From positions 14,890,572 through 14,954,571 of the forward strand of contig NC_057726.1 of NCBI RefSeq assembly GCF_004010195.1: a stretch of DNA of 64,000 nt, read 5' to 3'. Source of the stretch: Chiloscyllium plagiosum. Its lineage: Eukaryota. The notes under the pieces are model-generated. The model had not been told where the DNA came from and searched no databases. It saw only the letters and a program-made list of their open reading frames with translations. Position 1 is the first letter of the stretch. Every line of letters starts with the position of its first letter. The position numbers were made by a program, and so were the translations under genes. Of this stretch, positions 1-64,000 are shown piece after piece.

Positions 1-544
1 GATTGTCATTAAAAACTGGTTCACTGATGTCCTTTATGGAAGAAAACTGTGTATGATTCCAAGTGTGACTCCAGACTCACTACTGTGTGGTTCAGTTTGC
101 ACTGCCTTCTGAAATGTCCGAACCATCCCTTCAGTTGTTTCAATCACCAGAAAATCTCAAAAAAACATGAAACCAGACAGATCACCTGGCACCAGAAATA
201 ACAACAACACGCGCTGCTTCGTTGACCCGGGAGAGGCCTTCTTATTGAGGAGCTAATGGCACACATCACATTCATGGAATTGTACCTCATACAAAATATC
301 ACAAACCACCATCACCGTCCTGGGTATATCCCGTCCCCTCAGCTTGACAGATGCAGCAGAGGTGGTGGTTCTGTGATATGCAAGTGGAGGGGAGTTTGTC
401 CTGAGAATCCTCAAAATTGACTCCAGACCTGATGAAATCTCACGACATCAGGTCAAATATCAGCAAGGAAACTGCCTGCTGATTACCGATTACCTCGGAT
501 CCCCTATCTCCTCTCAAGCTGATGAATCATACTGTTCCATATTG

Positions 545-752
545 TTAAAAATCACACAACACCAGGTTATAGTCCAACAGGTTTGTTTGGAAGCACACTA
601 GCTTTCAGAGCACTGCTTCCTCATCAGGTAGCTAGATGAAGGAGCAGTGCTCCGAAAGCTAGTGCTTCCAAATAAACCTGCTGAACTATAACCTGGTGTT
701 GTTTGATTTTTAACTTTGTCCACCCCAGTCCAACACCGGCTCCTCCACATCA
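545..752. mobile_element. PLE family B mini-palindrome (inverted termini plus tail)
   Basis: Inverted arms span ~544-714, followed by a 38-nt tail (tttgtccaccccagtccaacaccggctcctccacatca). TSD tgttccatattg at 533-544 and 753-764. Hammerhead-like motif on the minus strand at 596-631. Confidence 0.8.
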
Positions 753-764
753 TGTTCCATATTG

Positions 765-1339
765 GATGGCATTTGAAGAAAGCACAGAATACAAAAGTAG
801 AGATATAATGATGAAACAGGAATATTGTGTGCTGTTCTGGTCACCACATCACAGGAAGAATGTAAATGCTGTGGAGAGAATGCAGAGAAGATGTTGCTGG
901 GGCTGGAGAATTGTAGCCACGTGGAGAGATTGGGGTTGTTTTCCTTAGAATAAGAAGGCTGAGGGGCAACGTGATTGAGGTATACAAAGTTCTGTGGGGT
1001 TGAGGGAGTAGACAAAAGAACCTGTTTCCCTTGGCAGAGAGTTCAAAAGCCAGGTGGTCATAGATTCAAGCTAAGTGGCAGAAGGATTAGAGGAAAAACA
1101 TTTTTATGCAGAGTGTGGTCAGTGTCCGGAATTCGCTGCCTGAGTTGGTGATGGAGGCAAAAATCCTACTCTCTGTTTAAAAAGTACTTGGGTCTGCACC
1201 TTAAGTGCTGTAAGCTGTGGTACAAAGGGCTGGGGATATGAAGGGAGATGGGATTAGAAAAGGTATTTAGGTGTTATTGGGTTGGCATGGGAAGATGGGG
1301 CCAAATGGCCCCCTTCTGTGCTGTATCATTTCTAGGTTC
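765..1339 (+). mobile_element. CR1 LINE 3' fragment
   Basis: EYKSRDIMM..EYCVLFWSPHHRKNVNAVERMQRR and LRGNVIEVYK motifs, followed by a typical CR1 3' UTR end (ggccaaatggcc...ctgtgctgta). Confidence 0.8.
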
Positions 1340-1590
1340 ACTGAGGGTGTTTACCAGTCCTACTGATCTAGCCTGGTCAAGTCCTAAAGGACTGAGCCGT
1401 CAGACTAATCCTGTAGCAGATGGTGAGGAACCAACAAGGGGGATGAACATTCTTGATCTCACACTCACCAGTCTGCCTGCTGCAGATACATCTGTCCATG
1501 ACAGTATTGTATATAAGAATGACCACTGCACATTATGTGTGTTGACAAAGTCCCACCTTCACATTGATGACACCCTCTGTCACGTCGAGT

Positions 1591-2455
1591 GGAAAAAACT
1601 AAAGAGATGCTTGTTGTCTTCAGGAGGGCATGGAGTGACCACTCTCCACTTGACATTGATGGCTCCCCTGTGGAGATCGTGAAGAGCACCAAATTTCCTG
1701 GCGTCCACCTGGCGGAAAATCTCACCTGGTCCCTCAACACCGGCTCCATAGCCAAGAAAGCCCAGCAGCATCTCTACTTTCTGCATAGGTTGAGAAAAGC
1801 CCCCCCCATCCCCCCCATCCTCACCACATTCTGCAGAGGGTTCATTGAGAGCACACTGAGCTGCTGCATTACTGCCTGGTTCAGGAATTGCGCCGTCTTT
1901 GATCGTAAGACCCTACAACAGATAGTGAGGACAGCTGAGAAGATCATTGGGGTCTCTCTTCCCTCTGTTACAGACATTTACTCCACACGCTGCATCTGAG
2001 AACATTATGGAAGACCCCACACAACCCTCACTCAAACTCTTCTCCCTCCTGCCATCGGGCAGAAGATAGCATTCGGTCTCTCTCGGCCAAACTGTGCAAT
2101 AATTTCTTCACCCAAGCCATCAGGCTCCTTAACACAGTATGATCGGATGCTTTCCCATGTGAAATTATTTGCACGACTTTTCAAATTGTTTCTAAAACAG
2201 TGGTTTTTCATGATCATTCACTATTACATTGTAATTTGTCCACCACCATGCCCATTGTCTTGTCAGGAATTAGTTCAAAACACGCAAGACAACACACTTT
2301 TCTTATGTACTTTATGCTGCTCTCTGTATGACTGTCCTCTCATGTAATTTATGCTGTCTATATAGCACCCTCGGTCCTGGAGGAACGCTGTCTCATTTTT
2401 ACTGTATCAGTTGTATATGGTAGAAATGACAAATAAAACTACTCTTGACTCTTGA
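1591..2455 (+). mobile_element. Rex1/Babar-type LINE 3' fragment
   Basis: KTKEMLVVFRR..VEIVKSTKFPGVHLAENLTWSLNT..AKKAQQHLYFLHRLRK..FCRGFIESTLSCCITAWF (RT C-terminus typical of Rex1/Babar). Ends in aataaa plus an (actcttg)n tail. Inserted between the W and HYH codons of the older LINE. Confidence 0.8.
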
Positions 2456-3032
2456 CTATCACTGTGCTGAATGGGATAGAATTCAAATAGGACAAGTAAC
2501 TCCAGTTTAGGCATCCAGGAGGTGCTCTGAGTCATCAATAGCAGCCAAAGTGTAGTTTTGCCAACAATCCACAACCTCATGGTCTGGCACGTGCCACTCC
2601 ACCATTAACATCAAGCCAGGGGATTAACCCTGGTTCAATGAAGAGAGCATATCAGGAGCAGCATCAGCTATACTTAAACCTGGTGAAGATACAACCCAGG
2701 ACCTACTTGTGTGCCAAGCATCATAATCACCATGTGATAGACAGACAGAGCTAAGCGATGTTAAATTTACTCCTTAGCAGAGTATCCCTAGTCTTCTGAT
2801 GACAAGAATTCTATGGATCTACAACCTTTGGAGTGAAGAAATTTCTAACTGTTTCATTTATCCTGCATCCAAGAGCTGAATTTGAACTTCCTGTCCCAAC
2901 TCTTGACCCGGAAGCACATGGGGAATCCAAAGGTTTCAGCATTGTGTTTGTCAGCAACATTTAACCTGGCCACTGCATTTGCTTCACACTTCACATTTAA
3001 GAACACGTGAACTAGGAGCAGCAGGTAGGCTA

Positions 3033-3273
3033 AGAGAAGGTGAGGACTGCAGATGCTAGAAATCAATGGCACTTAAAAAGCACAGCAGGTCAGGCAGCAT
3101 CCAAGGAGCAGGAGAGTCAATGTTTCGGGCACAAACCCTTCATCAAAAATGTGGGGGTTGGGGGTAGCGTGCCCAAAGGGGCTGAGAGATAAATGGGAGG
3201 GAGTAGGGCTCGGGGGCAAGGAAGCTTGGAATGTGATAGGTAGATGGAGGTGGAGGGTGATGGTGATAGGCAA
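3033..3273 (-). mobile_element. PLE family A 3' end, nested in a CR1 3' end
   Basis: Terminal motif gaggactgcagatgct...aagcacagcaggtcaggcagcatcc...cccttcatca plus purine-rich UTR. TSD caggtaggcta at 3022-3032 and 3274-3284. Confidence 0.75.
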
Positions 3274-4041
3274 CAGGTAGGCTATTTGGCTTCATGTATG
3301 GCTCTATCATTCAATAAAATTATGGTTGATCTGACTGTGGCCTCAAATCCACTTTATTGCCTCCCCCTGTGGCCCCACAGTTCTCACTGAGGGCTGATGA
3401 CAATTTTCAGGCCTTGAAACGGAGGCAACGTGGGAAAAGAATTAGGAAGCACCAGTCAATAACCAAAAGTAACAGGGGGAGAATTTTAACTGCCAGAGGT
3501 GAGCAGGTATGGTTGCTAGGAGGTTAAAAGAACCCAAAGTGCTGGATGTCAGAAAATCACAGGGACCCTCTGCAAATGTTTTCCATCCATCTCGTGGATA
3601 CAGTCCATTTGTCAAATGCATAGATTTTTTTCCTCCTTGGCACAAAATAGAGCACAGAAAAGCAGGAAGTGGCAGAGGATCCACGGAGATTGTGAGAATT
3701 TGAGGGGCCCTTCCTGTTTTCTCCATTCGGTCAGCCCAAGTGGAAGGAGGTGAGCTGAGTTTCAGGGTGCCTGACTCTTTTTTTCAGAGGTGGAGAGACC
3801 AGTTACCTAATGATAAAAGACTGCAGGGGTTGAAGGAGGGGAGGGGAAAGTACTCCATTGATCCATTGCTACCTTTGAGTTCTCAACCCCAAAATTGCAG
3901 TTGGCGACCCCCACCACCACATACACGCACACACACTTACTTTGGGAAGCCCTGTTCTAGACTCCCCGGCCTGGGAAAACAGCCTCTTCGCATCTAACGT
4001 CAAAAGTTCTCTAAAGGTTTCATATGATTCGATTCTAAGTA

Positions 4042-4314
4042 TGGTGATGGCGAACATGAGGGGGCATAGCTTTAAATTGAGGGGTGATAGATATAGGACA
4101 GATGTCAGAGGTAGCTTCTTTACTCAGAGAGTAGTAAGGGTATGGAATGCTTTGCCTGCAACGGTAGTAGATTCGCCAACTTTAAGTACATTTAAGTCGT
4201 CATCAGACAAGCATATGGACGTACATGGAATAGTGTAGGTTAGATGGGCTTCAGATTGGTATGACAGGTCGGCACAACATCGAGGGCCGAAGAGCCTGTA
4301 ATGTTCTATGTTCT
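4042..4314 (+). mobile_element. CR1 LINE 3' end
   Basis: MRGHSFKLRGDRYRTDVRGSFFTQRVVRVWNALP motif and a (tgttcta)n tail. Confidence 0.85.
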
Positions 4315-5789
4315 AAGACCACCTCTTCCTCCTCTGCACAGTATAGGCTCAGTTTTGAGGCATCCTCCTCAACCCAGGAGTCAATGTTGTGAACTTCTTT
4401 TACAACCCCCTCTAAGACAAGTATATCCTGGTATTAAAACAAAGACCAGAATTCCAGGTGTGGCCTTCCCGAAATCCCTGTGCAATGGCAGGAAGAGTTC
4501 CTTATTCTGACACTCAAGCTGCCCTGTAATTAAAAGTAACAGATCATTTTTCTTCCTACTTGCTTCCTGTAGATGCATATAGTAACATTGCCGTGGTACC
4601 TGCAGATGAACCCCCAAATTCCTCTTAGTACTCGTGTCACTTGCATCTCATCCTTTATTAAAAAACAATTCTGCCTTTTTAATCTCCTGACCAATAAACA
4701 GAACCATGAAACTTGCAAAGCTGAAGTTTGAGTTGTTCTATTGCTCGGCTGCATTTAATATGTTATCCTTACAGATTCCACGGGGAATAGCTGAACTGGA
4801 GAGCTATCATTTCCTGTAATCATATTTCTAAATTTCCATATCTATAATACTTTCCAGCTCATTGGATTTTAATATTCTGCATGTTCTATAAGTCATGGGG
4901 TAGATTTTACCAAGTGCTAATACTTTCCACAATTCCTTATGAACACCACACTGATATTCAATTCCATTTTCTAATGTAGCCAACGAACATTTCCAAAAGG
5001 TTATAATTATAATGATTTTAACCCAAACTAGTTATAATATTTGACGCTGATAAACCGGGAGTGTACATGATATCCTTTGAGAAACTGCACTAACATTTGA
5101 ATCGTCATCTTCCAATTCTTTGTTCCAGATCAGCAGGATTAAAACGAGGTGTTTTATTTCAGAAGGATTGACTTTATGCCAATGGGATCGTTTTTATATT
5201 TTATTGACCTGAAAGTTGTCATTAGCGCTTTGGAGTGTTGTTCTCTGGCCATGAAACTGTACATAAGTTAGAATTTTTCTGAGGTCATACTACGTTCGTC
5301 AAAGAGTATAGATGCGTAACTAAATTCTCTTTTTATGAAGAAAAGTTCTTCTACTGTCTAAACTCAAGTAATGGTCGATCCAAACTCTTTGTGCTAACCA
5401 CAGATTGGCCACTGAATTCACCTTGTTGCAAAACTCACATGTTGATGGATTCCTAAAAGGTCACTGAAGGTGACTGTTCAACTGCACGTATCATCACATG
5501 TGAAGGCTTCTTTTGTGAAATGCTTGGGGTGGTCTTGGTAGGAAAAGATTCCAAACTGGAAAGCCTGCAACAGCGAGACAGAGAAGGGAGAACTAAACCC
5601 TTTGAAGGTATTACTTGTGTAAAGGCCAGTACCATCGTTTTGGGTAAGAATGTTAATCTTAAACACTGGACTTGTACACGACCATACATAGTATTTGGTT
5701 GTGTCTATATCACAGACTAATATCCATGTTCCACCGACATTTCTCCCCCAATAATTGCAGCCATAAGCAGGTAATTTTTTTCTAATGTT

Positions 5790-6097
5790 AATTGAGGGCT
5801 GATATGGGCCAGGACATCAGGGGTAATTCACCTGTTCCTCTTTGACATGGTATCATGGGAATTATTTACATCCACCTCAACAGACAGACAGGACCTCAAT
5901 TTACCATCTAACTCAAACGTCAGCACCCCTGACCCTCCAGTGGTCCCCAGTACTAACTCTTTGACAGTGCTGTTTCTCTAAATGCCGACCTTTCCACAGT
6001 ATAGTGTCCCTCAGCACTGACCCTCTGACAGTGCAATGTTTCCTCAGCACTGACCCAGTGCGGCACGTCCTCAGTATTGCACAAGAATGTCAGCCTT
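5790..6097 (-). mobile_element. Deu-domain SINE (SacSINE1/AmnSINE1-like) with an internal ~31-bp tandem expansion
   Basis: Resembles the recalled reverse complement of the Deu domain (ggccaggacatcaggggtaattcacctgttcctctt...tttacatccacct...ctcagtattgcac...tgtcagcct). Degenerate units such as ctgaccctctgacagtgcaatgtttcctcagca repeat at ~5928-6080. Confidence 0.65.
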
Positions 6098-6156
6098 TAT
6101 TGTTATTCCCTCAGGCCCATGGAGTTTATCTAAGCTATTGCTAACACAAGTACTGA

Positions 6157-6301
6157 AAGCATCCAAGGAGCAGGAAAATCGACGTTCTGGGCGAAAGCCC
6201 TTCATCAGGAATGAAGGGATTTTGCCCGAAAAGTCGATTTTCCTGCTCCTCGGATGCAGCCTAACCTGATGTGCTTTTCCAGCACCACTCTAATCTTGAC
6301 T
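6157..6301. mobile_element. PLE family A mini-palindrome
   Basis: gcatccaaggagcaggaaaatcgacgtt..gggcgaaagcccttcatcag is inverted against atgaagggattttgcccgaaaagtcgattttcctgctcctcggatgc. Confidence 0.75.
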
Positions 6302-6687
6302 GTAATAGGTCTGCCATGCAATTGTTTCTTTATCTCCATAGCAACTCATCCAATTCCTCAAGCCTGCTTTACTGTTCCTGAAGATCAGCACCAACTCCAT
6401 TATTCTGCCTCTTGCTGCAAACTCTTTGGTGTCCATGAATTTATTGATTTTACTCCTAAATATGCTTAAAGACATATCCCTCTTTGTTGGAGGGATCATC
6501 CTGTTGGCTGAGAGAGGTTAGGTTATCGATGTTAACAAAAATTCCCTCAACTCTTTACTATGACAGATGTTCTAATGTTACAAGCCCACACTCAATTTTG
6601 AACTCTTATAACTCTTCCTGTCTGTATCACTCATTGTTTACCAATCTATCACTATTTATCTCTGTCTATACCTCACTATTTCTAAAC

Positions 6688-7007
6688 TTAGATTAGATTA
6701 CTTACAGTGTGGAATCAGGCTGTTCGGCTCAACAAGTCCACACTGACCCGCCGAAGCGCAACCCACCCAGACCCATTCCCCTACATTTACCCCTTCACCT
6801 AACACTACGGGTAATGTAGCTTGGCCAATTCACCTAACCTGCACATTTTTGGATTGTGGGAGGAAACCGGAGCACCCGGAGGAAACCCACGCAGACACGG
6901 GGAGAATGTGCAAACTCCACACAGTCAGTTGCCTGAGGAGGGAATTGAACCCGGGTCTACTGGTGCTGTGAGGCAGCAGTGCTAACCACTGTGCCATTGT
7001 GCCGCCC
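6688..7007 (-). mobile_element. HE1-type V-SINE (full length)
   Basis: The reverse complement starts with a tRNA-like head (ggcggcacaatggcacagtggttagcactgctgcctcacag; B box gggttcaattccc), has the V-domain tgtgtggagtttgcacattctccccgtgtctgcgtgggtttcctcc, and ends in a CR1-like (aatct)n tail. Confidence 0.9.
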
Positions 7008-7589
7008 ACTAAACTTCTTTCCTCCACTTGTCTATTACTTTTATCTGTCTCCCTAATTCTCATTATTCAACCAATAGGATCAAGTAGAATTTATATCTTG
7101 TCCAATTTCATCCTATCCCACTACACTGTGAGCTGACAAGTTTGTCTACAGTGTTAGTTTTAACCCTGGCCTAGTTGCTTTCTATTAAAATTGATGAGAT
7201 GTGCTTGCACGTGATATAAAACTGATGCTGTATTTTCTCACCTGGTATGTTAGGTTGAAATTGCGCCTTCTGTGCCTGTCTCTCTCTCTCATCATCAAAA
7301 TGATACATCCTACATGTTATTCCCATCAAGCAGAAATTAATCTGTTTTGCATGTGATATTTCAAAAGGAGATTAGTGAAATGAAATTTTCCAGGATTAGA
7401 GAATACTGCAGCCAGCTGTGAAAATCTGTGTTGGGGTGAAACTTTTGGGTGCTTTAATTGCTTCTCATTCTGTCTGTTCTGCCATTTATAAAATTCTTGG
7501 GAAAGCATCCACCTTCCATTCTATGGTTGTGCAAAAGCCAATGAAATGTTCTGTGCTTGAGATTTATCTTTTGAGAAGTAACATTTCAA

Positions 7590-7730
7590 ATCCACTGATC
7601 CTTCTTCAGAATTGTTCTTCAGGCCTTTGGACTCAACATTAACTCTGTTTCTCTCTCCACAGATGCTGCCCAGACCTGCTGAGTTTCTCCAGCAATTTCT
7701 GATTTGTTTCTGATTTTCAGCATCCACAGT
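7590..7730 (+). mobile_element. Old PLE terminus (family D)
   Basis: acattaactctgtttctctctccacagatgctgcccagacctgctgagtttctccagcaatttctg. The same terminus occurs at 36485-36610 (-), ~38845-38930 and 54597-54693. Confidence 0.6.
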
Positions 7731-8351
7731 TATTTGGGGTTTTTTAAAATCACTTTCTTCACATCATTTGTGTGGAAAAGATTGATTATCCCATAGACCC
7801 AAAGGTGCAGAAACAGCTCAGTGCACTTGGATACACTCTGATAATTTTGGACTGTTAGCTACACAAGTCTGATGTCAAGATTGTTTCTGCTCAATGAACC
7901 AAATTAACCAACAGAAGATCAATGGAGGCCTGTCATCAACTGTGATGGCGCAAGAACTTTGAATGCCATTGTCTTGGGCAAAGAACCATTCCATGAATTG
8001 TCATGTGGCCATATGGACCAGTTTCCAGATTGTCAGAGGTTATTCATCCTCTGTTATACCCATAAAGCAAGAAGGTACAAGTTCTACCTTCTTTCTTCAA
8101 TCTGTAGGAATGCACAATGGAGCAAAGGAACTGTTGTTCCTTGGTAGGCTATGCAGCTGATGTTGATTAAATGGACAGTCTGAAGTTTTTCCTTTTAAAA
8201 TATAAAAGGTTTGTGTCCTGATCTACTGCACACCTACATTCAAAATGCAATTCGTGTCAGCTGGTGAGCAAATTTGGCTAATGCCATTATTCAGGATTTG
8301 GATGTTGGAATGGCAGGACTATGGCAACTTTACTGTTACGTATTTGGAGGA

Positions 8352-8702
8352 GAGGTGATGGCTTAGTGGTAATATCACTAAACTATTAAGCCAGAGATCC
8401 TGGTCGTATTCTGGGGACCCTGATTTGAATTGTGTTGTGTCTCATGGTGGGATTTGAACTCAGTAAATGTCTGGAATTCAGAATCTAATGATGACCATTA
8501 AACCATTGTTGTTGGTCACAAAAATCCAATCTGGTTCACTAATGTCCTTGAGGGAAGAAGAATACCATCTTTACCAGGTGTGGTCTACACATGACTCCAG
8601 ACCCATTGCAATGTGGTTGACATTTAACTGCTGTGTGAGCAATTAGAGATGGGCAATAAATGCTAGGCTAGCCAGTGACACCCGCATCCCATGAATGAAT
8701 AT
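8352..8702 (+). mobile_element. tRNA-headed SINE (shark family, full length)
   Basis: A box tggcttagtgg at 8359-8369; body ctggttcactaatgtcctt..gactccagaccca; tail gcaattagagatgggcaataaatgct..catcccatgaatgaat. Confidence 0.8.
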
Positions 8703-11700
8703 TTGTTTTCAGGAAATGTTATTCTGAGGTAAAAAAAAGTAGGACCAGCTCATGGTACCTTCCGTCTTTGTTCTTTTATCTTCTTGTGGTCCACATCTAT
8801 TTTAGGGTTTCCAAGGGGGTCGAAAGTTTTGATTTGGGAATTCTGATTGAAGAGTAAAGCTCTTCCACAGAACAGGTCTTTCATGCTGTCGAGTGGAGCA
8901 CAGTGTTGCAGCACACAGTCATTACAATTTACTGATCCTGTTCAGTGCAACAGAGGAAGCACCTTCTAAACATTTGGTGTAAGTTCTATCATGGAATGCA
9001 ACAAGCTCCTTGCAACAAAATTTACGACTTGCTCACACATGCCCTCCAAACACTTAGTGTGCCCGATGAATACTGTGTTTTTCCTCATTAGTTACTCTGC
9101 TCTCTCAGGAAGGATGACACTCAGTGTGAAAGCTCAATCTGTCAAGGACCTTGTTGATCATTGCTGTTCTATGGTCTTGTAAACAAATGATTTGTTGCAG
9201 CCCTGTAGGCATGGTCTTCCAATTTACCCCTTGAAAAGCCTGAATCCTTCTGTTTGTTTGCCAGGTAAGGTCTCTTCTGTCTGCTTGTTGAGCAGACACT
9301 CAAGTTTCAATTGCCCATGGTAGTGTGCCAGCAACTGGCCAGTTTATGCTGCCAGGTTGAGTTGGATGGTAACTGACCAGTGGAATGTGAAAGTTGATTT
9401 GGGACAGCTCAGAGCATTTGTTTTCTATGCCAATCAGATTGGACTTCAAGATACAACAGACACAAATAATGTGTTAACTCTCTACAGCAAAACCAGTGTC
9501 CACTCTGAGTTACAAGCCTGGTGAAAACTAATGGAGACCTTGGGCAACCCAATCATCACAGCAACCCTTCTAGATGTCTCCTTTCAATGTTTGACACTGG
9601 TTTGGTTGCAGGGGTTGATGGAAAGATCACATATTAAGGCATTCATCTTTTTAAGCTCTACTTTGTTTCTTATTTTGGCTCGGACTTTCTCCCATGGCTT
9701 TAATTTCTGTAGAGGTTCTACAAGGCAATGAGGCTAATTGACCAGAGTTGGGAGCTTGGTTCATTAGCACCTGGGTATTTTCATGTGCTGGTTGGCCTGT
9801 GCAATGCATATCTAGAAGCCAAACACTTCATGAGTTTCTCTGAAGCTTGTACCTGGAACTATGAGGAACCCAATCGTTACGTGCCACAATATGGAGGTAC
9901 AACAGAAGACATCCTAAATGACAGGGAGAGACCGAGACATTTGTCTGTCCTTTTTTTGCACATTGTTGCCAACCAGACAGTCTGGGCTTCTGTCAGCGAT
10001 CATAATATTCCAGCATTATAAATTTATTGGATAATCTCTCTACTTGCAATACAGCCCAGGTATAGTTGTCATATCTGAACAGTACAGTGCAATTTGGTAT
10101 TTTATGTAAGCTTTCTCTGGATTATTCCTGTTTGGTGCAAGGCTGTAGGAAATACTATGTTTTGAATCAGATCTCACGGAGTACACAAAAGTCGGTAGTG
10201 TGTAATTGGCTTTTTAGGTAGCACTTTCTAGCTAGAAATAAGAGAACTCTTAACCTGTGTGGAATTTTCCTTGGCAAATTGTGAGAGAATGGTAAGGTTC
10301 CCATTGGATCTGCTCCATCTTAACTTGTCTCTGATTAGTGACTGCACTATAGTTGGATGTTGTAATTTTAAAGAGATGCACTGTTCCCCTCTTTAGCAAA
10401 AGAATAATGCACAATGTTTTACATGGTATAATGTTTCTGTCCTTATGCAACAACGCATTAACTGACCTGCTGTGAAATTGATCTTATAAAATATTTATGC
10501 TGGATATTCTCAGGTGTAACAAAATAAGAATCCAGTATGTTATCAGATGCTAATGTGATGACAGTTCATAATAATATGCTATCGTTATTTGGGAACTTGG
10601 GTTTTATAGTGGAAGAAAATGGATTTTAGTTTTCATTTAATGTTTGACTTGATTTTTTTTTAATAAGGTCGGATGGTAAGTTTAAACAGTGAATTTAAAA
10701 CCACGTGGACAAGAAATCATGTGATTTAAGCTAAATGCCCAACAAGTCTCCTGGGGAGAGGATTGCTAAGATGTGTTTGCTGACTTGAGCTCCATCACCC
10801 AGAGAAATCGGGAGAGGGGACCAGAATCAGATGCATGCAAAGACAAAAAGTTCAGAACAAGAGCTGTCAGGGCTGGGGTGAAGTTCTGATAAACTCAAAC
10901 CTTAGCGGGAAGAAAGCTATTGAAGCAGAAGGCATTGAAAAAGAAAAGGATGGCCTGCAAGACTACTGAAAGTGTGAGATTAGGCATCTCAGGATAAATA
11001 ATAAGGTAAGCTGAGTTTGCGATTTTAAGGTGTCTGAGGAATACATGAACTGAAGAAAATAGCATTTGGTGAATGCACAGAATTTGTTGAAAGGAAACTG
11101 GTACCCGCCATGCCAGCTAAACAAGAAGCTTTAGTGTAAAGATATGTTGACCATTCATTGAAGTTGACTGTCTGTAAGGTTATGGCTGGGGTAGAAAATG
11201 AATTCTTTTTGACCTTTGATCCAGTGGTTCTTTGTAGAGTGTGATTTAGTTCACATTTTTCTTTTATGTGAAAAAAACTTTGTTCAAAGTACAATGGCAG
11301 CCACTTGCAGCTGTCTTCAGTGACTGACTCTCTGGTAAACCGAAATAAAAATTATGGTCTCTGGATTGTCTTGTATTATTACCATCAGCTGAGGTCACGG
11401 CACTACTTTAATGTGTATAAATCAGTGAATTAATTTAGAAAATTTCTGTCAATATTATTTTGAGACTTGAGTGAGGGCAGAACTTTTCAAGAGGCTTTAG
11501 GCCTTGGATATCATCATCAACTGATCAGGATATGGAATGAGACTGGAGGAGCAGTCACCCTAAGGCGATCTTTTATTTGACCACCTCCAGAGTTTGCAGT
11601 CCCTATTGACGCCTTGATGCTAATGTGGTAATCAGAAGCCAGCTCTAGACAATCATCTGTTCCATTGTATTGCTGTTTTCTCTGTTCAGTCATCCAGTAC

Positions 11701-12189
11701 CACTTTCCATTAATCCTTCAGTCATAGATCCAGATCTTTTTCTTGATCAGTGGTAAATGAATGGTGCTAGTTATTCATTACCCTAACACTTGCCTACAAA
11801 AATTATGTGCTTGTTTGTTACCTGTTTTGCGACAGTTAGAGAGAAATAACAGCATGGTGCTCCCAACAGGAAATCTGCATCAACAGGACAAAGAACATTT
11901 CCTTAAAGAATGCTTTCTGAGATTTCAGGGCCTAAGCCAGGAAATATGGTTCAAAATATTTATTCAAAGCCACATCAACAGTGTGCCAAATGAAATAAAG
12001 ATGGGGAGCAAAATAAGGATGAAAAGAGAAAGAGTAAAGCAAAAGATCAGAAGGAAAACAATAGCAAATTTTAATAGCCAGCAATAATTAAATTATGAAG
12101 GGATGTGATGTTAAAAATTACTTCATGCTTGACTGGATAAATCCTGATTATTTTGGGGATTTTAATAGGTAAGGAGTGCCTCTTCACCC

Positions 12190-12658
12190 ATTTCAGAAAA
12201 TACTTACAAGGATGTTGCCAGGGTTGGAAGGTTTGAGCTGCAGGGAGAGGCTGAATAGGCTGGGGCTGTTTTCAATGGAGCATCAGAGGCTGACTGGTGA
12301 CCTTATAGAGGTTTATAAAATCATGAAGGGCATGGATAGAGTGAATAGCCAAGGCTTTTTCCCCAGGTGGGGAGGTCCAAAACTAGAGGGCATAGGTTTA
12401 AGGTGAGAGGGGAAAGATTTAAAAAGGGCCCATGCAGTAACATTTTCACACAATGGGTGGTGCATGCATGGAACAAGCTTCCAGAGGAAGTGGATGAGGG
12501 GGCTACAATTATAACATTTAAAAGGCATCCAGATGGGCATATCAATAGGAAACGTTGAGAGGGATATGGGCAAATGGGACGAGATTAGATTCGGATATCT
12601 GGTCAGCATGGATGAGTTGGACGAAGGGTCTGTTTCTGTGTTATACATCTTTATGACT
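12190..12658 (+). mobile_element. CR1 (HER1-like) LINE 3' fragment
   Basis: RMLPGLEGLSCRERLNRLGLFSMEHQRLTGDLIEVYKIMKG and TRGHRFKVRGERFK, followed by the 3' UTR. Confidence 0.9.
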
Positions 12659-13072
12659 CACCTTTATCAGCACTGAGTGGAAAACTTGTAGAGAAATGAA
12701 CAGGAGGACATGGATTGACCGGGGTTATCGGGGGTCAAGTAGAAAAGTAGAGTTCTGGCCACAATCAGTTCACCCATGATCTTACAGAATGGTAGAGAAG
12801 GCTGAAGGAATAAAATGTTGTATACTTGCTTCTATTTGTAACTGTTCCTTTTTAACCCAGAGGGAAATGTCTGGGTATCCCTAGTTAATTGTGCATGCTT
12901 AGAAACTGGACGTTAATGTCTGATTAATCCTAACTGAGCACTGATAGCCTCACCCTCATTCTTGCCAGAAAGTCTGGCAATTGTGTATTTGAAAAAATAA
13001 GTAAGTGCCAGAAACAGCTTTCTTTTTGAAATTAAGAAGAATTTCTCAGCTAGAGGTTGGTGAATCTAGGAT

Positions 13073-13272
13073 CATAGGATCCCTACAGTGTGGAAACAGG
13101 CACTTCGGCCCAACAAGTCCACACCGACCTTCCAAAGAGTGTCACACCCAAACCCATTCCCCTACCCAACAACTCAACATTTACCCCTAACTAACACATC
13201 CCTGAAAACTGCAGGCAATTTATCATGGCCAATTCACCTAGCCTGCACAGCTTTGGATTGTGGGAGGAAACC
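13073..13272 (-). mobile_element. HE1-type SINE, 3' half
   Basis: cagtgtggaaacaggc..ccaacaagtccacaccgacc..ggccaattcacc..ttggattgtgggaggaaacc. Confidence 0.8.
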
Positions 13273-13755
13273 AGGGCCACAGAGGCCTACGGAGGCCAAG
13301 TCCTTCAGTGTATTTAAGTCAGGTTCTTGATTGGTAATGGCAAAAGGCAGGAGAATGGGGTTGACAAACACAACAGTAAAAGACTCAATGGGCTGAATGG
13401 CAAAATTCTGCCCTTGTATCTTATGGTCTTACTAGTAGGAACAAACATGGTGCTGAAGACCCTGTTCCGCATCGTTCCATGATCTAAAGAATCCAATATA
13501 ATAGCAATATGACCACTGCAAATTGTGATAAAAGCAGTATTAAACTGAATTAGATTACTGTGTAAATCACTGGAATGAAGAAACAAGGGGACATGTCATC
13601 AAATTAACCATAATGCAAGTACATCTCCATGAAAAGACTAGCATTTATAGAAGGTCTTCCCCAACCATCAGATGTATTAAAGCACCCGACAACCAAAGAA
13701 GTACTGAGAAGCAAGAACTTGCTTTAAGGTGGAGGATCAATCTCTGACTGGATCA

Positions 13756-13869
13756 CAAGATTTAAGTAAAACTAAGCTACTAGAATTAGCAAATAGGTTA
13801 AAGCTGGAATTTCCTGCAAAAGCTAAGAAGGTAAATATAATTAACATGCTGGCGAAGTATTAAAATTTA
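13756..13869 (+). mobile_element. Probable Gypsy (Gmr1-like) gag N-terminal relic
   Basis: Translates QDLSKTKLLELANRLKLEFPAKAKKVNIINMLAKY*NL, resembling the N-terminal helix motif of fish/shark Gmr1-type gag as recalled. Short and isolated. Confidence 0.4.
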
Positions 13870-14214
13870 AACAAAAGAGTATTTCACAATGTGAAATTGG
13901 AGGGAAAGGGTGTGGAAGCATTCATGTATGTTTGTTTGATAACATAGCAAAACAAATGAAGTGGTCCAAAGAAAATTGGACATGCCCCACACAGAGCAGG
14001 TTGACAGGTAGAGTGCATGAGATTTAAGCATATCTGTCTGAGGAAGTTTCAATGGATTACATCATCGTAAAAAAGGCTACTCTGAATCAACATGTACAAG
14101 TTAGTTCCTGAAACATATAGCCAAAGGTTTTGAAATTTCAGAAGTCAGCCTGAGCAAACCTATGTTGAATTTGAAAGGGAGAAAAACACCTCGTATTAAA
14201 GCTCTCACAAAGAT

Positions 14215-15830
14215 TAAACCTTCCATTCCAGGTCATCAAGAATCCCCGACTGATCAAGAATCTATCTATCTCACCCGCAAATATGCAAAAAGACTCCGCC
14301 CCCATATCTCTCTGAGGCAAGGGGTTCCAAATGTTATGAATGTTTTGAGAGAAGAAATTCCTCTTCATCTCAATCTTAAATTGGCACCCCATTATCCTGA
14401 GACTATGCCCTCTGCTTCTAGACTCTCCCATGAAGCAAAACATTCTCTCAGCATTTACTCTGTCACGCTCCTTAAGAATCCTGTATGTTTCCAATGAGCT
14501 CACCTCTCATTCTAAACACCAGTGAGTAAAGTCCCAACCTGTTTAATCTTTGCCCGTAAGACAATCTCTCCATACCAGGGATCCTCCAAGTGAACTTTCA
14601 CTCGACTGCCTCCAATCTAATAGCACCTTTCCTTAGTTAAGGGGATAAAACTGCACACAGTACTCCAGATGTGGTCTCACCAGCACCTTGTACAGTTGCA
14701 GTCAGATTTGCCTACTCTTAAACACCAAATCCGTTGAATTCAGAGTCCATATTGCATTAGCCTTACTAATTACCTGATGCAACTGTGCTCTAGCTTTGTG
14801 ATTTGGGGGAAATGTGCCCCCAAGTCCCTTTCGTGTTGCAGTGTATCTCCATTTGAATAATACTGTTCTTTTGTTCTCCCTTCCAATATGAACAAGTTCA
14901 CAGTTTCCCACATTGTACACTATTTTCCAACTTTTTGCCCATTTACAGAGGAGTCTCGATTATCTGTCATTCGATTATCCGAATGAAATACTCCCCACCC
15001 GTGTCCTTCGGATAATCGAGGTTCCTCTGTATTTAATGTGTCAGTATCTATGTAGATTGTTCATTTATATCTCTCATTGTAACCTGTCATTCCATGTATA
15101 TTTATGTTGACTGCAAGTTTGGCGACAGTACATTCGTTTCCTTCCTCTAAGTCATTCATGGATATTGTAAAGAGTGGCAGTCCTAGCACTGATCCCCATG
15201 GAACCCCATTGGTCATGGGTCACCAACCTGAAAAAGAACCCTTTATCCCCACTCACTGTTTCCTGCCCATGAGTCAATTCACTAACCAACCCAGTTTAAT
15301 TTCTCCAACACCATGGGCTCTTACAGCTTAGCCTTTTGTGAGATGCTGTGTTGAACTCCTTCTGGAAGTCTAAATATTATATTCATGCTGGTTCCTCTCT
15401 ATCCGTTCTGGTTGAGACTCCCTCAGAAAATCTCTTAAGCCATACTGACTCTTCTTGATTTGATTATGGTTTTCCAAATGTGCTGCTATTACTTCATTAA
15501 TAAATGATCCCAACATTTTTCCAAAAGCAAATGTTAGGCTAGTCAATCTATAGTTACCCCTTGTTTTGCTTCCTTCCCTTGTTGAATGGGGATGTCACTT
15601 TGCAGTTTTCAATCTTCCGGTACTTCTCCAGAATCTAAGGATTTCTAGAAAATTACAATCAGCACATCCACTATCTCTGTACTGATCTCTTTCAGCATCC
15701 TCGAATGAAAAGTATCCGAGCCTGGGAATTCATCTGCCTTTATCCCCATAAGTTTGTCTAATACTACTTCCTAGTGATGGTGATGGTACATAATTTCTCC
15801 CCTGTATTCCTTCATATAAATGGGATGTTT
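14215..15830 (-). mobile_element. Decayed CR1 LINE (RT to 3' end)
   Basis: Minus-strand ETYRILK..SRGHSLRI..NFFSQ..WNPLP; MYNVGNCELVHIGREN; GVP.GSVLG (gggatcagtgctaggact); YLDFQK. Confidence 0.85.
14946..15029. mobile_element. 84-bp Tc1/mariner (Tigger/pogo-like) MITE inserted in CR1
   Basis: TIRs CAGAGGAGTCTCGATTATC / GATAATCGAGGTTCCTCTG flanked by TA at 14944-45 and 15030-31. Confidence 0.8.
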
Positions 15831-16639
15831 GAAATATCTTCCACTGCAAAGATAGTCCAGTTAGCTTTCATTGCACTTATCTGAGGGAGATTTTTAGTGT
15901 AGCCTTGACTATTTTCTTTCCTTGAATGAATTTGATGCTTATTCCTATAATTTCCATCACGGTTTTCATATCCCACAAACAGGAGCATCAACAGTGATTA
16001 TTCCTGAATGAATATCTTTGTGAACAGTAGCAAAACACTGTGATTGAAAGAATTATTAATAAAGCTGTCATATTTGGCAGTGATATTTTTTATTTTGTTG
16101 GCAGTCAGAAATTTAAGCCAAAATGGACATCGTGAGAAAGAAATTAAATATATTCCCATTGAAAAATCTGTTTATGAACTACTTTTTCAGTCAGTATTTG
16201 GCTGATTTTTGTCATAACTTAATACATATGATTGACAGGCTGTCTACTCAGAATAATTGCTTTTCTACATATTCAGCAACACTACTACTTAATAATATTT
16301 AGTTGCAACCAAAATAGTCCAACAAGAAATTTCTTCATCTCCATGAGATTGTGATGGTGTTTAATAAAGACAAAATCACAGTTGGTGGTTTCGGAGGTTG
16401 ATAGTTATCTGATTAGTTTCACCTCGCACTGTTTGATCCCTTTACCCCTAGGATGTACATGTATCTCCTTCTCAAAAACAATTCATTGTTTTGTCCTCAA
16501 CTTTTTTGTGATAGACACTTCCTCAGACTGCCAACTGTCTGGATCAAGAAACTTCTCCTTATCTCTGTCCGAAATGACCTGCCCCGTATTTGTCGACTGC
16601 ATCAGAATCATCCTTCCTTTGTTTACTGTGTCATGTTAG

Positions 16640-17545
16640 AAATTTATAGGTTTCTATGAGACCGCAACCCCACCCCCCCCATTCTGCCAAACTCTATTGA
16701 ATACAGTCCAAACTGATCCAGTCTGTCTTCAGATGTAAAGGTGGTAGAAATCAGTGTGATAAACCTTCACTGCATTCCATCCTTAGTCAGAATATCCTTT
16801 TAGATAAGGAGACCAAAACTGCACACAATATTACAGATATGGTTTAAACAAGTCTTTCGAAGAAAGTGAGTACTGCAGATGCTGGAGATCAGAGTCAAGA
16901 GTGTGGTGCTGGAAAAGCACAGCAGGTCAGGCAGCATCCGAGGAGCAGGAGAATCGATGTTTCGGCCTCCTCGTTTCTTCTGCTCCTCGGATGCTGTCTG
17001 ACCTGCGGTGCTTTTCCAGCTCCATACTCTCGGCTCATCAAGTTCCTGTACAATTGCAGTCAGTTATTACTGCTCATGTACTCAAATCCTCTCACTATGA
17101 AGGTCACCATACCATTCACCACCTGCTGCACCTGCATGCTTCCTCTCAATGGACACCCAGGTCTCAATGCACCTCTCCCTTTCCCACCCTATCACCATTC
17201 AGAACATCATCCACTTTTCTGATTTTACTGCCAAACTGGATGACCTCACATTGATCCAGATTATACTTCAAGTGTCATGTATTTGCCTAGTCACTCAGCT
17301 TGAAGCATTTCTGCATCCTCCTCACAGCCTACCCTCCCACATAACTTTGCGTAATCTGCAAACTTGGAGATATTTCATTTGATTCTCTCATCTAAAGCGT
17401 TAATATAAAATGTGAATAAAAGGGTCCAGGCTCCAATTCCTGCAGTATCCCACCAGTCATTGCCTGTGCTTCAGAAGAAGACCTGTTTATTCCTAGTCTT
17501 TGTTTCCTGTTGGTCAACCAGTTTCCTATCCATATCAGTACACTA
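16640..17545 (-). mobile_element. Decayed CR1 fragment with a nested PLE family A palindrome (~16861-17035)
   Basis: CR1 reverse motifs (gaccaaaactgcacacaata; tccagattatactt). The nested element has gaaagtgagtactgcagatgctgg...gcaggagaatcg inverted against ctgctcctcggatgctgtctgacctgc. Confidence 0.7.
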
Positions 17546-18381
17546 TCCACCCCACCCCCATCTCACGAGCTTTCATTTTGCATAATCACAAAACAGGGAG
17601 CACACTTATTTTGGCTTGTTCTGTTTATGTTTATTATGCTTCTGAATTATAGAATGGACATAGCGGCACTAAAAAAAAGATTTGCAATGATGACATGCCT
17701 CCTCAAGACTGAACAAGCTTAATAGAGGTCATTACAATTATGAAGACATTTAATAGCTTGGATATAGAAAAAGGGTTGCTTCTGTAGTAGTGACCACAAC
17801 TAGATGCCTGAAGTACCGCAAGAGTCACCCACAAAATCAATTGGGAATCCAGAAAAAATGCCGTTACCCAGAGAATAGTTTGATTGTGAAACACACTACC
17901 ACGAAGAGGAGTTAAGGGAAATATCGTCGATGTATTTTGAATGATGCTAGTTAAGTATACAATATGAAGGAAAAGAAATAGACATGATAAAAGGACGAGA
18001 GTAGGTGCATTTGGACAAGATGGTTAAATCTTGACTTAGAAAGAAGTGTTCAGAATCATGTTGGTGACCACTTACCAAACATGCTAAGCTAATTATAAGC
18101 AAACTGGGTGTTTTTGAAATTATTGCACGTACATGCAAAGAAAACTCTGGGCCCCAATGAAACGCCTCCATGGATTTTAATGTTAGCAGCTGATGAACTG
18201 GCTCTGATTGGAACCATATCTTAGCTGGTGTTGATTAACACTTCAATGTCGTGCATCAGTAGAGACAAGCTAACATCTGTAGATGGAAATGGGAGATAGC
18301 AGTTAGCCAGAAAACTGGAGACTTATCTCTCACCAAAGGCATTTGCTAATTACTTGAACATATCATTAATTCTAAGGGAAT

Positions 18382-18660
18382 CTGGTGATGTAATGGTAAT
18401 GTCACTGGGCTAGTAATCCCGAACCCCACGTTAATATTCTGGGGTAATTCAATAAGAAGCTGATCTAATAGTGACCATGTAACTATTGTTGATTCATTGT
18501 TTTAAAAACCCATCTGTGTCACTAGTGCCCTGAAGGGAAGGAAATCTACCATCTTTACCTCGTCTGGCCTACATGTAACTCCAGACGCACAGCAATTCTG
18601 AACTGCCCTCTGGCCAATTAGGGAAATGTTGATCTAACCAATGGTGCCCACATCTGATAA
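18382..18660 (+). mobile_element. tRNA-headed SINE (same family as 8352)
   Basis: ggtgatgtaatggtaatgtcactgggctagtaatcc..aaaaacccatctg..ctggcctacatgtaactccagac..aactgccctctggccaattaggg. Confidence 0.75.
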
Positions 18661-18794
18661 GCCAAGTTTTAAAATTCCTTATCATGAAGAATTTTGAATG
18701 CCAATATATCCTGGTACATAGCATGGTTTCTGATTGATCTACTGAAACACAGACTGTTGATGACCTCACTTCAAGCTTTGAAAGAGGTTTTCTC

Positions 18795-19660
18795 ATGTGA
18801 TGATAATGGATTTCTCAAAATGCTTTGACAAAATGTCTCATGGAAAAGTTCTTGTCCAGACTTCACTCTGGTAGAATCCTGGGACATTGTTGTACACAAT
18901 CCAACAGCATACGAAGAGTAGTGAGTGAAGGGGAAGTTGTCCTCTCCAGAGAGCCCCAGGAGACAGTGCTGCAACCTTCACTCTTCTTGGCATACACAAA
19001 TGATCTTTCCAACAAGTTTATAAAAAGAAAACTCAAGATCCTTCCAATTCTGGATTTGCAGAAATGGCAGCACGAATGGAAGATTGCATTCAATACCAAA
19101 AAAAGCGTACGTCATGTGCATTACAAGAATCCACCTATGGATAGCTTTATTTTCAGTAAACATAATTGTCTGACAGAGAAATACACAACTATACTTGGGG
19201 GTTCATCTTAAAAAAAACAATTGTCAGTCCGGAGTCCATTTTCAGCAGTTAACGACATCCATAACAAACAGCGTTCTCAGATTTCTGAGGAGGAATATTT
19301 AGCATTGCAACAAAAAACCTTGGAGTTACAGCTTACCAGATATTTGTTTAACTAGTCCTGGAGTGTGTGGTGTGTAATCTGGCAAGAAATGCAAGTTATT
19401 GAAGTTAGTCAAACAGTGTGGTGCTGGAAAAGCATAGCCGGTTAGGCATCATCCAAGAAGCAGGAGAATCAATGTTTCGGACATAAGCCCTTCATCAGGA
19501 ATGGCTTATCTCTGTTATCTCTGGATGTCGTGCATGATACTGCATGGGTCAGTGGAGCAATACCCCAGGGTCACATCCTTGATCAAAGATTTGAAACAGG
19601 AGTCACTGAGCAAAGGAGGGAGAAAAATGATCTGACCCTATTTCATAAAAATTGCACATT
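18795..19660 (+). mobile_element. Old divergent non-LTR RT relic with a nested PLE-A terminus (~19410-19503)
   Basis: MDFSKCFDKMSH, PQETVLQPSLFLAYTNDL (degenerate VPQGTVLGPLLF..YINDL), LQKWQHEWKIAFNTKK and a C-terminal VTSLIKDL..SL..RR..DLTLFHK motif. Confidence 0.65.
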
Positions 19661-19723
19661 TTTGAGATCCCAGAGTGAACCCTTGCTTGATATATTATAA
19701 TGTTCATTTTTGCAGTTGCTTAC

Positions 19724-20571
19724 TGTGATGGTTAGTACCTGAAATATATTCATACCAGGCTGCAAATGTTCTTTAACAAAAGGACACAAGTTTATTACAC
19801 AAGCTACTTGTGACAACATAAAAGCAAAGTTCCAACTTGTTTCTCAGCAGGATCTTCTTACAGCTACTCCATTCTTAAAATAGATATCATTGCTATCTGA
19901 ACTCTTTAATTTCTTACATAACTGACCAGTTTTCCTTCTTGGAATGCTGAGGCAGTTTTGTGACTTATTTCCAGTTCAGATTACCTAACCTTTGTCTTTG
20001 TCAGTTCTGACGACTTGAAAACTTGCATACAAAGGTTGGCAACTTGACAAATTCAAGCCTTTGTGCTCATGGGGAATTGTTCTCCAGAATTGAAAACTAG
20101 ATTCTTCTAAACTGCAAACAACGTGGAAACTAGTGGCCCTCAGTGCATTTCTCTGTTTGTCAGTAAACTCAGCAGCACAAGCATTCAATCAGTTAACATC
20201 CCAAGTATTACCTGCTATGCATTAACTGAAGCATATGCTTTCCTGGAAATAATGTACTTAGGTCACTGTTTAAGATGATTTTCCAACCTTTTTAAAAACA
20301 AGTCACCTTCACAGACCTGTAACCAGACTCCATCTGCCTCTGTCTTAGAAATTAAATTATAAAAAATCGAAAGATCTTGAACATCTTTCTCATAGTATTG
20401 ATAGAATCAAGAACCCAGTGCTTCTGGCAGTGACACAACAGAAGTTAGCCACTTAGATAAACCATAAAGACCATTTGTTTTAAAAGACAGCGCTTCAAAA
20501 CTTTTTCTTCCCAAAAATGGAATATCCCAATAGAACAAATTGCCAATGGAAATAATTACAGCCCCATCACT
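19724..20571. mobile_element. Possible solo LTR
   Basis: Ends TGTGATGG...CCATCAC(t), with tttatt near the left end. No clear TSD. Confidence 0.3.
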
Positions 20572-20704
20572 TGAATCCTCAAGATTCAGCTTTAGATTAC
20601 TTTTATTTGTAAGATTTCATGATTAGGAGTACCATTTCAGCAACTGACTCCTTGTTAGCTCAGACTACCCATATCAATATTGGCAGAATATGGATATTAA
20701 TCTG

Positions 20705-20803
20705 TGACAAAGAGTATGGGTGCTGGAAGAGCACAGCCGGTCAGGCAGCATCCGAGGAGCAGGATAATCGACATTTTGAGCAAAAACCCTTCATCAGGAA
20801 TGA
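20705..20803 (-). mobile_element. PLE family A terminus
   Basis: gtgctggaagagcacagccggtcaggcagcatccgaggagcagg..cccttcatcaggaatg. Confidence 0.7.
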
Positions 20804-21321
20804 GGCTCATTAGTCTGTGATGCCAAGACAATGAAAGCAGAAAAAGAAGTTTGGAAAGAAGTATTGGGAAAAGCTGCACCCATTGATGGGAGTATCACTA
20901 ATAAGAGGACACCAATTTAAAGTAATTGGCAAAAGGCAACACGAGGAGAGACCTTTTTTTATCATAGCGATGGGTTGGAATCTCGAATGTGCTATCTGTG
21001 ATTGTGGAGCAGGCAGTTCAACTGCACCTTTTTAAAAAAGGATTTGGATCGTAATCTGAACTGGACAAATGTGCAAGGGTACTCTGAAAAGGTAGCAGAG
21101 TGGCACGAGGAAAATAGACATCATGGACTAAATAGTCTCCTGTGCCACAGCTGTAATATCATTTTGTTAATCTATTCTGTGCGTTCAGTGCAATTCTGCG
21201 TAACAGCAATTCTTACCAATCAAAGGTGATCAGTTCTCAGTTGGACTTTTAAGTGATATTTTATTGCTGCTGCAATACTTGTTTTAACAAATAACTTCTA
21301 AATATTTTATTTTAAATATTT

Positions 21322-21945
21322 TATGATTTGGAGGTGCCCATGTTGGACTGGGGTGGACAAAGTTAAACGTCACACAACACCAGGTTATAGTTGGTGGACA
21401 AAGTTAAACGTCACACAACACCAGGTTATAGTTCAAGGAGAAAGTGAGGTCTGCAGATGCCGAAAATGTGTTGCTGGAACAGCGCAGCAGGTCAGGCAGC
21501 ATGACCTGCTGCGCTGTTCCAGCAACACATTTTTGACCAGGTTATAGTTCACCAGGTTTATTTGGAAGCACTGGCTTTCAGAGCACTGCTCCTTCATTAG
21601 GTGGTTGTGAAGCAGAATCATAAGGCACGGAATTTATAGCAGGTTTGCAGTGTCATGGAATGTAATATTCAGCAAATTTAGCTGAAGTCTTTCATCTTTT
21701 AGAATGATCATGTTAGTTTCAGTTCCTTCATATGTAAATCCGAGAACTTTTTTAAAGTTACATTCTCAAGATAGCTTTAACAATCATGCCATCTCAGCTC
21801 AGATAATGCATTTAAGGTGAAAGTCTGTGTCCCAATGTTAGGTCAGACTGACTCTGTTTCTAAAGTGGGATTTACAGAATCGTACTCACTCCCACACACG
21901 CACCCTGTCACAGACTTATACCCCATTACACTCATACACATATAC
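21322..21945 (-). mobile_element. PLE family B 3' end with a 41-bp tandem duplication (21352-21433) and a nested family A palindrome (21436-21535)
   Basis: Same terminus and UTR as 30998-31500. The nested insert is flanked by a 16-bp TSD accaggttatagttca at 21420-21435 and 21536-21551. Confidence 0.8.
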
Positions 21946-23245
21946 ACACAGTCGCTACCTCACCAATTAAGTGCTGGGTAAGTTGGCCCACTGGGGACTT
22001 CCCAGCAGCAAGGCCTTGAAATGGCCAATTCATAGCCTACCTGATGGATGAGGAAAATGGCTGGCTTTTCAACTGGGGATACCAAGGTAAACTACCTGCC
22101 CTGCTGAGTGATGGAGGGCTTCATTTGCCCCACGCTGGGGCCATGTGGATGGGGACAAGGGCATGGCTTCTGAAAGTCATCCACTTGTCCTTTCCTCCAC
22201 CCAACTTGGTCACATTGTCTATAGGTGCTGAAATCATGTAGGAACTATGCTACTGACTGATTTATAGTAGCTGAGTAATTCAAATTCGAATTTTTAAAAA
22301 CATTATATTTTTACTGGTGCAGGAGGTCAAATTCCAGAACTCTTCAGTATTCTGAAATGAGTAATTTTTACTGTTATGACAGTGAATACATGTGCCTTTG
22401 TGTTACTCAGAGGTTATAACGCATGTCAGAATGTCTGCATCATTGGAAGAGAATGCTGCAGAGAAACAAGATTGAACGAAGTGATTGAGATCATCAGAGG
22501 CTCAGACCTGGCCTGAATATCAGACTACATGCAAACACTGAAACAGTTTTATTCTGAAAAACTGAAAATAAAAAAAATCCTGGGAGTTGTTTGGCAGCTA
22601 ATTTTATCATTCAGAAAGACTAGGAATGCTCAGTGTATGACCACTGTCTGTGGCCAGAGAAACAAAGTTAATGTTTCAAGGGATGACCTTACATCAGAAT
22701 GATAAAAAAAAGGAGACATGAAATCTTCATTCTGTTTCTCTCTCCCTCTCCAGTAGATGATGCTTGATATTCTAAATATTTCTTATTGATATTTAAATTT
22801 CCATTTTATGTCTTTATGTTTACTTGAAGTGTGATACCGTGTTGGCCTCTGTGAAGTTCTTATATTCAACCAGAGATATTTACAGTTGGAAGTGTATAAC
22901 CTGTTAAACATTGAATTGCATAAGCCATTAATCATAGGTCTTCCTAAGAGACTCCCTCTGTTGGTACATGTATGTATTGTAAACTTAAGTTGGCAAAATG
23001 CACTGTGCAATTTTCAATACATTACAGCTTCCATGTTGTTAAGTCTTCGATCTTGCTCTTCCAAAACTAGTTTCTTGCAATGAAAGCAGGAAGGCAGGGA
23101 GTAGTTAATGTGGTCACTAAATAGGCCAGCTTACAATATGCGGACAGAATACAGGCCTTCACTCAAGTGCTTAGTTAATCCGCATTTCGCCTCCCAGCTA
23201 TCCTGGAGCCCAGCAGAATGAGCGTTGAACAGCAAGAGTTTATAA

Positions 23246-23783
23246 CTAATGTTATCTACAAAATACCGTGCAAGGACTGTAACAAACACTACATTGGACA
23301 AACAGGCAAAAAGCTAGCCACCAGGATACATGAACATCAACTAGCCACAAAACGACATGACCCTCTCTAATTAGTATCCTTACATACAGATGAGGAAGGA
23401 CACCACTTCGACTGGGACAACACATCCATTCTAGGACAAGCCAAACCGAGACACGCATGAGAATTCCCAGAGGCATGGCATTCCAACCAGACCTCTATCA
23501 ACAAACACACCAAGTTTGACCCCATCTATCACCCCCTGAGAAAAAGAACAGGAAAGATATCAACATAGGAAATGATGTCACCACAAGAAATTACATCACC
23601 AACCCAAAGAAACCCAAACATAAAAATAGAAAGCAGGAATTATCAACAGTGCTTCGCCCGTGGGGTCCACTGAAGATGTTACCGAGTAGGGTGACGAAAC
23701 GTCTGGAAATGAACTTTCCAGCTCAGCGAGCAAACTTACGTCCAGAACCTCAACCTAAGCTTCACATCTTCTCAAAACTCACT
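23246..23783 (+). mobile_element. PLE family C (Penelope/Poseidon-like) 3' end with GIY-YIG endonuclease relic
   Basis: TNVIYKIPCKDCNKHYIGQTGKKLATRIHEHQLATKRHDPL*...HHFDWDNTSILGQAK..EAWHSN..SINKH, followed by a 3' UTR containing a hammerhead motif. Confidence 0.9.
23666..23707 (+). ncRNA. Minimal type I hammerhead ribozyme motif (PLE family C)
   Basis: UCCA-CUGAAGA-U-GUUACC(gaguag)GGUGAC-GAAA-CG-UC-UGGA. Core intact, 6-bp stem II, palindromic ACGU stem III, 4-bp stem I. Activity untested. Confidence 0.75.
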
Positions 23784-24444
23784 AAGAGTTTATGAGCCCC
23801 TGGAGAGTAATGCAAATCAAACCTGATTACAAGATTGCTTAAAATGGCCCAAGAATAACAAGGAAATCCTGGCAGCCATTGCTTCTGTACAAAGAGAAAA
23901 GTGGAGGATGTGTTCTGTTGTGGTGTTCTTCTGTGTCTGATGTCAGAAGAAGATTTCATGAATGCAGAGGTTCTTAGCTTTTGTAGACAAGAGTACAAGC
24001 AACTTGCGTGAGAGAATGTAGTGAAAGCCATAGCACGAGAATTAAGGTAGATGCAGGCAGAAGCCCTAGAACCCACTATAAAAGGGAAACATTGACACAG
24101 AAAAAAGGACATTTAAATTGCTTTGCTTCAGCAAATGTTTGATAATGCTCTTTTAAGGTGCCTTGGGGCGCTTTATTGGGTAAAGATGCTGTAAAAATGC
24201 CCCAAGTTGTTACTAGAAGAGTTGCCTCAAGAGAGGGAGATCTGCAGCTGATGGGTCCTTTCCAAAACACAATATCAATGTGACTTGGAGTCCATCTGTA
24301 AATCAAACACACTCCTGTATCATTTTAAGTGCCAACCATTTGTAAATATTTTAATCCCTAAGTATTGATTCAGATGCTCAATTATGAAAACAGTGCAGGT
24401 GGAACCATCTCCAAACAAAAAGTAAAGGAATTACTTTGATCATG

Positions 24445-25325
24445 ACACCAAAATAGGTGGTGTAGTGGGCAGTGAAGAAGATTATCTCAGAGCCCAAAGG
24501 GACCTTGATCAGATGGGCCAACGTGGCGATGGAGTTTAATTTAGATAAATGTGAGGTCGTGCATTTTGGTAAGGCAAACCAGGGCAGGATTTGTACAGTA
24601 AATAGAATGCCCTGGGAAGTGTTGCCAAACAAAGACACCTTGAGGTACAGGTGTGTAGTTCTTTGAAAGTAGAGTCTCAGATAGATAAGGTGGTGAAGAA
24701 GGCTTTTGATATGCTTGCCTTTATTGGTCAAACTGTTGAGTATAGGAGTTGGGATGTCATATTGGCACTGTACAGGACATTGATGAGTCCACTTTTAGAA
24801 TACTGCATACAGTCCTGCTCACTCTTCTATAGGAGGGATGTTGTTAAACTTGGGAGGATACAGAAAGGATTTATAAGCATGTTGCTGGCACGAGAGGATT
24901 TGTGCTACAGCGAGAGGCTGAGTAGGCTGAGACTTTTTTCCCTGGAGCATTGGAGGCTGAGTGGTGACATTTATAGAGGTTTTTAAAATCATCAGGATCA
25001 TGGATATGGTGAATAACCAAGGCTCTTTTTTTCCCCAGGTTAGAGAAGTCCAAAACTAGAGGGCATAGGTTTAAAGTGAGAAAAGAAAGATATAAAAAGG
25101 GTAACTTTTTCACACAGATGGTGATGTGTGAATGGAGTGAGCTGCTCGAGGAAGTGATGGAGGTGGGTACAATTACAACATTTGAAAGAATGGGTATATG
25201 AATAGGAAGGGTTTAAAAGGATATGGGCCAAATGCTGGCAAATGGGGCTATGTCAGATTGGAATGTCTGGTCAGCGCATATGAGTTGGACCAAAAGATCT
25301 GTTTCTATGCTGTATGACTCTTGAC
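24445..25325 (+). mobile_element. CR1 (HER1-like) LINE 3' fragment
   Basis: MEFNLDKCEVVHFGKANQGR; LKVESQIDKVVKKAFDMLAFIGQTVEYRSWDVILALYRTL; 3' UTR. Confidence 0.9.
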
Positions 25326-25869
25326 TTTATATGAGGGTGTTTATTTGTTGTTCATGTGTCTGTATATTTTAAGAACACCCAAGAGGTGATGGAAGATCTG
25401 AAAGTGTTGAGGATAGATGCGAGAGCAATGCAAATAATTAATCTCAATCATTATTTTAACCTCAGTCAAATGAGTAAGTATGGGAACAAAATTCTTTAAA
25501 TGAGAGCCCTGTGCCCTTTAAGAAAATGGATATAAAGACCCCAGGGAAGATGCAAACCTGATTTCAAAAGTCATTGGGAGATTGAGACCAATGGTCCCTC
25601 TAAGTTGCACAGCCACTCACAGGTTCCAGCCATTGACTTCCAGTTTTCGAAGTTGCCATCACATAGACCTCGGAGATTTGAACACTGGATAAATAAAATT
25701 CTGGGATTATTGATCAAGACTGAGCAGGCTAGGGTTCTATTCTCTGGCAAAGAAGGATGTTAATAGAAATCTTCAAAATGAAGGTTAACTAATTTCCCTC
25801 TTAAGTATACTTCTACTGCATGTTACTCTTATAAAGATTCACTCGATCTCTGCTGTCTATACCTGACAT

Positions 25870-26764
25870 ATGCTTCCTTTTTCTTAATTAAAACCTCAAT
25901 TTCTCTAGTCATCCAGTATTCCCTTCACCTGCCAGGCGTTCCTTTCAACCTAACAGGAATATACTGTCTCTGGACTCTCTATCTCATTTTTGAAGGCTTC
26001 CCATTTTCCAGCTATTCTTTTACCTGCGAGCATCTGTCCCCCAATCAGCTTTTGAAAGTTCTTGATGGGATGGGCCAATGGGCTGAGAAGTGGCAGATGG
26101 GGGTTAATTTAGATAAATGCATTTTGGAAAAGCAAATCAGAGCAGGACTTATACACTTAATGGTAAGGTCCTGCAGAGTGTTGCTGAACAAAGAGACCTC
26201 GGAGTGCAGGTTCAGAGTTCCTTGCAAGTGGAGTCACAGGTCAATCGGATAGTGAAGAAAGTGTTTGGTATGCTTTCCTTTATTGGTCAGAGCACTGAGT
26301 ATAGGTGTAGGGAGGTCATGTTGCAGCTGTACAGGACATTGGTTAGGCCACTGTTGGAAAATTATATGCAATTCTGGTCTCCTTCCTATCGGAAAGATGT
26401 TGCGAAACTTGAAAGGGTCCAGAAAAGATACACAAGATGTTGCCAGGATTGGAGGATTTGAGCTATAGGGAGAGGCTGAATAGGTTGGGGCTGTTTCTCC
26501 TGGAACATCGGAGGCTGAGGGGTGACCTAATTGAGGTTTATAAAATCATGAGGGGCATGGATAGGATAAATAGACAAAGTCTTTTCCCTCAGGAGGCAAG
26601 TCCAGAACTAAAGGGCATAGATTTAGGGTGCAAGGGGAAACATTTAAAAGGGACCTAAGGTGCAACCTTTTCACACAGTGTGTATGGAATGAGCTACCAG
26701 AAGAAGTGGTGGAAGCTGGTACAATTTCAACCTTTAAAAGGCATCTGGATGGGTATATGAATAG
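25870..26764 (+). mobile_element. CR1 fragment: inverted upstream ORF2 piece (25870-26056, minus) joined to a + strand 3' part (26057-26764)
   Basis: Minus piece reads QELSKADWGQMLAGK..KWEAFKNEI..VQRQYIPV..WMTREIE. Plus piece reads HFGKANQSRTYTLNG..LYRTLVRPLLENYMQFWSPSYRKD. Confidence 0.8.
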
Positions 26765-26777
26765 CCATGGAGCCATG

Positions 26778-27257
26778 GAGATGTGCAGCACGGAAACAGA
26801 CCCTTCGGTCCAATCCGTCCATGCCGACCAGATATCCCAACCCAATCTAATCCCACCTGCCAGCACCCGGCCCACATCCCTCCAAATCCTTCCTATTCAT
26901 ATACCCATCCAAAATACCTTATAAATGTTGCAATTGTACTGGCCTCCACCACTTCCTCTGGCAGCTCATCCCATACACGTACCGCCCCTCAGCCTCTGAC
27001 ACTCCAGGGAAAACAGCACCAACCTCTGCAGCCTCTCCCTATAGCTCAAATCCTCCAACCCTGGCAATATACTTCTAACTGTCTGTAAAAGGTTTTTATT
27101 CAAGACTACCAAAGAGTATGATAGGAAGGGTTTGGGTGGATATGGGCCAAGTGCTGGCAAATGGGACTAGATTGAGTTGGGGTATCCGGTCCGCATGGAC
27201 GAGTTGGACGGAAGCGTCTGTTTCCATGCTGTACATCTCTGTGATTCTATGACTCTG
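26778..27257. mobile_element. Head-to-head CR1 3' fragments (26778-27075 minus; 27117-27257 plus)
   Basis: HER1-like 3' UTR on both strands; ILPGLEDLSYRERLQRL on the minus strand. Confidence 0.75.
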
Positions 27258-27785
27258 TGATAGGCTAGGTGTAGAAAAGATGTGGCAAGTTGAAAATTAA
27301 GAGTTATAGATGCAACATAGTTACTGATCACAACTTCAAACACAATTCAGGACAAGCCCCTTTACCCAGCAAAAAAGGATTTACTAGATAGGAATGAAGG
27401 ATTTCAGTTGTGTGGAAACACCAGGAAAACAGCAATTGTTCTCATCAGAGCAGAGAAGATTAAGAGGACATGGAATTCAGAATCGTAAACATTACAGTTT
27501 TGATCTCATTTTTATAAATATTTCTTGCACCTTCTCCGGACTTCTGTATGTTTGATCTCGAGGAGACCAAGACTGTACACTGTCTAATTTAGAACTTAGT
27601 CCTTCTCATCCCATGTGGTGCAATGGGCAGCAACATTATACTCAGTGGTGCCTGCTCACCTGAATCTCTTTGGCTGCAATCCAGGTGGCATTGCACTGTT
27701 GAAAGTGCCGCATAATTACGCTTCACTAGGATTTCTTTGACTGGCCTCCTGTTGTTTTTCCACCTGGCAGTACCCATTCTACTAG

Positions 27786-27975
27786 GCGAAAGTGAGGACT
27801 GCAGATGCTGGAGATCAGAGCCAAGGTTAGAGTGGTGCTGGAAAAGCACAGCAGGTCAGGCAGCATCCGAGGAGAAGGAAAATCGATGTTTCGGGCAAAA
27901 ACCTTCATTTCTGATTTTCCTGCTCCTCAGATGCTGCCTGACCTGCTGTGCTTCTCCAGCACCAATCTAATCTTA
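27786..27975. mobile_element. PLE family A mini-palindrome
   Basis: Tail gcgaaagtgaggactgcagatgctggagatc plus arm gtggtgctggaaaagcacagcaggtcaggcagcatc, inverted against gatgctgcctgacctgctgtgcttctccagcacc. Confidence 0.8.
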
Positions 27976-29034
27976 GCCCATTCTACAGCCAGTTCATCTC
28001 AGCAATCCCTCCATCACAATATCTTGTCATTGCCCCTGACCAGTCCTGTGGCAGACTTCTGCATTGTTGATATTCTCTCTCCAAGTCATCCCGCATAGGC
28101 AAGACGTCTGCCTTGCGGGATACATTTGCTGTTCAGGTCTTACAGACTATGGCTTGTGGCTGGTACTAGTGCAGAGGTGGAGAGTCACAGCATCATAACC
28201 ATGTTGGAAGGCAAGGGCTGGCTGGAGGGCCAATACTGCTTTGATGTCCGACATCAATCTCTGCATCACCCTCCCTGGGAATTTTGTCTCCTCGATGGAG
28301 GATGGGGTCTGCATCCTCAATATTGTGTTGTCCGTTGGTGATGGAGGTGTGGGAGGGGTGCCGTTTTGTCAATTAATTATCATTATCTTGGTCTTTCTCA
28401 GAGCTGATGCACAGTATCCAGCAATCTAAATCAATGCTGTGAAAGCATGTGTGTATTTGGGGGAAGCTGGTATATGAGGAAGAAATGATTAGAATAGTGT
28501 GCTGACTGGATTAAATGAAATAGGGTGGGAAAGAATCTCATGGGGAGCCTAAACACTGCTTAGGTGTAGATAAATTAAACTAAATGTGCCATTAAGTTCA
28601 GTGCAAATAGCTCCGTAAGTAGAACAGTGAGAACAGCTCTGATAAAAATGTTTTTAATAAATGTTCCATCAGTGTGTGCTAAGTTCAACCACCGGACCTT
28701 CTAGTGATCATGCTGAGTCAAGCAAACTAACAAAGCTATCTAATACTGCAGGTCTCTTCAAGTTTTAATTGAGTTGGGCTACTCTGCAGTAGTCATATTT
28801 GTAAGTGTTAAGAGATGACATTTTTGGCTTATGACAGCACGCAAATTCAATAGGTTAACTTTTTCACAGATGTAGGTTTTCCTTTGGCACAACATTTTGC
28901 AATCAATGTAGAAAAAAAACATGAAATAGAGTCTATTCAGCAGTACATTGCTGTCCATCAAACACCTTCAACCAGTTCAGTTTAGTGAACTCCCATAAAA
29001 CTGTTGCTTGGTTGCGCAGAGCTTGAACTTTGCT

Positions 29035-29390
29035 GAGAAAAAGTACTTTGTCAAAGCTTTTTATCTTACACTTGTCAGGACAATTCACAAGAATTCCAAC
29101 TTGGGGGGAGAAGCTTTGTTTGTAATGCATAAGTGGAGAGTGCTGATTGGCTGGCAGGTGGACTCTGACTGGCAGAGGGGTTACAAAGGAAAAGGTGTCA
29201 GTTAATGATGATTAACAATTACCTTTCAGGCTTTGTTTAAATTCTAAACCAAGCAGATTGACCCTGATTGGTCAATGTATTGAGAAATGAACCAGGAAAT
29301 ATCTATCACTTATTTTGTTAAGTTAAAACAAGTGCATTGTTGTATACATGTTTCTTTCTGTCTGAAGAGAGCTGCACTCTGTATATTAAT
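29035..29390 (-). mobile_element. Short repeat (family E) with a decayed hammerhead-like terminus; second copy at 33572-33800
   Basis: Reverse complement ttgtcctgacaagtgtaagataaaaagctttgacaa versus tgtcctgatgaatgcagaacaaaaagcttcaaca at ~33755-33788. The copies share ccaatcagcac and ccaatc motifs. Confidence 0.5.
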
Positions 29391-29460
29391 ATAGTAATTT
29401 TAAAATTCTCATCCTTCTGTTCAAATCCATCCATGGCCATATATCTCTCCCTATCTTATC

Positions 29461-29668
29461 AGGCAACTGTCTGTGTGGAGTTTGCACATTCTCCCTGTGT
29501 CTCCATGGGTTTCCTCCCACAATCCAAAGATGTGCAGGTCAGGTGAATTGGTCACGCTAAATTGCCCATAGTGTTAGGTGCATTAGTCAGAGGGAAATTG
29601 GTTTTCGGAGGGTCGCTATGGACTGGTTGGGCCGAAGGGCCTGTTTCCACACTGTAGGGAATCTAATC
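29461..29668 (+). mobile_element. HE1-type SINE, 5'-truncated
   Basis: V-domain plus the tail gaagggcctgtttccacactgtagggaatctaatc. Confidence 0.85.
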
Positions 29669-29908
29669 CCTCGAGTTCTCAATGATGCTCCATTTCCTTG
29701 AACATTACTGACTTTCCACCATGAGCCACTATTCCTTCATTTGTTTAAGTCCCAAATTCTGGAATTCTTTCTCTAACCTCTCTGCCTTCTTGCTTCTGTT
29801 TTAAGGTGCTGCTGTCCAAGAGTTAAATCATCTGTCATAATCCTTTATTACATGGTTTGCTGTCAGATTAAGTTTGATAAGCTCTCGTTTGCAGAAGAAG
29901 AGAAGATC

Positions 29909-30347
29909 TCTACAGTGTGGAAACAGGCCATTCAGCCCAACAAGTCCACACTGACCCTCCAAACACTATCCCACCCAGACTCATTCCCCCTATTCTATTA
30001 CTTCACATTTCCCCTGACTAATGCACCTATCCTACACAACCCTGAACACTACGGGCAATTTAACATGGCCAATTTATCTAACCTGCACGTCTTTGGATTG
30101 TGGGAGGAAACGTGAGCACTCGGAGGAAACCCATGCAGACACGGGGAGAATGTGCAACTCCACACAGACATAGAGATATACAGCATGGAAACAGATCCTT
30201 CAGTCCAATTCGTCCATGTCAACCAATTATCCTAAAGTAAGATAGTCCCATTTGCCAGCACTTGGCCCATATCCCTCTCAACCCTTCCTATTCATATATC
30301 CATCCAGATGCCTTTTAAATGTTGTAATTGTACCAGCCTCCACCACT
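29909..30347 (-). mobile_element. HE1-type SINE (29909-30169) adjoining a CR1 3' end (30170-30347)
   Basis: Reverse V-domain and tail, then a reverse HER1-like 3' UTR (cagcatggaaacaga..ccagcacttggcccatatccc). Confidence 0.8.
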
Positions 30348-30590
30348 TTGGTGAAGCACTTTGAGCTGTTCCACTTTGTTAAGGTGATATATAAATGGCA
30401 GTTGACCTGAATGTTACCCCTCCCCCCCAACCCAGTGGAAATTATCTTTGGTTACCAGCCTGATTTTGAGCCAACAGCTCATCCATCAAATGTAACAAAG
30501 CACAGAAAAGGAGTTTTGCCTCATGCCAGTATGATTGGGGGTGTGATGCAGCACCCCATGTCCGATGCCCAGCCGTTACTCGATGGAGTC

Positions 30591-30816
30591 GAAGAGTGTG
30601 GTGCTGGAAAAGCACAGCCGGTCAGGCAGCATGCGAGGAGCAGGAAAGTTGAAGTTTCAAGTATAAGCTCTTCATCAAGAATGGTTCCTGATGAAGAGCT
30701 TATGCTCAAAACGTCGACTCTTCTGCTCCTCAGATGATGCCTGACCTGCTGTGCTTTTCCAGCACCACACTCTCCGACTCTGGTCTCCAGCATCTGCAGT
30801 CCTCACTTTCTCCTCA
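30591..30816. mobile_element. PLE family A mini-palindrome with two back-to-back decayed hammerhead motifs
   Basis: tttcaagtataagctcttcatcaagaa / ttcctgatgaagagcttatgctcaaaacgtcga; tail tctccagcatctgcagtcctcactttctcc. Imperfect TSD ttactcgatggagtc (30576-30590) / ttatttgatggagtc (30817-30831). Confidence 0.8.
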
Positions 30817-30997
30817 TTATTTGATGGAGTCCATCTCCTGGGTTTTGTGAAATGATTTTATGCTCAGTAAAGATTCCATGCAGCATCCATTGATTGGGAT
30901 CTGCTTATCTCAATCAGGAAATCTTAATTGATATTATCTCCACAGATTCTCCACTTCTACTCACTTGAGTTGTCCCAGGGCTACCTTTACTGGTTTA

Positions 30998-33053
30998 TGA
31001 TTTGGAGACACTGGTGTTGGACTGGGGTGTACAAAGTTAAAAAATCACACAACATCATGCTATAGTCCAATAGGCTTATTTGGAAGCACTAGCTTTAGGA
31101 GCGCTGCTCCTTCATCAGATGGTTGTGCAGTATAAGATCGTTAAGACACAGAATTTACGGCAAAACTTTACAGTGTGATGTAACTGAAATTACATATTGA
31201 AAAAGACCTGGATTGTTTGTTGAGTCTCTCATCTTTTAGAATGACCATGTTGGTTTCAGTTCTTTCATATGTAAATCCCAGAACTTTTTCAAAAGTTACA
31301 TTCTCATGTGAACTTTAACAATTGGTGCCATGTCAGCCCAGATAATGCATTTAAGGTGTGAGCTGCTCTATGTGAGACTGTGCCACAATGGTCAGACCGA
31401 TTCTAATCTAAAAAAAAGATTTACATGAATTCATGCAGTTTTTGAGCAAAGTAAAATGCAATTCTGCAAGTACACATTCACCCCACAATCTGATATGTGT
31501 ATGTGTGCAAGGGGTGTGTGGGGGGTCAGGGTGGCAGGGGTTATAAGTGTCTGTGAGACAGTGTGTGTGTGTATGTGAGTGAGAGTGTAAAGGGTATAAG
31601 TCTGTGAGAGGGTTCGTGTGGGAGCATATGAGACAGGGTCTGCGTGAGTGTATGGGTCTGTAGGAGTGTGTGTGTGTATAGTGCAATGGGGTCATCTGTA
31701 ATGTGACATGAACCCATGGTCCCGGTTGAGGCCATCCCCCATAGATACTGAACTTGGCTATCAGCCTCTGCTCAGCCGGTGTTCATTGTTGCCTGTCCCG
31801 AAGTCCACCTTGGAGGACGGTCACCCGAAGGTCTGAGTTCGAATGTCCCAGACCGCTGAAGTGTTCTCCAATTGGGAGGGAACACTTCTGTCTGATTGTT
31901 GTGCGGTGTCCATTCATCTGTTGCTGTAGCTCTGTGTGGTCTCACCGATGTACCATGCCTGAGAGCATCCTTGCCTGCAGTGTATAAGATAGACAATATT
32001 GGTTGAGTTGCAAAAGTATCTGTCACGTACATGGTGGGAGGTGTCCCCATGTGTAATTGTGGTGTCCATGTCGACATTCTGACATGTCTTGCAGCGTCTA
32101 CTGTGACAAGGTTGTATGGTGTTCCCTCCCAGTCGGAGAACACTTCAGTGGTCCGGGACATTTGACCTCAGACCTTTGGGTGACCGTCCTCCAAGGCAGA
32201 CTTCGGGACAGGCAAAACGAAAAATGGCCAAGCAGAGGCTGATACCCATGGGGATGGCCTCAACCAGGACCTTGGGTTCATGTCACACTACAGGTGACCC
32301 CATTGCACTGTGCGCACACACACACACACACTCGCACACACATAGACACAGACACTCCTACACGCGCACACTCTTACACACACACGCATATTCCTTCAGG
32401 TACACAAACTCCTACAGATCCATACACTCACGTACACTCCCACACTCACACACACATCCCCTCTCACAGACTTATACCCCTTTACACTCAAACACATACA
32501 TACACTCTCTCATGGACACTCACAAGCCACCACCACCTCCCCACCCCCGAACACACACCCACATGCACACATACACATATCAATTTGTGGGGTAAATTTG
32601 TACTTGCAGAATTACATTTTACTTTGCTCAAAAAGTGTATGAATTCATGTAAGATTCTGTAAATCTGTTTTTTAGATTAGAATCAGTCTGACCATCGTGA
32701 CACAAGACAGTCTCACACAGAGCAGCTCACATCTTAAATGCATTACCTGGGCCGACATGACACCAATTGTTAAAGTTCACTTGAGAATGTAACTTTTAAA
32801 AAAGTTTTGCAATTTCCATATGAAAGAACTGAAACCAACATGGTCATTCTAAAAGATGAGAGACTTAACAAACAATCTAGCTCTTTTTCGCTATATAATT
32901 TCAATTGCACCACACTGTTAAGTTTTGCTGTAAATTCTGTGTCTTACGATCTTATACTTCACAACTACCTGATGAAGGAGCGGCGCTCCGAAAGCTAGTG
33001 CTTCCAAATAAACCTGTTGGACTATAACCTGGTGTTGTGGGATTTTTGACATT
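30998..33053. mobile_element. PLE family B (Neptune-like) 2-kb inverted insertion with two GIY-YIG 3' ends pointing outward
   Basis: Left arm (minus): QPCHSRRCKTCQNV..CNSTNIVYLIHCRQGCSQAWYIGET..MNGHR..CSLPIGEHFSG. Right arm (plus, from ~32117): CSLPVGEHFSGPGH..DLWVTVLQG..GLNQDLGFMSHY. Both have CA-rich UTRs. TSD tttactggttta (30986-30997) / tttactgattta (33054-33065). Confidence 0.88.
32966..33000 (+). ncRNA. Minimal type I hammerhead ribozyme motif (PLE family B)
   Basis: UAC-CUGAUGA-A-GGAGC(ggc)GCUCC-GAAA-GC-UA-GUG. Core intact, palindromic AGCU stem III. The mirror copy at 31087-31121 (-) has GAAA mutated to UAAA. Confidence 0.7.
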
Positions 33054-33065
33054 TTTACTGATTTA

Positions 33066-33445
33066 GAACAACAAAGAACAGTATAGATCAGAAACAGTCC
33101 TTTCGGCCCACCAAGACTGTACCACCATGTCATGCCTTTCTAAAAGAGTAACATTTTTGCCTCTACATGGCCCTTTTCACTCTATTCCCTGCCTATTCAT
33201 GTATTTGTCAAGATGCCTCTTAAACTTTGCTATTGTATCCACCTCCACCACTTCCTCTGGCAGCACATTCCAGGCACTTATCACCTTCTGTGTAAAAAAA
33301 AACTGCCTCTCACATCTCCTTTAAACTTTTTCCTTTTACCTTACACCTATGTCTCCTAGTAGTTGACATTTCTACTCTGGGAGAAAGACTCTCACTGTCT
33401 ATTCTATCCATACCTCTCATAATTTTGTAAACTTCTATCAGATCA
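33066..33445 (-). mobile_element. CR1 3' fragment
   Basis: DLIEVYKIMRGMDRIDSESLSPRVEMSTTRRHRCKVKG on the minus strand. Confidence 0.85.
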
Positions 33446-34499
33446 CGCCCCTCAGTTGACTTTACTAGCTGCTTGCTACTGCAAACTTTGCATATTGCTG
33501 AAAATAAGAGACATGCTGTTGATGCTTTTTGTCTGCACTCATCAGATTCAAGTACACCAAATCTCAAAGGGACTAGCAGTTTTATACTGTGTGAGAAACT
33601 GGTGTTGATTGGTGAACAAATTTGGTAGTTAACTGTTTCTGGTGCATTGAGGGAATGCCTCCACCAATCGAAATCCATTTATCAACCAATCAGCACCATC
33701 TTCTTGTGCCGTGTAAATTGTTACTTCCTTTGAGATGTGGTGTTCTTGTGATTCTGTCCTGATGAATGCAGAACAAAAAGCTTCAACAATATGCCTCTTT
33801 TTGTCAGCAATGCTATTAAAAGCAGTATTTCCTTTTATCTTTATCTGAAGTATCCATAGCTTCAGCCACAATATAAAGTACTTGAGTTTAGAACAGTGTG
33901 TAGGATGGAATGAATGCATCTTATTTTTGAAAACTCCAAAGCGTGAATTCCAATTTAATGCACCAACTGTGTGCTGAAACTGATAACACTCTCTTCATGT
34001 CCATGATTTATAAGAAAGAGGAACACTGCACAAACGCCGAAATTTCAACTAAGATCCAAGGTTGTTTGTGCACAATGTATCTTTCATTTATGAAATTCCA
34101 TGAATGCTAAATTAATATTCCAATATTAGAAAAAGGAAGGGGTGGGAGATGGCCTGCTGGAGGTCTTTAATATTCAGAAAGGTATGACAGTATAGACATA
34201 CAAGAGATGTATCCACTTGTGAGGAAGTCAAAAAGCAGAGGCCATTAATATTGGATCGTCACTAATGAATCCAAGAAGGAATTCAGGAGAAATGTCTCTC
34301 AACAAGGAACTGGTGAGAATCTTGAATTTGCTCCAATATGCAACACAAATACAGTAAAGTCTCAAAAAGTCAAATTACATGGGAATCCCTGCAGGGTTTG
34401 AACTGAGTAAAGCTTTGTTATATATGAGCTGGTCCTGAGGGGGCAGCCACACAACCTCACAACTGACAGCTGAGAAAGCGAATGGGGCAATGGCAGTAT

Positions 34500-35120
34500 T
34501 GAACTAACGTACAGACGTATAAGATAGGAGTAGAGGAGACCCTCGAGGCTGCTTCATTATTCATGTGAGTTTTGAATTTATATTCTGGAGTATCTTTGAT
34601 TCCCCTGCCCAACAAGAATCTATCCACCTCTGCATCAAAAATATCTAACGATCCCATCTCCTGGGTCTTCTGAAACAGAGAGTTCCGAAGTTGCAGTAGC
34701 CTCTGAGAGAGAAGAATTCCCCTTGTCTCTGTTCTAAAAGGGCAACCCTGATTTTAAAACAGTGCCTCATCATTTTGGGCTGACCGACACAAGGAAACGT
34801 CATACGCTCATCTTATCAAAAGTATTCAGGATCTAATAAACTTTCGACAAGGCATTCAGAGCTGCAGTGGAACAAGTCCGACCTAATCTAACTAAGACAA
34901 CCCCCTCCAGGTATCAATCTAATAAACATTCTCTGAACCCCTTCCAATGCATTAAACATCCTTCCTTAAATCCAAACTGCACACAGGATTCAAGATGTGG
35001 TCTCACTGATGCCTGATGTGACTGAAGCATCACATCCTTATTTTTGTGTTTGAAACCTGTCATGATAAAGGACAGCAGCTATTGGCCTTCTTGACTACTT
35101 TCTGTTCCTGCAGATCAGAG
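34500..35120 (-). mobile_element. Decayed CR1 fragment
   Basis: Minus-strand MGSLDIFDAEVDRFLLGRGIK; ccaaactgcacacaggattc (EYCVQFW-like). Confidence 0.65.
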
Positions 35121-36484
35121 GCTTCTATGACTCTTTCTGCCTTTTGGGCTGGTTGCAAGTTTAACACCAAAGGCAAAAAGATTTGAAGCATTTTCCAGCA
35201 AAACCCTTGTATATTCCCCAGTCACTTTCTCCACTGACTAAGTGTGAACGCTTAAGTGGCTAAACAAGGAAGCTGATCCAATATTGCCCCTTTCCAAAGT
35301 TAGCTAATTCAGAGTAACCTGTGCAAAGGTTCAGCTTAATCACAGACATTACTCAATGGGATTTGAAATTCCACTCTCAGGAATGACTGACAACTCAAAA
35401 TTCTGGTGGTGTTCAAGTTGTCTGACTTTGACATGTCACAATTTCATTGTCAATCAGATACATTTAATGGGAAGCTAGCTGAGCATGTGAGAGAGGAAGA
35501 ATAAAAGGATATCCAGATTGGGCAAAACAAAGCAGGTTGGGAGGAGACAATAAGTGGCCTGTTACCGTGCTGTAAAATTCCATTTAATGGTTTTCAAAGC
35601 TGAAGTCTTCTGTCAATGAATTGTTCCATCTCCTTCAGAATTGAAGCCTGAGTATTGTTTTGTCCACCACTAGAGCTTCTGTCAAATTGTGGCATTAAGG
35701 CAACATCTCACTCAGGAATTGTCACCATCTGTAATTTTACCCCCAGTAAATGTCTATTATATAATGAGGTATGATGTCTGCATTTCATGGACAGAAATAA
35801 ATGTGTCAGAGACTCTGCATAACTGTGTATAAAAAGTAAAAGTAAAACCAGTCAGCTTGTGTCAGACAGCCTCTCAGGAGAGAAATAGAGACAAAGTTTC
35901 AGGTGATCTCAGAGCTGGAGGATGATAGTGTTGAATAGTTTTTAAGCAAGTATGGAGTCAGGATAAAGCTGGATAGGGAAGCGACGGAAGGGAAAGGTCT
36001 GTGATAAAGTGATTAACTCATAAAAGTTATGATGATGCAGGTGATAATGCAACAGAAATTGAAACCTCAAGTAAGCATGTCACGAAACAGAAGCCTGATT
36101 TGTCAGTGAGAGCATTGTGTGTTAATACTATTTGACAGGCTGCTAACCCGTTGGCAAGATTAAAGCAACAGGCACTCTGATCAGTAAGAGTTTAGAAGCT
36201 GGTAATTAGACAGCTGTGCAGGAGAACAGAGGCACATTTGATAGTGTTTTGAAAGTATTAATGACTAAATGCCATTCTATAGGTAACAGCCTATAACACC
36301 TGATTATTTATGTTTGTACATTTTAAGCAGTCCATTGTGGCTTTTCAGGCCCTTGAAATGTAACTCCCTGAGAACAATCTAAATGAAGTTAGGCAATTGC
36401 ATCAATTTGAAAGTATTGTAAGATGGTGTAACATTCAAGGACATTGTGCTGTTATTTAGTCATAAACCAATGATTTAGTCATAA

Positions 36485-37055
36485 ACTGAAAGTGTTGTAG
36501 ATGCTGAAGATCAAAAATAAAAATAGAAATTGCAGGAAATGCTCAGCAGGTCTGGCAGCTCTGTGGAGAGAAAGCAGAGTTAACATTTTAGGTCCAGTGA
36601 CCCTCAGAGCTAATGGTAGCTAGGAAACAGTTGTTTTTGTACTGAAGAAAGGGTGGGGGGAAGGGGGGAGGAGTAAACAATAGGTGGGGATAGAGCCCAG
36701 AGAGATAGAAGAACAGTTGGACTGACGAAAGGAGTGGCTAACAGTCAGCCTAGGAGAATGGCTACTAATGGGGACTGTCAGTGGCTTACAATGTGTTGTG
36801 TGTAACAGCAGACCATATGATAACAAGGCCTGGAGTGTGGGGGTTGGGGTGAGGACATAGGAGGTGGTGTCTCAGGCCCTAAAATTGTTGAATTTGAAAT
36901 TGAGTCCAGAAGGCTGAACAGTTCCCAAGCGGAAAATGAGGTGCTGTTCTTCCAGCTTGCACTAAGCTTCACTGGAGCACTGCAACAAGCCTGAGGCAGA
37001 GATGTTGGCCAGGAAACACGGTGGGGCGTTGAAATGGCAGGCAACTGGAAGTTCA
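36485..37055 (-). mobile_element. PLE (family D terminus) with GIY-YIG C-terminal relic
   Basis: Minus strand reads ELPVACHFNAPPCFLANISASGLLQCSSEA*CKLEEQHLIFRLGTVQPSGLNFKFNNF, followed by UTR and terminus. Confidence 0.8.
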
Positions 37056-39311
37056 GGATCCTTTTTACTGACCTTGAATTATTCTAAGGTCTTTAATCAT
37101 ATTTTACAATGACTTTTCATGCTGTCTGCGGCTGCCCACTGTCTCTGGTCTTGATCTCTGCTGAGACTATTATGGGAGGTAGTTAAGTGATCGTTAGCTC
37201 ATTTTATTATGCTGTAATATTTTAGTTCTAACATGTGCTTCCCTTGTTTACCTTGTTCTATTTTGTACAGAATTGTCTTTTTTTTTCATTTTTAATCACG
37301 AGATAATTGACAACAATGAAAGCTGAGAAACTGCTGATGAATTGTAGCTATATCTCCTCATCATGCCAAAAAGTTTAACAATACATGGGGAACGTTGTAG
37401 GTGACTCATTCGTGTCTACAGAATATCTGTATCACCTTGAGGACATCAGCCAGGCAGCAACTTGTATCTTTATTGTAAATGGTAAATGCTAATATCAGTC
37501 CAAAGTGAATTGTAGAAGAACTGCAAAGGTGAGGCTGGAACACTCTCTCCCCTCCACCCCCCCCACCCCCCTTCCCCCGCACTGTTTATAGTGTAAGAGT
37601 TAAAAGGGAGGCTGGGAGCATCTGCAAATTGCAATCTATGCCAAGACACATGTTTGTTTGATTTCCACTATTACTACAAACTGCAATGGGTTAAGGGCAT
37701 TTTTGACTTATTGGCACCACCCAATCCCCATGCATGTCAGATAAAGCAAATTTTACTCTTATTCACTACTGCTGCTGTCATATCAGTATTAATTTAGAAA
37801 CAAAAGCACATTTTTGTCCTTTTCATCTATTTTAGTTTCTCTCTGCTGAATTATGGGGAGTCTTGTGCAATTTTTCGATACTTGCCAGACATTTCTCCCA
37901 TACCCACTAGTCATTAGGGCTGGTAATGGATACCTGGGGGATACAGATTTATTTCTGTTGATGAACTTGACTTGGATCAGGACCCAAGTTTCAAAGGTTG
38001 AATGGAGTGCAATAATCCTCTTTGTGTCATAATCCTTTGATGCAAGTGTTCTTCTAAATGATTAAAGCAAGGTGCAGAGTTCTGGTGTTATGCGGAGTAT
38101 ACCAGCAAGGTTTTAATGAAAGAGAAAGAAGACAAATTAATCGGGAAAGTAGCCAGTAGGACATGTTTTGAAAGCCTGAATATTATAAGAGGGAGATAAC
38201 AAGAAGGAAATTAAAGAGTCATGAAACTGAGTGGACTTAGACTTCAATGGAGTGAGTTTAAATGATGCGGAAGGAGTGTGGATACATTTGGAGGTTAGGA
38301 GGGGAAAGACAGAACAGTAAAGAGGTGCACTGACCATAGTAGGGTTGGTGGAGTATAGAAAGAATGAATGTTATACTTGAGAAGAGAGTTACTGTCAGAA
38401 TACTGTCAGTATTTCATATCGTATTCAAAAATGCAAGTCCAGGAGGGGTGCTCAAGGATGGGAATTATGGAGACTTGGCCCTGAAGTAATTCCACAGAGG
38501 CTGTCACCAAGTTACCTTTTAATTACACATGAGCAGACCTGGACTATAGTCAGGCACCAGAGTGCCAGTATCCACAAGCACTCACCCTTTGGAAATGTCA
38601 GCCAAGGCCTTCTGATTGGGTGTTAATTTGATCCAATCAGGGACCTCACTTTCTAAGAGGTGCAGCTGGCTAAACTCATTATAATCATTGCAGGCCCCAG
38701 TTCTGTTCCTGTTTCAAATGTGCAGAGATGTGAAAAGTTCTAGCTCTGTGAGCCTGACCTTTAGAAATGGCCAGCTGCAGACCCTTTGTGGGTTCTCAGA
38801 TGAGTCATACTGGATCAGAAGTCAGGTCGGGTCATCCAGTACGGTTCTGAAGGAGAGCCACCAGATTGGAAGTGCTTACTGTTTCTCTCTACAGACCTGT
38901 CGAGTTTCTCCAACAATTTCTGTTTTTCTGAGTAACCTAGTAGGTTGCTGGCTCTTGAGGCTGATTGCATGGAAAGCCTGCCTCGGGTTTCTGGTGCTGT
39001 CCAAATATTAAACTAAAAGGATCAAATCGAAAGCATTCCTCCCTGTGTCACCACTTACATATCTCACTTCCACTCACTCCCATACATGTCCCATGAATGC
39101 TATCGCCTGCTCTGCTACCCCATGTCTCTCTATCCATGGCTCCTTCTACCCTTTTGCCAAGTTAGTTCTTATTTCCACACGTCACCCTTTCTGTCTTCAC
39201 ATATCATGCCAACTCACCTAAATTTTTAAAAAATCTATATTGCAGACTATACTCAGTTGAGAAAAGAACATGCATTCAAAATATTTTTACTGTTTTGACA
39301 CTACTTGGGAA

Positions 39312-39952
39312 GTCATAGAGTCATAGAGATGTACAGCATGAAACAGACCCTTCAGTCAAACTTGTCCATGCTGACCAGATATCCTAACCCAATCTAGTCC
39401 CACCTGCCAGCACTCGGACCATATACCTCCAAACCCTTCCTATTCATATACCCATCCAAATGCCTTTTAAATGTTGCAATTGTACTCACCTCCACCACTT
39501 CCTCTGGCAGCTCACTCCATGCACGTACCACCCTCTGCGTGAAAAAGTTGCCCCTTAGGTCTCTTTTATATCTTTCCCCTCTCAGCCTAAACCTATGCCC
39601 TCTAGTTCTGGACCCCCCCACCCCAGGGAAGAAACTTTGTCTATTTATCCTATCCATGCCCCTCATGATTTTATAAACCTTCGTAAGGTCACCCCTCAGC
39701 CTCTGACACTTCAGGAAAAACAGCCCTAGCCTGTTCAGCCTCTCTCCATAGCTCAAATCCTCCAACCCTGGCAACATCCTTGTAAATCTTTTCTGAACCC
39801 TTTCAAGTTTCATAACATCTTTCCAGTAGGAAGGAGACCAGAATTGCATGCAATATTCCAAAGATGGCCTAACCAATGTCCTGTACAGCTGCAACATGAC
39901 CTTCCAATTCCTGTACACAATACTCTGACCAATAAAGGAAAGCATACCAACC
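39312..39952 (-). mobile_element. Young CR1 (HER1-like) 3' fragment with an uninterrupted frame
   Basis: ORF 39394-39966 (-): LYRTLVRPSLEYCMQFWSPSY..RLRGDLTKVYKIMRG..TRGHRFRL..FFTQRVVRAWSELP. Tail (tctatgac)n. Confidence 0.92.
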
Positions 39953-40250
39953 ACATGTCTTGACACTTCTTAACAGTTCTTAAGTGTGACACTTTTTGAC
40001 CGATTTTTTTTTACTGATAGGTTTTGATGGGTCTTGAACAGTTCAACGCTACTTGAGAACTCTTGACAAGTTGGACACTTCCTGACAGATCTTCACACGT
40101 CTTGGCAGTGCTTGACAAGTTTGACATTTATTGACAGATCTCAACAAGCTTGAAACCTCTTGACATGTCTTGACATTCTTGAGACATATTGACCCGTCTT
40201 GAAAAGTTTAGTGTTGTGCAACAGATCTTGACAAATTTGACAGGTTTCAC
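39953..40250. repeat. Degenerate ~9-10 bp (CTTGACA-core) tandem array
   Basis: Many variants such as tcttgacaag, tttgacattt, cttgacatgt and cttgacattc. Similar tracts occur at ~58800-58880 and 59893-59903. Confidence 0.7.
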
Positions 40251-41094
40251 ATTTCTTTCAAAGAAATGGCTGTTCCAAGGGGTTGAGACACCTTTTATAC
40301 ACATTTTGTCTTATAATTAACAATCCCAAAGGGTACCTGACCCCACAAATGGCTTCCTAACTCCTTTCTGAAGAGTACCTGACATTCTAGCCCCAAAAGG
40401 ATATCTGACCACCATTTCAAGGATCTTTGGACCACAACTACATGGGCTCCTCAGCTCTCCCATGAAAATGCCAAATGTCAGGGTCCAGGGTCATTGACAT
40501 CTCCTGCCATTCTCCTAGTGATGGAGACTCACTCTATCATGTTGAAAATCTCAACCTTGAGCTTTCAAATGGGGAGTTAGTAATGGCTAAATGAAACAAA
40601 AGTAGAAACCGTGTTTTTTTGAAATAGATTGAAAAGTGGAGAGCGGGGTTGGTATTTTGGTGGATAAAGAAACAATGCAGGCAGAACTAAATGGAACGGA
40701 CTCAGACTGTGTTGTAAATGGTCATTAGGGCTGCAGATGGTAAAAGAGGATTATATTGTGTTTTATTTCTCCATTGTGTTTTATTTTATGGTGACATTTA
40801 CCTTTATTACCAACTGGAAAAAGTGCAGTGTCCCATTCTGTGGTGCTGAAATGAACTAGCTGAGTGCACTATAATGAAAAGTTAAACCTTTTTCAAGGAA
40901 TATTCTGGGTAATGAAGGCTTCATAATTGGCTGTGACATTTGATTACACATCAAGTATTAACAGTTCTAGGTCAATCACCAGCAATCACTAGATTCTACA
41001 ATGTTATTATCTTAAAGTATTGATGCAATTACAGTAGCAGTTACTGCTGTTTTATTCAGGAATATTTATAGTTGGCCGGAGCTTTGTGACAACA

Positions 41095-41366
41095 GGCGGC
41101 ACGGTGGCACAGTGGTTAGCACTGCTGCCTCACAGTGTCAGAGACCTGGGTTCAATTCCCACCTCAGGCAACTGTCTGTGTGGTGTTTGCACATTCTCCC
41201 TGTATCTGCGTGGGTTTCCTCCCACAGTCCAAAAATGTGCAGGTTAGGTGAACTGGCCATGCTAAATTGCCCGTAGTGTTAGGTGTAGAGGAATGGGTCT
41301 GGGTGGCGGGTTGGTGTGGACTTGTTGGGCTGAAGGGCCTGTTTCCACACTGTAAGTAATCTAATC
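41095..41366 (+). mobile_element. HE1-type V-SINE
   Basis: ggcggcacggtggcacagtggttagcactgctgcctcacag..gggttcaattccc..taagtaatctaatc. Confidence 0.9.
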
Positions 41367-41817
41367 AAAACAGTCATCTTTGGTGTTTTTCCAATTTTAT
41401 ACTATCAGACGTCTTTTTTGTATTAAACTTTCTTGGCATTGCTGACTTCTAAACAGTTCTAACCCTGTAATCTCGGAAGTCAATTTATTTCTGTTTTATT
41501 ATAAACCACAATTCTAAAATGTTAATGTTATGTTCTTGTTTGACTCATACAGTCTATAAGCCTGAACCATCTTGTCTCACTAATCATCTTTTTGGTAGCG
41601 AGCTGAAGACAGAATGGAGTTCCCCGTAATGTAATATGTGAATAGTATCGGAATGAATTTTACTTGGGGGCCTATTGCTAGCTGTTCCACCAGAAGGACC
41701 ATGCACATTTAGGAAAGTAAAAATTAGGATCAAGCATGGGTCATTCAGCCCCTCAAGCCTGCTTTGCCATTCAATCAGATCATTATGGATCTGTCTACAT
41801 TTCGAAGACAGCATTCC

Positions 41818-42880
41818 CATGGATGTAGGTTTCTTGCTGAGCTGGAAGGTTCGTTTTCAGACATTTCATCTCCATACTAGGTAACATCATCAGTGAGCCC
41901 CCAGATGAAACCATGGTCTGAGTAGTCTAGCAGTCATTTCTGAGATGTCTTTGATGAAGGAGAGAGTGGCTAGTGTTTCTGGACGTGTTTTGTCTGCTTG
42001 TTGGGATTTATTGCTGAGAAATCATCAGACTGTGTTCATTGGGTACCCGTTCTTTTTGAATACATTGTATAGTGTCAGACTACTCAGGCCCCTTGCTATC
42101 ATGGTACCCCACAAACTCACCAACACACTAAAACAGCATCTAAAGAACTTGAAAGACCCTATACAGACAAGAAGCAAAACTAATGTCATTTACAAAATAC
42201 TGTGCAAGAACTGTAACAAATACAACATTGGACAAACGGGCAGAAAACTAGCCACCAGGATACATGAACGTCAACTAGCCACAAAAAGACATGACCCACT
42301 GTCACTAGTACCTTTACGCCCAGATGAGGAAGGACACCACTTCGACTCGGACAATACATCCATCCTAGGACAAGCCAAACAGAGACATGCACAAGAATTC
42401 CGAGAAGCATGGCATTCCAACCGGAACTCTATCAACAAACACATTGACTTGGATCCCATTTACCACCCCCTGAGAAAAAGAACAGGAAATGCCATCACCA
42501 CCGGAAATGACACCACCAACCCAACCTAAACACATAAGTAAAAAGTGGGTCATACCACCAGTGCTTCATCTGGAGACTTACTGATGATGTTAGAGTGGTG
42601 CTGGAAAAGCATAGCAAGTCGGGCAGCCCTTTGTTGATGAAGGGCTTTTGCCTGAAACATCGATTTTCCTGCTCCTTGGATGCTACCTGACTTGCTGTGC
42701 TTTGCCAGCACCACTCTAATCTTGACTCTAATCTCCAGCATCTGCAGTACCCACTTTTGCTTCACTGAAGATGTTATCCAGTATGGTGACGAAACGAATA
42801 GAAAATGAACCTTCCAGCTCAGCGAACAAACCTATATCCAGAACCTCCACTTGAGCTGCAAATCTTCTCAAAACTCGCTA
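41818..42880 (+). mobile_element. PLE family C copy with an inverted terminus (41818-41915), an inverted internal segment (~41917-42072), a sense GIY-YIG part and a nested family A insert (42593-42763)
   Basis: Sense: RLLRPLAIMVPHK..TNVIYKILCKNCNKYNIGQTGRKLATRIHERQ..EAWHSNRNSINKHIDLDPIY. Minus piece: LYNVFKKNGYPMN..PETLATLSFIKDISEMTARLLR. The nested insert has TSD actga(t/a)gatgtta at 42580-42592 and 42764-42776. Confidence 0.88.
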
Positions 42881-43118
42881 GCGTTCCTATCTTACCCCTT
42901 GATTCCTCTGCCTAACAAAAATCAATATTCCATGACCGTGCCTCCACTGCCTTCTGGGGCAGTGAGTTCCAAAATCACATAACTCTCTGACAGAAAAATT
43001 GGATGATCCCTCAGCTTTTAAACAGTGATCCCTAGTTCTGGACTCACCTGCCAGAGGAAATACCCTTTCAAGGTTTACTTTGTCAAAGCCATTGAGGATC
43101 TTGTATACTTCAGTGAAG

Positions 43119-43611
43119 TGTGAAGACAGTGTGTTTGACTGAAACAGAGAAAGAGCTGTTTTCCAGCAAGGGACTGAAGCAAGAATTGCTAAATGTTTAA
43201 AAATTAAACTTCTGAAGTTCATTCTAAGTTGTGTTTACGCTGCTGCTTTGTTCAAACGGTGAAGGAGGGTGTATAGACAGAATGGCACCAGGGGTGTACA
43301 AAGTGAGATTCAGCCAGCAACGGGTTGCTGATTGGTTTCTGGAGTTGTGACTAGTTGTGGATTGAGGCAAAGAGAACAGAGAAGATAAGAACATTAGAGT
43401 TTTAATTGGCAGTGTTCATAGTTGTTTACCAGTATTAATTTGTAATAAACAGTAGTTTTTGAAAGTACAGAAACCTGATCAGTGTTTCTGTTTACCCTGA
43501 GTCTACTCTACAGTTAAAGTGGGGACTTTGTGTACTTTGATAAAATGTTTAAGTTCAGTGATGACTCTGGGGGGAAAAAAGGCTTAATTTTTACCCAGTG
43601 ATGCATGAGAC
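43119..43611. mobile_element. LTR-like repeat inserted in a minus-strand CR1 (42887-43118); homologous fragment at ~45260-45560
   Basis: Ends TGTGAAG...GAGACA and interrupts CR1 at cagtgaag|..|agtcacccctc. The internal stretch gctgctttgttcaaa..gaaggagggtg..attcagccagcaac..ggagttgtgactagttgtggattg recurs at 45300-45425. Confidence 0.5.
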
Positions 43612-44042
43612 AAGTCACCCCTCTAAAGTGAGACAATTGATTGAAATTGATGTTAAAGTCTAAGTATAACCAAATGTAGCTGTGAGGGTTTTTTTTCTAG
43701 ACATCATGGGAAATGTAACCAATATGGTAAACATTATGGAATAGGAAATACTTTATATGGAAGCCCTAGCTAAGAATGTATGTTTTTAAAACTGAATGAA
43801 CTTCACAGCATGAAAATGAATCTCTGGCTATGAGGGGATAAGTAGGAGACCTCATTAGGCTCATAGTGATAACTGTTGTCCCACAGCTAATGACAACATG
43901 GAAGGGTTGTCTGCTGAACATGTCTATCCCTGTTTTATTTATAATATATGATGTAAGGGCTCAGATAGTTGATGGCAAGTGAATAATAACATTGCACTGA
44001 AACGTGAGAAATAAGACAATGAATAATCATGATCAGTATTCT

Positions 44043-44357
44043 GGGTGGCATGGTGGCTCAGTGGTTAGCACTACTGCCTCACAGCACAAGGGACCTGGGT
44101 TCAATCCCTGGCTTGGGCAGCTATCCATGTGGAGTTTGCGTGTTCTCTGCCTGCGTTTCCTCTGGATGCTCCAGTTTCCTCTCAATCCAAAGATGTGCAG
44201 GCCAGGTGAATTGGCTATGCTAAATTGCCCATAATGTTCAGTGCATTAGTCAGGGGTAAATGTAGGGGAATGGCTCTGGGTGGGTTGCTCTCCAGAGGGT
44301 TGGTGTGGACTTTTTGGGCTGAAGGGCCTGTTTTCATACTGTCGGGAATCTAATCTA
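44043..44357 (+). mobile_element. HE1-type V-SINE
   Basis: tRNA-like head ggtggctcagtggttagcact with B box gggttcaatccc, V-domain and (aatct)n tail. Confidence 0.88.
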
Positions 44358-44411
44358 TGTCTTGATGGTTGACTGCCAGCATACATCTGTCAAATAAAGT
44401 CTATAATAACT

Positions 44412-44541
44412 AGGATTCCTGAAGAAGTGCTCATGCTTGAAACATTGATTCTCCTGCTCCTTGGATGCTGCCTGACCTGCTGCGTTTTTCCAGCAACACA
44501 TTTTCAGCTCTGATCTCCAGCATCTGCAGTACTCACTTTCT
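44412..44541 (+). mobile_element. PLE family A terminus
   Basis: Decayed hammerhead cctgaagaagtgctcatgcttgaaacatt plus tail. TSD tctataataact at 44400-44411 and 44542-44553. Confidence 0.8.
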
Positions 44542-44629
44542 TCTATAATAACTGTAACAAAGCCTCAAAGTGGCTTTATCAAACCACACAACACTTCATT
44601 TTTCCAAAACTCTAGTGGAAACAGGCTGA

Positions 44630-46030
44630 GTTTATCCAACCTTTCTTCATCAGACAACTTAGTTGTTCTAGGTATTAATTGAGTAAATTTTCTCTGAACC
44701 ACTTCAAATACATTAACATCCTAAACAAGGAGATCAAAACTGCACAGTGTATTCAAAATGTAGGTCACACTTAATGTCCTGCATCAATGAAACATAGCAT
44801 CCTTACTTTTATGTTCAATTCCTTTCCTAGTAAAGTTTGACATTCCATTAACTTTTATTTGCAGGGCTGTAGCAGCATTGCAATATTTTCTTCACGTAAG
44901 CACTAGAAATCTAGCTCATTTTCCACCTCATAATTCTACAGTTGTTCTCCATTTAAGTATTCTTCCTTCCAAGGTGAACAGTATCATGGTTTCCAGCATT
45001 GTACTCCATCTGTCAGATATTTACTTTCTCATTCAACATATCTATATACATTTGCAATCTCCTTATATCCTCCTCATAACATGCTTTTCTTTGGGTCATC
45101 AGCAAATTTAGCTACCATGCATTTCTTCATCTCATCTAAGTCATAAATGTAAATTGTAAAAAGCTGAATCCCTGCTTGATTTCACTTGTTACTTCCAGCA
45201 AATCATGAATTGACTAATTCATGCAGACTCTGTTTTCTTCCATTATTCTATTTTTAAAAAGCAAACTTTAAAGAAGCTCATTGTAAGTTATGTTTACATT
45301 GCTGCTTTGTTCAAATAGTGAAGGAGGGTGTTTGTAGACAGACCGGCACCAGGCATATACAAAGTGATATTCAGCCAGCAACAGGTTGCTGCGGGTTTGT
45401 GGAGTTGTGACTAGTTGTGGATTGGTGGGTGGTGGTGCTTGGAAGTTGAGGGTTGGAGTTTTAGCTAGTTGAGTATATGTTAGCAGTATCTAGTTGTTTA
45501 ACAGTAGTTAGAATCAGTGGTTATTTGGAATAAATAGTAGTTTTTGTAAGTACAGAAATGATCAATCTTCTTTATGTGCTGCTGTGTAAACCCTTACACC
45601 ATGGCTTGCTATTTGGAGCAATAGCCTTTTCTGTGAAACTTTATCATGTGCTTTGTGGAAAACCAAGTAAAGTATGTTTACTGGCTCCCCTTTATCCAGA
45701 GCACATGTAGCTCCAATCAAAAGCTGCAACAAATTGGTCAAACATGATTTCCTTTTCAGAAAACCTTGTCCCAACTACGTTGAGTTTTTCTAAGTACACA
45801 GCTACAACCTTCATATCGACTGACTCAAATACCTTCCTCATGACAAATGTTAAGTTCCTATTTTCTCCCTCCTTCCCTCCTTTTAAAAGATGGGATAAAT
45901 CAATGTTTTTTAGTGATTTTTGAAAAATTAGCACCAACACATCCACTACCTTATGAACTACTTCTAGGACTTGACAATGAAGTCCACTTGGAGCTAGAGA
46001 CTTGTCAGTACACATCTCCATCTCTTTGCT
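44630..46030 (-). mobile_element. Old CR1 relic (interrupted)
   Basis: Minus-strand GFLKRKSCLTNLLQLL..DKGEPVNILYLVFHKAHDKVSQKRLL (RT domain). Confidence 0.75.
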
Positions 46031-46404
46031 GAGTACTTGTTTCCATGCTGTACATCTCTATGACTCTATGATTCTATTGCTTCCCTGGTGATTGTAACTG
46101 CAGCACGGAAAGTTGATGCATTACCACGTGATGAACAACAAGACCACTCTACAGCAATATGCTGTGTAGCCAGGTGGGGAGGAATAAAGGCTGGCAGGAT
46201 GTGGGGAGGGGGCAAAGAGCATTTTGTGGTGTGGTGTAGTGACTGCTCCCAATGCACACAAGGTATTCCACTTAGAAGATATGACCACTCTCCTTCCTGC
46301 CTTTTCCACACAATTATTTATAAAAACGACCTTCTGAATCTCACCCTTGCTCATGCCAATTGTCTTCCAAGAATCATCTCAGTTGGCTTGTTAACTTGCC
46401 CATT

Positions 46405-46712
46405 GTTAATCTAGGTAATGTTCTGGGGACTCGGGTTCAAATCCTGCAATGGCAGATGGTGGAATTTCAGTTCAATAAAAATCTGGAATTAAGCATCTGA
46501 CGATGACCATGAATCCATTGTCGATTGTCAGAAAAGCTCATCTGGTTCACTTATGTCCTTAGAGAAGGAAATTGCCATCCTTACCTGGTCTGGCCTACGT
46601 ATGACTCCAGACCCACAGCAGTGCAGTTGACTCTTAACTGATCTCTGGTCAATTGGATGAGCAATAAATGCTGATGTAGCCAGCAATGTCCTCATCCCAT
46701 GAATTAATTTAA
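46405..46712 (+). mobile_element. tRNA-headed SINE (same family as 8352), head truncated
   Basis: B box ggttcaaatcc at 46434-46444; body catctggttcacttatgtcctt..gactccagacccacagca; tail gcaataaatgctg..catcccatgaat. Confidence 0.8.
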
Positions 46713-48489
46713 AAAATTATCTTTTCAAAACTTTCAGGAGGTTTGCTGATTTCAGTATCCAGCTACCTACCATACTGGGCAGATCAGAGAGGGATACTTA
46801 TCCTTTTGCCATGAAAGTATTAACAGAAGTGTTTACAAATGATGGATATAGTTGATTTTATTTTTGTTTTGACTTCATCTTGAGTGACTGGTCTTGTTTC
46901 TTACAGGGTGAGCTCTGAGCAAAAAGGTGCTCAAAGAGAGAGTCTAATCTACAAATCATTTGGGTGTTAGGCTCGATGATAGTATAACCCATAAAAAGCA
47001 GCATCAGTGGAAGTAGATGCGCACCATCATTTCAATTTCACCTGCTTTTATTATTTATTTGTTGAGGCTGTTGCATCTATGATGCATATGTGAGACAAAT
47101 TAGATCATCCTCCATTTTTTATGGCCTACTTTCTCCAGATGAGTAGTTTATTACAGCTCTGTTTCCAGTTCATTGAAGGAAACCCTTTTGTGTTTGAATT
47201 GAACTTTGTTCTATCCTCAGGATGTCTCAAAGCCATGCCTAACTACAGATAGAAAAAAAATCACATGACATTAAAAGCACAGACCTACAATATTGCCAAA
47301 ACTGGAGTAAGCCTGAGGACAGTTTTGAAGATCAGCACATATTTATCAAGAAATTACTGAAGAGGGAGGGAGGAGCTGAGGATTATCAGATCAGTCATGA
47401 GCTCATTGAATGGCAGAGCAGATGTGATGGACTGAATGGTCTACTTCTGCTGCTATGTCTTATAGGTAATGGTAACCAGAGGATGCTCAAGGGTCTGCAT
47501 AAAGAAAATGCAGAAACTTAATATGCAAATATGAGAAACAAAGCTCACACACTTCAATAATTGCAGTCCGAGACAAAATCTGAATCAGTAATCTTGCAAG
47601 AGGGTGTGATGTCCAGTGTCTACAAGGCAAGGGACATACACACACACCAAATTCAATTAATACACAATATTTATATAATTTGGTTTCTTTTTTTTCATTG
47701 CTCCTCCCCTGTTTACATCTTCCACTTCCCTAAGACCGGCACCCATTACTCCTGTTTATCTCTTGTCTTATCCGGCCTTGTCTGTGACAAAATGCTTATT
47801 TCTGGCCTCTCAAGGCTGTTTGACCTCATCCCGCTGTAGGTCATTGTTAGGCATATTCTTTCTTCACCATTATCTACTCCCTCCATCTGTACCTTCCCCT
47901 ATTATACTGATCCTTATGACCCTTTTAATTGGGGTTTGTTCCTGTGTTTCTGTAAAAGTGGGAAACAGATGTTTATACCTACAGTTTGTACAGGCGTATC
48001 TAGCTTCCTCCCCTCACAGCATCTTATCTATTCGCCTGTAATATCTACCATTGTTTTGCAGTCACGTTTCATTCTTGCATTCAATTTTAGCTAATACAAA
48101 AACAATTATGTATTTCCTCCACATAATTCCCATTCTTGTTGACTCAGCTCTTGGCTAAAACAATTACACACTGGTGTGAGTTCATTTACTTTGTATAAGT
48201 AATTAGAATTGCAGAAGTAACACTATTTTTCCTACATCCCACACAAATGTCCTATTTGGGAAGCAAATCTGTTTCCTATCAGACTTTGGTGAGACCATAC
48301 CTTGGGTTTTCTTGACTTGTTTTAGTGGTACAGAGAAGGGTTTATGAGATTCATGAGGGCATTGATATTTGAGAACTCATTGAATAGAGTGGATCAATAT
48401 TCTCTGGAGCTGAAAAGGTTAAGAAATCACTTAATTGAAACTCTGAGAGCTTGACGTACTAAATGCTGAGTCACTTTTCTTCAGTCTGT

Positions 48490-49310
48490 GAAGACCATAA
48501 GATATAGAAGCAGAATTAGGCCATTCAGTCCATCGGGTCTGCACTGCCATTCAATCATAACTGACGTATTTCTCAACCCTATTCTTCGGCCTTCTCCCCA
48601 TAACCTTTAGTCCCCTTACTAATTAAGAACCTATCTATCTCTGTCTTAAGGACGCTCAATGACTTTACGCAGAAGCTTATGGAGGCAATGCATTCCACGG
48701 ACTAACCATCCTCTGGCTGAAGAAATTCCTGCTCATCTCAGTTTGAAAGGGTCATCCCTTCACCCTGAGGCTGTGCCCTCAGGTCCCAGTCTCTCCGACT
48801 AGTGTAAACATCTTCTCCACTTTATACAGGCCTCTCAGTGTTCTGTAAGTTTCAATCAGATCACCCCTCATTCTTTGAAACTCCATTTAGTACAGACTCA
48901 GAGTCCTCAACCGCTCCTCATATACTAGCTGAGATAATTTTTGTTAACTTCCTCTGGACCCCCTCCACATCCACATATTGAGATGCAGGCCCAAAACTGC
49001 TCACAATATTCCAAATGTGATGTGACGAGAGTCTTATGCAGTTTCAGCAATAAATCATTGTTCTCGAATTCTCGCCTCTTGAAATGAATGCAAGCATTGC
49101 ATTAGCTTCCTAATTGCCAACTGAACCTGCATGTTAACATTAAATGAATCCTCAATTAGGACTCCTAAACCCCATTGTGCTTCAGATTTCCGAAGCCTTT
49201 CCCCATTTAGAAAGTAGTCTACACCTCTATTCTTCCCGCCGAAGTGCATAATCTCACACGTTTTCCATACTGTGTTCCATCTGTCCACTCTCTTTGCCTG
49301 TCTAAGTCGT
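48490..49310 (-). mobile_element. CR1 3' fragment
   Basis: CEIMHFGGKNRGVDYFLNGERL on the minus strand; tail accataagatatagaagcagaattaggcc. Confidence 0.85.
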
Positions 49311-49361
49311 GAACTAGGAGTCATTTCTCTTACGTTTTAGGAATGAGATGATGAGAAATTG

Positions 49362-50893
49362 TTTCTCAGAGGATTGTGGGTGCTTGACGTTCAGTGTCCC
49401 AGTGGGCGGTGGTAATTCAGGGCTCGGATTGATGTATCTTTGCTCACTAGTGTAATTGAGAGATATTTGGGTGGAGCAGGAAGGGTCAGTTCATGTAGAA
49501 GTTCAACACAGTTGGGACAAAGGGTCAGGGTACTAGGATCTTATATTCAAAGTACTTCACATTCAATTGATTGTGTTTGAAGTGTCTTCCTGTTTTGTAG
49601 CATCAAATTTGCATATAGTAAGGTTTCACAAACAGACCATAAGGAACAGTGTCTCATTGGTTAGCACTGCTGCCTCACAAGACCAGGGTCCTGGCTTCAA
49701 TTCCAGCCTCAGGTGACTGTCTGTGTGGAGTTTGCACATTCTTCCCTGGTCTGTGTGTGTTCCCTCTGGGTGCTCCAGTTTCCTTCCACAGTCCAAAGAT
49801 GTGCAGGTTTGCTGAATTGGTCATGCTAATTTGTCCATAGTGTTCATGGATGTGTAGGTTAGGTGCATTAGTCAGGGGGAAATGTTGAGTAATAGGGTAG
49901 GGGAATAGGTCTGGGTGGGTTACTCTTTGGAGGGTCAATGTGGACTTGTTGGCCTGTTTCTACACTGCAAGGATTTTTTGATTCTAGAAATAGACCATCC
50001 AACCCATCCTGATGAAGGGCTTTTGCCCGAAACGTCGATTTTGCTGCTCGTCGGATGCTGCCTGAATTGCTGTGCTCTTCCAGCACCACTGATCCAGAAT
50101 CTGGTTTCCAGCATCTGCAGTCATTGTTTTCTCAGAGGATTGTGGGTGCTTGACGTTCAGTGTCCCAGTGGGCGGTGGTAATTCAGGGCTCGGATTGATG
50201 TATCTTTGCTCACTAGTGTAATTGAGAGATATTTGGGTGGAGCAGGAAGGGTCAGTTCATGTAGAAGTTCAACACAATTGGGACAAAGGGTCAAGGTACT
50301 AGGATCTTATATTCAAAGTATTTCACATTCAATTGATTGTGTTTGAAGTATCTTCTTGTTTTGTAGCATCCAATTTGCATATAGTCAGGTTTCACAAACA
50401 GACCATAAGGAACAGTGTCTCATTGGTTAGCACTGCTGCCTCACAAGGCCAGGGTCCTGGCTTCAATTCCAGCCTCAGGTGACTGTCTGTGTGGAGTTTG
50501 CACATTCTTCCCTAGTCTGTGTGTGTTCCCTCTGGGTGCTCCAGTTTCCTCCCACAGTCCAAAGATGTGCAGGTTTGCTGAATTGGCCATGCTAATTTGT
50601 CCATAGTGTTCATGGATGTGTCGGTTAGGTGCATTAGTCAGGGGGAAATGTTGAGTAATAGGGTAGGGGAATAGGTCTGGGTGGGTTACTCTTTGGAGGG
50701 TCAATGTGGACTTGTTGGCCTGTTTCTACACTGCAAGGATTTTATGATTCTAGAAATAGACCATCCAACCCATCCTGATGAAGGGCTTTTGCCCGAAACG
50801 TGGATTTTGCTGCTCGTCGGATGCTGCCTGAATTGCTGTGCTCTTCCAGCACCACTGATCCAGAATCTGGTTTCCAGCATCTGCAGTAATTGT
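49362..50893. repeat. 766-bp tandem duplication (49362-50127 / 50128-50893), each unit containing a CR1 piece, an HE1 SINE and a PLE-A terminus
   Basis: Near-identical ORFs offset by exactly 766 (49649/50415, 49675/50441, 49915/50681). About 15 substitutions counted by eye. attgttt microhomology at the junctions. Confidence 0.92.
50006..50039 (+). ncRNA. Minimal type I hammerhead ribozyme motif (PLE family A)
   Basis: AUC-CUGAUGA-A-GGGC(uuuu)GCCC-GAAA-CG-UC-GAU. The duplicate at 50772-50805 has the cleavage triplet GUC changed to GUG. Confidence 0.7.
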
Positions 50894-50913
50894 TTTTACC
50901 TCATCCAACCCAT

Positions 50914-51600
50914 TGAGTCTGCTCTGCCATTCAGTGTGATCATGGCTGATCTGAGAATCCTTAGCTCCACTTTCCTGCCTTATTCCCCATAACCTGTGCT
51001 TCCCCTACTGATTAAAAATCTGTCTACCTCTATCTTGAATATACTTAATGACTCAGCGTCTATAGCCTTCTGCAGTAAAGAATTTCTCAGATTCACTACC
51101 CTCAGAGAAGAAATTCCTCCTTAACTCAGTATTCAATGGACCACCTTTTATTTGGAGATTACAGTCTTGGTCCTAGCCTCTCCCACAAGCGGATCTCTCA
51201 GCATCTACCCTGTCAAATCCCCTAAGAATCTTAAATGTTTCAATAAGATCACCTTTCATTCTTCTAAGCTGGAGTAAGTACAGGCCAAACCTACTGAACC
51301 ACTCCTCAGAAAACAGTCCCTTCATACTAGGGACCAACCTTGTTAGCCTTCTCTGGATTGCCTCCAAAGCTAATATGGCTCCCCTTTAATGAGGCAACTG
51401 GAACTATTCACAGTATTCTAGGTATGGTCTCAGTCGTGCCTTGTATAGTTTAGTTGGCCTTTATTTCAAAAGTCAAAGCAGTCTAAAAATAGCAAGACTC
51501 CCCTATTTTTAGACTCCATTCCCTTTTGAAATAAAGTCCAACATTCCATTCACCTTCCCTATTATGCTGAACTTGGATGCTAGCTTTTTGTGATTTGACC
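50914..51600 (-). mobile_element. CR1 3' fragment
   Basis: EAIQRRLTRLVPSMKGL..RRMKGDLIETFKILRGFDRVDAER. Confidence 0.85.
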
Positions 51601-52330
51601 ACCAAATCCTTCTGAGCTTTTTTTCTCCATCAGTTGTTCATAGTGTGGCCATGCTCGTTTTGTTCTTGAAGAAATAAACATCTCTAATGGACCAGTTTTG
51701 AAGATGAAGTAATTTTCAGAGTTACCCATAAGGTTAACATTAGTAATATTACTATTATTAATATCCTCGGTAATATTACTAGAATATAACCCTCAGTGTT
51801 ATTTTGACGAAGGGATCAAGGTTTCACTACTGTTGAGGTGAAAGCAGCAGGCATTCTACCATTTTTTTCATATCCACCGGCCTTGTGGTTATGGCTTAGC
51901 TGCCTGTCTCTCTACGAATGTTACCATGGTGATTTGTGTTGACCTCTCTTGGCCTGTCTGTCCCAAGTGGTGGTATACAGGGATGGTTAGATTACCATTC
52001 CTTGAATATTTTCCCCAGACCTGAGGCAGGAATGGTTGAATGTGGCATTGGCGTAGGAAAGAGGCCAGTACTTCACTAGTGCTACTGATGCTGGGCACTG
52101 CCTGGGTATGTACCTCGATCTACATTAGGAGCAGCAATGAGACCTCAAGTTTCTCTCAATCTGGTCATCCAGCATCATGTGATGGATAAGTAGCACCAGA
52201 ACCCAAGTCCTCGGTTGCAGAGACACAAGAGACACCTTGGCTGACCGAAATTAAAGCTTCTGGTACCTGGAGCCCTTACTTTCTCTCTGATAGACTGTTA
52301 TCTATCAAACCCTTTTGCCGTGACTGCACA

Positions 52331-52527
52331 AAGTCAGAAGTAAAATGACACCAGGTTATAGTCCAACAAGTTTATCTGAAATCACAAACTTTCAGAGCAC
52401 TGCTACTTCATTGACGAAGGGGCAGTGCTCCGAAAGCTTGTGATTTCAAATGAGCTGGTCTGTAACCAGCTGTCGTGTCACGTCTGACTTTGTTCGCGCC
52501 AGTCCAACACCGGCATCTCCACATTAT
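52331..52527. mobile_element. PLE family B variant mini-palindrome
   Basis: caccaggttatagtccaac..ctttcagagcactgctacttcat / tgacgaaggggcagtgctccgaaagcttgtg..ccagtccaacaccggcatctccacat. TSD gtgactgcaca (52320-52330) / gtgactacaca (52528-52538). Confidence 0.75.
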
Positions 52528-52803
52528 GTGACTACACAGGCATAACTAGCCTGTCCTCCTAGTCAGATCTTGCAAGGCAGTGATATTTTTAAATAGTGCT
52601 TATCTTCTGTCCTTTCAGTGCATGTCATAGTTACAGTGAGCAAGGAGAGGCAGAAAGATCTTTCAGGAACAGAATGGTACCAGTTCTGGTCCATGGGGCA
52701 ACGATACTCTTCCTTTGATGCTTTCATGTCCACTAATGTCCAGAGTGACCTTTCAAAATGGAAGTAAAAGTTGATATTGACTTGAATGAATTTCAGTTCT
52801 AGT

Positions 52804-52897
52804 CCTGCTCCTCGGATGCTGCCTGAACTGCTGTGCTTTTCCAGCACCACTCTAATCCAGAATCTGGTTTCCAGCATCTGCAGTCATTGTTTTTACC
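52804..52897 (+). mobile_element. PLE family A terminus
   Basis: cctgctcctcggatgctgcctgaactgctgtgcttttccagcaccactctaatccagaatctggtttccagcatctgcagtcattgtttttacct. Confidence 0.75.
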
Positions 52898-54242
52898 TAT
52901 ACCTTTCTATCATGTTCCACCTCATCTTGTATGGGAAAGCTAGTTTCACAACACTGTAACTTACATGTCCATCATGACGTCTGTCTAACTTGTCTAATAC
53001 TAATCATAAATACATCTTTGCTTACATGTGTTGGTTACTCAACAACTAGGAAACAAATTGTTTCAAGTTTACATCAAAAGAAGCGAGTAGTTAGGAGATT
53101 TTTTTAACTCAGTATTTTTAAGGTCTAGAATATCTTAGCAGAAGCAATGGTGTAGCAAAACTATAGCTCTTTTTAAAAGGGAATTGAATGTATCAAAGTA
53201 TATATAGCTAGCTGACATTTGTTTCATGCTGTAGTGTAAAAATATATAGTAGGCATCAGTATCTTTTTTGACTCCAACAGGATCATGCAATGTATACAAT
53301 AAAAGTTTGGGAATGTTTGCGATGGAGAGACTGGTAATAGGTTGCAAACTGTGAGGGAACATGCTTTCTGACCAACATTTTTGCCAAAACCAAAAACAGA
53401 TAAGTTAATTAATCTCTGTGGTTTATGGGATCTTACTGTGCTTAATTTGGTTGTTGACTGTGAATAACTTTTGAGATTGCTAAAGGCACTATGTAAATGC
53501 TGCACCTTTTTTTACCTTGGGTTGGCTGCTGAGCATATAGAATCGTTTTATGACTTTGGGAAATGGTGCACATGCTTTTGGAATCAGCGAGCTTATGCTT
53601 GCTATCTATCCTGTATTCTTAGGATTCAACAGATTAAGTGACAACTCAAAACAATTTAAATGCAGTTTAACACTTGGATGAATAAACTATGTAACAACAG
53701 ATTCTAACCTGTCACTAATTGTATTGTTTAGTATCAGATCAGCCATAAGTTGTAGCTGATCTTATTCCTCTTGCAGTGCAGGCCATATAATTTCCATTTC
53801 ACCAAATGATCTACTTAAGGTAAGGAGGAAGTAGTGTTCATGAATAAATACAGGAACAATTTATAATTGCCCTTGTGTGGAATCAGTTTTGGGGTGAGCT
53901 TGGATATCTGTTTATCATTTAATTTGTTGTGTTCTACCAGCTTTTGAAATAACCTCAGCAGTAGTAAATAGATAATGTTAATTAAATCTTGGTTATTGGT
54001 CCAAGTGCACTTGTGAGGAGAATTATAAGTAACAGAGTCATATATCTCATTGAAACATGTAAAATACTGAAATGAAAAATGCAAGGCTGTGGGAAAAGAG
54101 GGGAGTGTGGTTGCTAGTCATGATAGGCCAAATGGCCTTCTCCCTGTGCTGTAACATCCTTTGGACCCTGAAAGGGGAAGGAAAAGATTAGGATTTGTGT
54201 TTTGAGGAATCTCTTACAAAATTATAGCACCTTGTAGCCTCC

Positions 54243-54579
54243 GTGTGGAAACAGGCCCTTCAGCCCAACAAGTCCACACTGACCCCCCGAAGAGTAACTT
54301 ACCCAGACACATTCCCCTACCCTATTATTCTACATTAACCCCTGACTAATGCACTTAACCTACACATCTCTCAACAGTATGGGCAATTTAAGCATGGCCA
54401 ATTCACCTAACCTGCACATCTTTGGATTGTGGGGGGAAACCAGAGCACCCAGAGGAAACCCACACAGACACCTGGAGAATGTGCAGACTTCACATAGACA
54501 GTTACCCGAGGCTGGAATTGAACAACGGGTCCCTAGCACTGTGAGGCAGCAGTGCTAACCACTGAGCCACCGTGCCGCC
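54243..54579 (-). mobile_element. HE1-type V-SINE (full length), followed by a PLE-D terminus (54597-54693)
   Basis: Reverse complement of the tRNA head (gctaaccactgagccaccgtgccgcc), V-domain and tail. The adjacent PLE-D piece is flanked by tggatcattc repeats (54587-54596 / 54694-54703). Confidence 0.88.
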
Positions 54580-57500
54580 TAGAAACTGGATCATTCTAAG
54601 GAATGGTCACCGAACCCAAAACATTAACTCTGATTCCTGTTCACAGATCTTGCCAGACCTGCTAAGCTTTTCCAGCAACTTCTGTCTTTGTTTTGGATCA
54701 TTCACTATATTGTCAAGACCACTGACTGAATAAATGATAATTTTATATTACATGGCCCGTATTTTAAGGAATTGAATTCTGCAATTGTCTATTTTTATAC
54801 GAAAACTGAAAATCAGTGGCCTTTGTTATTCTCACATAAACTGTGAAAGGTCTTTATTTAATTCATATTCTATCCCTCAGTGATAAATTTGTTACAGTGT
54901 GGTTCTGTTGTGGGGAAAAACACCATTCTCAGAGTCAGAATCAGGTTCACTGACAGAGTTTACTGCACAAGGAAATACTGGAGCTCTAGGGAGAGAAAGA
55001 TACCAACAGCACAGTGGTCAGCTGTGAGTCTTCTCTCGACCCGGAGCACATGTCAATACACTTTTGTACATCTTGTGATACATTAGGTCAGTGATGAGAT
55101 TATTGTCTTTGTAACATGGTATGTTTATGGCAATTATTGCAGAATTGGTGATAGTTTTGATAGGCTTTGTCTGTTTCAGCGCAGCCTTTGTTAATTTCTG
55201 CATGGTCACTGTCAGTTTCAGTGTAGACATTGTCAGCTTCAATGTCTGCACGGAAATCCATTGCTGTAGTTATGGGCGCTAATTGCTCTTCCTGAGAAGG
55301 ACAATTACTGTAGCCCTGGCTATTAGCATTTCGTACTGAGTCTGTATCAAGCTGTTAGCATTTCTATAAGAGGTGTTGGCTAGACCCAGACACTTCGGCA
55401 GGCAGTGTTCATTACTCAAGTGTATTATCTCCCCCACCCACCTTAAATGAATCAAATGAGTTGTGAGTGCATTGTGCTGGCATGCTGGTTGCCCCAGGCA
55501 GTGTCTATATCTGCTGTTTCTCTCTATAATGTGATCTGGTGGCTATCTTGTGTGTCGAGTTGGCCAACTGATGGCTCAGCGGACATCTTGTGTGTCCATG
55601 TGCCTAGTGTCACCCTCGCCCCTGTCATTTCTCTCTTCAGTTCACAGATAAATTATTGGCGTGTTACAGCTGTGTAGCATCTGTGCAAGGGCAGCACAGC
55701 TACTCCCAACCCCCTGGCGTTTCGTTGTTGCCCTGCAATTTTGTTTCCTCTCATGGTGTTCACCTAATTTCCTTTTGAAGGGCAAGATTGAATCTCCCTT
55801 GCTACAACGGCAGTTTTTTTTTCTTTTAAGGCAAGGTGCGAGGCAAGATCACTGAAAGTATTTCAAGAGGAGGTAGGGAGTTGGGAGTTAGCACAAGCTG
55901 GCAAAAAATCAGGAATTGAGACTTGGTGCAAATTAGCCATGATCCTTTTGAATAGCAGAGCAGTTTCAAGGGGCCAAATGGCCTATTTGTGCTCCTGTAT
56001 ATTATCTTCTGTTTCGTATATTCAGCCTGCCATCCATTTGCTGGCTCTGTGAAAGAACCGTTGTACTTTATCCCATGTTCCTATCTTTTATCCATCACCC
56101 TGTACATTCCTCATCCTCAAGAGTCTTCCTATTCAAAAAATTATTGATTTGCAGAAGCTTTCATCTTCATCTTCAGAAAAAATGGTGGCTCAGTGATTCA
56201 CACTGCTATCTCATAACACCAGGGACCTAGTGTTCTAGTTTCCTCCTACAGTCCAAACATCTGCAGGTTAGGTGAATCTCTAGTTAATGACTCACTCATC
56301 AACGTGAACTTTGATCTACTTGGTATCAAAATCTCATGTGATCTTGAAAACCTCGACTAGGTCATCTTCAAACCAAGTTAGTTTATTAGATTTTATGATT
56401 TGACAACTTGTTGCTAACTTTGTCCTGACAGATATGTGTACTGAGAAAACATTTCTTGCTCTCATATGTGAATATTAGCTCCTGGACCTCATGGCTATGC
56501 ATTAAAGAAACCTCATTTATTTGTATTTTGTTTAAGCACCATAGGCTTGAATTTCATTTTGTGATCTGGATAATCTCCACAACCTAATTCCATATGCAGA
56601 TTTATCACTCATACTGTGCAATCTTCAAATCTAAATGACCTTTTGGTGGGGATTGAGGTTCCTTGCATGAGGCTGGATATTTAGGTATCCCTTAGGGGAT
56701 GTGAGTGAGAGGTCTTTTCAGGGGGCGGAGGAAGAGGCATGGCCAATCTGATGCCCTTTGAGTTTGTTAACTGCAGGCAATTGTGCAGAAATGGTCCGAA
56801 TCCCTTGGAACTTGCCAAATTGACGAGCTGTCAAGAAGTGTTGAGTGCCCTCAACAAGTGGCAAGACCTTCCAAGATGGTAGCGGAGCACTGAGGTTTAC
56901 CAGAACCTGGGAGCTAACTGCAGTGCTTGAGTGGCAAGCCATGCTGGGGTCTGTTGTTGTCTTGCAGGGAGAAGGGAGACAATCAAAGAAGACAGCAGTC
57001 TCCATGCACTACCAGAAATGGCCAAATCAACAAATGAGTGTCAAAGCACAGAACCTGACACAATGATGCAGTATGATTAAAAATAAGTCTTTAACTTATG
57101 CTTGCTTTGAACCCCACAGCGTACCAATACGCAGTAGACTGCTTAGATTCAGAAGCTTCAAAAGTCGCCATCTAGCCCTTTAGCAAACTCCTCAAGAGGT
57201 TTTATGGAAGTTAATTCAAAGGGAATGGATTTCCCATTCCTCCTGCCCTTCCATTGAAAACCACTTTGGGTTCTGGAGCCAATGGGATTCAGTGTCACCC
57301 TCTGGAAATATCGTTTTGATCCCATGCCCGCAGTCATTCCTGTCCCACCAGCAATTGTACCGATCAAACTGAGTCAGGGCAACAGTGACACCCTGAAGGC
57401 AGAGTTAAAATAGTTGGCCTGCCTTTTGAATCTTTTATTGAGATGTTCACTGAACAAACTGGAATCCATTGTAGACACATAAGGGTTTGGATCTACTGCT

Positions 57501-58882
57501 TTGTTTTCTTTGTTTAGATTTGTGCTTATTAAGGTGATCCACTATAAAATTGAGGAATGTAGCATTGTTCTCGTATTTAGACTTGTCTGATTACAGTTGG
57601 GTGGATCATTGAGTTGGATTGAGGGTGCACGTCTTTCTACAGTGACAAAACTCTGCATAGTGTACCCTTGTCTCCACTGCCAAAGAGCCACTTCACTGGT
57701 GCACCTTCTCTTCATGGAGTGTCTTCAGTGTTTTGGGACATCCTGAGGTCGTGAAAGGCGCGATATAATGCAAACCTCCTTTGCTCTCTGTAAACAAGTG
57801 CCACGTCAGGGTTTATTTTGCATCTGAGCTTCCCCTACCCACCTTTGTTTACCTCATCTCAGTAACATATTTTCCCCTCTCTTTTTCTGTCCAATGTGGT
57901 TATCTCGCTGCCCCTCCTCTGTTTGCCTCAACTCCTACGGTTCTGACCACATTCTTAGTGAGGACATTACTCCTGAAGTGGAAAGGGAGGAGGTCAGTGA
58001 CTAAAATGTGGTTTGCAGCAGGCGATGTACGATGTTGAGGAGGGCCATGGGCAGGAAGTAGAGTTTGAAGGTGAACGGTACATGAAGGGTTTTGTCCACT
58101 CTGAGTTCAGCCTTTGAGTGAAGCTGAGCTAGTTTTTTGAGCTCAAGTTCATGTTTGGGTTTGGACTTCCATCGAAAGGAAGGCTATAGTGCCATGACAT
58201 TTCTGCAGGAAGTCAGAGTCCATTGAAACGAAAGAGGGAGGTATGGATAGAGTTTGAAGAATACTCACGGCAGGCAAAAAAAAATTATTGGTATTTCAGG
58301 AAAAGCAAAAGATCTGGCGATTCCATCGCCCTTGAAATGTTTTAGAACAATTGGAGTTAAAAACTCTTGTCCCTTTTGTCGTTCCTGGGTTGGACGCACA
58401 GAGGCAGGAAAATTTCCGGCTACCTGACTTCCAAAAATGACAGGCCGCACTGCCCACTCTCCGTTTGGGGGATCTGCCTGGAGTGGGAGTCAGGCCAATT
58501 CCAGCCCTCCAACCTTCATATCTGCTTGATTCCATCTCATTCCCCGACACACCTCACCCTCACCTCACACCACATGCTCCTCGACCTATCTCCATGGCCA
58601 CTCCTACCCCCTTTGCCAACTTAGTGCCTACTTTCACCTACTTCCATCTACCATTCTTTCTCCCTCCACCTACCTTGTCAACTCAACTGGTGTTCACAAA
58701 TATCCACCCACACTGGAGAAAAATAAACTTCCAGTACTTTGTTTCCTTATTGCAAAGGACACATACTGTGAAAAACACTCAATTCATAAAAAAAACACAT
58801 AGTTTGACTGGGCTTAACTACTTTAACACTGCTTTAAATACTTATTGCTACTTCTGGACACCTCTTGACATCTCTTAACACC

Positions 58883-59875
58883 TAGAGCTGTAGAGTCACA
58901 CAACACGGAAGCAGACCCTTCAGTCCAATAAGTCCATGCCAACCATAATTCCAAGCTAAACTAGTCCCACCTGCCTGCGCTTGGCCTATCGAAACATTTC
59001 TTATTCATGTACTTAACTAAATGACTTTTCAACTTTGTAACTGCACCTGCATCCACCACTTCCTCTGGAAGATCATTTCACACAAAAAAAGTTGCCGCTC
59101 ATCTTTTATTATACTTTTCTCCTCTCACCTTAAAAATATGCCCCCTAGTCTTGAATTCCTCCATTCTGGATTAGTGGTGCTGGAAGAGCACAGCAATTCA
59201 GGCAGCATCCGAGGACAGGCAAAATCCGAGGACAGGCAAACTCGACGTTTCGGGCAAAAGCCCTTCATCAGGAATAAAGGCAGAGAGCCTGAAGCGTGGA
59301 GAGATAAGCTAGAGGAGGGTGGGGGTGGGGACAGAGTAGCATAGAGTACAATAGGTCAGTGGGGGAGGAGGTGAAGGTGATAGGTCAGGGAGGAGAGGGT
59401 GGAGTGGATAGGTGGAAAAGGAGTTGGGCAGGTCGGACAAGTCCGGACAAGACAAGGGGACAGTGTTGAGCTGTAGGTTAGAAACTAGGATGAGGTGGGG
59501 GAAAGGGAAATGAGGAAGCTGTTGAAGTCCACATTGATGCCCTGGGGTTGAAGTGTTCCGAGGCAGAAGATGAGGCGTTCTTCTTCCATGCGTCTGGTAG
59601 TGAGGGCTGTAGTAGCGGGTTTGTTTCAGGACATGATTGAAGAGCTTCAGGGCAGAGGGAATGACCTGGGAGTTGCAGTGGGAGAGAGACTCCCTGAGAT
59701 TCTTGTAGAGAGAGGAGGAAAACTTCTTCAAGGCAGGCATCCCCAGCACCACTAATCCAGAATCTGGTTTCCAGCATCTGCAGTCATTGTTTTTACCTCG
59801 TTGAATTCCTCCATCCTAGGGAAAAGATAACTGCCATTCACCTTATCTATACCCCTCATAGTTTTGTAAACATCT
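58883..59875 (-). mobile_element. CR1 3' fragment interrupted by an internally deleted PLE family A copy (59165-59800)
   Basis: TSD ttgaattcctccat at 59151-59164 and 59801-59814. The insert reads (minus) GMPALKKFSSSLYKNLRESLSHCNSQVIPSALKLFNHVLKQTRYYS joined to EERLIFCLGTLQPQGINVDFNSF, with termini at both ends in inverted orientation. Confidence 0.85.
59241..59274 (-). ncRNA. Minimal hammerhead ribozyme motif (PLE family A)
   Basis: Reverse complement UUC-CUGAUGA-A-GGGC(uuuu)GCCC-GAAA-CG-UC-GAG, core intact. Confidence 0.68.
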
Positions 59876-60624
59876 ATAAAATGAGTCGATACTTCTTGAC
59901 AGTGCCGGCAATTCCAGTGTTAATGTACCTTTTCTTCATAATCTGCTGCACAGTTAATGATCCCAAAAGGTATTTGAGTTACCCAACCACCACCACAAAG
60001 AATACCTGACACCCTACCCTCCCAAAGAAGTCCTGACCCCTCTCTTCAAGCTGTCTTCAGATGATATCCTGAGGATGACCTACCTTTCCCAAGGAGGTAC
60101 CCTAACTGTCCAAACAGAATGCATTGAGAGCAGTCCTGTGCCAGTCTCCACACTTCAGCTTTCAGATAGCTGTGATTCCCAAGTCCAATTTGAATTGAAG
60201 CAGGTGGCCATCCATGTAGCTAGCTCCCTCCATAAACCACACATGCCTGAACCACAACCCATCCCCATGAAAATGAGAAATGCTAGATTTGGTTCGACAT
60301 TTCAGATTCCAGATGTCTTCCAACCGATTGGAAAGAATCTTCCTTGTGGTGAAAAGGAAGGTTCAGAGCTTGCTTGTGAAAAAGTGTTTTTTTCCCTTTG
60401 TGTATACTCTCACACATCTGCACATCTGTTTATGCTATAGTAGAGAAAACTACTAGAGGAGAGAACAGATCTCTATGTGAATTATTGTCTCTGATTGATA
60501 AAGGTTAATTGTCAATGCTTAGCTAAGCAATATGGAAAGTTACACAAGGAAGGTTGCACAAAGCTCTTCAGGGTTGATGTGAAATGATGGCAATAACTGA
60601 TACAGCACCTTTTCTCTCCAATAG

Positions 60625-61219
60625 GTAGAGAAGATTGTCGATAAAAGGAAAAATAAAAAAGGGAAATGGGAGTACCTTATACGATGGAAAGGTTATGGAA
60701 GTAATGAAGACACTTGGGAGCCAGAACATCACCTCCTGCATTGTGAAGAATTTATTGATGAGTTTAATGGACTCAACGCTTCCAAAGAAAAGCGAACTAA
60801 ATCAGGGAAACGGGGAAATAGCCCAAGACAGGTCTTAAGGGACAATCATGGAACTTCTCCACTGAGAGCCTATGAATCCACAAAGGGGAAGGGTGGAGGA
60901 TTACGAAGAAAGCGGACTAATAATGCACATCAAAAACAAAAGCGGGGTACAATAGGGAGGGATGGAAAGCACACATCTGGAGAACCCAAGAAAATCATCG
61001 CTACTAAAACGGTGCATTACAGAACAACTGCGAGTGGAGTACAGATTATGCCTTACAGAAAGACTGATAACTCATTTCAGAATGGGGATGCTAGACATGG
61101 CAAAAATGCATTACAGTTTGACAATACCTCAAGGCAACAGGAAGTGAATGTGGACCTGGGAGAGCAGGACTTTGCAGAGGATGGATCAGTTGCCGATTCT
61201 CCTTTGGTAAACGGAGTAG
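60625..61219 (+). CDS. CDYL2: CDYL2 internal exon (chromodomain plus linker; equivalent to human exon 2)
   Basis: Acceptor tttctctccaatag|GTA and donor GTAG|gtatgt. The 595-nt frame is open: [50 protein letters not shown]...[17 protein letters not shown]...FQNGDA...LGEQD...NGVG. It matches the vertebrate CDYL2 chromodomain as recalled ([50 protein letters not shown]). Phase 0 start, phase 1 end. Confidence 0.96.
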
Positions 61220-61535
61220 GTATGTAATAAGTATTGGTGTTACAATGTCAGCAAGTCATTCAGCTTCTCCCCTCCCCCACTCACCTTCCCCCAGGGCAAC
61301 GCTGGTCTTTATCCTACAGTGTTCACTGATGTGCACATACTTGGAGATTGCATGAACATTTTTAATTATTGCAAGCAGCAGGACTCAAACTTGCAAACAG
61401 TTCAGTTAAACATGCCTCCATCTTTGAGATAATTTTAAAAATAGATTGCTCCATGCTTGCTAACAGTAATGTTCATTGACTAAATGGAATTGTTCATTTT
61501 GCAGACTGACATTTCACCGCATTCTGTTTCAATAG

Positions 61536-61750
61536 GGATTTCCAATGGACAAGCTAACCTGCCATGTTCTGTGAAGAGGAAGCTTGTGGAAGACAAGGAA
61601 GACTATGTATTTGACAAACGGCTCAGATGCAGTGTACGACAGAATGAAAGCAACTATCGTTTCAGGGACATTGTTGTTAGGAAGCAAGATGGTTTTACAC
61701 ATATATTGCTCTCTAGCCAAACTTCAGACAACAATTCATTAACACCCGAG
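61536..61750 (+). CDS. CDYL2: CDYL2 internal exon (start of enoyl-CoA hydratase/crotonase-like domain; equivalent to human exon 3)
   Basis: Acceptor ctgtttcaatag|GG is phase 1 and compatible with the previous exon; donor GAG|gtaagg. Encodes ISNGQANLPCSVKRKLVEDKEDYVFDKRLRCSVRQNESNYRFRDIVVRKQDGFTHILLSSQTSDNNSLTPE. FTHILLSSQTSDNN is CDYL2-like rather than CDYL-like. Confidence 0.95.
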
Positions 61751-62726
61751 GTAAGGCCCATAGTACACTATTTTTAATTAGTATATGACTGTATAGATGG
61801 GTGATCAAATCTATGTTTTGCAGGGGTTGGGGGGTGTGGGTGGGTAGAGACCTGCGCAATGCTACAAATTAGTATGCTGCTTGAATAAGTTAAGATAAAA
61901 GACACAATTAACATAAACTTCATTGATTTCCATCTTTGTGTTAATGAGTAAATTAATAAACAAGGGGGTGATTTTACCCTTACCATCAGGTTGTCCCACA
62001 CCGTGATAGTAGGAGCATCACAAGTAAAGAGTTCTCCCCTCTCGCTCCTTCTCAAACTCTCTTCCTCCCCACCCACACAGTTTTCTGGTGGGAGAAAACA
62101 TTCAGGAGCAATAGAAGAAGACAATATTCAGAGTCATTCCTTTCCCAGCCCAGCACCAGTGATTGAAACTGGTCCAGCAGATCACATGCATGTTATTTAT
62201 AAAGACCGTGAACTTTTTTATATGATGCGGTTACTGTCCCAATCTGGAACTAGTCCAATGCCCTTTTGAATGTGTACAGAGAGCCAGCATCTAACCTAAT
62301 AAATTAAGTCTTACTAAATACAGTTTCACTATGTCGAAATCTGAACACAGCAGTCAAACACTGAAAAGTTTGGGTTTTTTTTTCCTCCAGTCATTTCCTA
62401 GCATTTACTGTTTGTTTTATGGACCCAGGTAGTGGGATATTCTCAACTTCCATTTACCTGTTGATGAGCTCCTCTTCAACATACCTGTCCAGTTTGACCG
62501 AAAAGGGATTTGGGGAAAAGGCAGGAGATTGGCAGTAGGGAACAGAATCGATGCAGGGCACAATGCTGTAATTTAACGATTCTGTGATTCTGAGATCAAA
62601 TCAACTTGCATTTCTTCATACGCTTTCCAAAAGCTTTAAAACCTGTCTGTGATGTAGTGTTTTCGTACTTCTTTTCCAAATCTATCACTTTTCATCCTGG
62701 ACAGGTTTTCACCTAGTCTTTGAAAA

Positions 62727-62956
62727 TTTACTCAATGGATGAGGGCACCACTGGCCAAGCACAGCACATTTCCTTTCCTGAAGGGAAGAATGGGCTTTTA
62801 TAACAATGGTCACAATTAAGCCAGCTCTTTGTTCTTAATTTTACCAAATTCAAATTGCACCACCTGCTGTGGTAGGATTTGAACCCACATACCCAGAACA
62901 TCAGCCTTGGGTTCTGGATTGCGAAATCTACTGACATTCCCATTGTGTCACTGCCA
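62727..62956 (-). mobile_element. tRNA-headed SINE (same family as 8352), internally deleted
   Basis: Reverse B box ggatttgaacc at 62875-62885; reverse tail atggatgagggcaccactggcc. Confidence 0.7.
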
Positions 62957-63317
62957 CCCCTATTTAATGCCTCCTGTTGAACCAAACAGTTCTGGTCCAG
63001 TCCTCAACTTGAACCCTGTCAATTTCAAAATCCCAATTATAATCCCACTCCTCCACCCGCCTGCCTCCCAAGTAATTCCCAGTTCTGTCGGTCCATGTTC
63101 CATTCTTTGAAATGCTAAATGTGCTGATAGCAATGCTCTTTGTTTCCCTCGTTCAACTGCCTCATATTTTTCTGAGAGGCTGTGTGTGTCAAAATTGGCT
63201 GACCCTAATTTGGTCTTCCTCGGGGGTTGGCTGGGCATGAACCGCAATCAGCCTGAAGAAGGGCTTATGCCCAAAACATCGACTGTCCTGCTCTTCAGAT
63301 GCTGCCTGACCTGCTGT

Positions 63318-63321
<4 letters not shown>

Positions 63322-63362
<41 letters not shown>

Positions 63363-63398
63363 CTCTCTCTCTCGTACACGCACGCGCGCGCACACACA
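63322..63398. repeat. (CT)n / (CA,CG)n microsatellite directly after a PLE-A terminus (63250-63321)
   Basis: Long tctctc run followed by cacgcacgcgcgcgcacacaca. Confidence 0.9.
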
Positions 63399-63670
63399 AG
63401 ACTGCTGTAACCAACGCAGAAACACATATTTGCAAGGAAACTCTTGAAGTATCTTACAACCATTCTTTGAAAATTTGCTCATAGGATGTGGGCATCACTG
63501 GCCAAGCACTGAGTTGGTCGTTATTAAGATGACCGTTATTTGAAAATTTGTGGCTGTAAATTCCTTTCAGACCAATCCTACATCTGAAACACTTCAGAGA
63601 GTGCTTATGAAATTAATACCTGGGATGGCCGGGTTTTCTTAGGAGGAAAGGGAAATTAGGGGAAATGAGA

Positions 63671-64000
63671 ACCTTGCAACCACATGGGATTAATGTGGAT
63701 TCCACCAGTTTCCTCATTTCCCCTCCCCCCACCTTATCCCAGTCCCAAGCCTCCAACTCGGCACCACCCTCTTGACCGATCCATCACCATTCCCATCTAT
63801 CCGCTCCACCCTCCTCTCTGACCTATCACTCTCACCACCACCTTCATCTACCTATTGCATTCTCAGCTACCTTCCCCCCAGCCCCACCCCCTCCTATTTA
63901 TCTCTCAACCCCCTTGGCCCACAAGCCTCATTCCTGATGAAGGGCTTATGCCCGAAATGTCGATTCTCCTGCTCCTCGGATGCTGCCTGACCTGCTGTGC
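63671..64000 (+). mobile_element. PLE family A 3' end (runs off the window)
   Basis: TLQPHGINVDSTSF GIY-YIG tail, pyrimidine-rich UTR and hammerhead motif ctgatgaagggcttatgcccgaaatgtc (~63934-63961; stem III mutated). Confidence 0.85.

Follow-up and report, generated by a model that had tools for sequence, protein, structure and literature searches.

Hammerhead ribozymes of amniote introns (RECK, C10orf118/CTCL) are single-copy, canonical and conserved. The shark motifs described here likewise lie within a host intron in the sense orientation, but they are high-copy, minimal and decaying. That minimal hammerheads occur in the termini of Penelope-like elements (PLEs) is already known (Cervera and de la Pena 2014, PMC4209133; Frangieh 2024, PMC11167929). 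Those of the 2014 study share with the shark motifs a type I layout without loop III, a palindromic 15.2-16.2, an extra base before stem II and the G10.1-C11.1 pair; the systems also have in common that a genome holds several families, that most copies are solo and truncated, and that opposite-strand pairs occur, whereas the shark stems are shorter. The shark itself is absent from the text and the searchable supplement of that study.

Other features are shared with EN+ PLEs (Craig 2021, PMC8557442; Arkhipova 2013, PMC3846280), namely 5′ truncation, an inverted 5′ copy, target duplications, a 30-40 bp tail that is often present at one end only, and a TATA box with an Inr-like motif inside the terminal repeat. 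The shark differs from these in that stubs predominate and in that 5′ ends lie at a presumed start site. For PAc, a Poseidon element of Anolis, the published account (Frangieh 2024, PMC11167929) describes two internal RT starts with extension of both strands, uncut RNA as the main template, and a hammerhead that requires protein. PAc and the shark elements are alike in that the tail is defined by two RT start sites and the hammerhead precedes these by about 100 nt; use of uncut RNA as template and extension of both strands would also be shared. They differ in that the PAc ORF begins at stem II whereas that of shark family B begins at the tail end, in that PAc is of the Poseidon type whereas shark families A and B carry a zinc finger (Neptune-type), and in that a 5′-end pile-up, found in A and B, is not reported for PAc in the accessible part of that account. 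Non-LTR retrozymes (Cervera and de la Pena 2020; Li et al. 2026, bioRxiv) also contain type I hammerheads related to PLE termini, but they form head-to-tail arrays, whereas the shark copies are dispersed solo or head-to-head stubs; a non-LTR retrozyme identity was considered and rejected, head-to-tail hammerhead units not having been found.

Here we analysed a window of 64,000 nt from Chiloscyllium plagiosum (NC_057726.1, positions 14,890,572 to 14,954,571, forward strand). Its motifs are very probably hammerheads of the minimal type I kind, carried by the terminal repeats of dead Penelope-like copies; these copies occur at background density in the CDYL2 introns, and the motifs likely do not cut the CDYL2 pre-mRNA.

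Hammerhead motifs in the CDYL2 introns

The host gene had been named as CDYL2 in an earlier, sequence-only reading of this DNA, and this was confirmed by exon 2 (60625-61219, + strand), which encodes a chromodomain (PF00385, E 5.8e-18) and has CDYL2 as its best PDB match (E 4e-32). Exon 1 lies ~23 kb upstream of the window, so that the window comprises CDYL2 intron 1 and the start of intron 2. A Pfam scan of the 150 longest of its 388 stop-to-stop frames returned the chromodomain and PF09004 only.

We scored a hammerhead as strictly intact if it combined CUGANGA, a stem II of at least 4 bp, GAAA, a palindromic stem III, UH and a stem I of at least 2 bp. The window contains four such motifs, against none in each of 200 block dinucleotide shuffles. 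These are a family C motif (23670+, spanning 23666..23707) with stem I CCA/UGG, stem II GUUACC/GGUGAC, the palindrome ACGU and a predicted cut after GUC at 23703; a family B motif (32969+, 32966..33000) with UAC/GUG, GGAGC/GCUCC, AGCU and a predicted cut after CUA at 32997; a family A motif (50009+, 50006..50039) with AUC/GAU, GGGC/GCCC, ACGU and a predicted cut after GUC at 50036, in a stub that begins 29 nt upstream of the cut; and a second family A motif on the opposite strand (59271-). Since CDYL2 is on the + strand, the first three are sense, as the earlier reading had stated. The CUGANGA, GAAA and NUH core is in type I order, as in minimal hammerheads, the pair closing stem II (4-6 bp) is G10.1-C11.1, and a single extra base follows position 9 (A, A and U in families A, B and C); stem I has 2-4 bp, and stem III is a loopless palindrome, ACGU in A and C and AGCU in B.

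Other parts of that reading required correction. Motifs are present at the positions that it listed, its 59241- being the low coordinate of the motif at 59271-. Stem III, said always to be a short palindrome, is one in the intact copies (ACGU, AGCU), but AAGCUU is confined to decayed copies and the palindrome at 63934+, listed under family A, is broken to a wobble (GAAAUGUC). The family B copy listed at 596- has a broken stem II (GAAGC/GCUCU), and neither of these two is strictly intact. Decayed copies from five families were found, all within CDYL2; further decayed families are indeed present, as proposed, including AAGCUU-family hammerheads with a mutated GAAA (33759+, 33756..33790; 29078-, 29045-29082) and an older relative of family A with GGGUC/GACCC and a GUU triplet (36570-36612, - strand). 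An Rfam search at E<=5 gave no match to a hammerhead model, and its microRNA matches, inverted stubs folding as hairpins, were discarded.

The expectation that stems vary while the core is kept was borne out: subfamily-level changes are compensatory and the core is fixed, which points to selection in active master elements. A family C stem I pair is GC in 11, CG in 9 and UA in 7 of 30 copies, a family B pair changes from C-G to U-A in 7/45, and a family A pair from G-C to A-U in 5/112. Homology-found copies show one clearly covarying pair per family, with statistics inflated by relatedness, and column 16-27 of the C/D stem II is unpaired in 14/30.

Element families and their coding relics

Three well-sampled families (A, B and C) could be tied to RT and GIY-YIG relics. 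In the window, family C is represented by a 3′ fragment (23244..23780, +; tblastn E 5e-34) that runs from a GIY-YIG relic (23245-23559) through a short UTR with a TATA-like box to the hammerhead and tail, and by inverted and direct fragments (41820..42880) with a GIY-YIG relic at 42038-42484; a family A pair splits these fragments, and their hammerheads (41856-41897, -; 42761-42802, +) are decayed. Family B forms a head-to-head pair at 31029..33058 (31029-31885, -; 32119-33058, +), with arms 89% alike and zinc finger and GIY-YIG relics at 31698-32123 (-) and 32123-32291 (+), and a short head-to-head pair at 544..752, in which both hammerheads are decayed (596-, 635+) and the 3′ ends are one short and one long.

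Family A contributes a 3′ fragment at 59164..59607 (-), with an endonuclease C-terminus (59491-59607), a pyrimidine-rich UTR and the intact antisense hammerhead (59241-59275), and another at 63638..64000 (+), which continues past the window and carries an endonuclease end and the hammerhead with the broken palindrome (63930-63965). It is also present as a short head-to-head pair of a GAGC/GCUC subfamily (30586..30815), whose arms begin 32 and 30 nt upstream of the cut, and as a solo stub (44415..44547, +) that begins with ATTCC and has a 12-bp target duplication and a decayed hammerhead. A further family A copy (50772..50805, +), with a 12-bp target duplication and the non-cleavable triplet GUG, lies in the second unit of an apparent 766-nt local tandem duplication of mostly non-element DNA. 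An old family E fragment (36496..37057, -) combines an endonuclease relic (36836-37057) with a decayed hammerhead near 36570-36612. Pfam detected 0/3 of the window's endonuclease relics. Several motifs had been placed directly downstream of GIY-YIG relics; they do lie downstream, with intervals of about 110-120 nt in family C, 220 nt in family A and 680 nt in family B.

Outside the window, a family B copy (L172) has the order terminal repeat, ORF relic, terminal repeat, with RT (PF00078), a CX4CxxC linker and GIY-YIG; its direct terminal repeats (pLTRs), each with a hammerhead, flank the ORF at 583-764 and about 4290-4451. All 13 homologues of L172 are shark proteins, one of which has DKG, RT, zinc finger and endonuclease. 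RT followed by a C-terminal GIY-YIG is found as broken relics in L172, L168 (RT match E 8.7e-8) and L164 and in intact order in the homologues P0002, P0008 and P0077, with GIY-YIG Pfam scores mostly under the curated cut-off. Family A copies contain PCxxxxCKTC, VIYC..YIGET and an RT relic, and long homologues of the family C relic gave RVT_1 in 7/10 scanned and weak GIY-YIG matches in 5/10. A and B share a CX2-5CxxC linker between RT and endonuclease, by which they would be classed as Neptune-type (or Nematis); the linker is absent from the C homologues P0026 and P0043, so that family C would be of the Penelope/Poseidon type. When 117 long-ended family A copies were screened for a full-length element, only local duplications emerged, and no full copy with both terminal repeats was found for A or C. 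A genome protein search for an intact C ORF, with 150 of 88,060 candidates scored, yielded nothing but relics, none with an open frame of more than 331 aa. A structure predicted for the C endonuclease from its sequence alone was too poor to use (pLDDT 54, pTM 0.23).

Genome background and self-cleavage

A genome sample of 1,367,051 bases held 60 intact motifs, against 0-2 in shuffles. Extrapolated genome-wide, this amounts to about 1.6e5 intact motifs, compared with 9,000 in Xenopus and 4,000 in coelacanth (PMC4209133), counts that are not strictly comparable because the descriptors differ. Copies number ~280 per Mb and make up 4.8% of the sampled bases; stubs dominate, and 58 of 188 complete copies are intact. 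At the sampled density, the probability of at least four intact motifs in 64 kb is 0.31. The window's density is that of the genome sample and copies in intron 1 are evenly oriented (18 sense, 19 antisense), which speaks against a special link to CDYL2. Among the intact copies of intron 1 there is a small excess in the direction favoured by the earlier reading (3/7 sense vs 1/9 antisense; one-sided exact p ~0.19).

Self-cleavage of the intron had also been raised. Sense copies might cut the CDYL2 pre-mRNA alone, as a cis pair (50009/50775) or in trans, and may be selected for cutting. We consider this very improbable, even though three intact copies are in the sense orientation, the motifs at 50009 and 50775 are on the same strand 766 nt apart, with a catalytic half kept in 50775 that could in principle cut 50009, trans partners are offered by the 1.6e5 or so intact motifs, and minimal dimers cleave weakly in vitro (PMC4209133). 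The copies show neither enrichment nor strand bias and are decayed like others. In a lone motif stem III cannot close, and nearest-neighbour folding, which ignores tertiary contacts and proteins, predicts that stem I, of 3-4 bp, is mostly unformed in context and that the dimer fold lies 6.5-20 kcal/mol over the cofold minimum. For the sole like-with-like sense pair (50009/50775) the predicted distance from the dimer fold is 23.5 kcal/mol, and intron 1 offers the B and C sense copies no intact partner of their own kind. A single S. mansoni motif did not cleave, 8/9 Xenopus dimers remained uncleaved, and the anole motif required protein. A domesticated intronic hammerhead, expected to be low-copy, canonical in its stems and competent as a monomer, was also considered and rejected, as the motifs do not have these properties. 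The hammerheads in the CDYL2 intron are genuine but unremarkable, and they likely do not cut the CDYL2 transcript.

Insertion ends and a proposed mechanism

Copies have an optional 30-40 bp tail and an inverted 5′ copy, as in Penelope-like elements. Their 3′ ends are bimodal in all three families, about 35 nt apart (A +60-68/+97-101, B +53/+91, C +41/+76-84). Inverted pairs account for 130/256 copies in A, 73/111 in B and 16/52 in C, and 65 of the 72 classifiable pairs combine one long and one short 3′ end. Target duplications measure 9-17 bp and reach at least 9 bp in 23/89 solo A copies, versus 6/878 in the control. Together with the RT and GIY-YIG relics, these tails, inversions and target duplications support the original assignment of the motifs to Penelope-like termini as minimal type I hammerheads.

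The 5′ ends pile up before the ribozyme, with 88/232 in -35..-27 in family A vs 6 in an equal window upstream and 36/110 in -38..-27 in family B vs 3 upstream, the windows having been picked after the histogram was seen. At the cut (-1..+3) there are 9 (A) and 4 (B), not above neighbouring positions; an apparent pile-up there (25/177) was mostly due to an older family diverging inside the hammerhead, or to internal deletions. Both families have a conserved TATA-type box ~30 nt upstream of the pile-up, which in A is TTATCT at -63..-61 (17/17 references), not a canonical TATA, and in B a TATA-like box at -69..-63 (21/22 references). The best reading of the pile-up in A and B would be that reverse transcriptase, copying uncleaved leader RNA, runs off at the transcription start. 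Against a start site, family C has a TATA box in 16/17 references yet no pile-up at the predicted start, with 38/48 copies extending >70 nt upstream, and L172, the sole full-length B copy, reaches to 95 nt ahead of the cut, beyond the proposed start. A cap-derived extra G was looked for, with G at -1 in 7/33 and at -2, one of six positions inspected, in 14/33. A splice acceptor like that of D. virilis was rejected for the edge of stem I, where the A references have no AG.

Alternatively, RT could drop off or switch template once it has just passed the hammerhead of the 3′ terminal repeat, because of structure, a bound protein or the kind of fold-back self-priming that has been proposed for rotifer elements. 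We regard that as a real, if doubtful, possibility for this one step: the edge matches the hammerhead stem I arm in A and B, microhomology is frequent at junctions, C has no pile-up, and self-priming on an antisense template has been argued by Arkhipova 2013 (PMC3846280). However, the edge is sharp upstream and tails downstream, like run-off at a fixed end, it lies past and not before the stem II hairpin, and the T/A box upstream is conserved while the spacer sequence is variable; plain fold-back predicts mirror-image 3′ ends, not long-and-short pairs. It is very improbable that the short copies form a non-autonomous family of their own (retrozyme or SINE-like), amplified via hammerhead-cleaved monomers or circles. 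Most A copies are indeed 95-130 bp with target duplications, and retrozymes stem from PLE termini and are known in one chondrichthyan, but the cut is not where copies begin, element sequence forms no head-to-tail arrays (the repeats found are local duplications that include flanking DNA), the 5′ ends become ragged in the downstream direction, long endonuclease-bearing copies belong to the same subfamilies, and the stubs are without the upstream box needed to drive them.

Under the run-off reading, transcription from a TATA-type/Inr promoter in the terminal repeat would begin a few bases ahead of CUGANGA, and the mRNA would therefore open with the hammerhead. The element protein would prime cDNA from two sites, singly or together, which lie 55-100 nt downstream of the cut, and on uncut RNA reverse transcription would run off at the RNA 5′ end to give the 95-130 bp stubs. 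Priming of both target strands, one per site, would yield head-to-head pairs whose two ends differ, one being long and the other short. Cleavage would require either a ribozyme dimer or the protein of the element, and lone intronic relics would thus be inert.

Discussion

The shark motifs are uninformative about CDYL2. Their possible value lies in their scale (about 1.6e5 intact motifs) and in their insertion geometry, with copies that start before the ribozyme and not at the cut. We are evenly divided on whether hundreds of thousands of Neptune-type stubs record a transcript start and a priming geometry, in which a TATA/Inr start lies just before the hammerhead, uncut RNA is copied, and a protein dimer uses both tail sites on a single RNA to prime the two target strands, with strong-stop-like insertions and long/short pairs as the outcome. 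If true, the in vitro model would gain in vivo support on the scale of a genome, and there would be an argument against cleave-and-circularise for these families. A genome-wide intronic sense/antisense count of intact vs broken copies would measure the cutting of host RNA by lone minimal hammerheads, and insertion ends may make the role of the Penelope hammerhead testable from genome statistics.

Hammerhead motifs in CDYL2 introns 1 and 2

A scan for CUGANGA...GAAA with direct read-out of the sequence recovered motifs at all six places where the sequence-only reading had put hammerhead ribozymes. Under a strict descriptor of intactness (CUGANGA...GAAA, stem II of at least 4 bp, palindromic stem III, UH and stem I of at least 2 bp), a search found four intact motifs in the window (23670+, 32969+, 50009+ and 59271−); each of 200 dinucleotide shuffles, done block by block, gave zero. 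The remaining two of the six places hold damaged copies: that at 63934+ reads GAAAUGUC, and that at 596− has a broken stem II. The hammerhead at 50775+ is also damaged, its triplet being GUG. Besides A (stem II GGGC/GCCC), B (GGAGC/GCUCC) and C (GUUACC/GGUGAC), the window holds two more families in decayed form: one of AAGCUU type (33759+, 29078−) and family E, an old relative of A, near 36600 on the minus strand. An Rfam search of the window gave no match to hammerhead models, and a homology search counted 37 fragments of terminal repeats, from families A, B, C and E.

The proposed intronic setting held. Frame 60625–61224+ encodes a chromodomain with CDYL2 as nearest match, its exon (60625–61219+) is bounded by splice sites, and an exon with a splice donor and MASGDLYE, which we take to be the pattern of the upstream CDYL2 exon, lies 22,982 nt upstream of the window start. 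The window therefore lies in CDYL2, which is on the plus strand, and takes in intron 1 and the beginning of intron 2. It also carries LINE 3' relics at 1571–1996+, 39397–39969−, 12192–12657 and 24606–26953 (PF09004 match with E = 2e-15 and many LINE-like ends), presumably CR1-like, and a SINE-like repeat with a tRNA head, present in dispersed copies (families D7, D11, D12 and D16; 41098–41303, 44047–44261, 49643–49956, 6681–6955 and 54243–54522), presumably HE1-like. Upstream of CDYL2 exon 1, stretch L115 has open frames at ~4000–6200, one with LVDTGA, which we assume to resemble Gag and aspartic protease of an LTR retroelement.

The motifs are real and belong to a known kind, without specificity for CDYL2; a special link to this gene was not borne out. 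A genome sample made up of 140 10-kb stretches, placed at round coordinates of large contigs (1,367,051 bases without N), contained 60 intact motifs, or 43.9 per Mb (bootstrap 32.6–56.4), and five shuffles of it contained 0–2. At this density, the four intact motifs per 64 kb have P = 0.31. Extrapolation to the whole 3.56-Gb assembly gives ~1.6 × 10^5 intact motifs, the sample being drawn from large contigs. Copies of the Penelope-like elements (PLEs) occupy 4.8% of sampled bases, with 152 (A), 59 (B), 27 (C) and 46 (E) copies per Mb. The check for sense/antisense depletion, run on intron 1 only, counted 18 sense and 19 antisense copies; complete hammerheads were intact in 3/7 sense and 1/9 antisense cases, and in 58/188 in the genome sample.

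Penelope-like carriers

The hammerheads of families A, B and C are indeed borne by Penelope-like termini, as had been proposed, being linked to reverse transcriptase (RT), GIY-YIG, terminal repeats, tails and head-to-head pairs. Families A, B and C each show two 3' ends ~35 nt apart, the interval forming the tail, and head-to-head pairs are frequent in all three. A whole family B element in stretch L172 consists of a terminal repeat with hammerhead, an ORF relic encoding in order RT (PF00078), a CX4CxxC linker and GIY-YIG, a long UTR and a second repeat. This element (L172:583–4451) is the sole full-length one among the 1.4 Mb sampled; its ORF is interrupted by frameshifts and stops, with an ATG directly at the tail end, its 3' UTR is CA-rich, and its 3' hammerhead has an internal deletion. 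In all family B copies AATAAA lies ~10 nt past the cut site (33007–33012 in the window), a possible polyadenylation signal within the terminal repeat.

The family B homologue P0002 carries DKG, RT, zinc finger and endonuclease in a single frame, and every one of the 13 proteins homologous to the family B endonuclease comes from a shark, the closest from carpet sharks. P0002 is a near-complete Neptune-type ORF from another shark and represents 54 member sequences, hinting at a more recent amplification there. Pieces of the endonuclease also occur in shark gene models (P0007 and P0009–P0013; septin 5a, PPP1R12A-like, NOXP20-like, GPCR), where they would be either exonisation or annotation artefacts. 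Family A copies have zinc finger and GIY-YIG motifs ~210–235 nt upstream of the hammerhead, and stretch L164 holds a family A RT relic. In family C, the relics match long proteins; of those scanned, 7/10 have RVT_1 and 5/10 weak GIY-YIG hits, the zinc finger being absent from these long homologues; RT is carried by the family C stretch L168 (E = 8.7e-8). Craig 2021 (PMC8557442) gives the linker between RT and endonuclease as a clade criterion, and by this criterion A and B classify as Neptune-type and C as Penelope/Poseidon-type.

In the open-access literature, with Repbase/Dfam outside the search, we found no shark description of these hammerhead families. The preprint bioRxiv 10.64898/2026.07.22.740005 reports one chondrichthyan with retrozymes and PLEs, and the shark families may stand in its supplements.

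Stem variation, predicted folding and probable past selection

Function had been argued from variable stems around a kept core. Among copies gathered by homology rather than by hammerhead descriptor, subfamily-level variation lay in loop II and at positions N7 and H, with change at core positions limited to CpG decay and scattered substitutions. All three stems differ between families, pairing being kept throughout. One family C stem I pair is GC in 11, CG in 9 and UA in 7 of 30 distinct rows, covariation equalled in 0/500 shuffles, a significance inflated by kinship of the copies; 14/30 rows show no pairing at one stem II column. Compensatory changes occur in family B (C-G to U-A, 7/45) and family A (G-C to A-U, 5/112). 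Together with the conserved core, these changes argue for selection in the master elements, and the argument stands for these and not for the genomic relics. A younger C-related subfamily (stretches L133, L168, L230, L231 and L116) supplies 6/60 intact sampled motifs and has stem I GCA/UGC, a GUU triplet and a purine mismatch within stem II.

Folding predicted stem II and left stem I mostly unformed, in a model without tertiary contacts and protein. In the same model the dimer hammerhead lay 6.5–20 kcal/mol above the minimum of the cofold, and 23.5 kcal/mol above it for the sole like-with-like sense pair, 50009/50775. These unfavourable folds agree with published tests: a minimal hammerhead with no monomer and low dimer cleavage (PMC4209133), activity in 1/9 Xenopus dimers (bioRxiv 10.64898/2026.07.22.740005) and a protein requirement for cleavage in Anolis (PMC11167929). 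The interval 49362–50893 shows an apparent 766-nt local tandem duplication, with units 98% identical; its breakpoint falls within the tail of the family A stub (a short terminal copy), where there is a short TTGTTT microhomology, and it may be real or an assembly artefact.

Copy ends and a possible route of stub formation

Mapping of copy ends used BLAST and 56 natural references, which share non-inverted upstream sequence; the counts leave out groups matched by fewer than three references, 78 family E copies and 29 copies lying next to N or at the border of a stretch (24 A, 1 B, 4 C). Relative to the cut site, 88/232 family A 5' ends fall at −35 to −27 (6 and 38 in equal upstream and downstream windows) and 36/110 family B ends at −38 to −27 (3 and 10), all windows being set post hoc. 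Ends at the cut site itself numbered 9 (A) and 4 (B), without excess over adjacent positions. Flanks were unrelated (0/558 pairs shared in the first sample, one local triplet aside), and target duplications of 9–17 bp accompany 23/89 solo family A copies (control 6/878), with duplications at 3/21 solo family B copies (control 0/200); the mapped boundaries are thus real. No report of such a 5'-end pile-up or promoter was found in the open-access literature searched.

In A and B, a conserved box lies ~30 nt upstream of the 5' edge, with a variable spacer: TATAAAT-like in 21/22 family B references and TTATCT in 17/17 of family A, whose edge, TCATTCC or TTATTCC, we take to be Inr-like. The edge might mark a transcription start, or could be explained by drop-off or fold-back at the hammerhead. 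Counting against a start site, family C has a TATA box in 16/17 references yet no pile-up, 38/48 copies extending past −70; a cap-derived G, looked for at copy 5' ends, was not demonstrated; and the L172 element begins at −95. Inverted pairs numbered 93, and the 72 classifiable by their 3' ends comprised 65 long+short, 3 long-long and 4 short-short, when independent choice would make about half long+short.

We regard a start site combined with paired priming as an even call for the origin of the stub ends. A promoter in the terminal repeat would start RNA immediately upstream of the hammerhead, and the element protein would prime at both tail sites and copy uncut RNA up to its 5' end, giving stubs of 95–130 bp. 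Priming of both target strands, each from a different tail site, would yield the head-to-head pairs as hairpins, and longer copies would derive from the 3' repeat. The published systems offer likenesses in the rotifer elements, with TATA and Inr inside the terminal repeat (PMC3846280), and a difference in the TATA-less D. virilis Penelope (PMC2377424); the Anolis element PAc resembles the proposed route in vitro in its two start sites, use of both strands, dimer and uncut template (PMC11167929).
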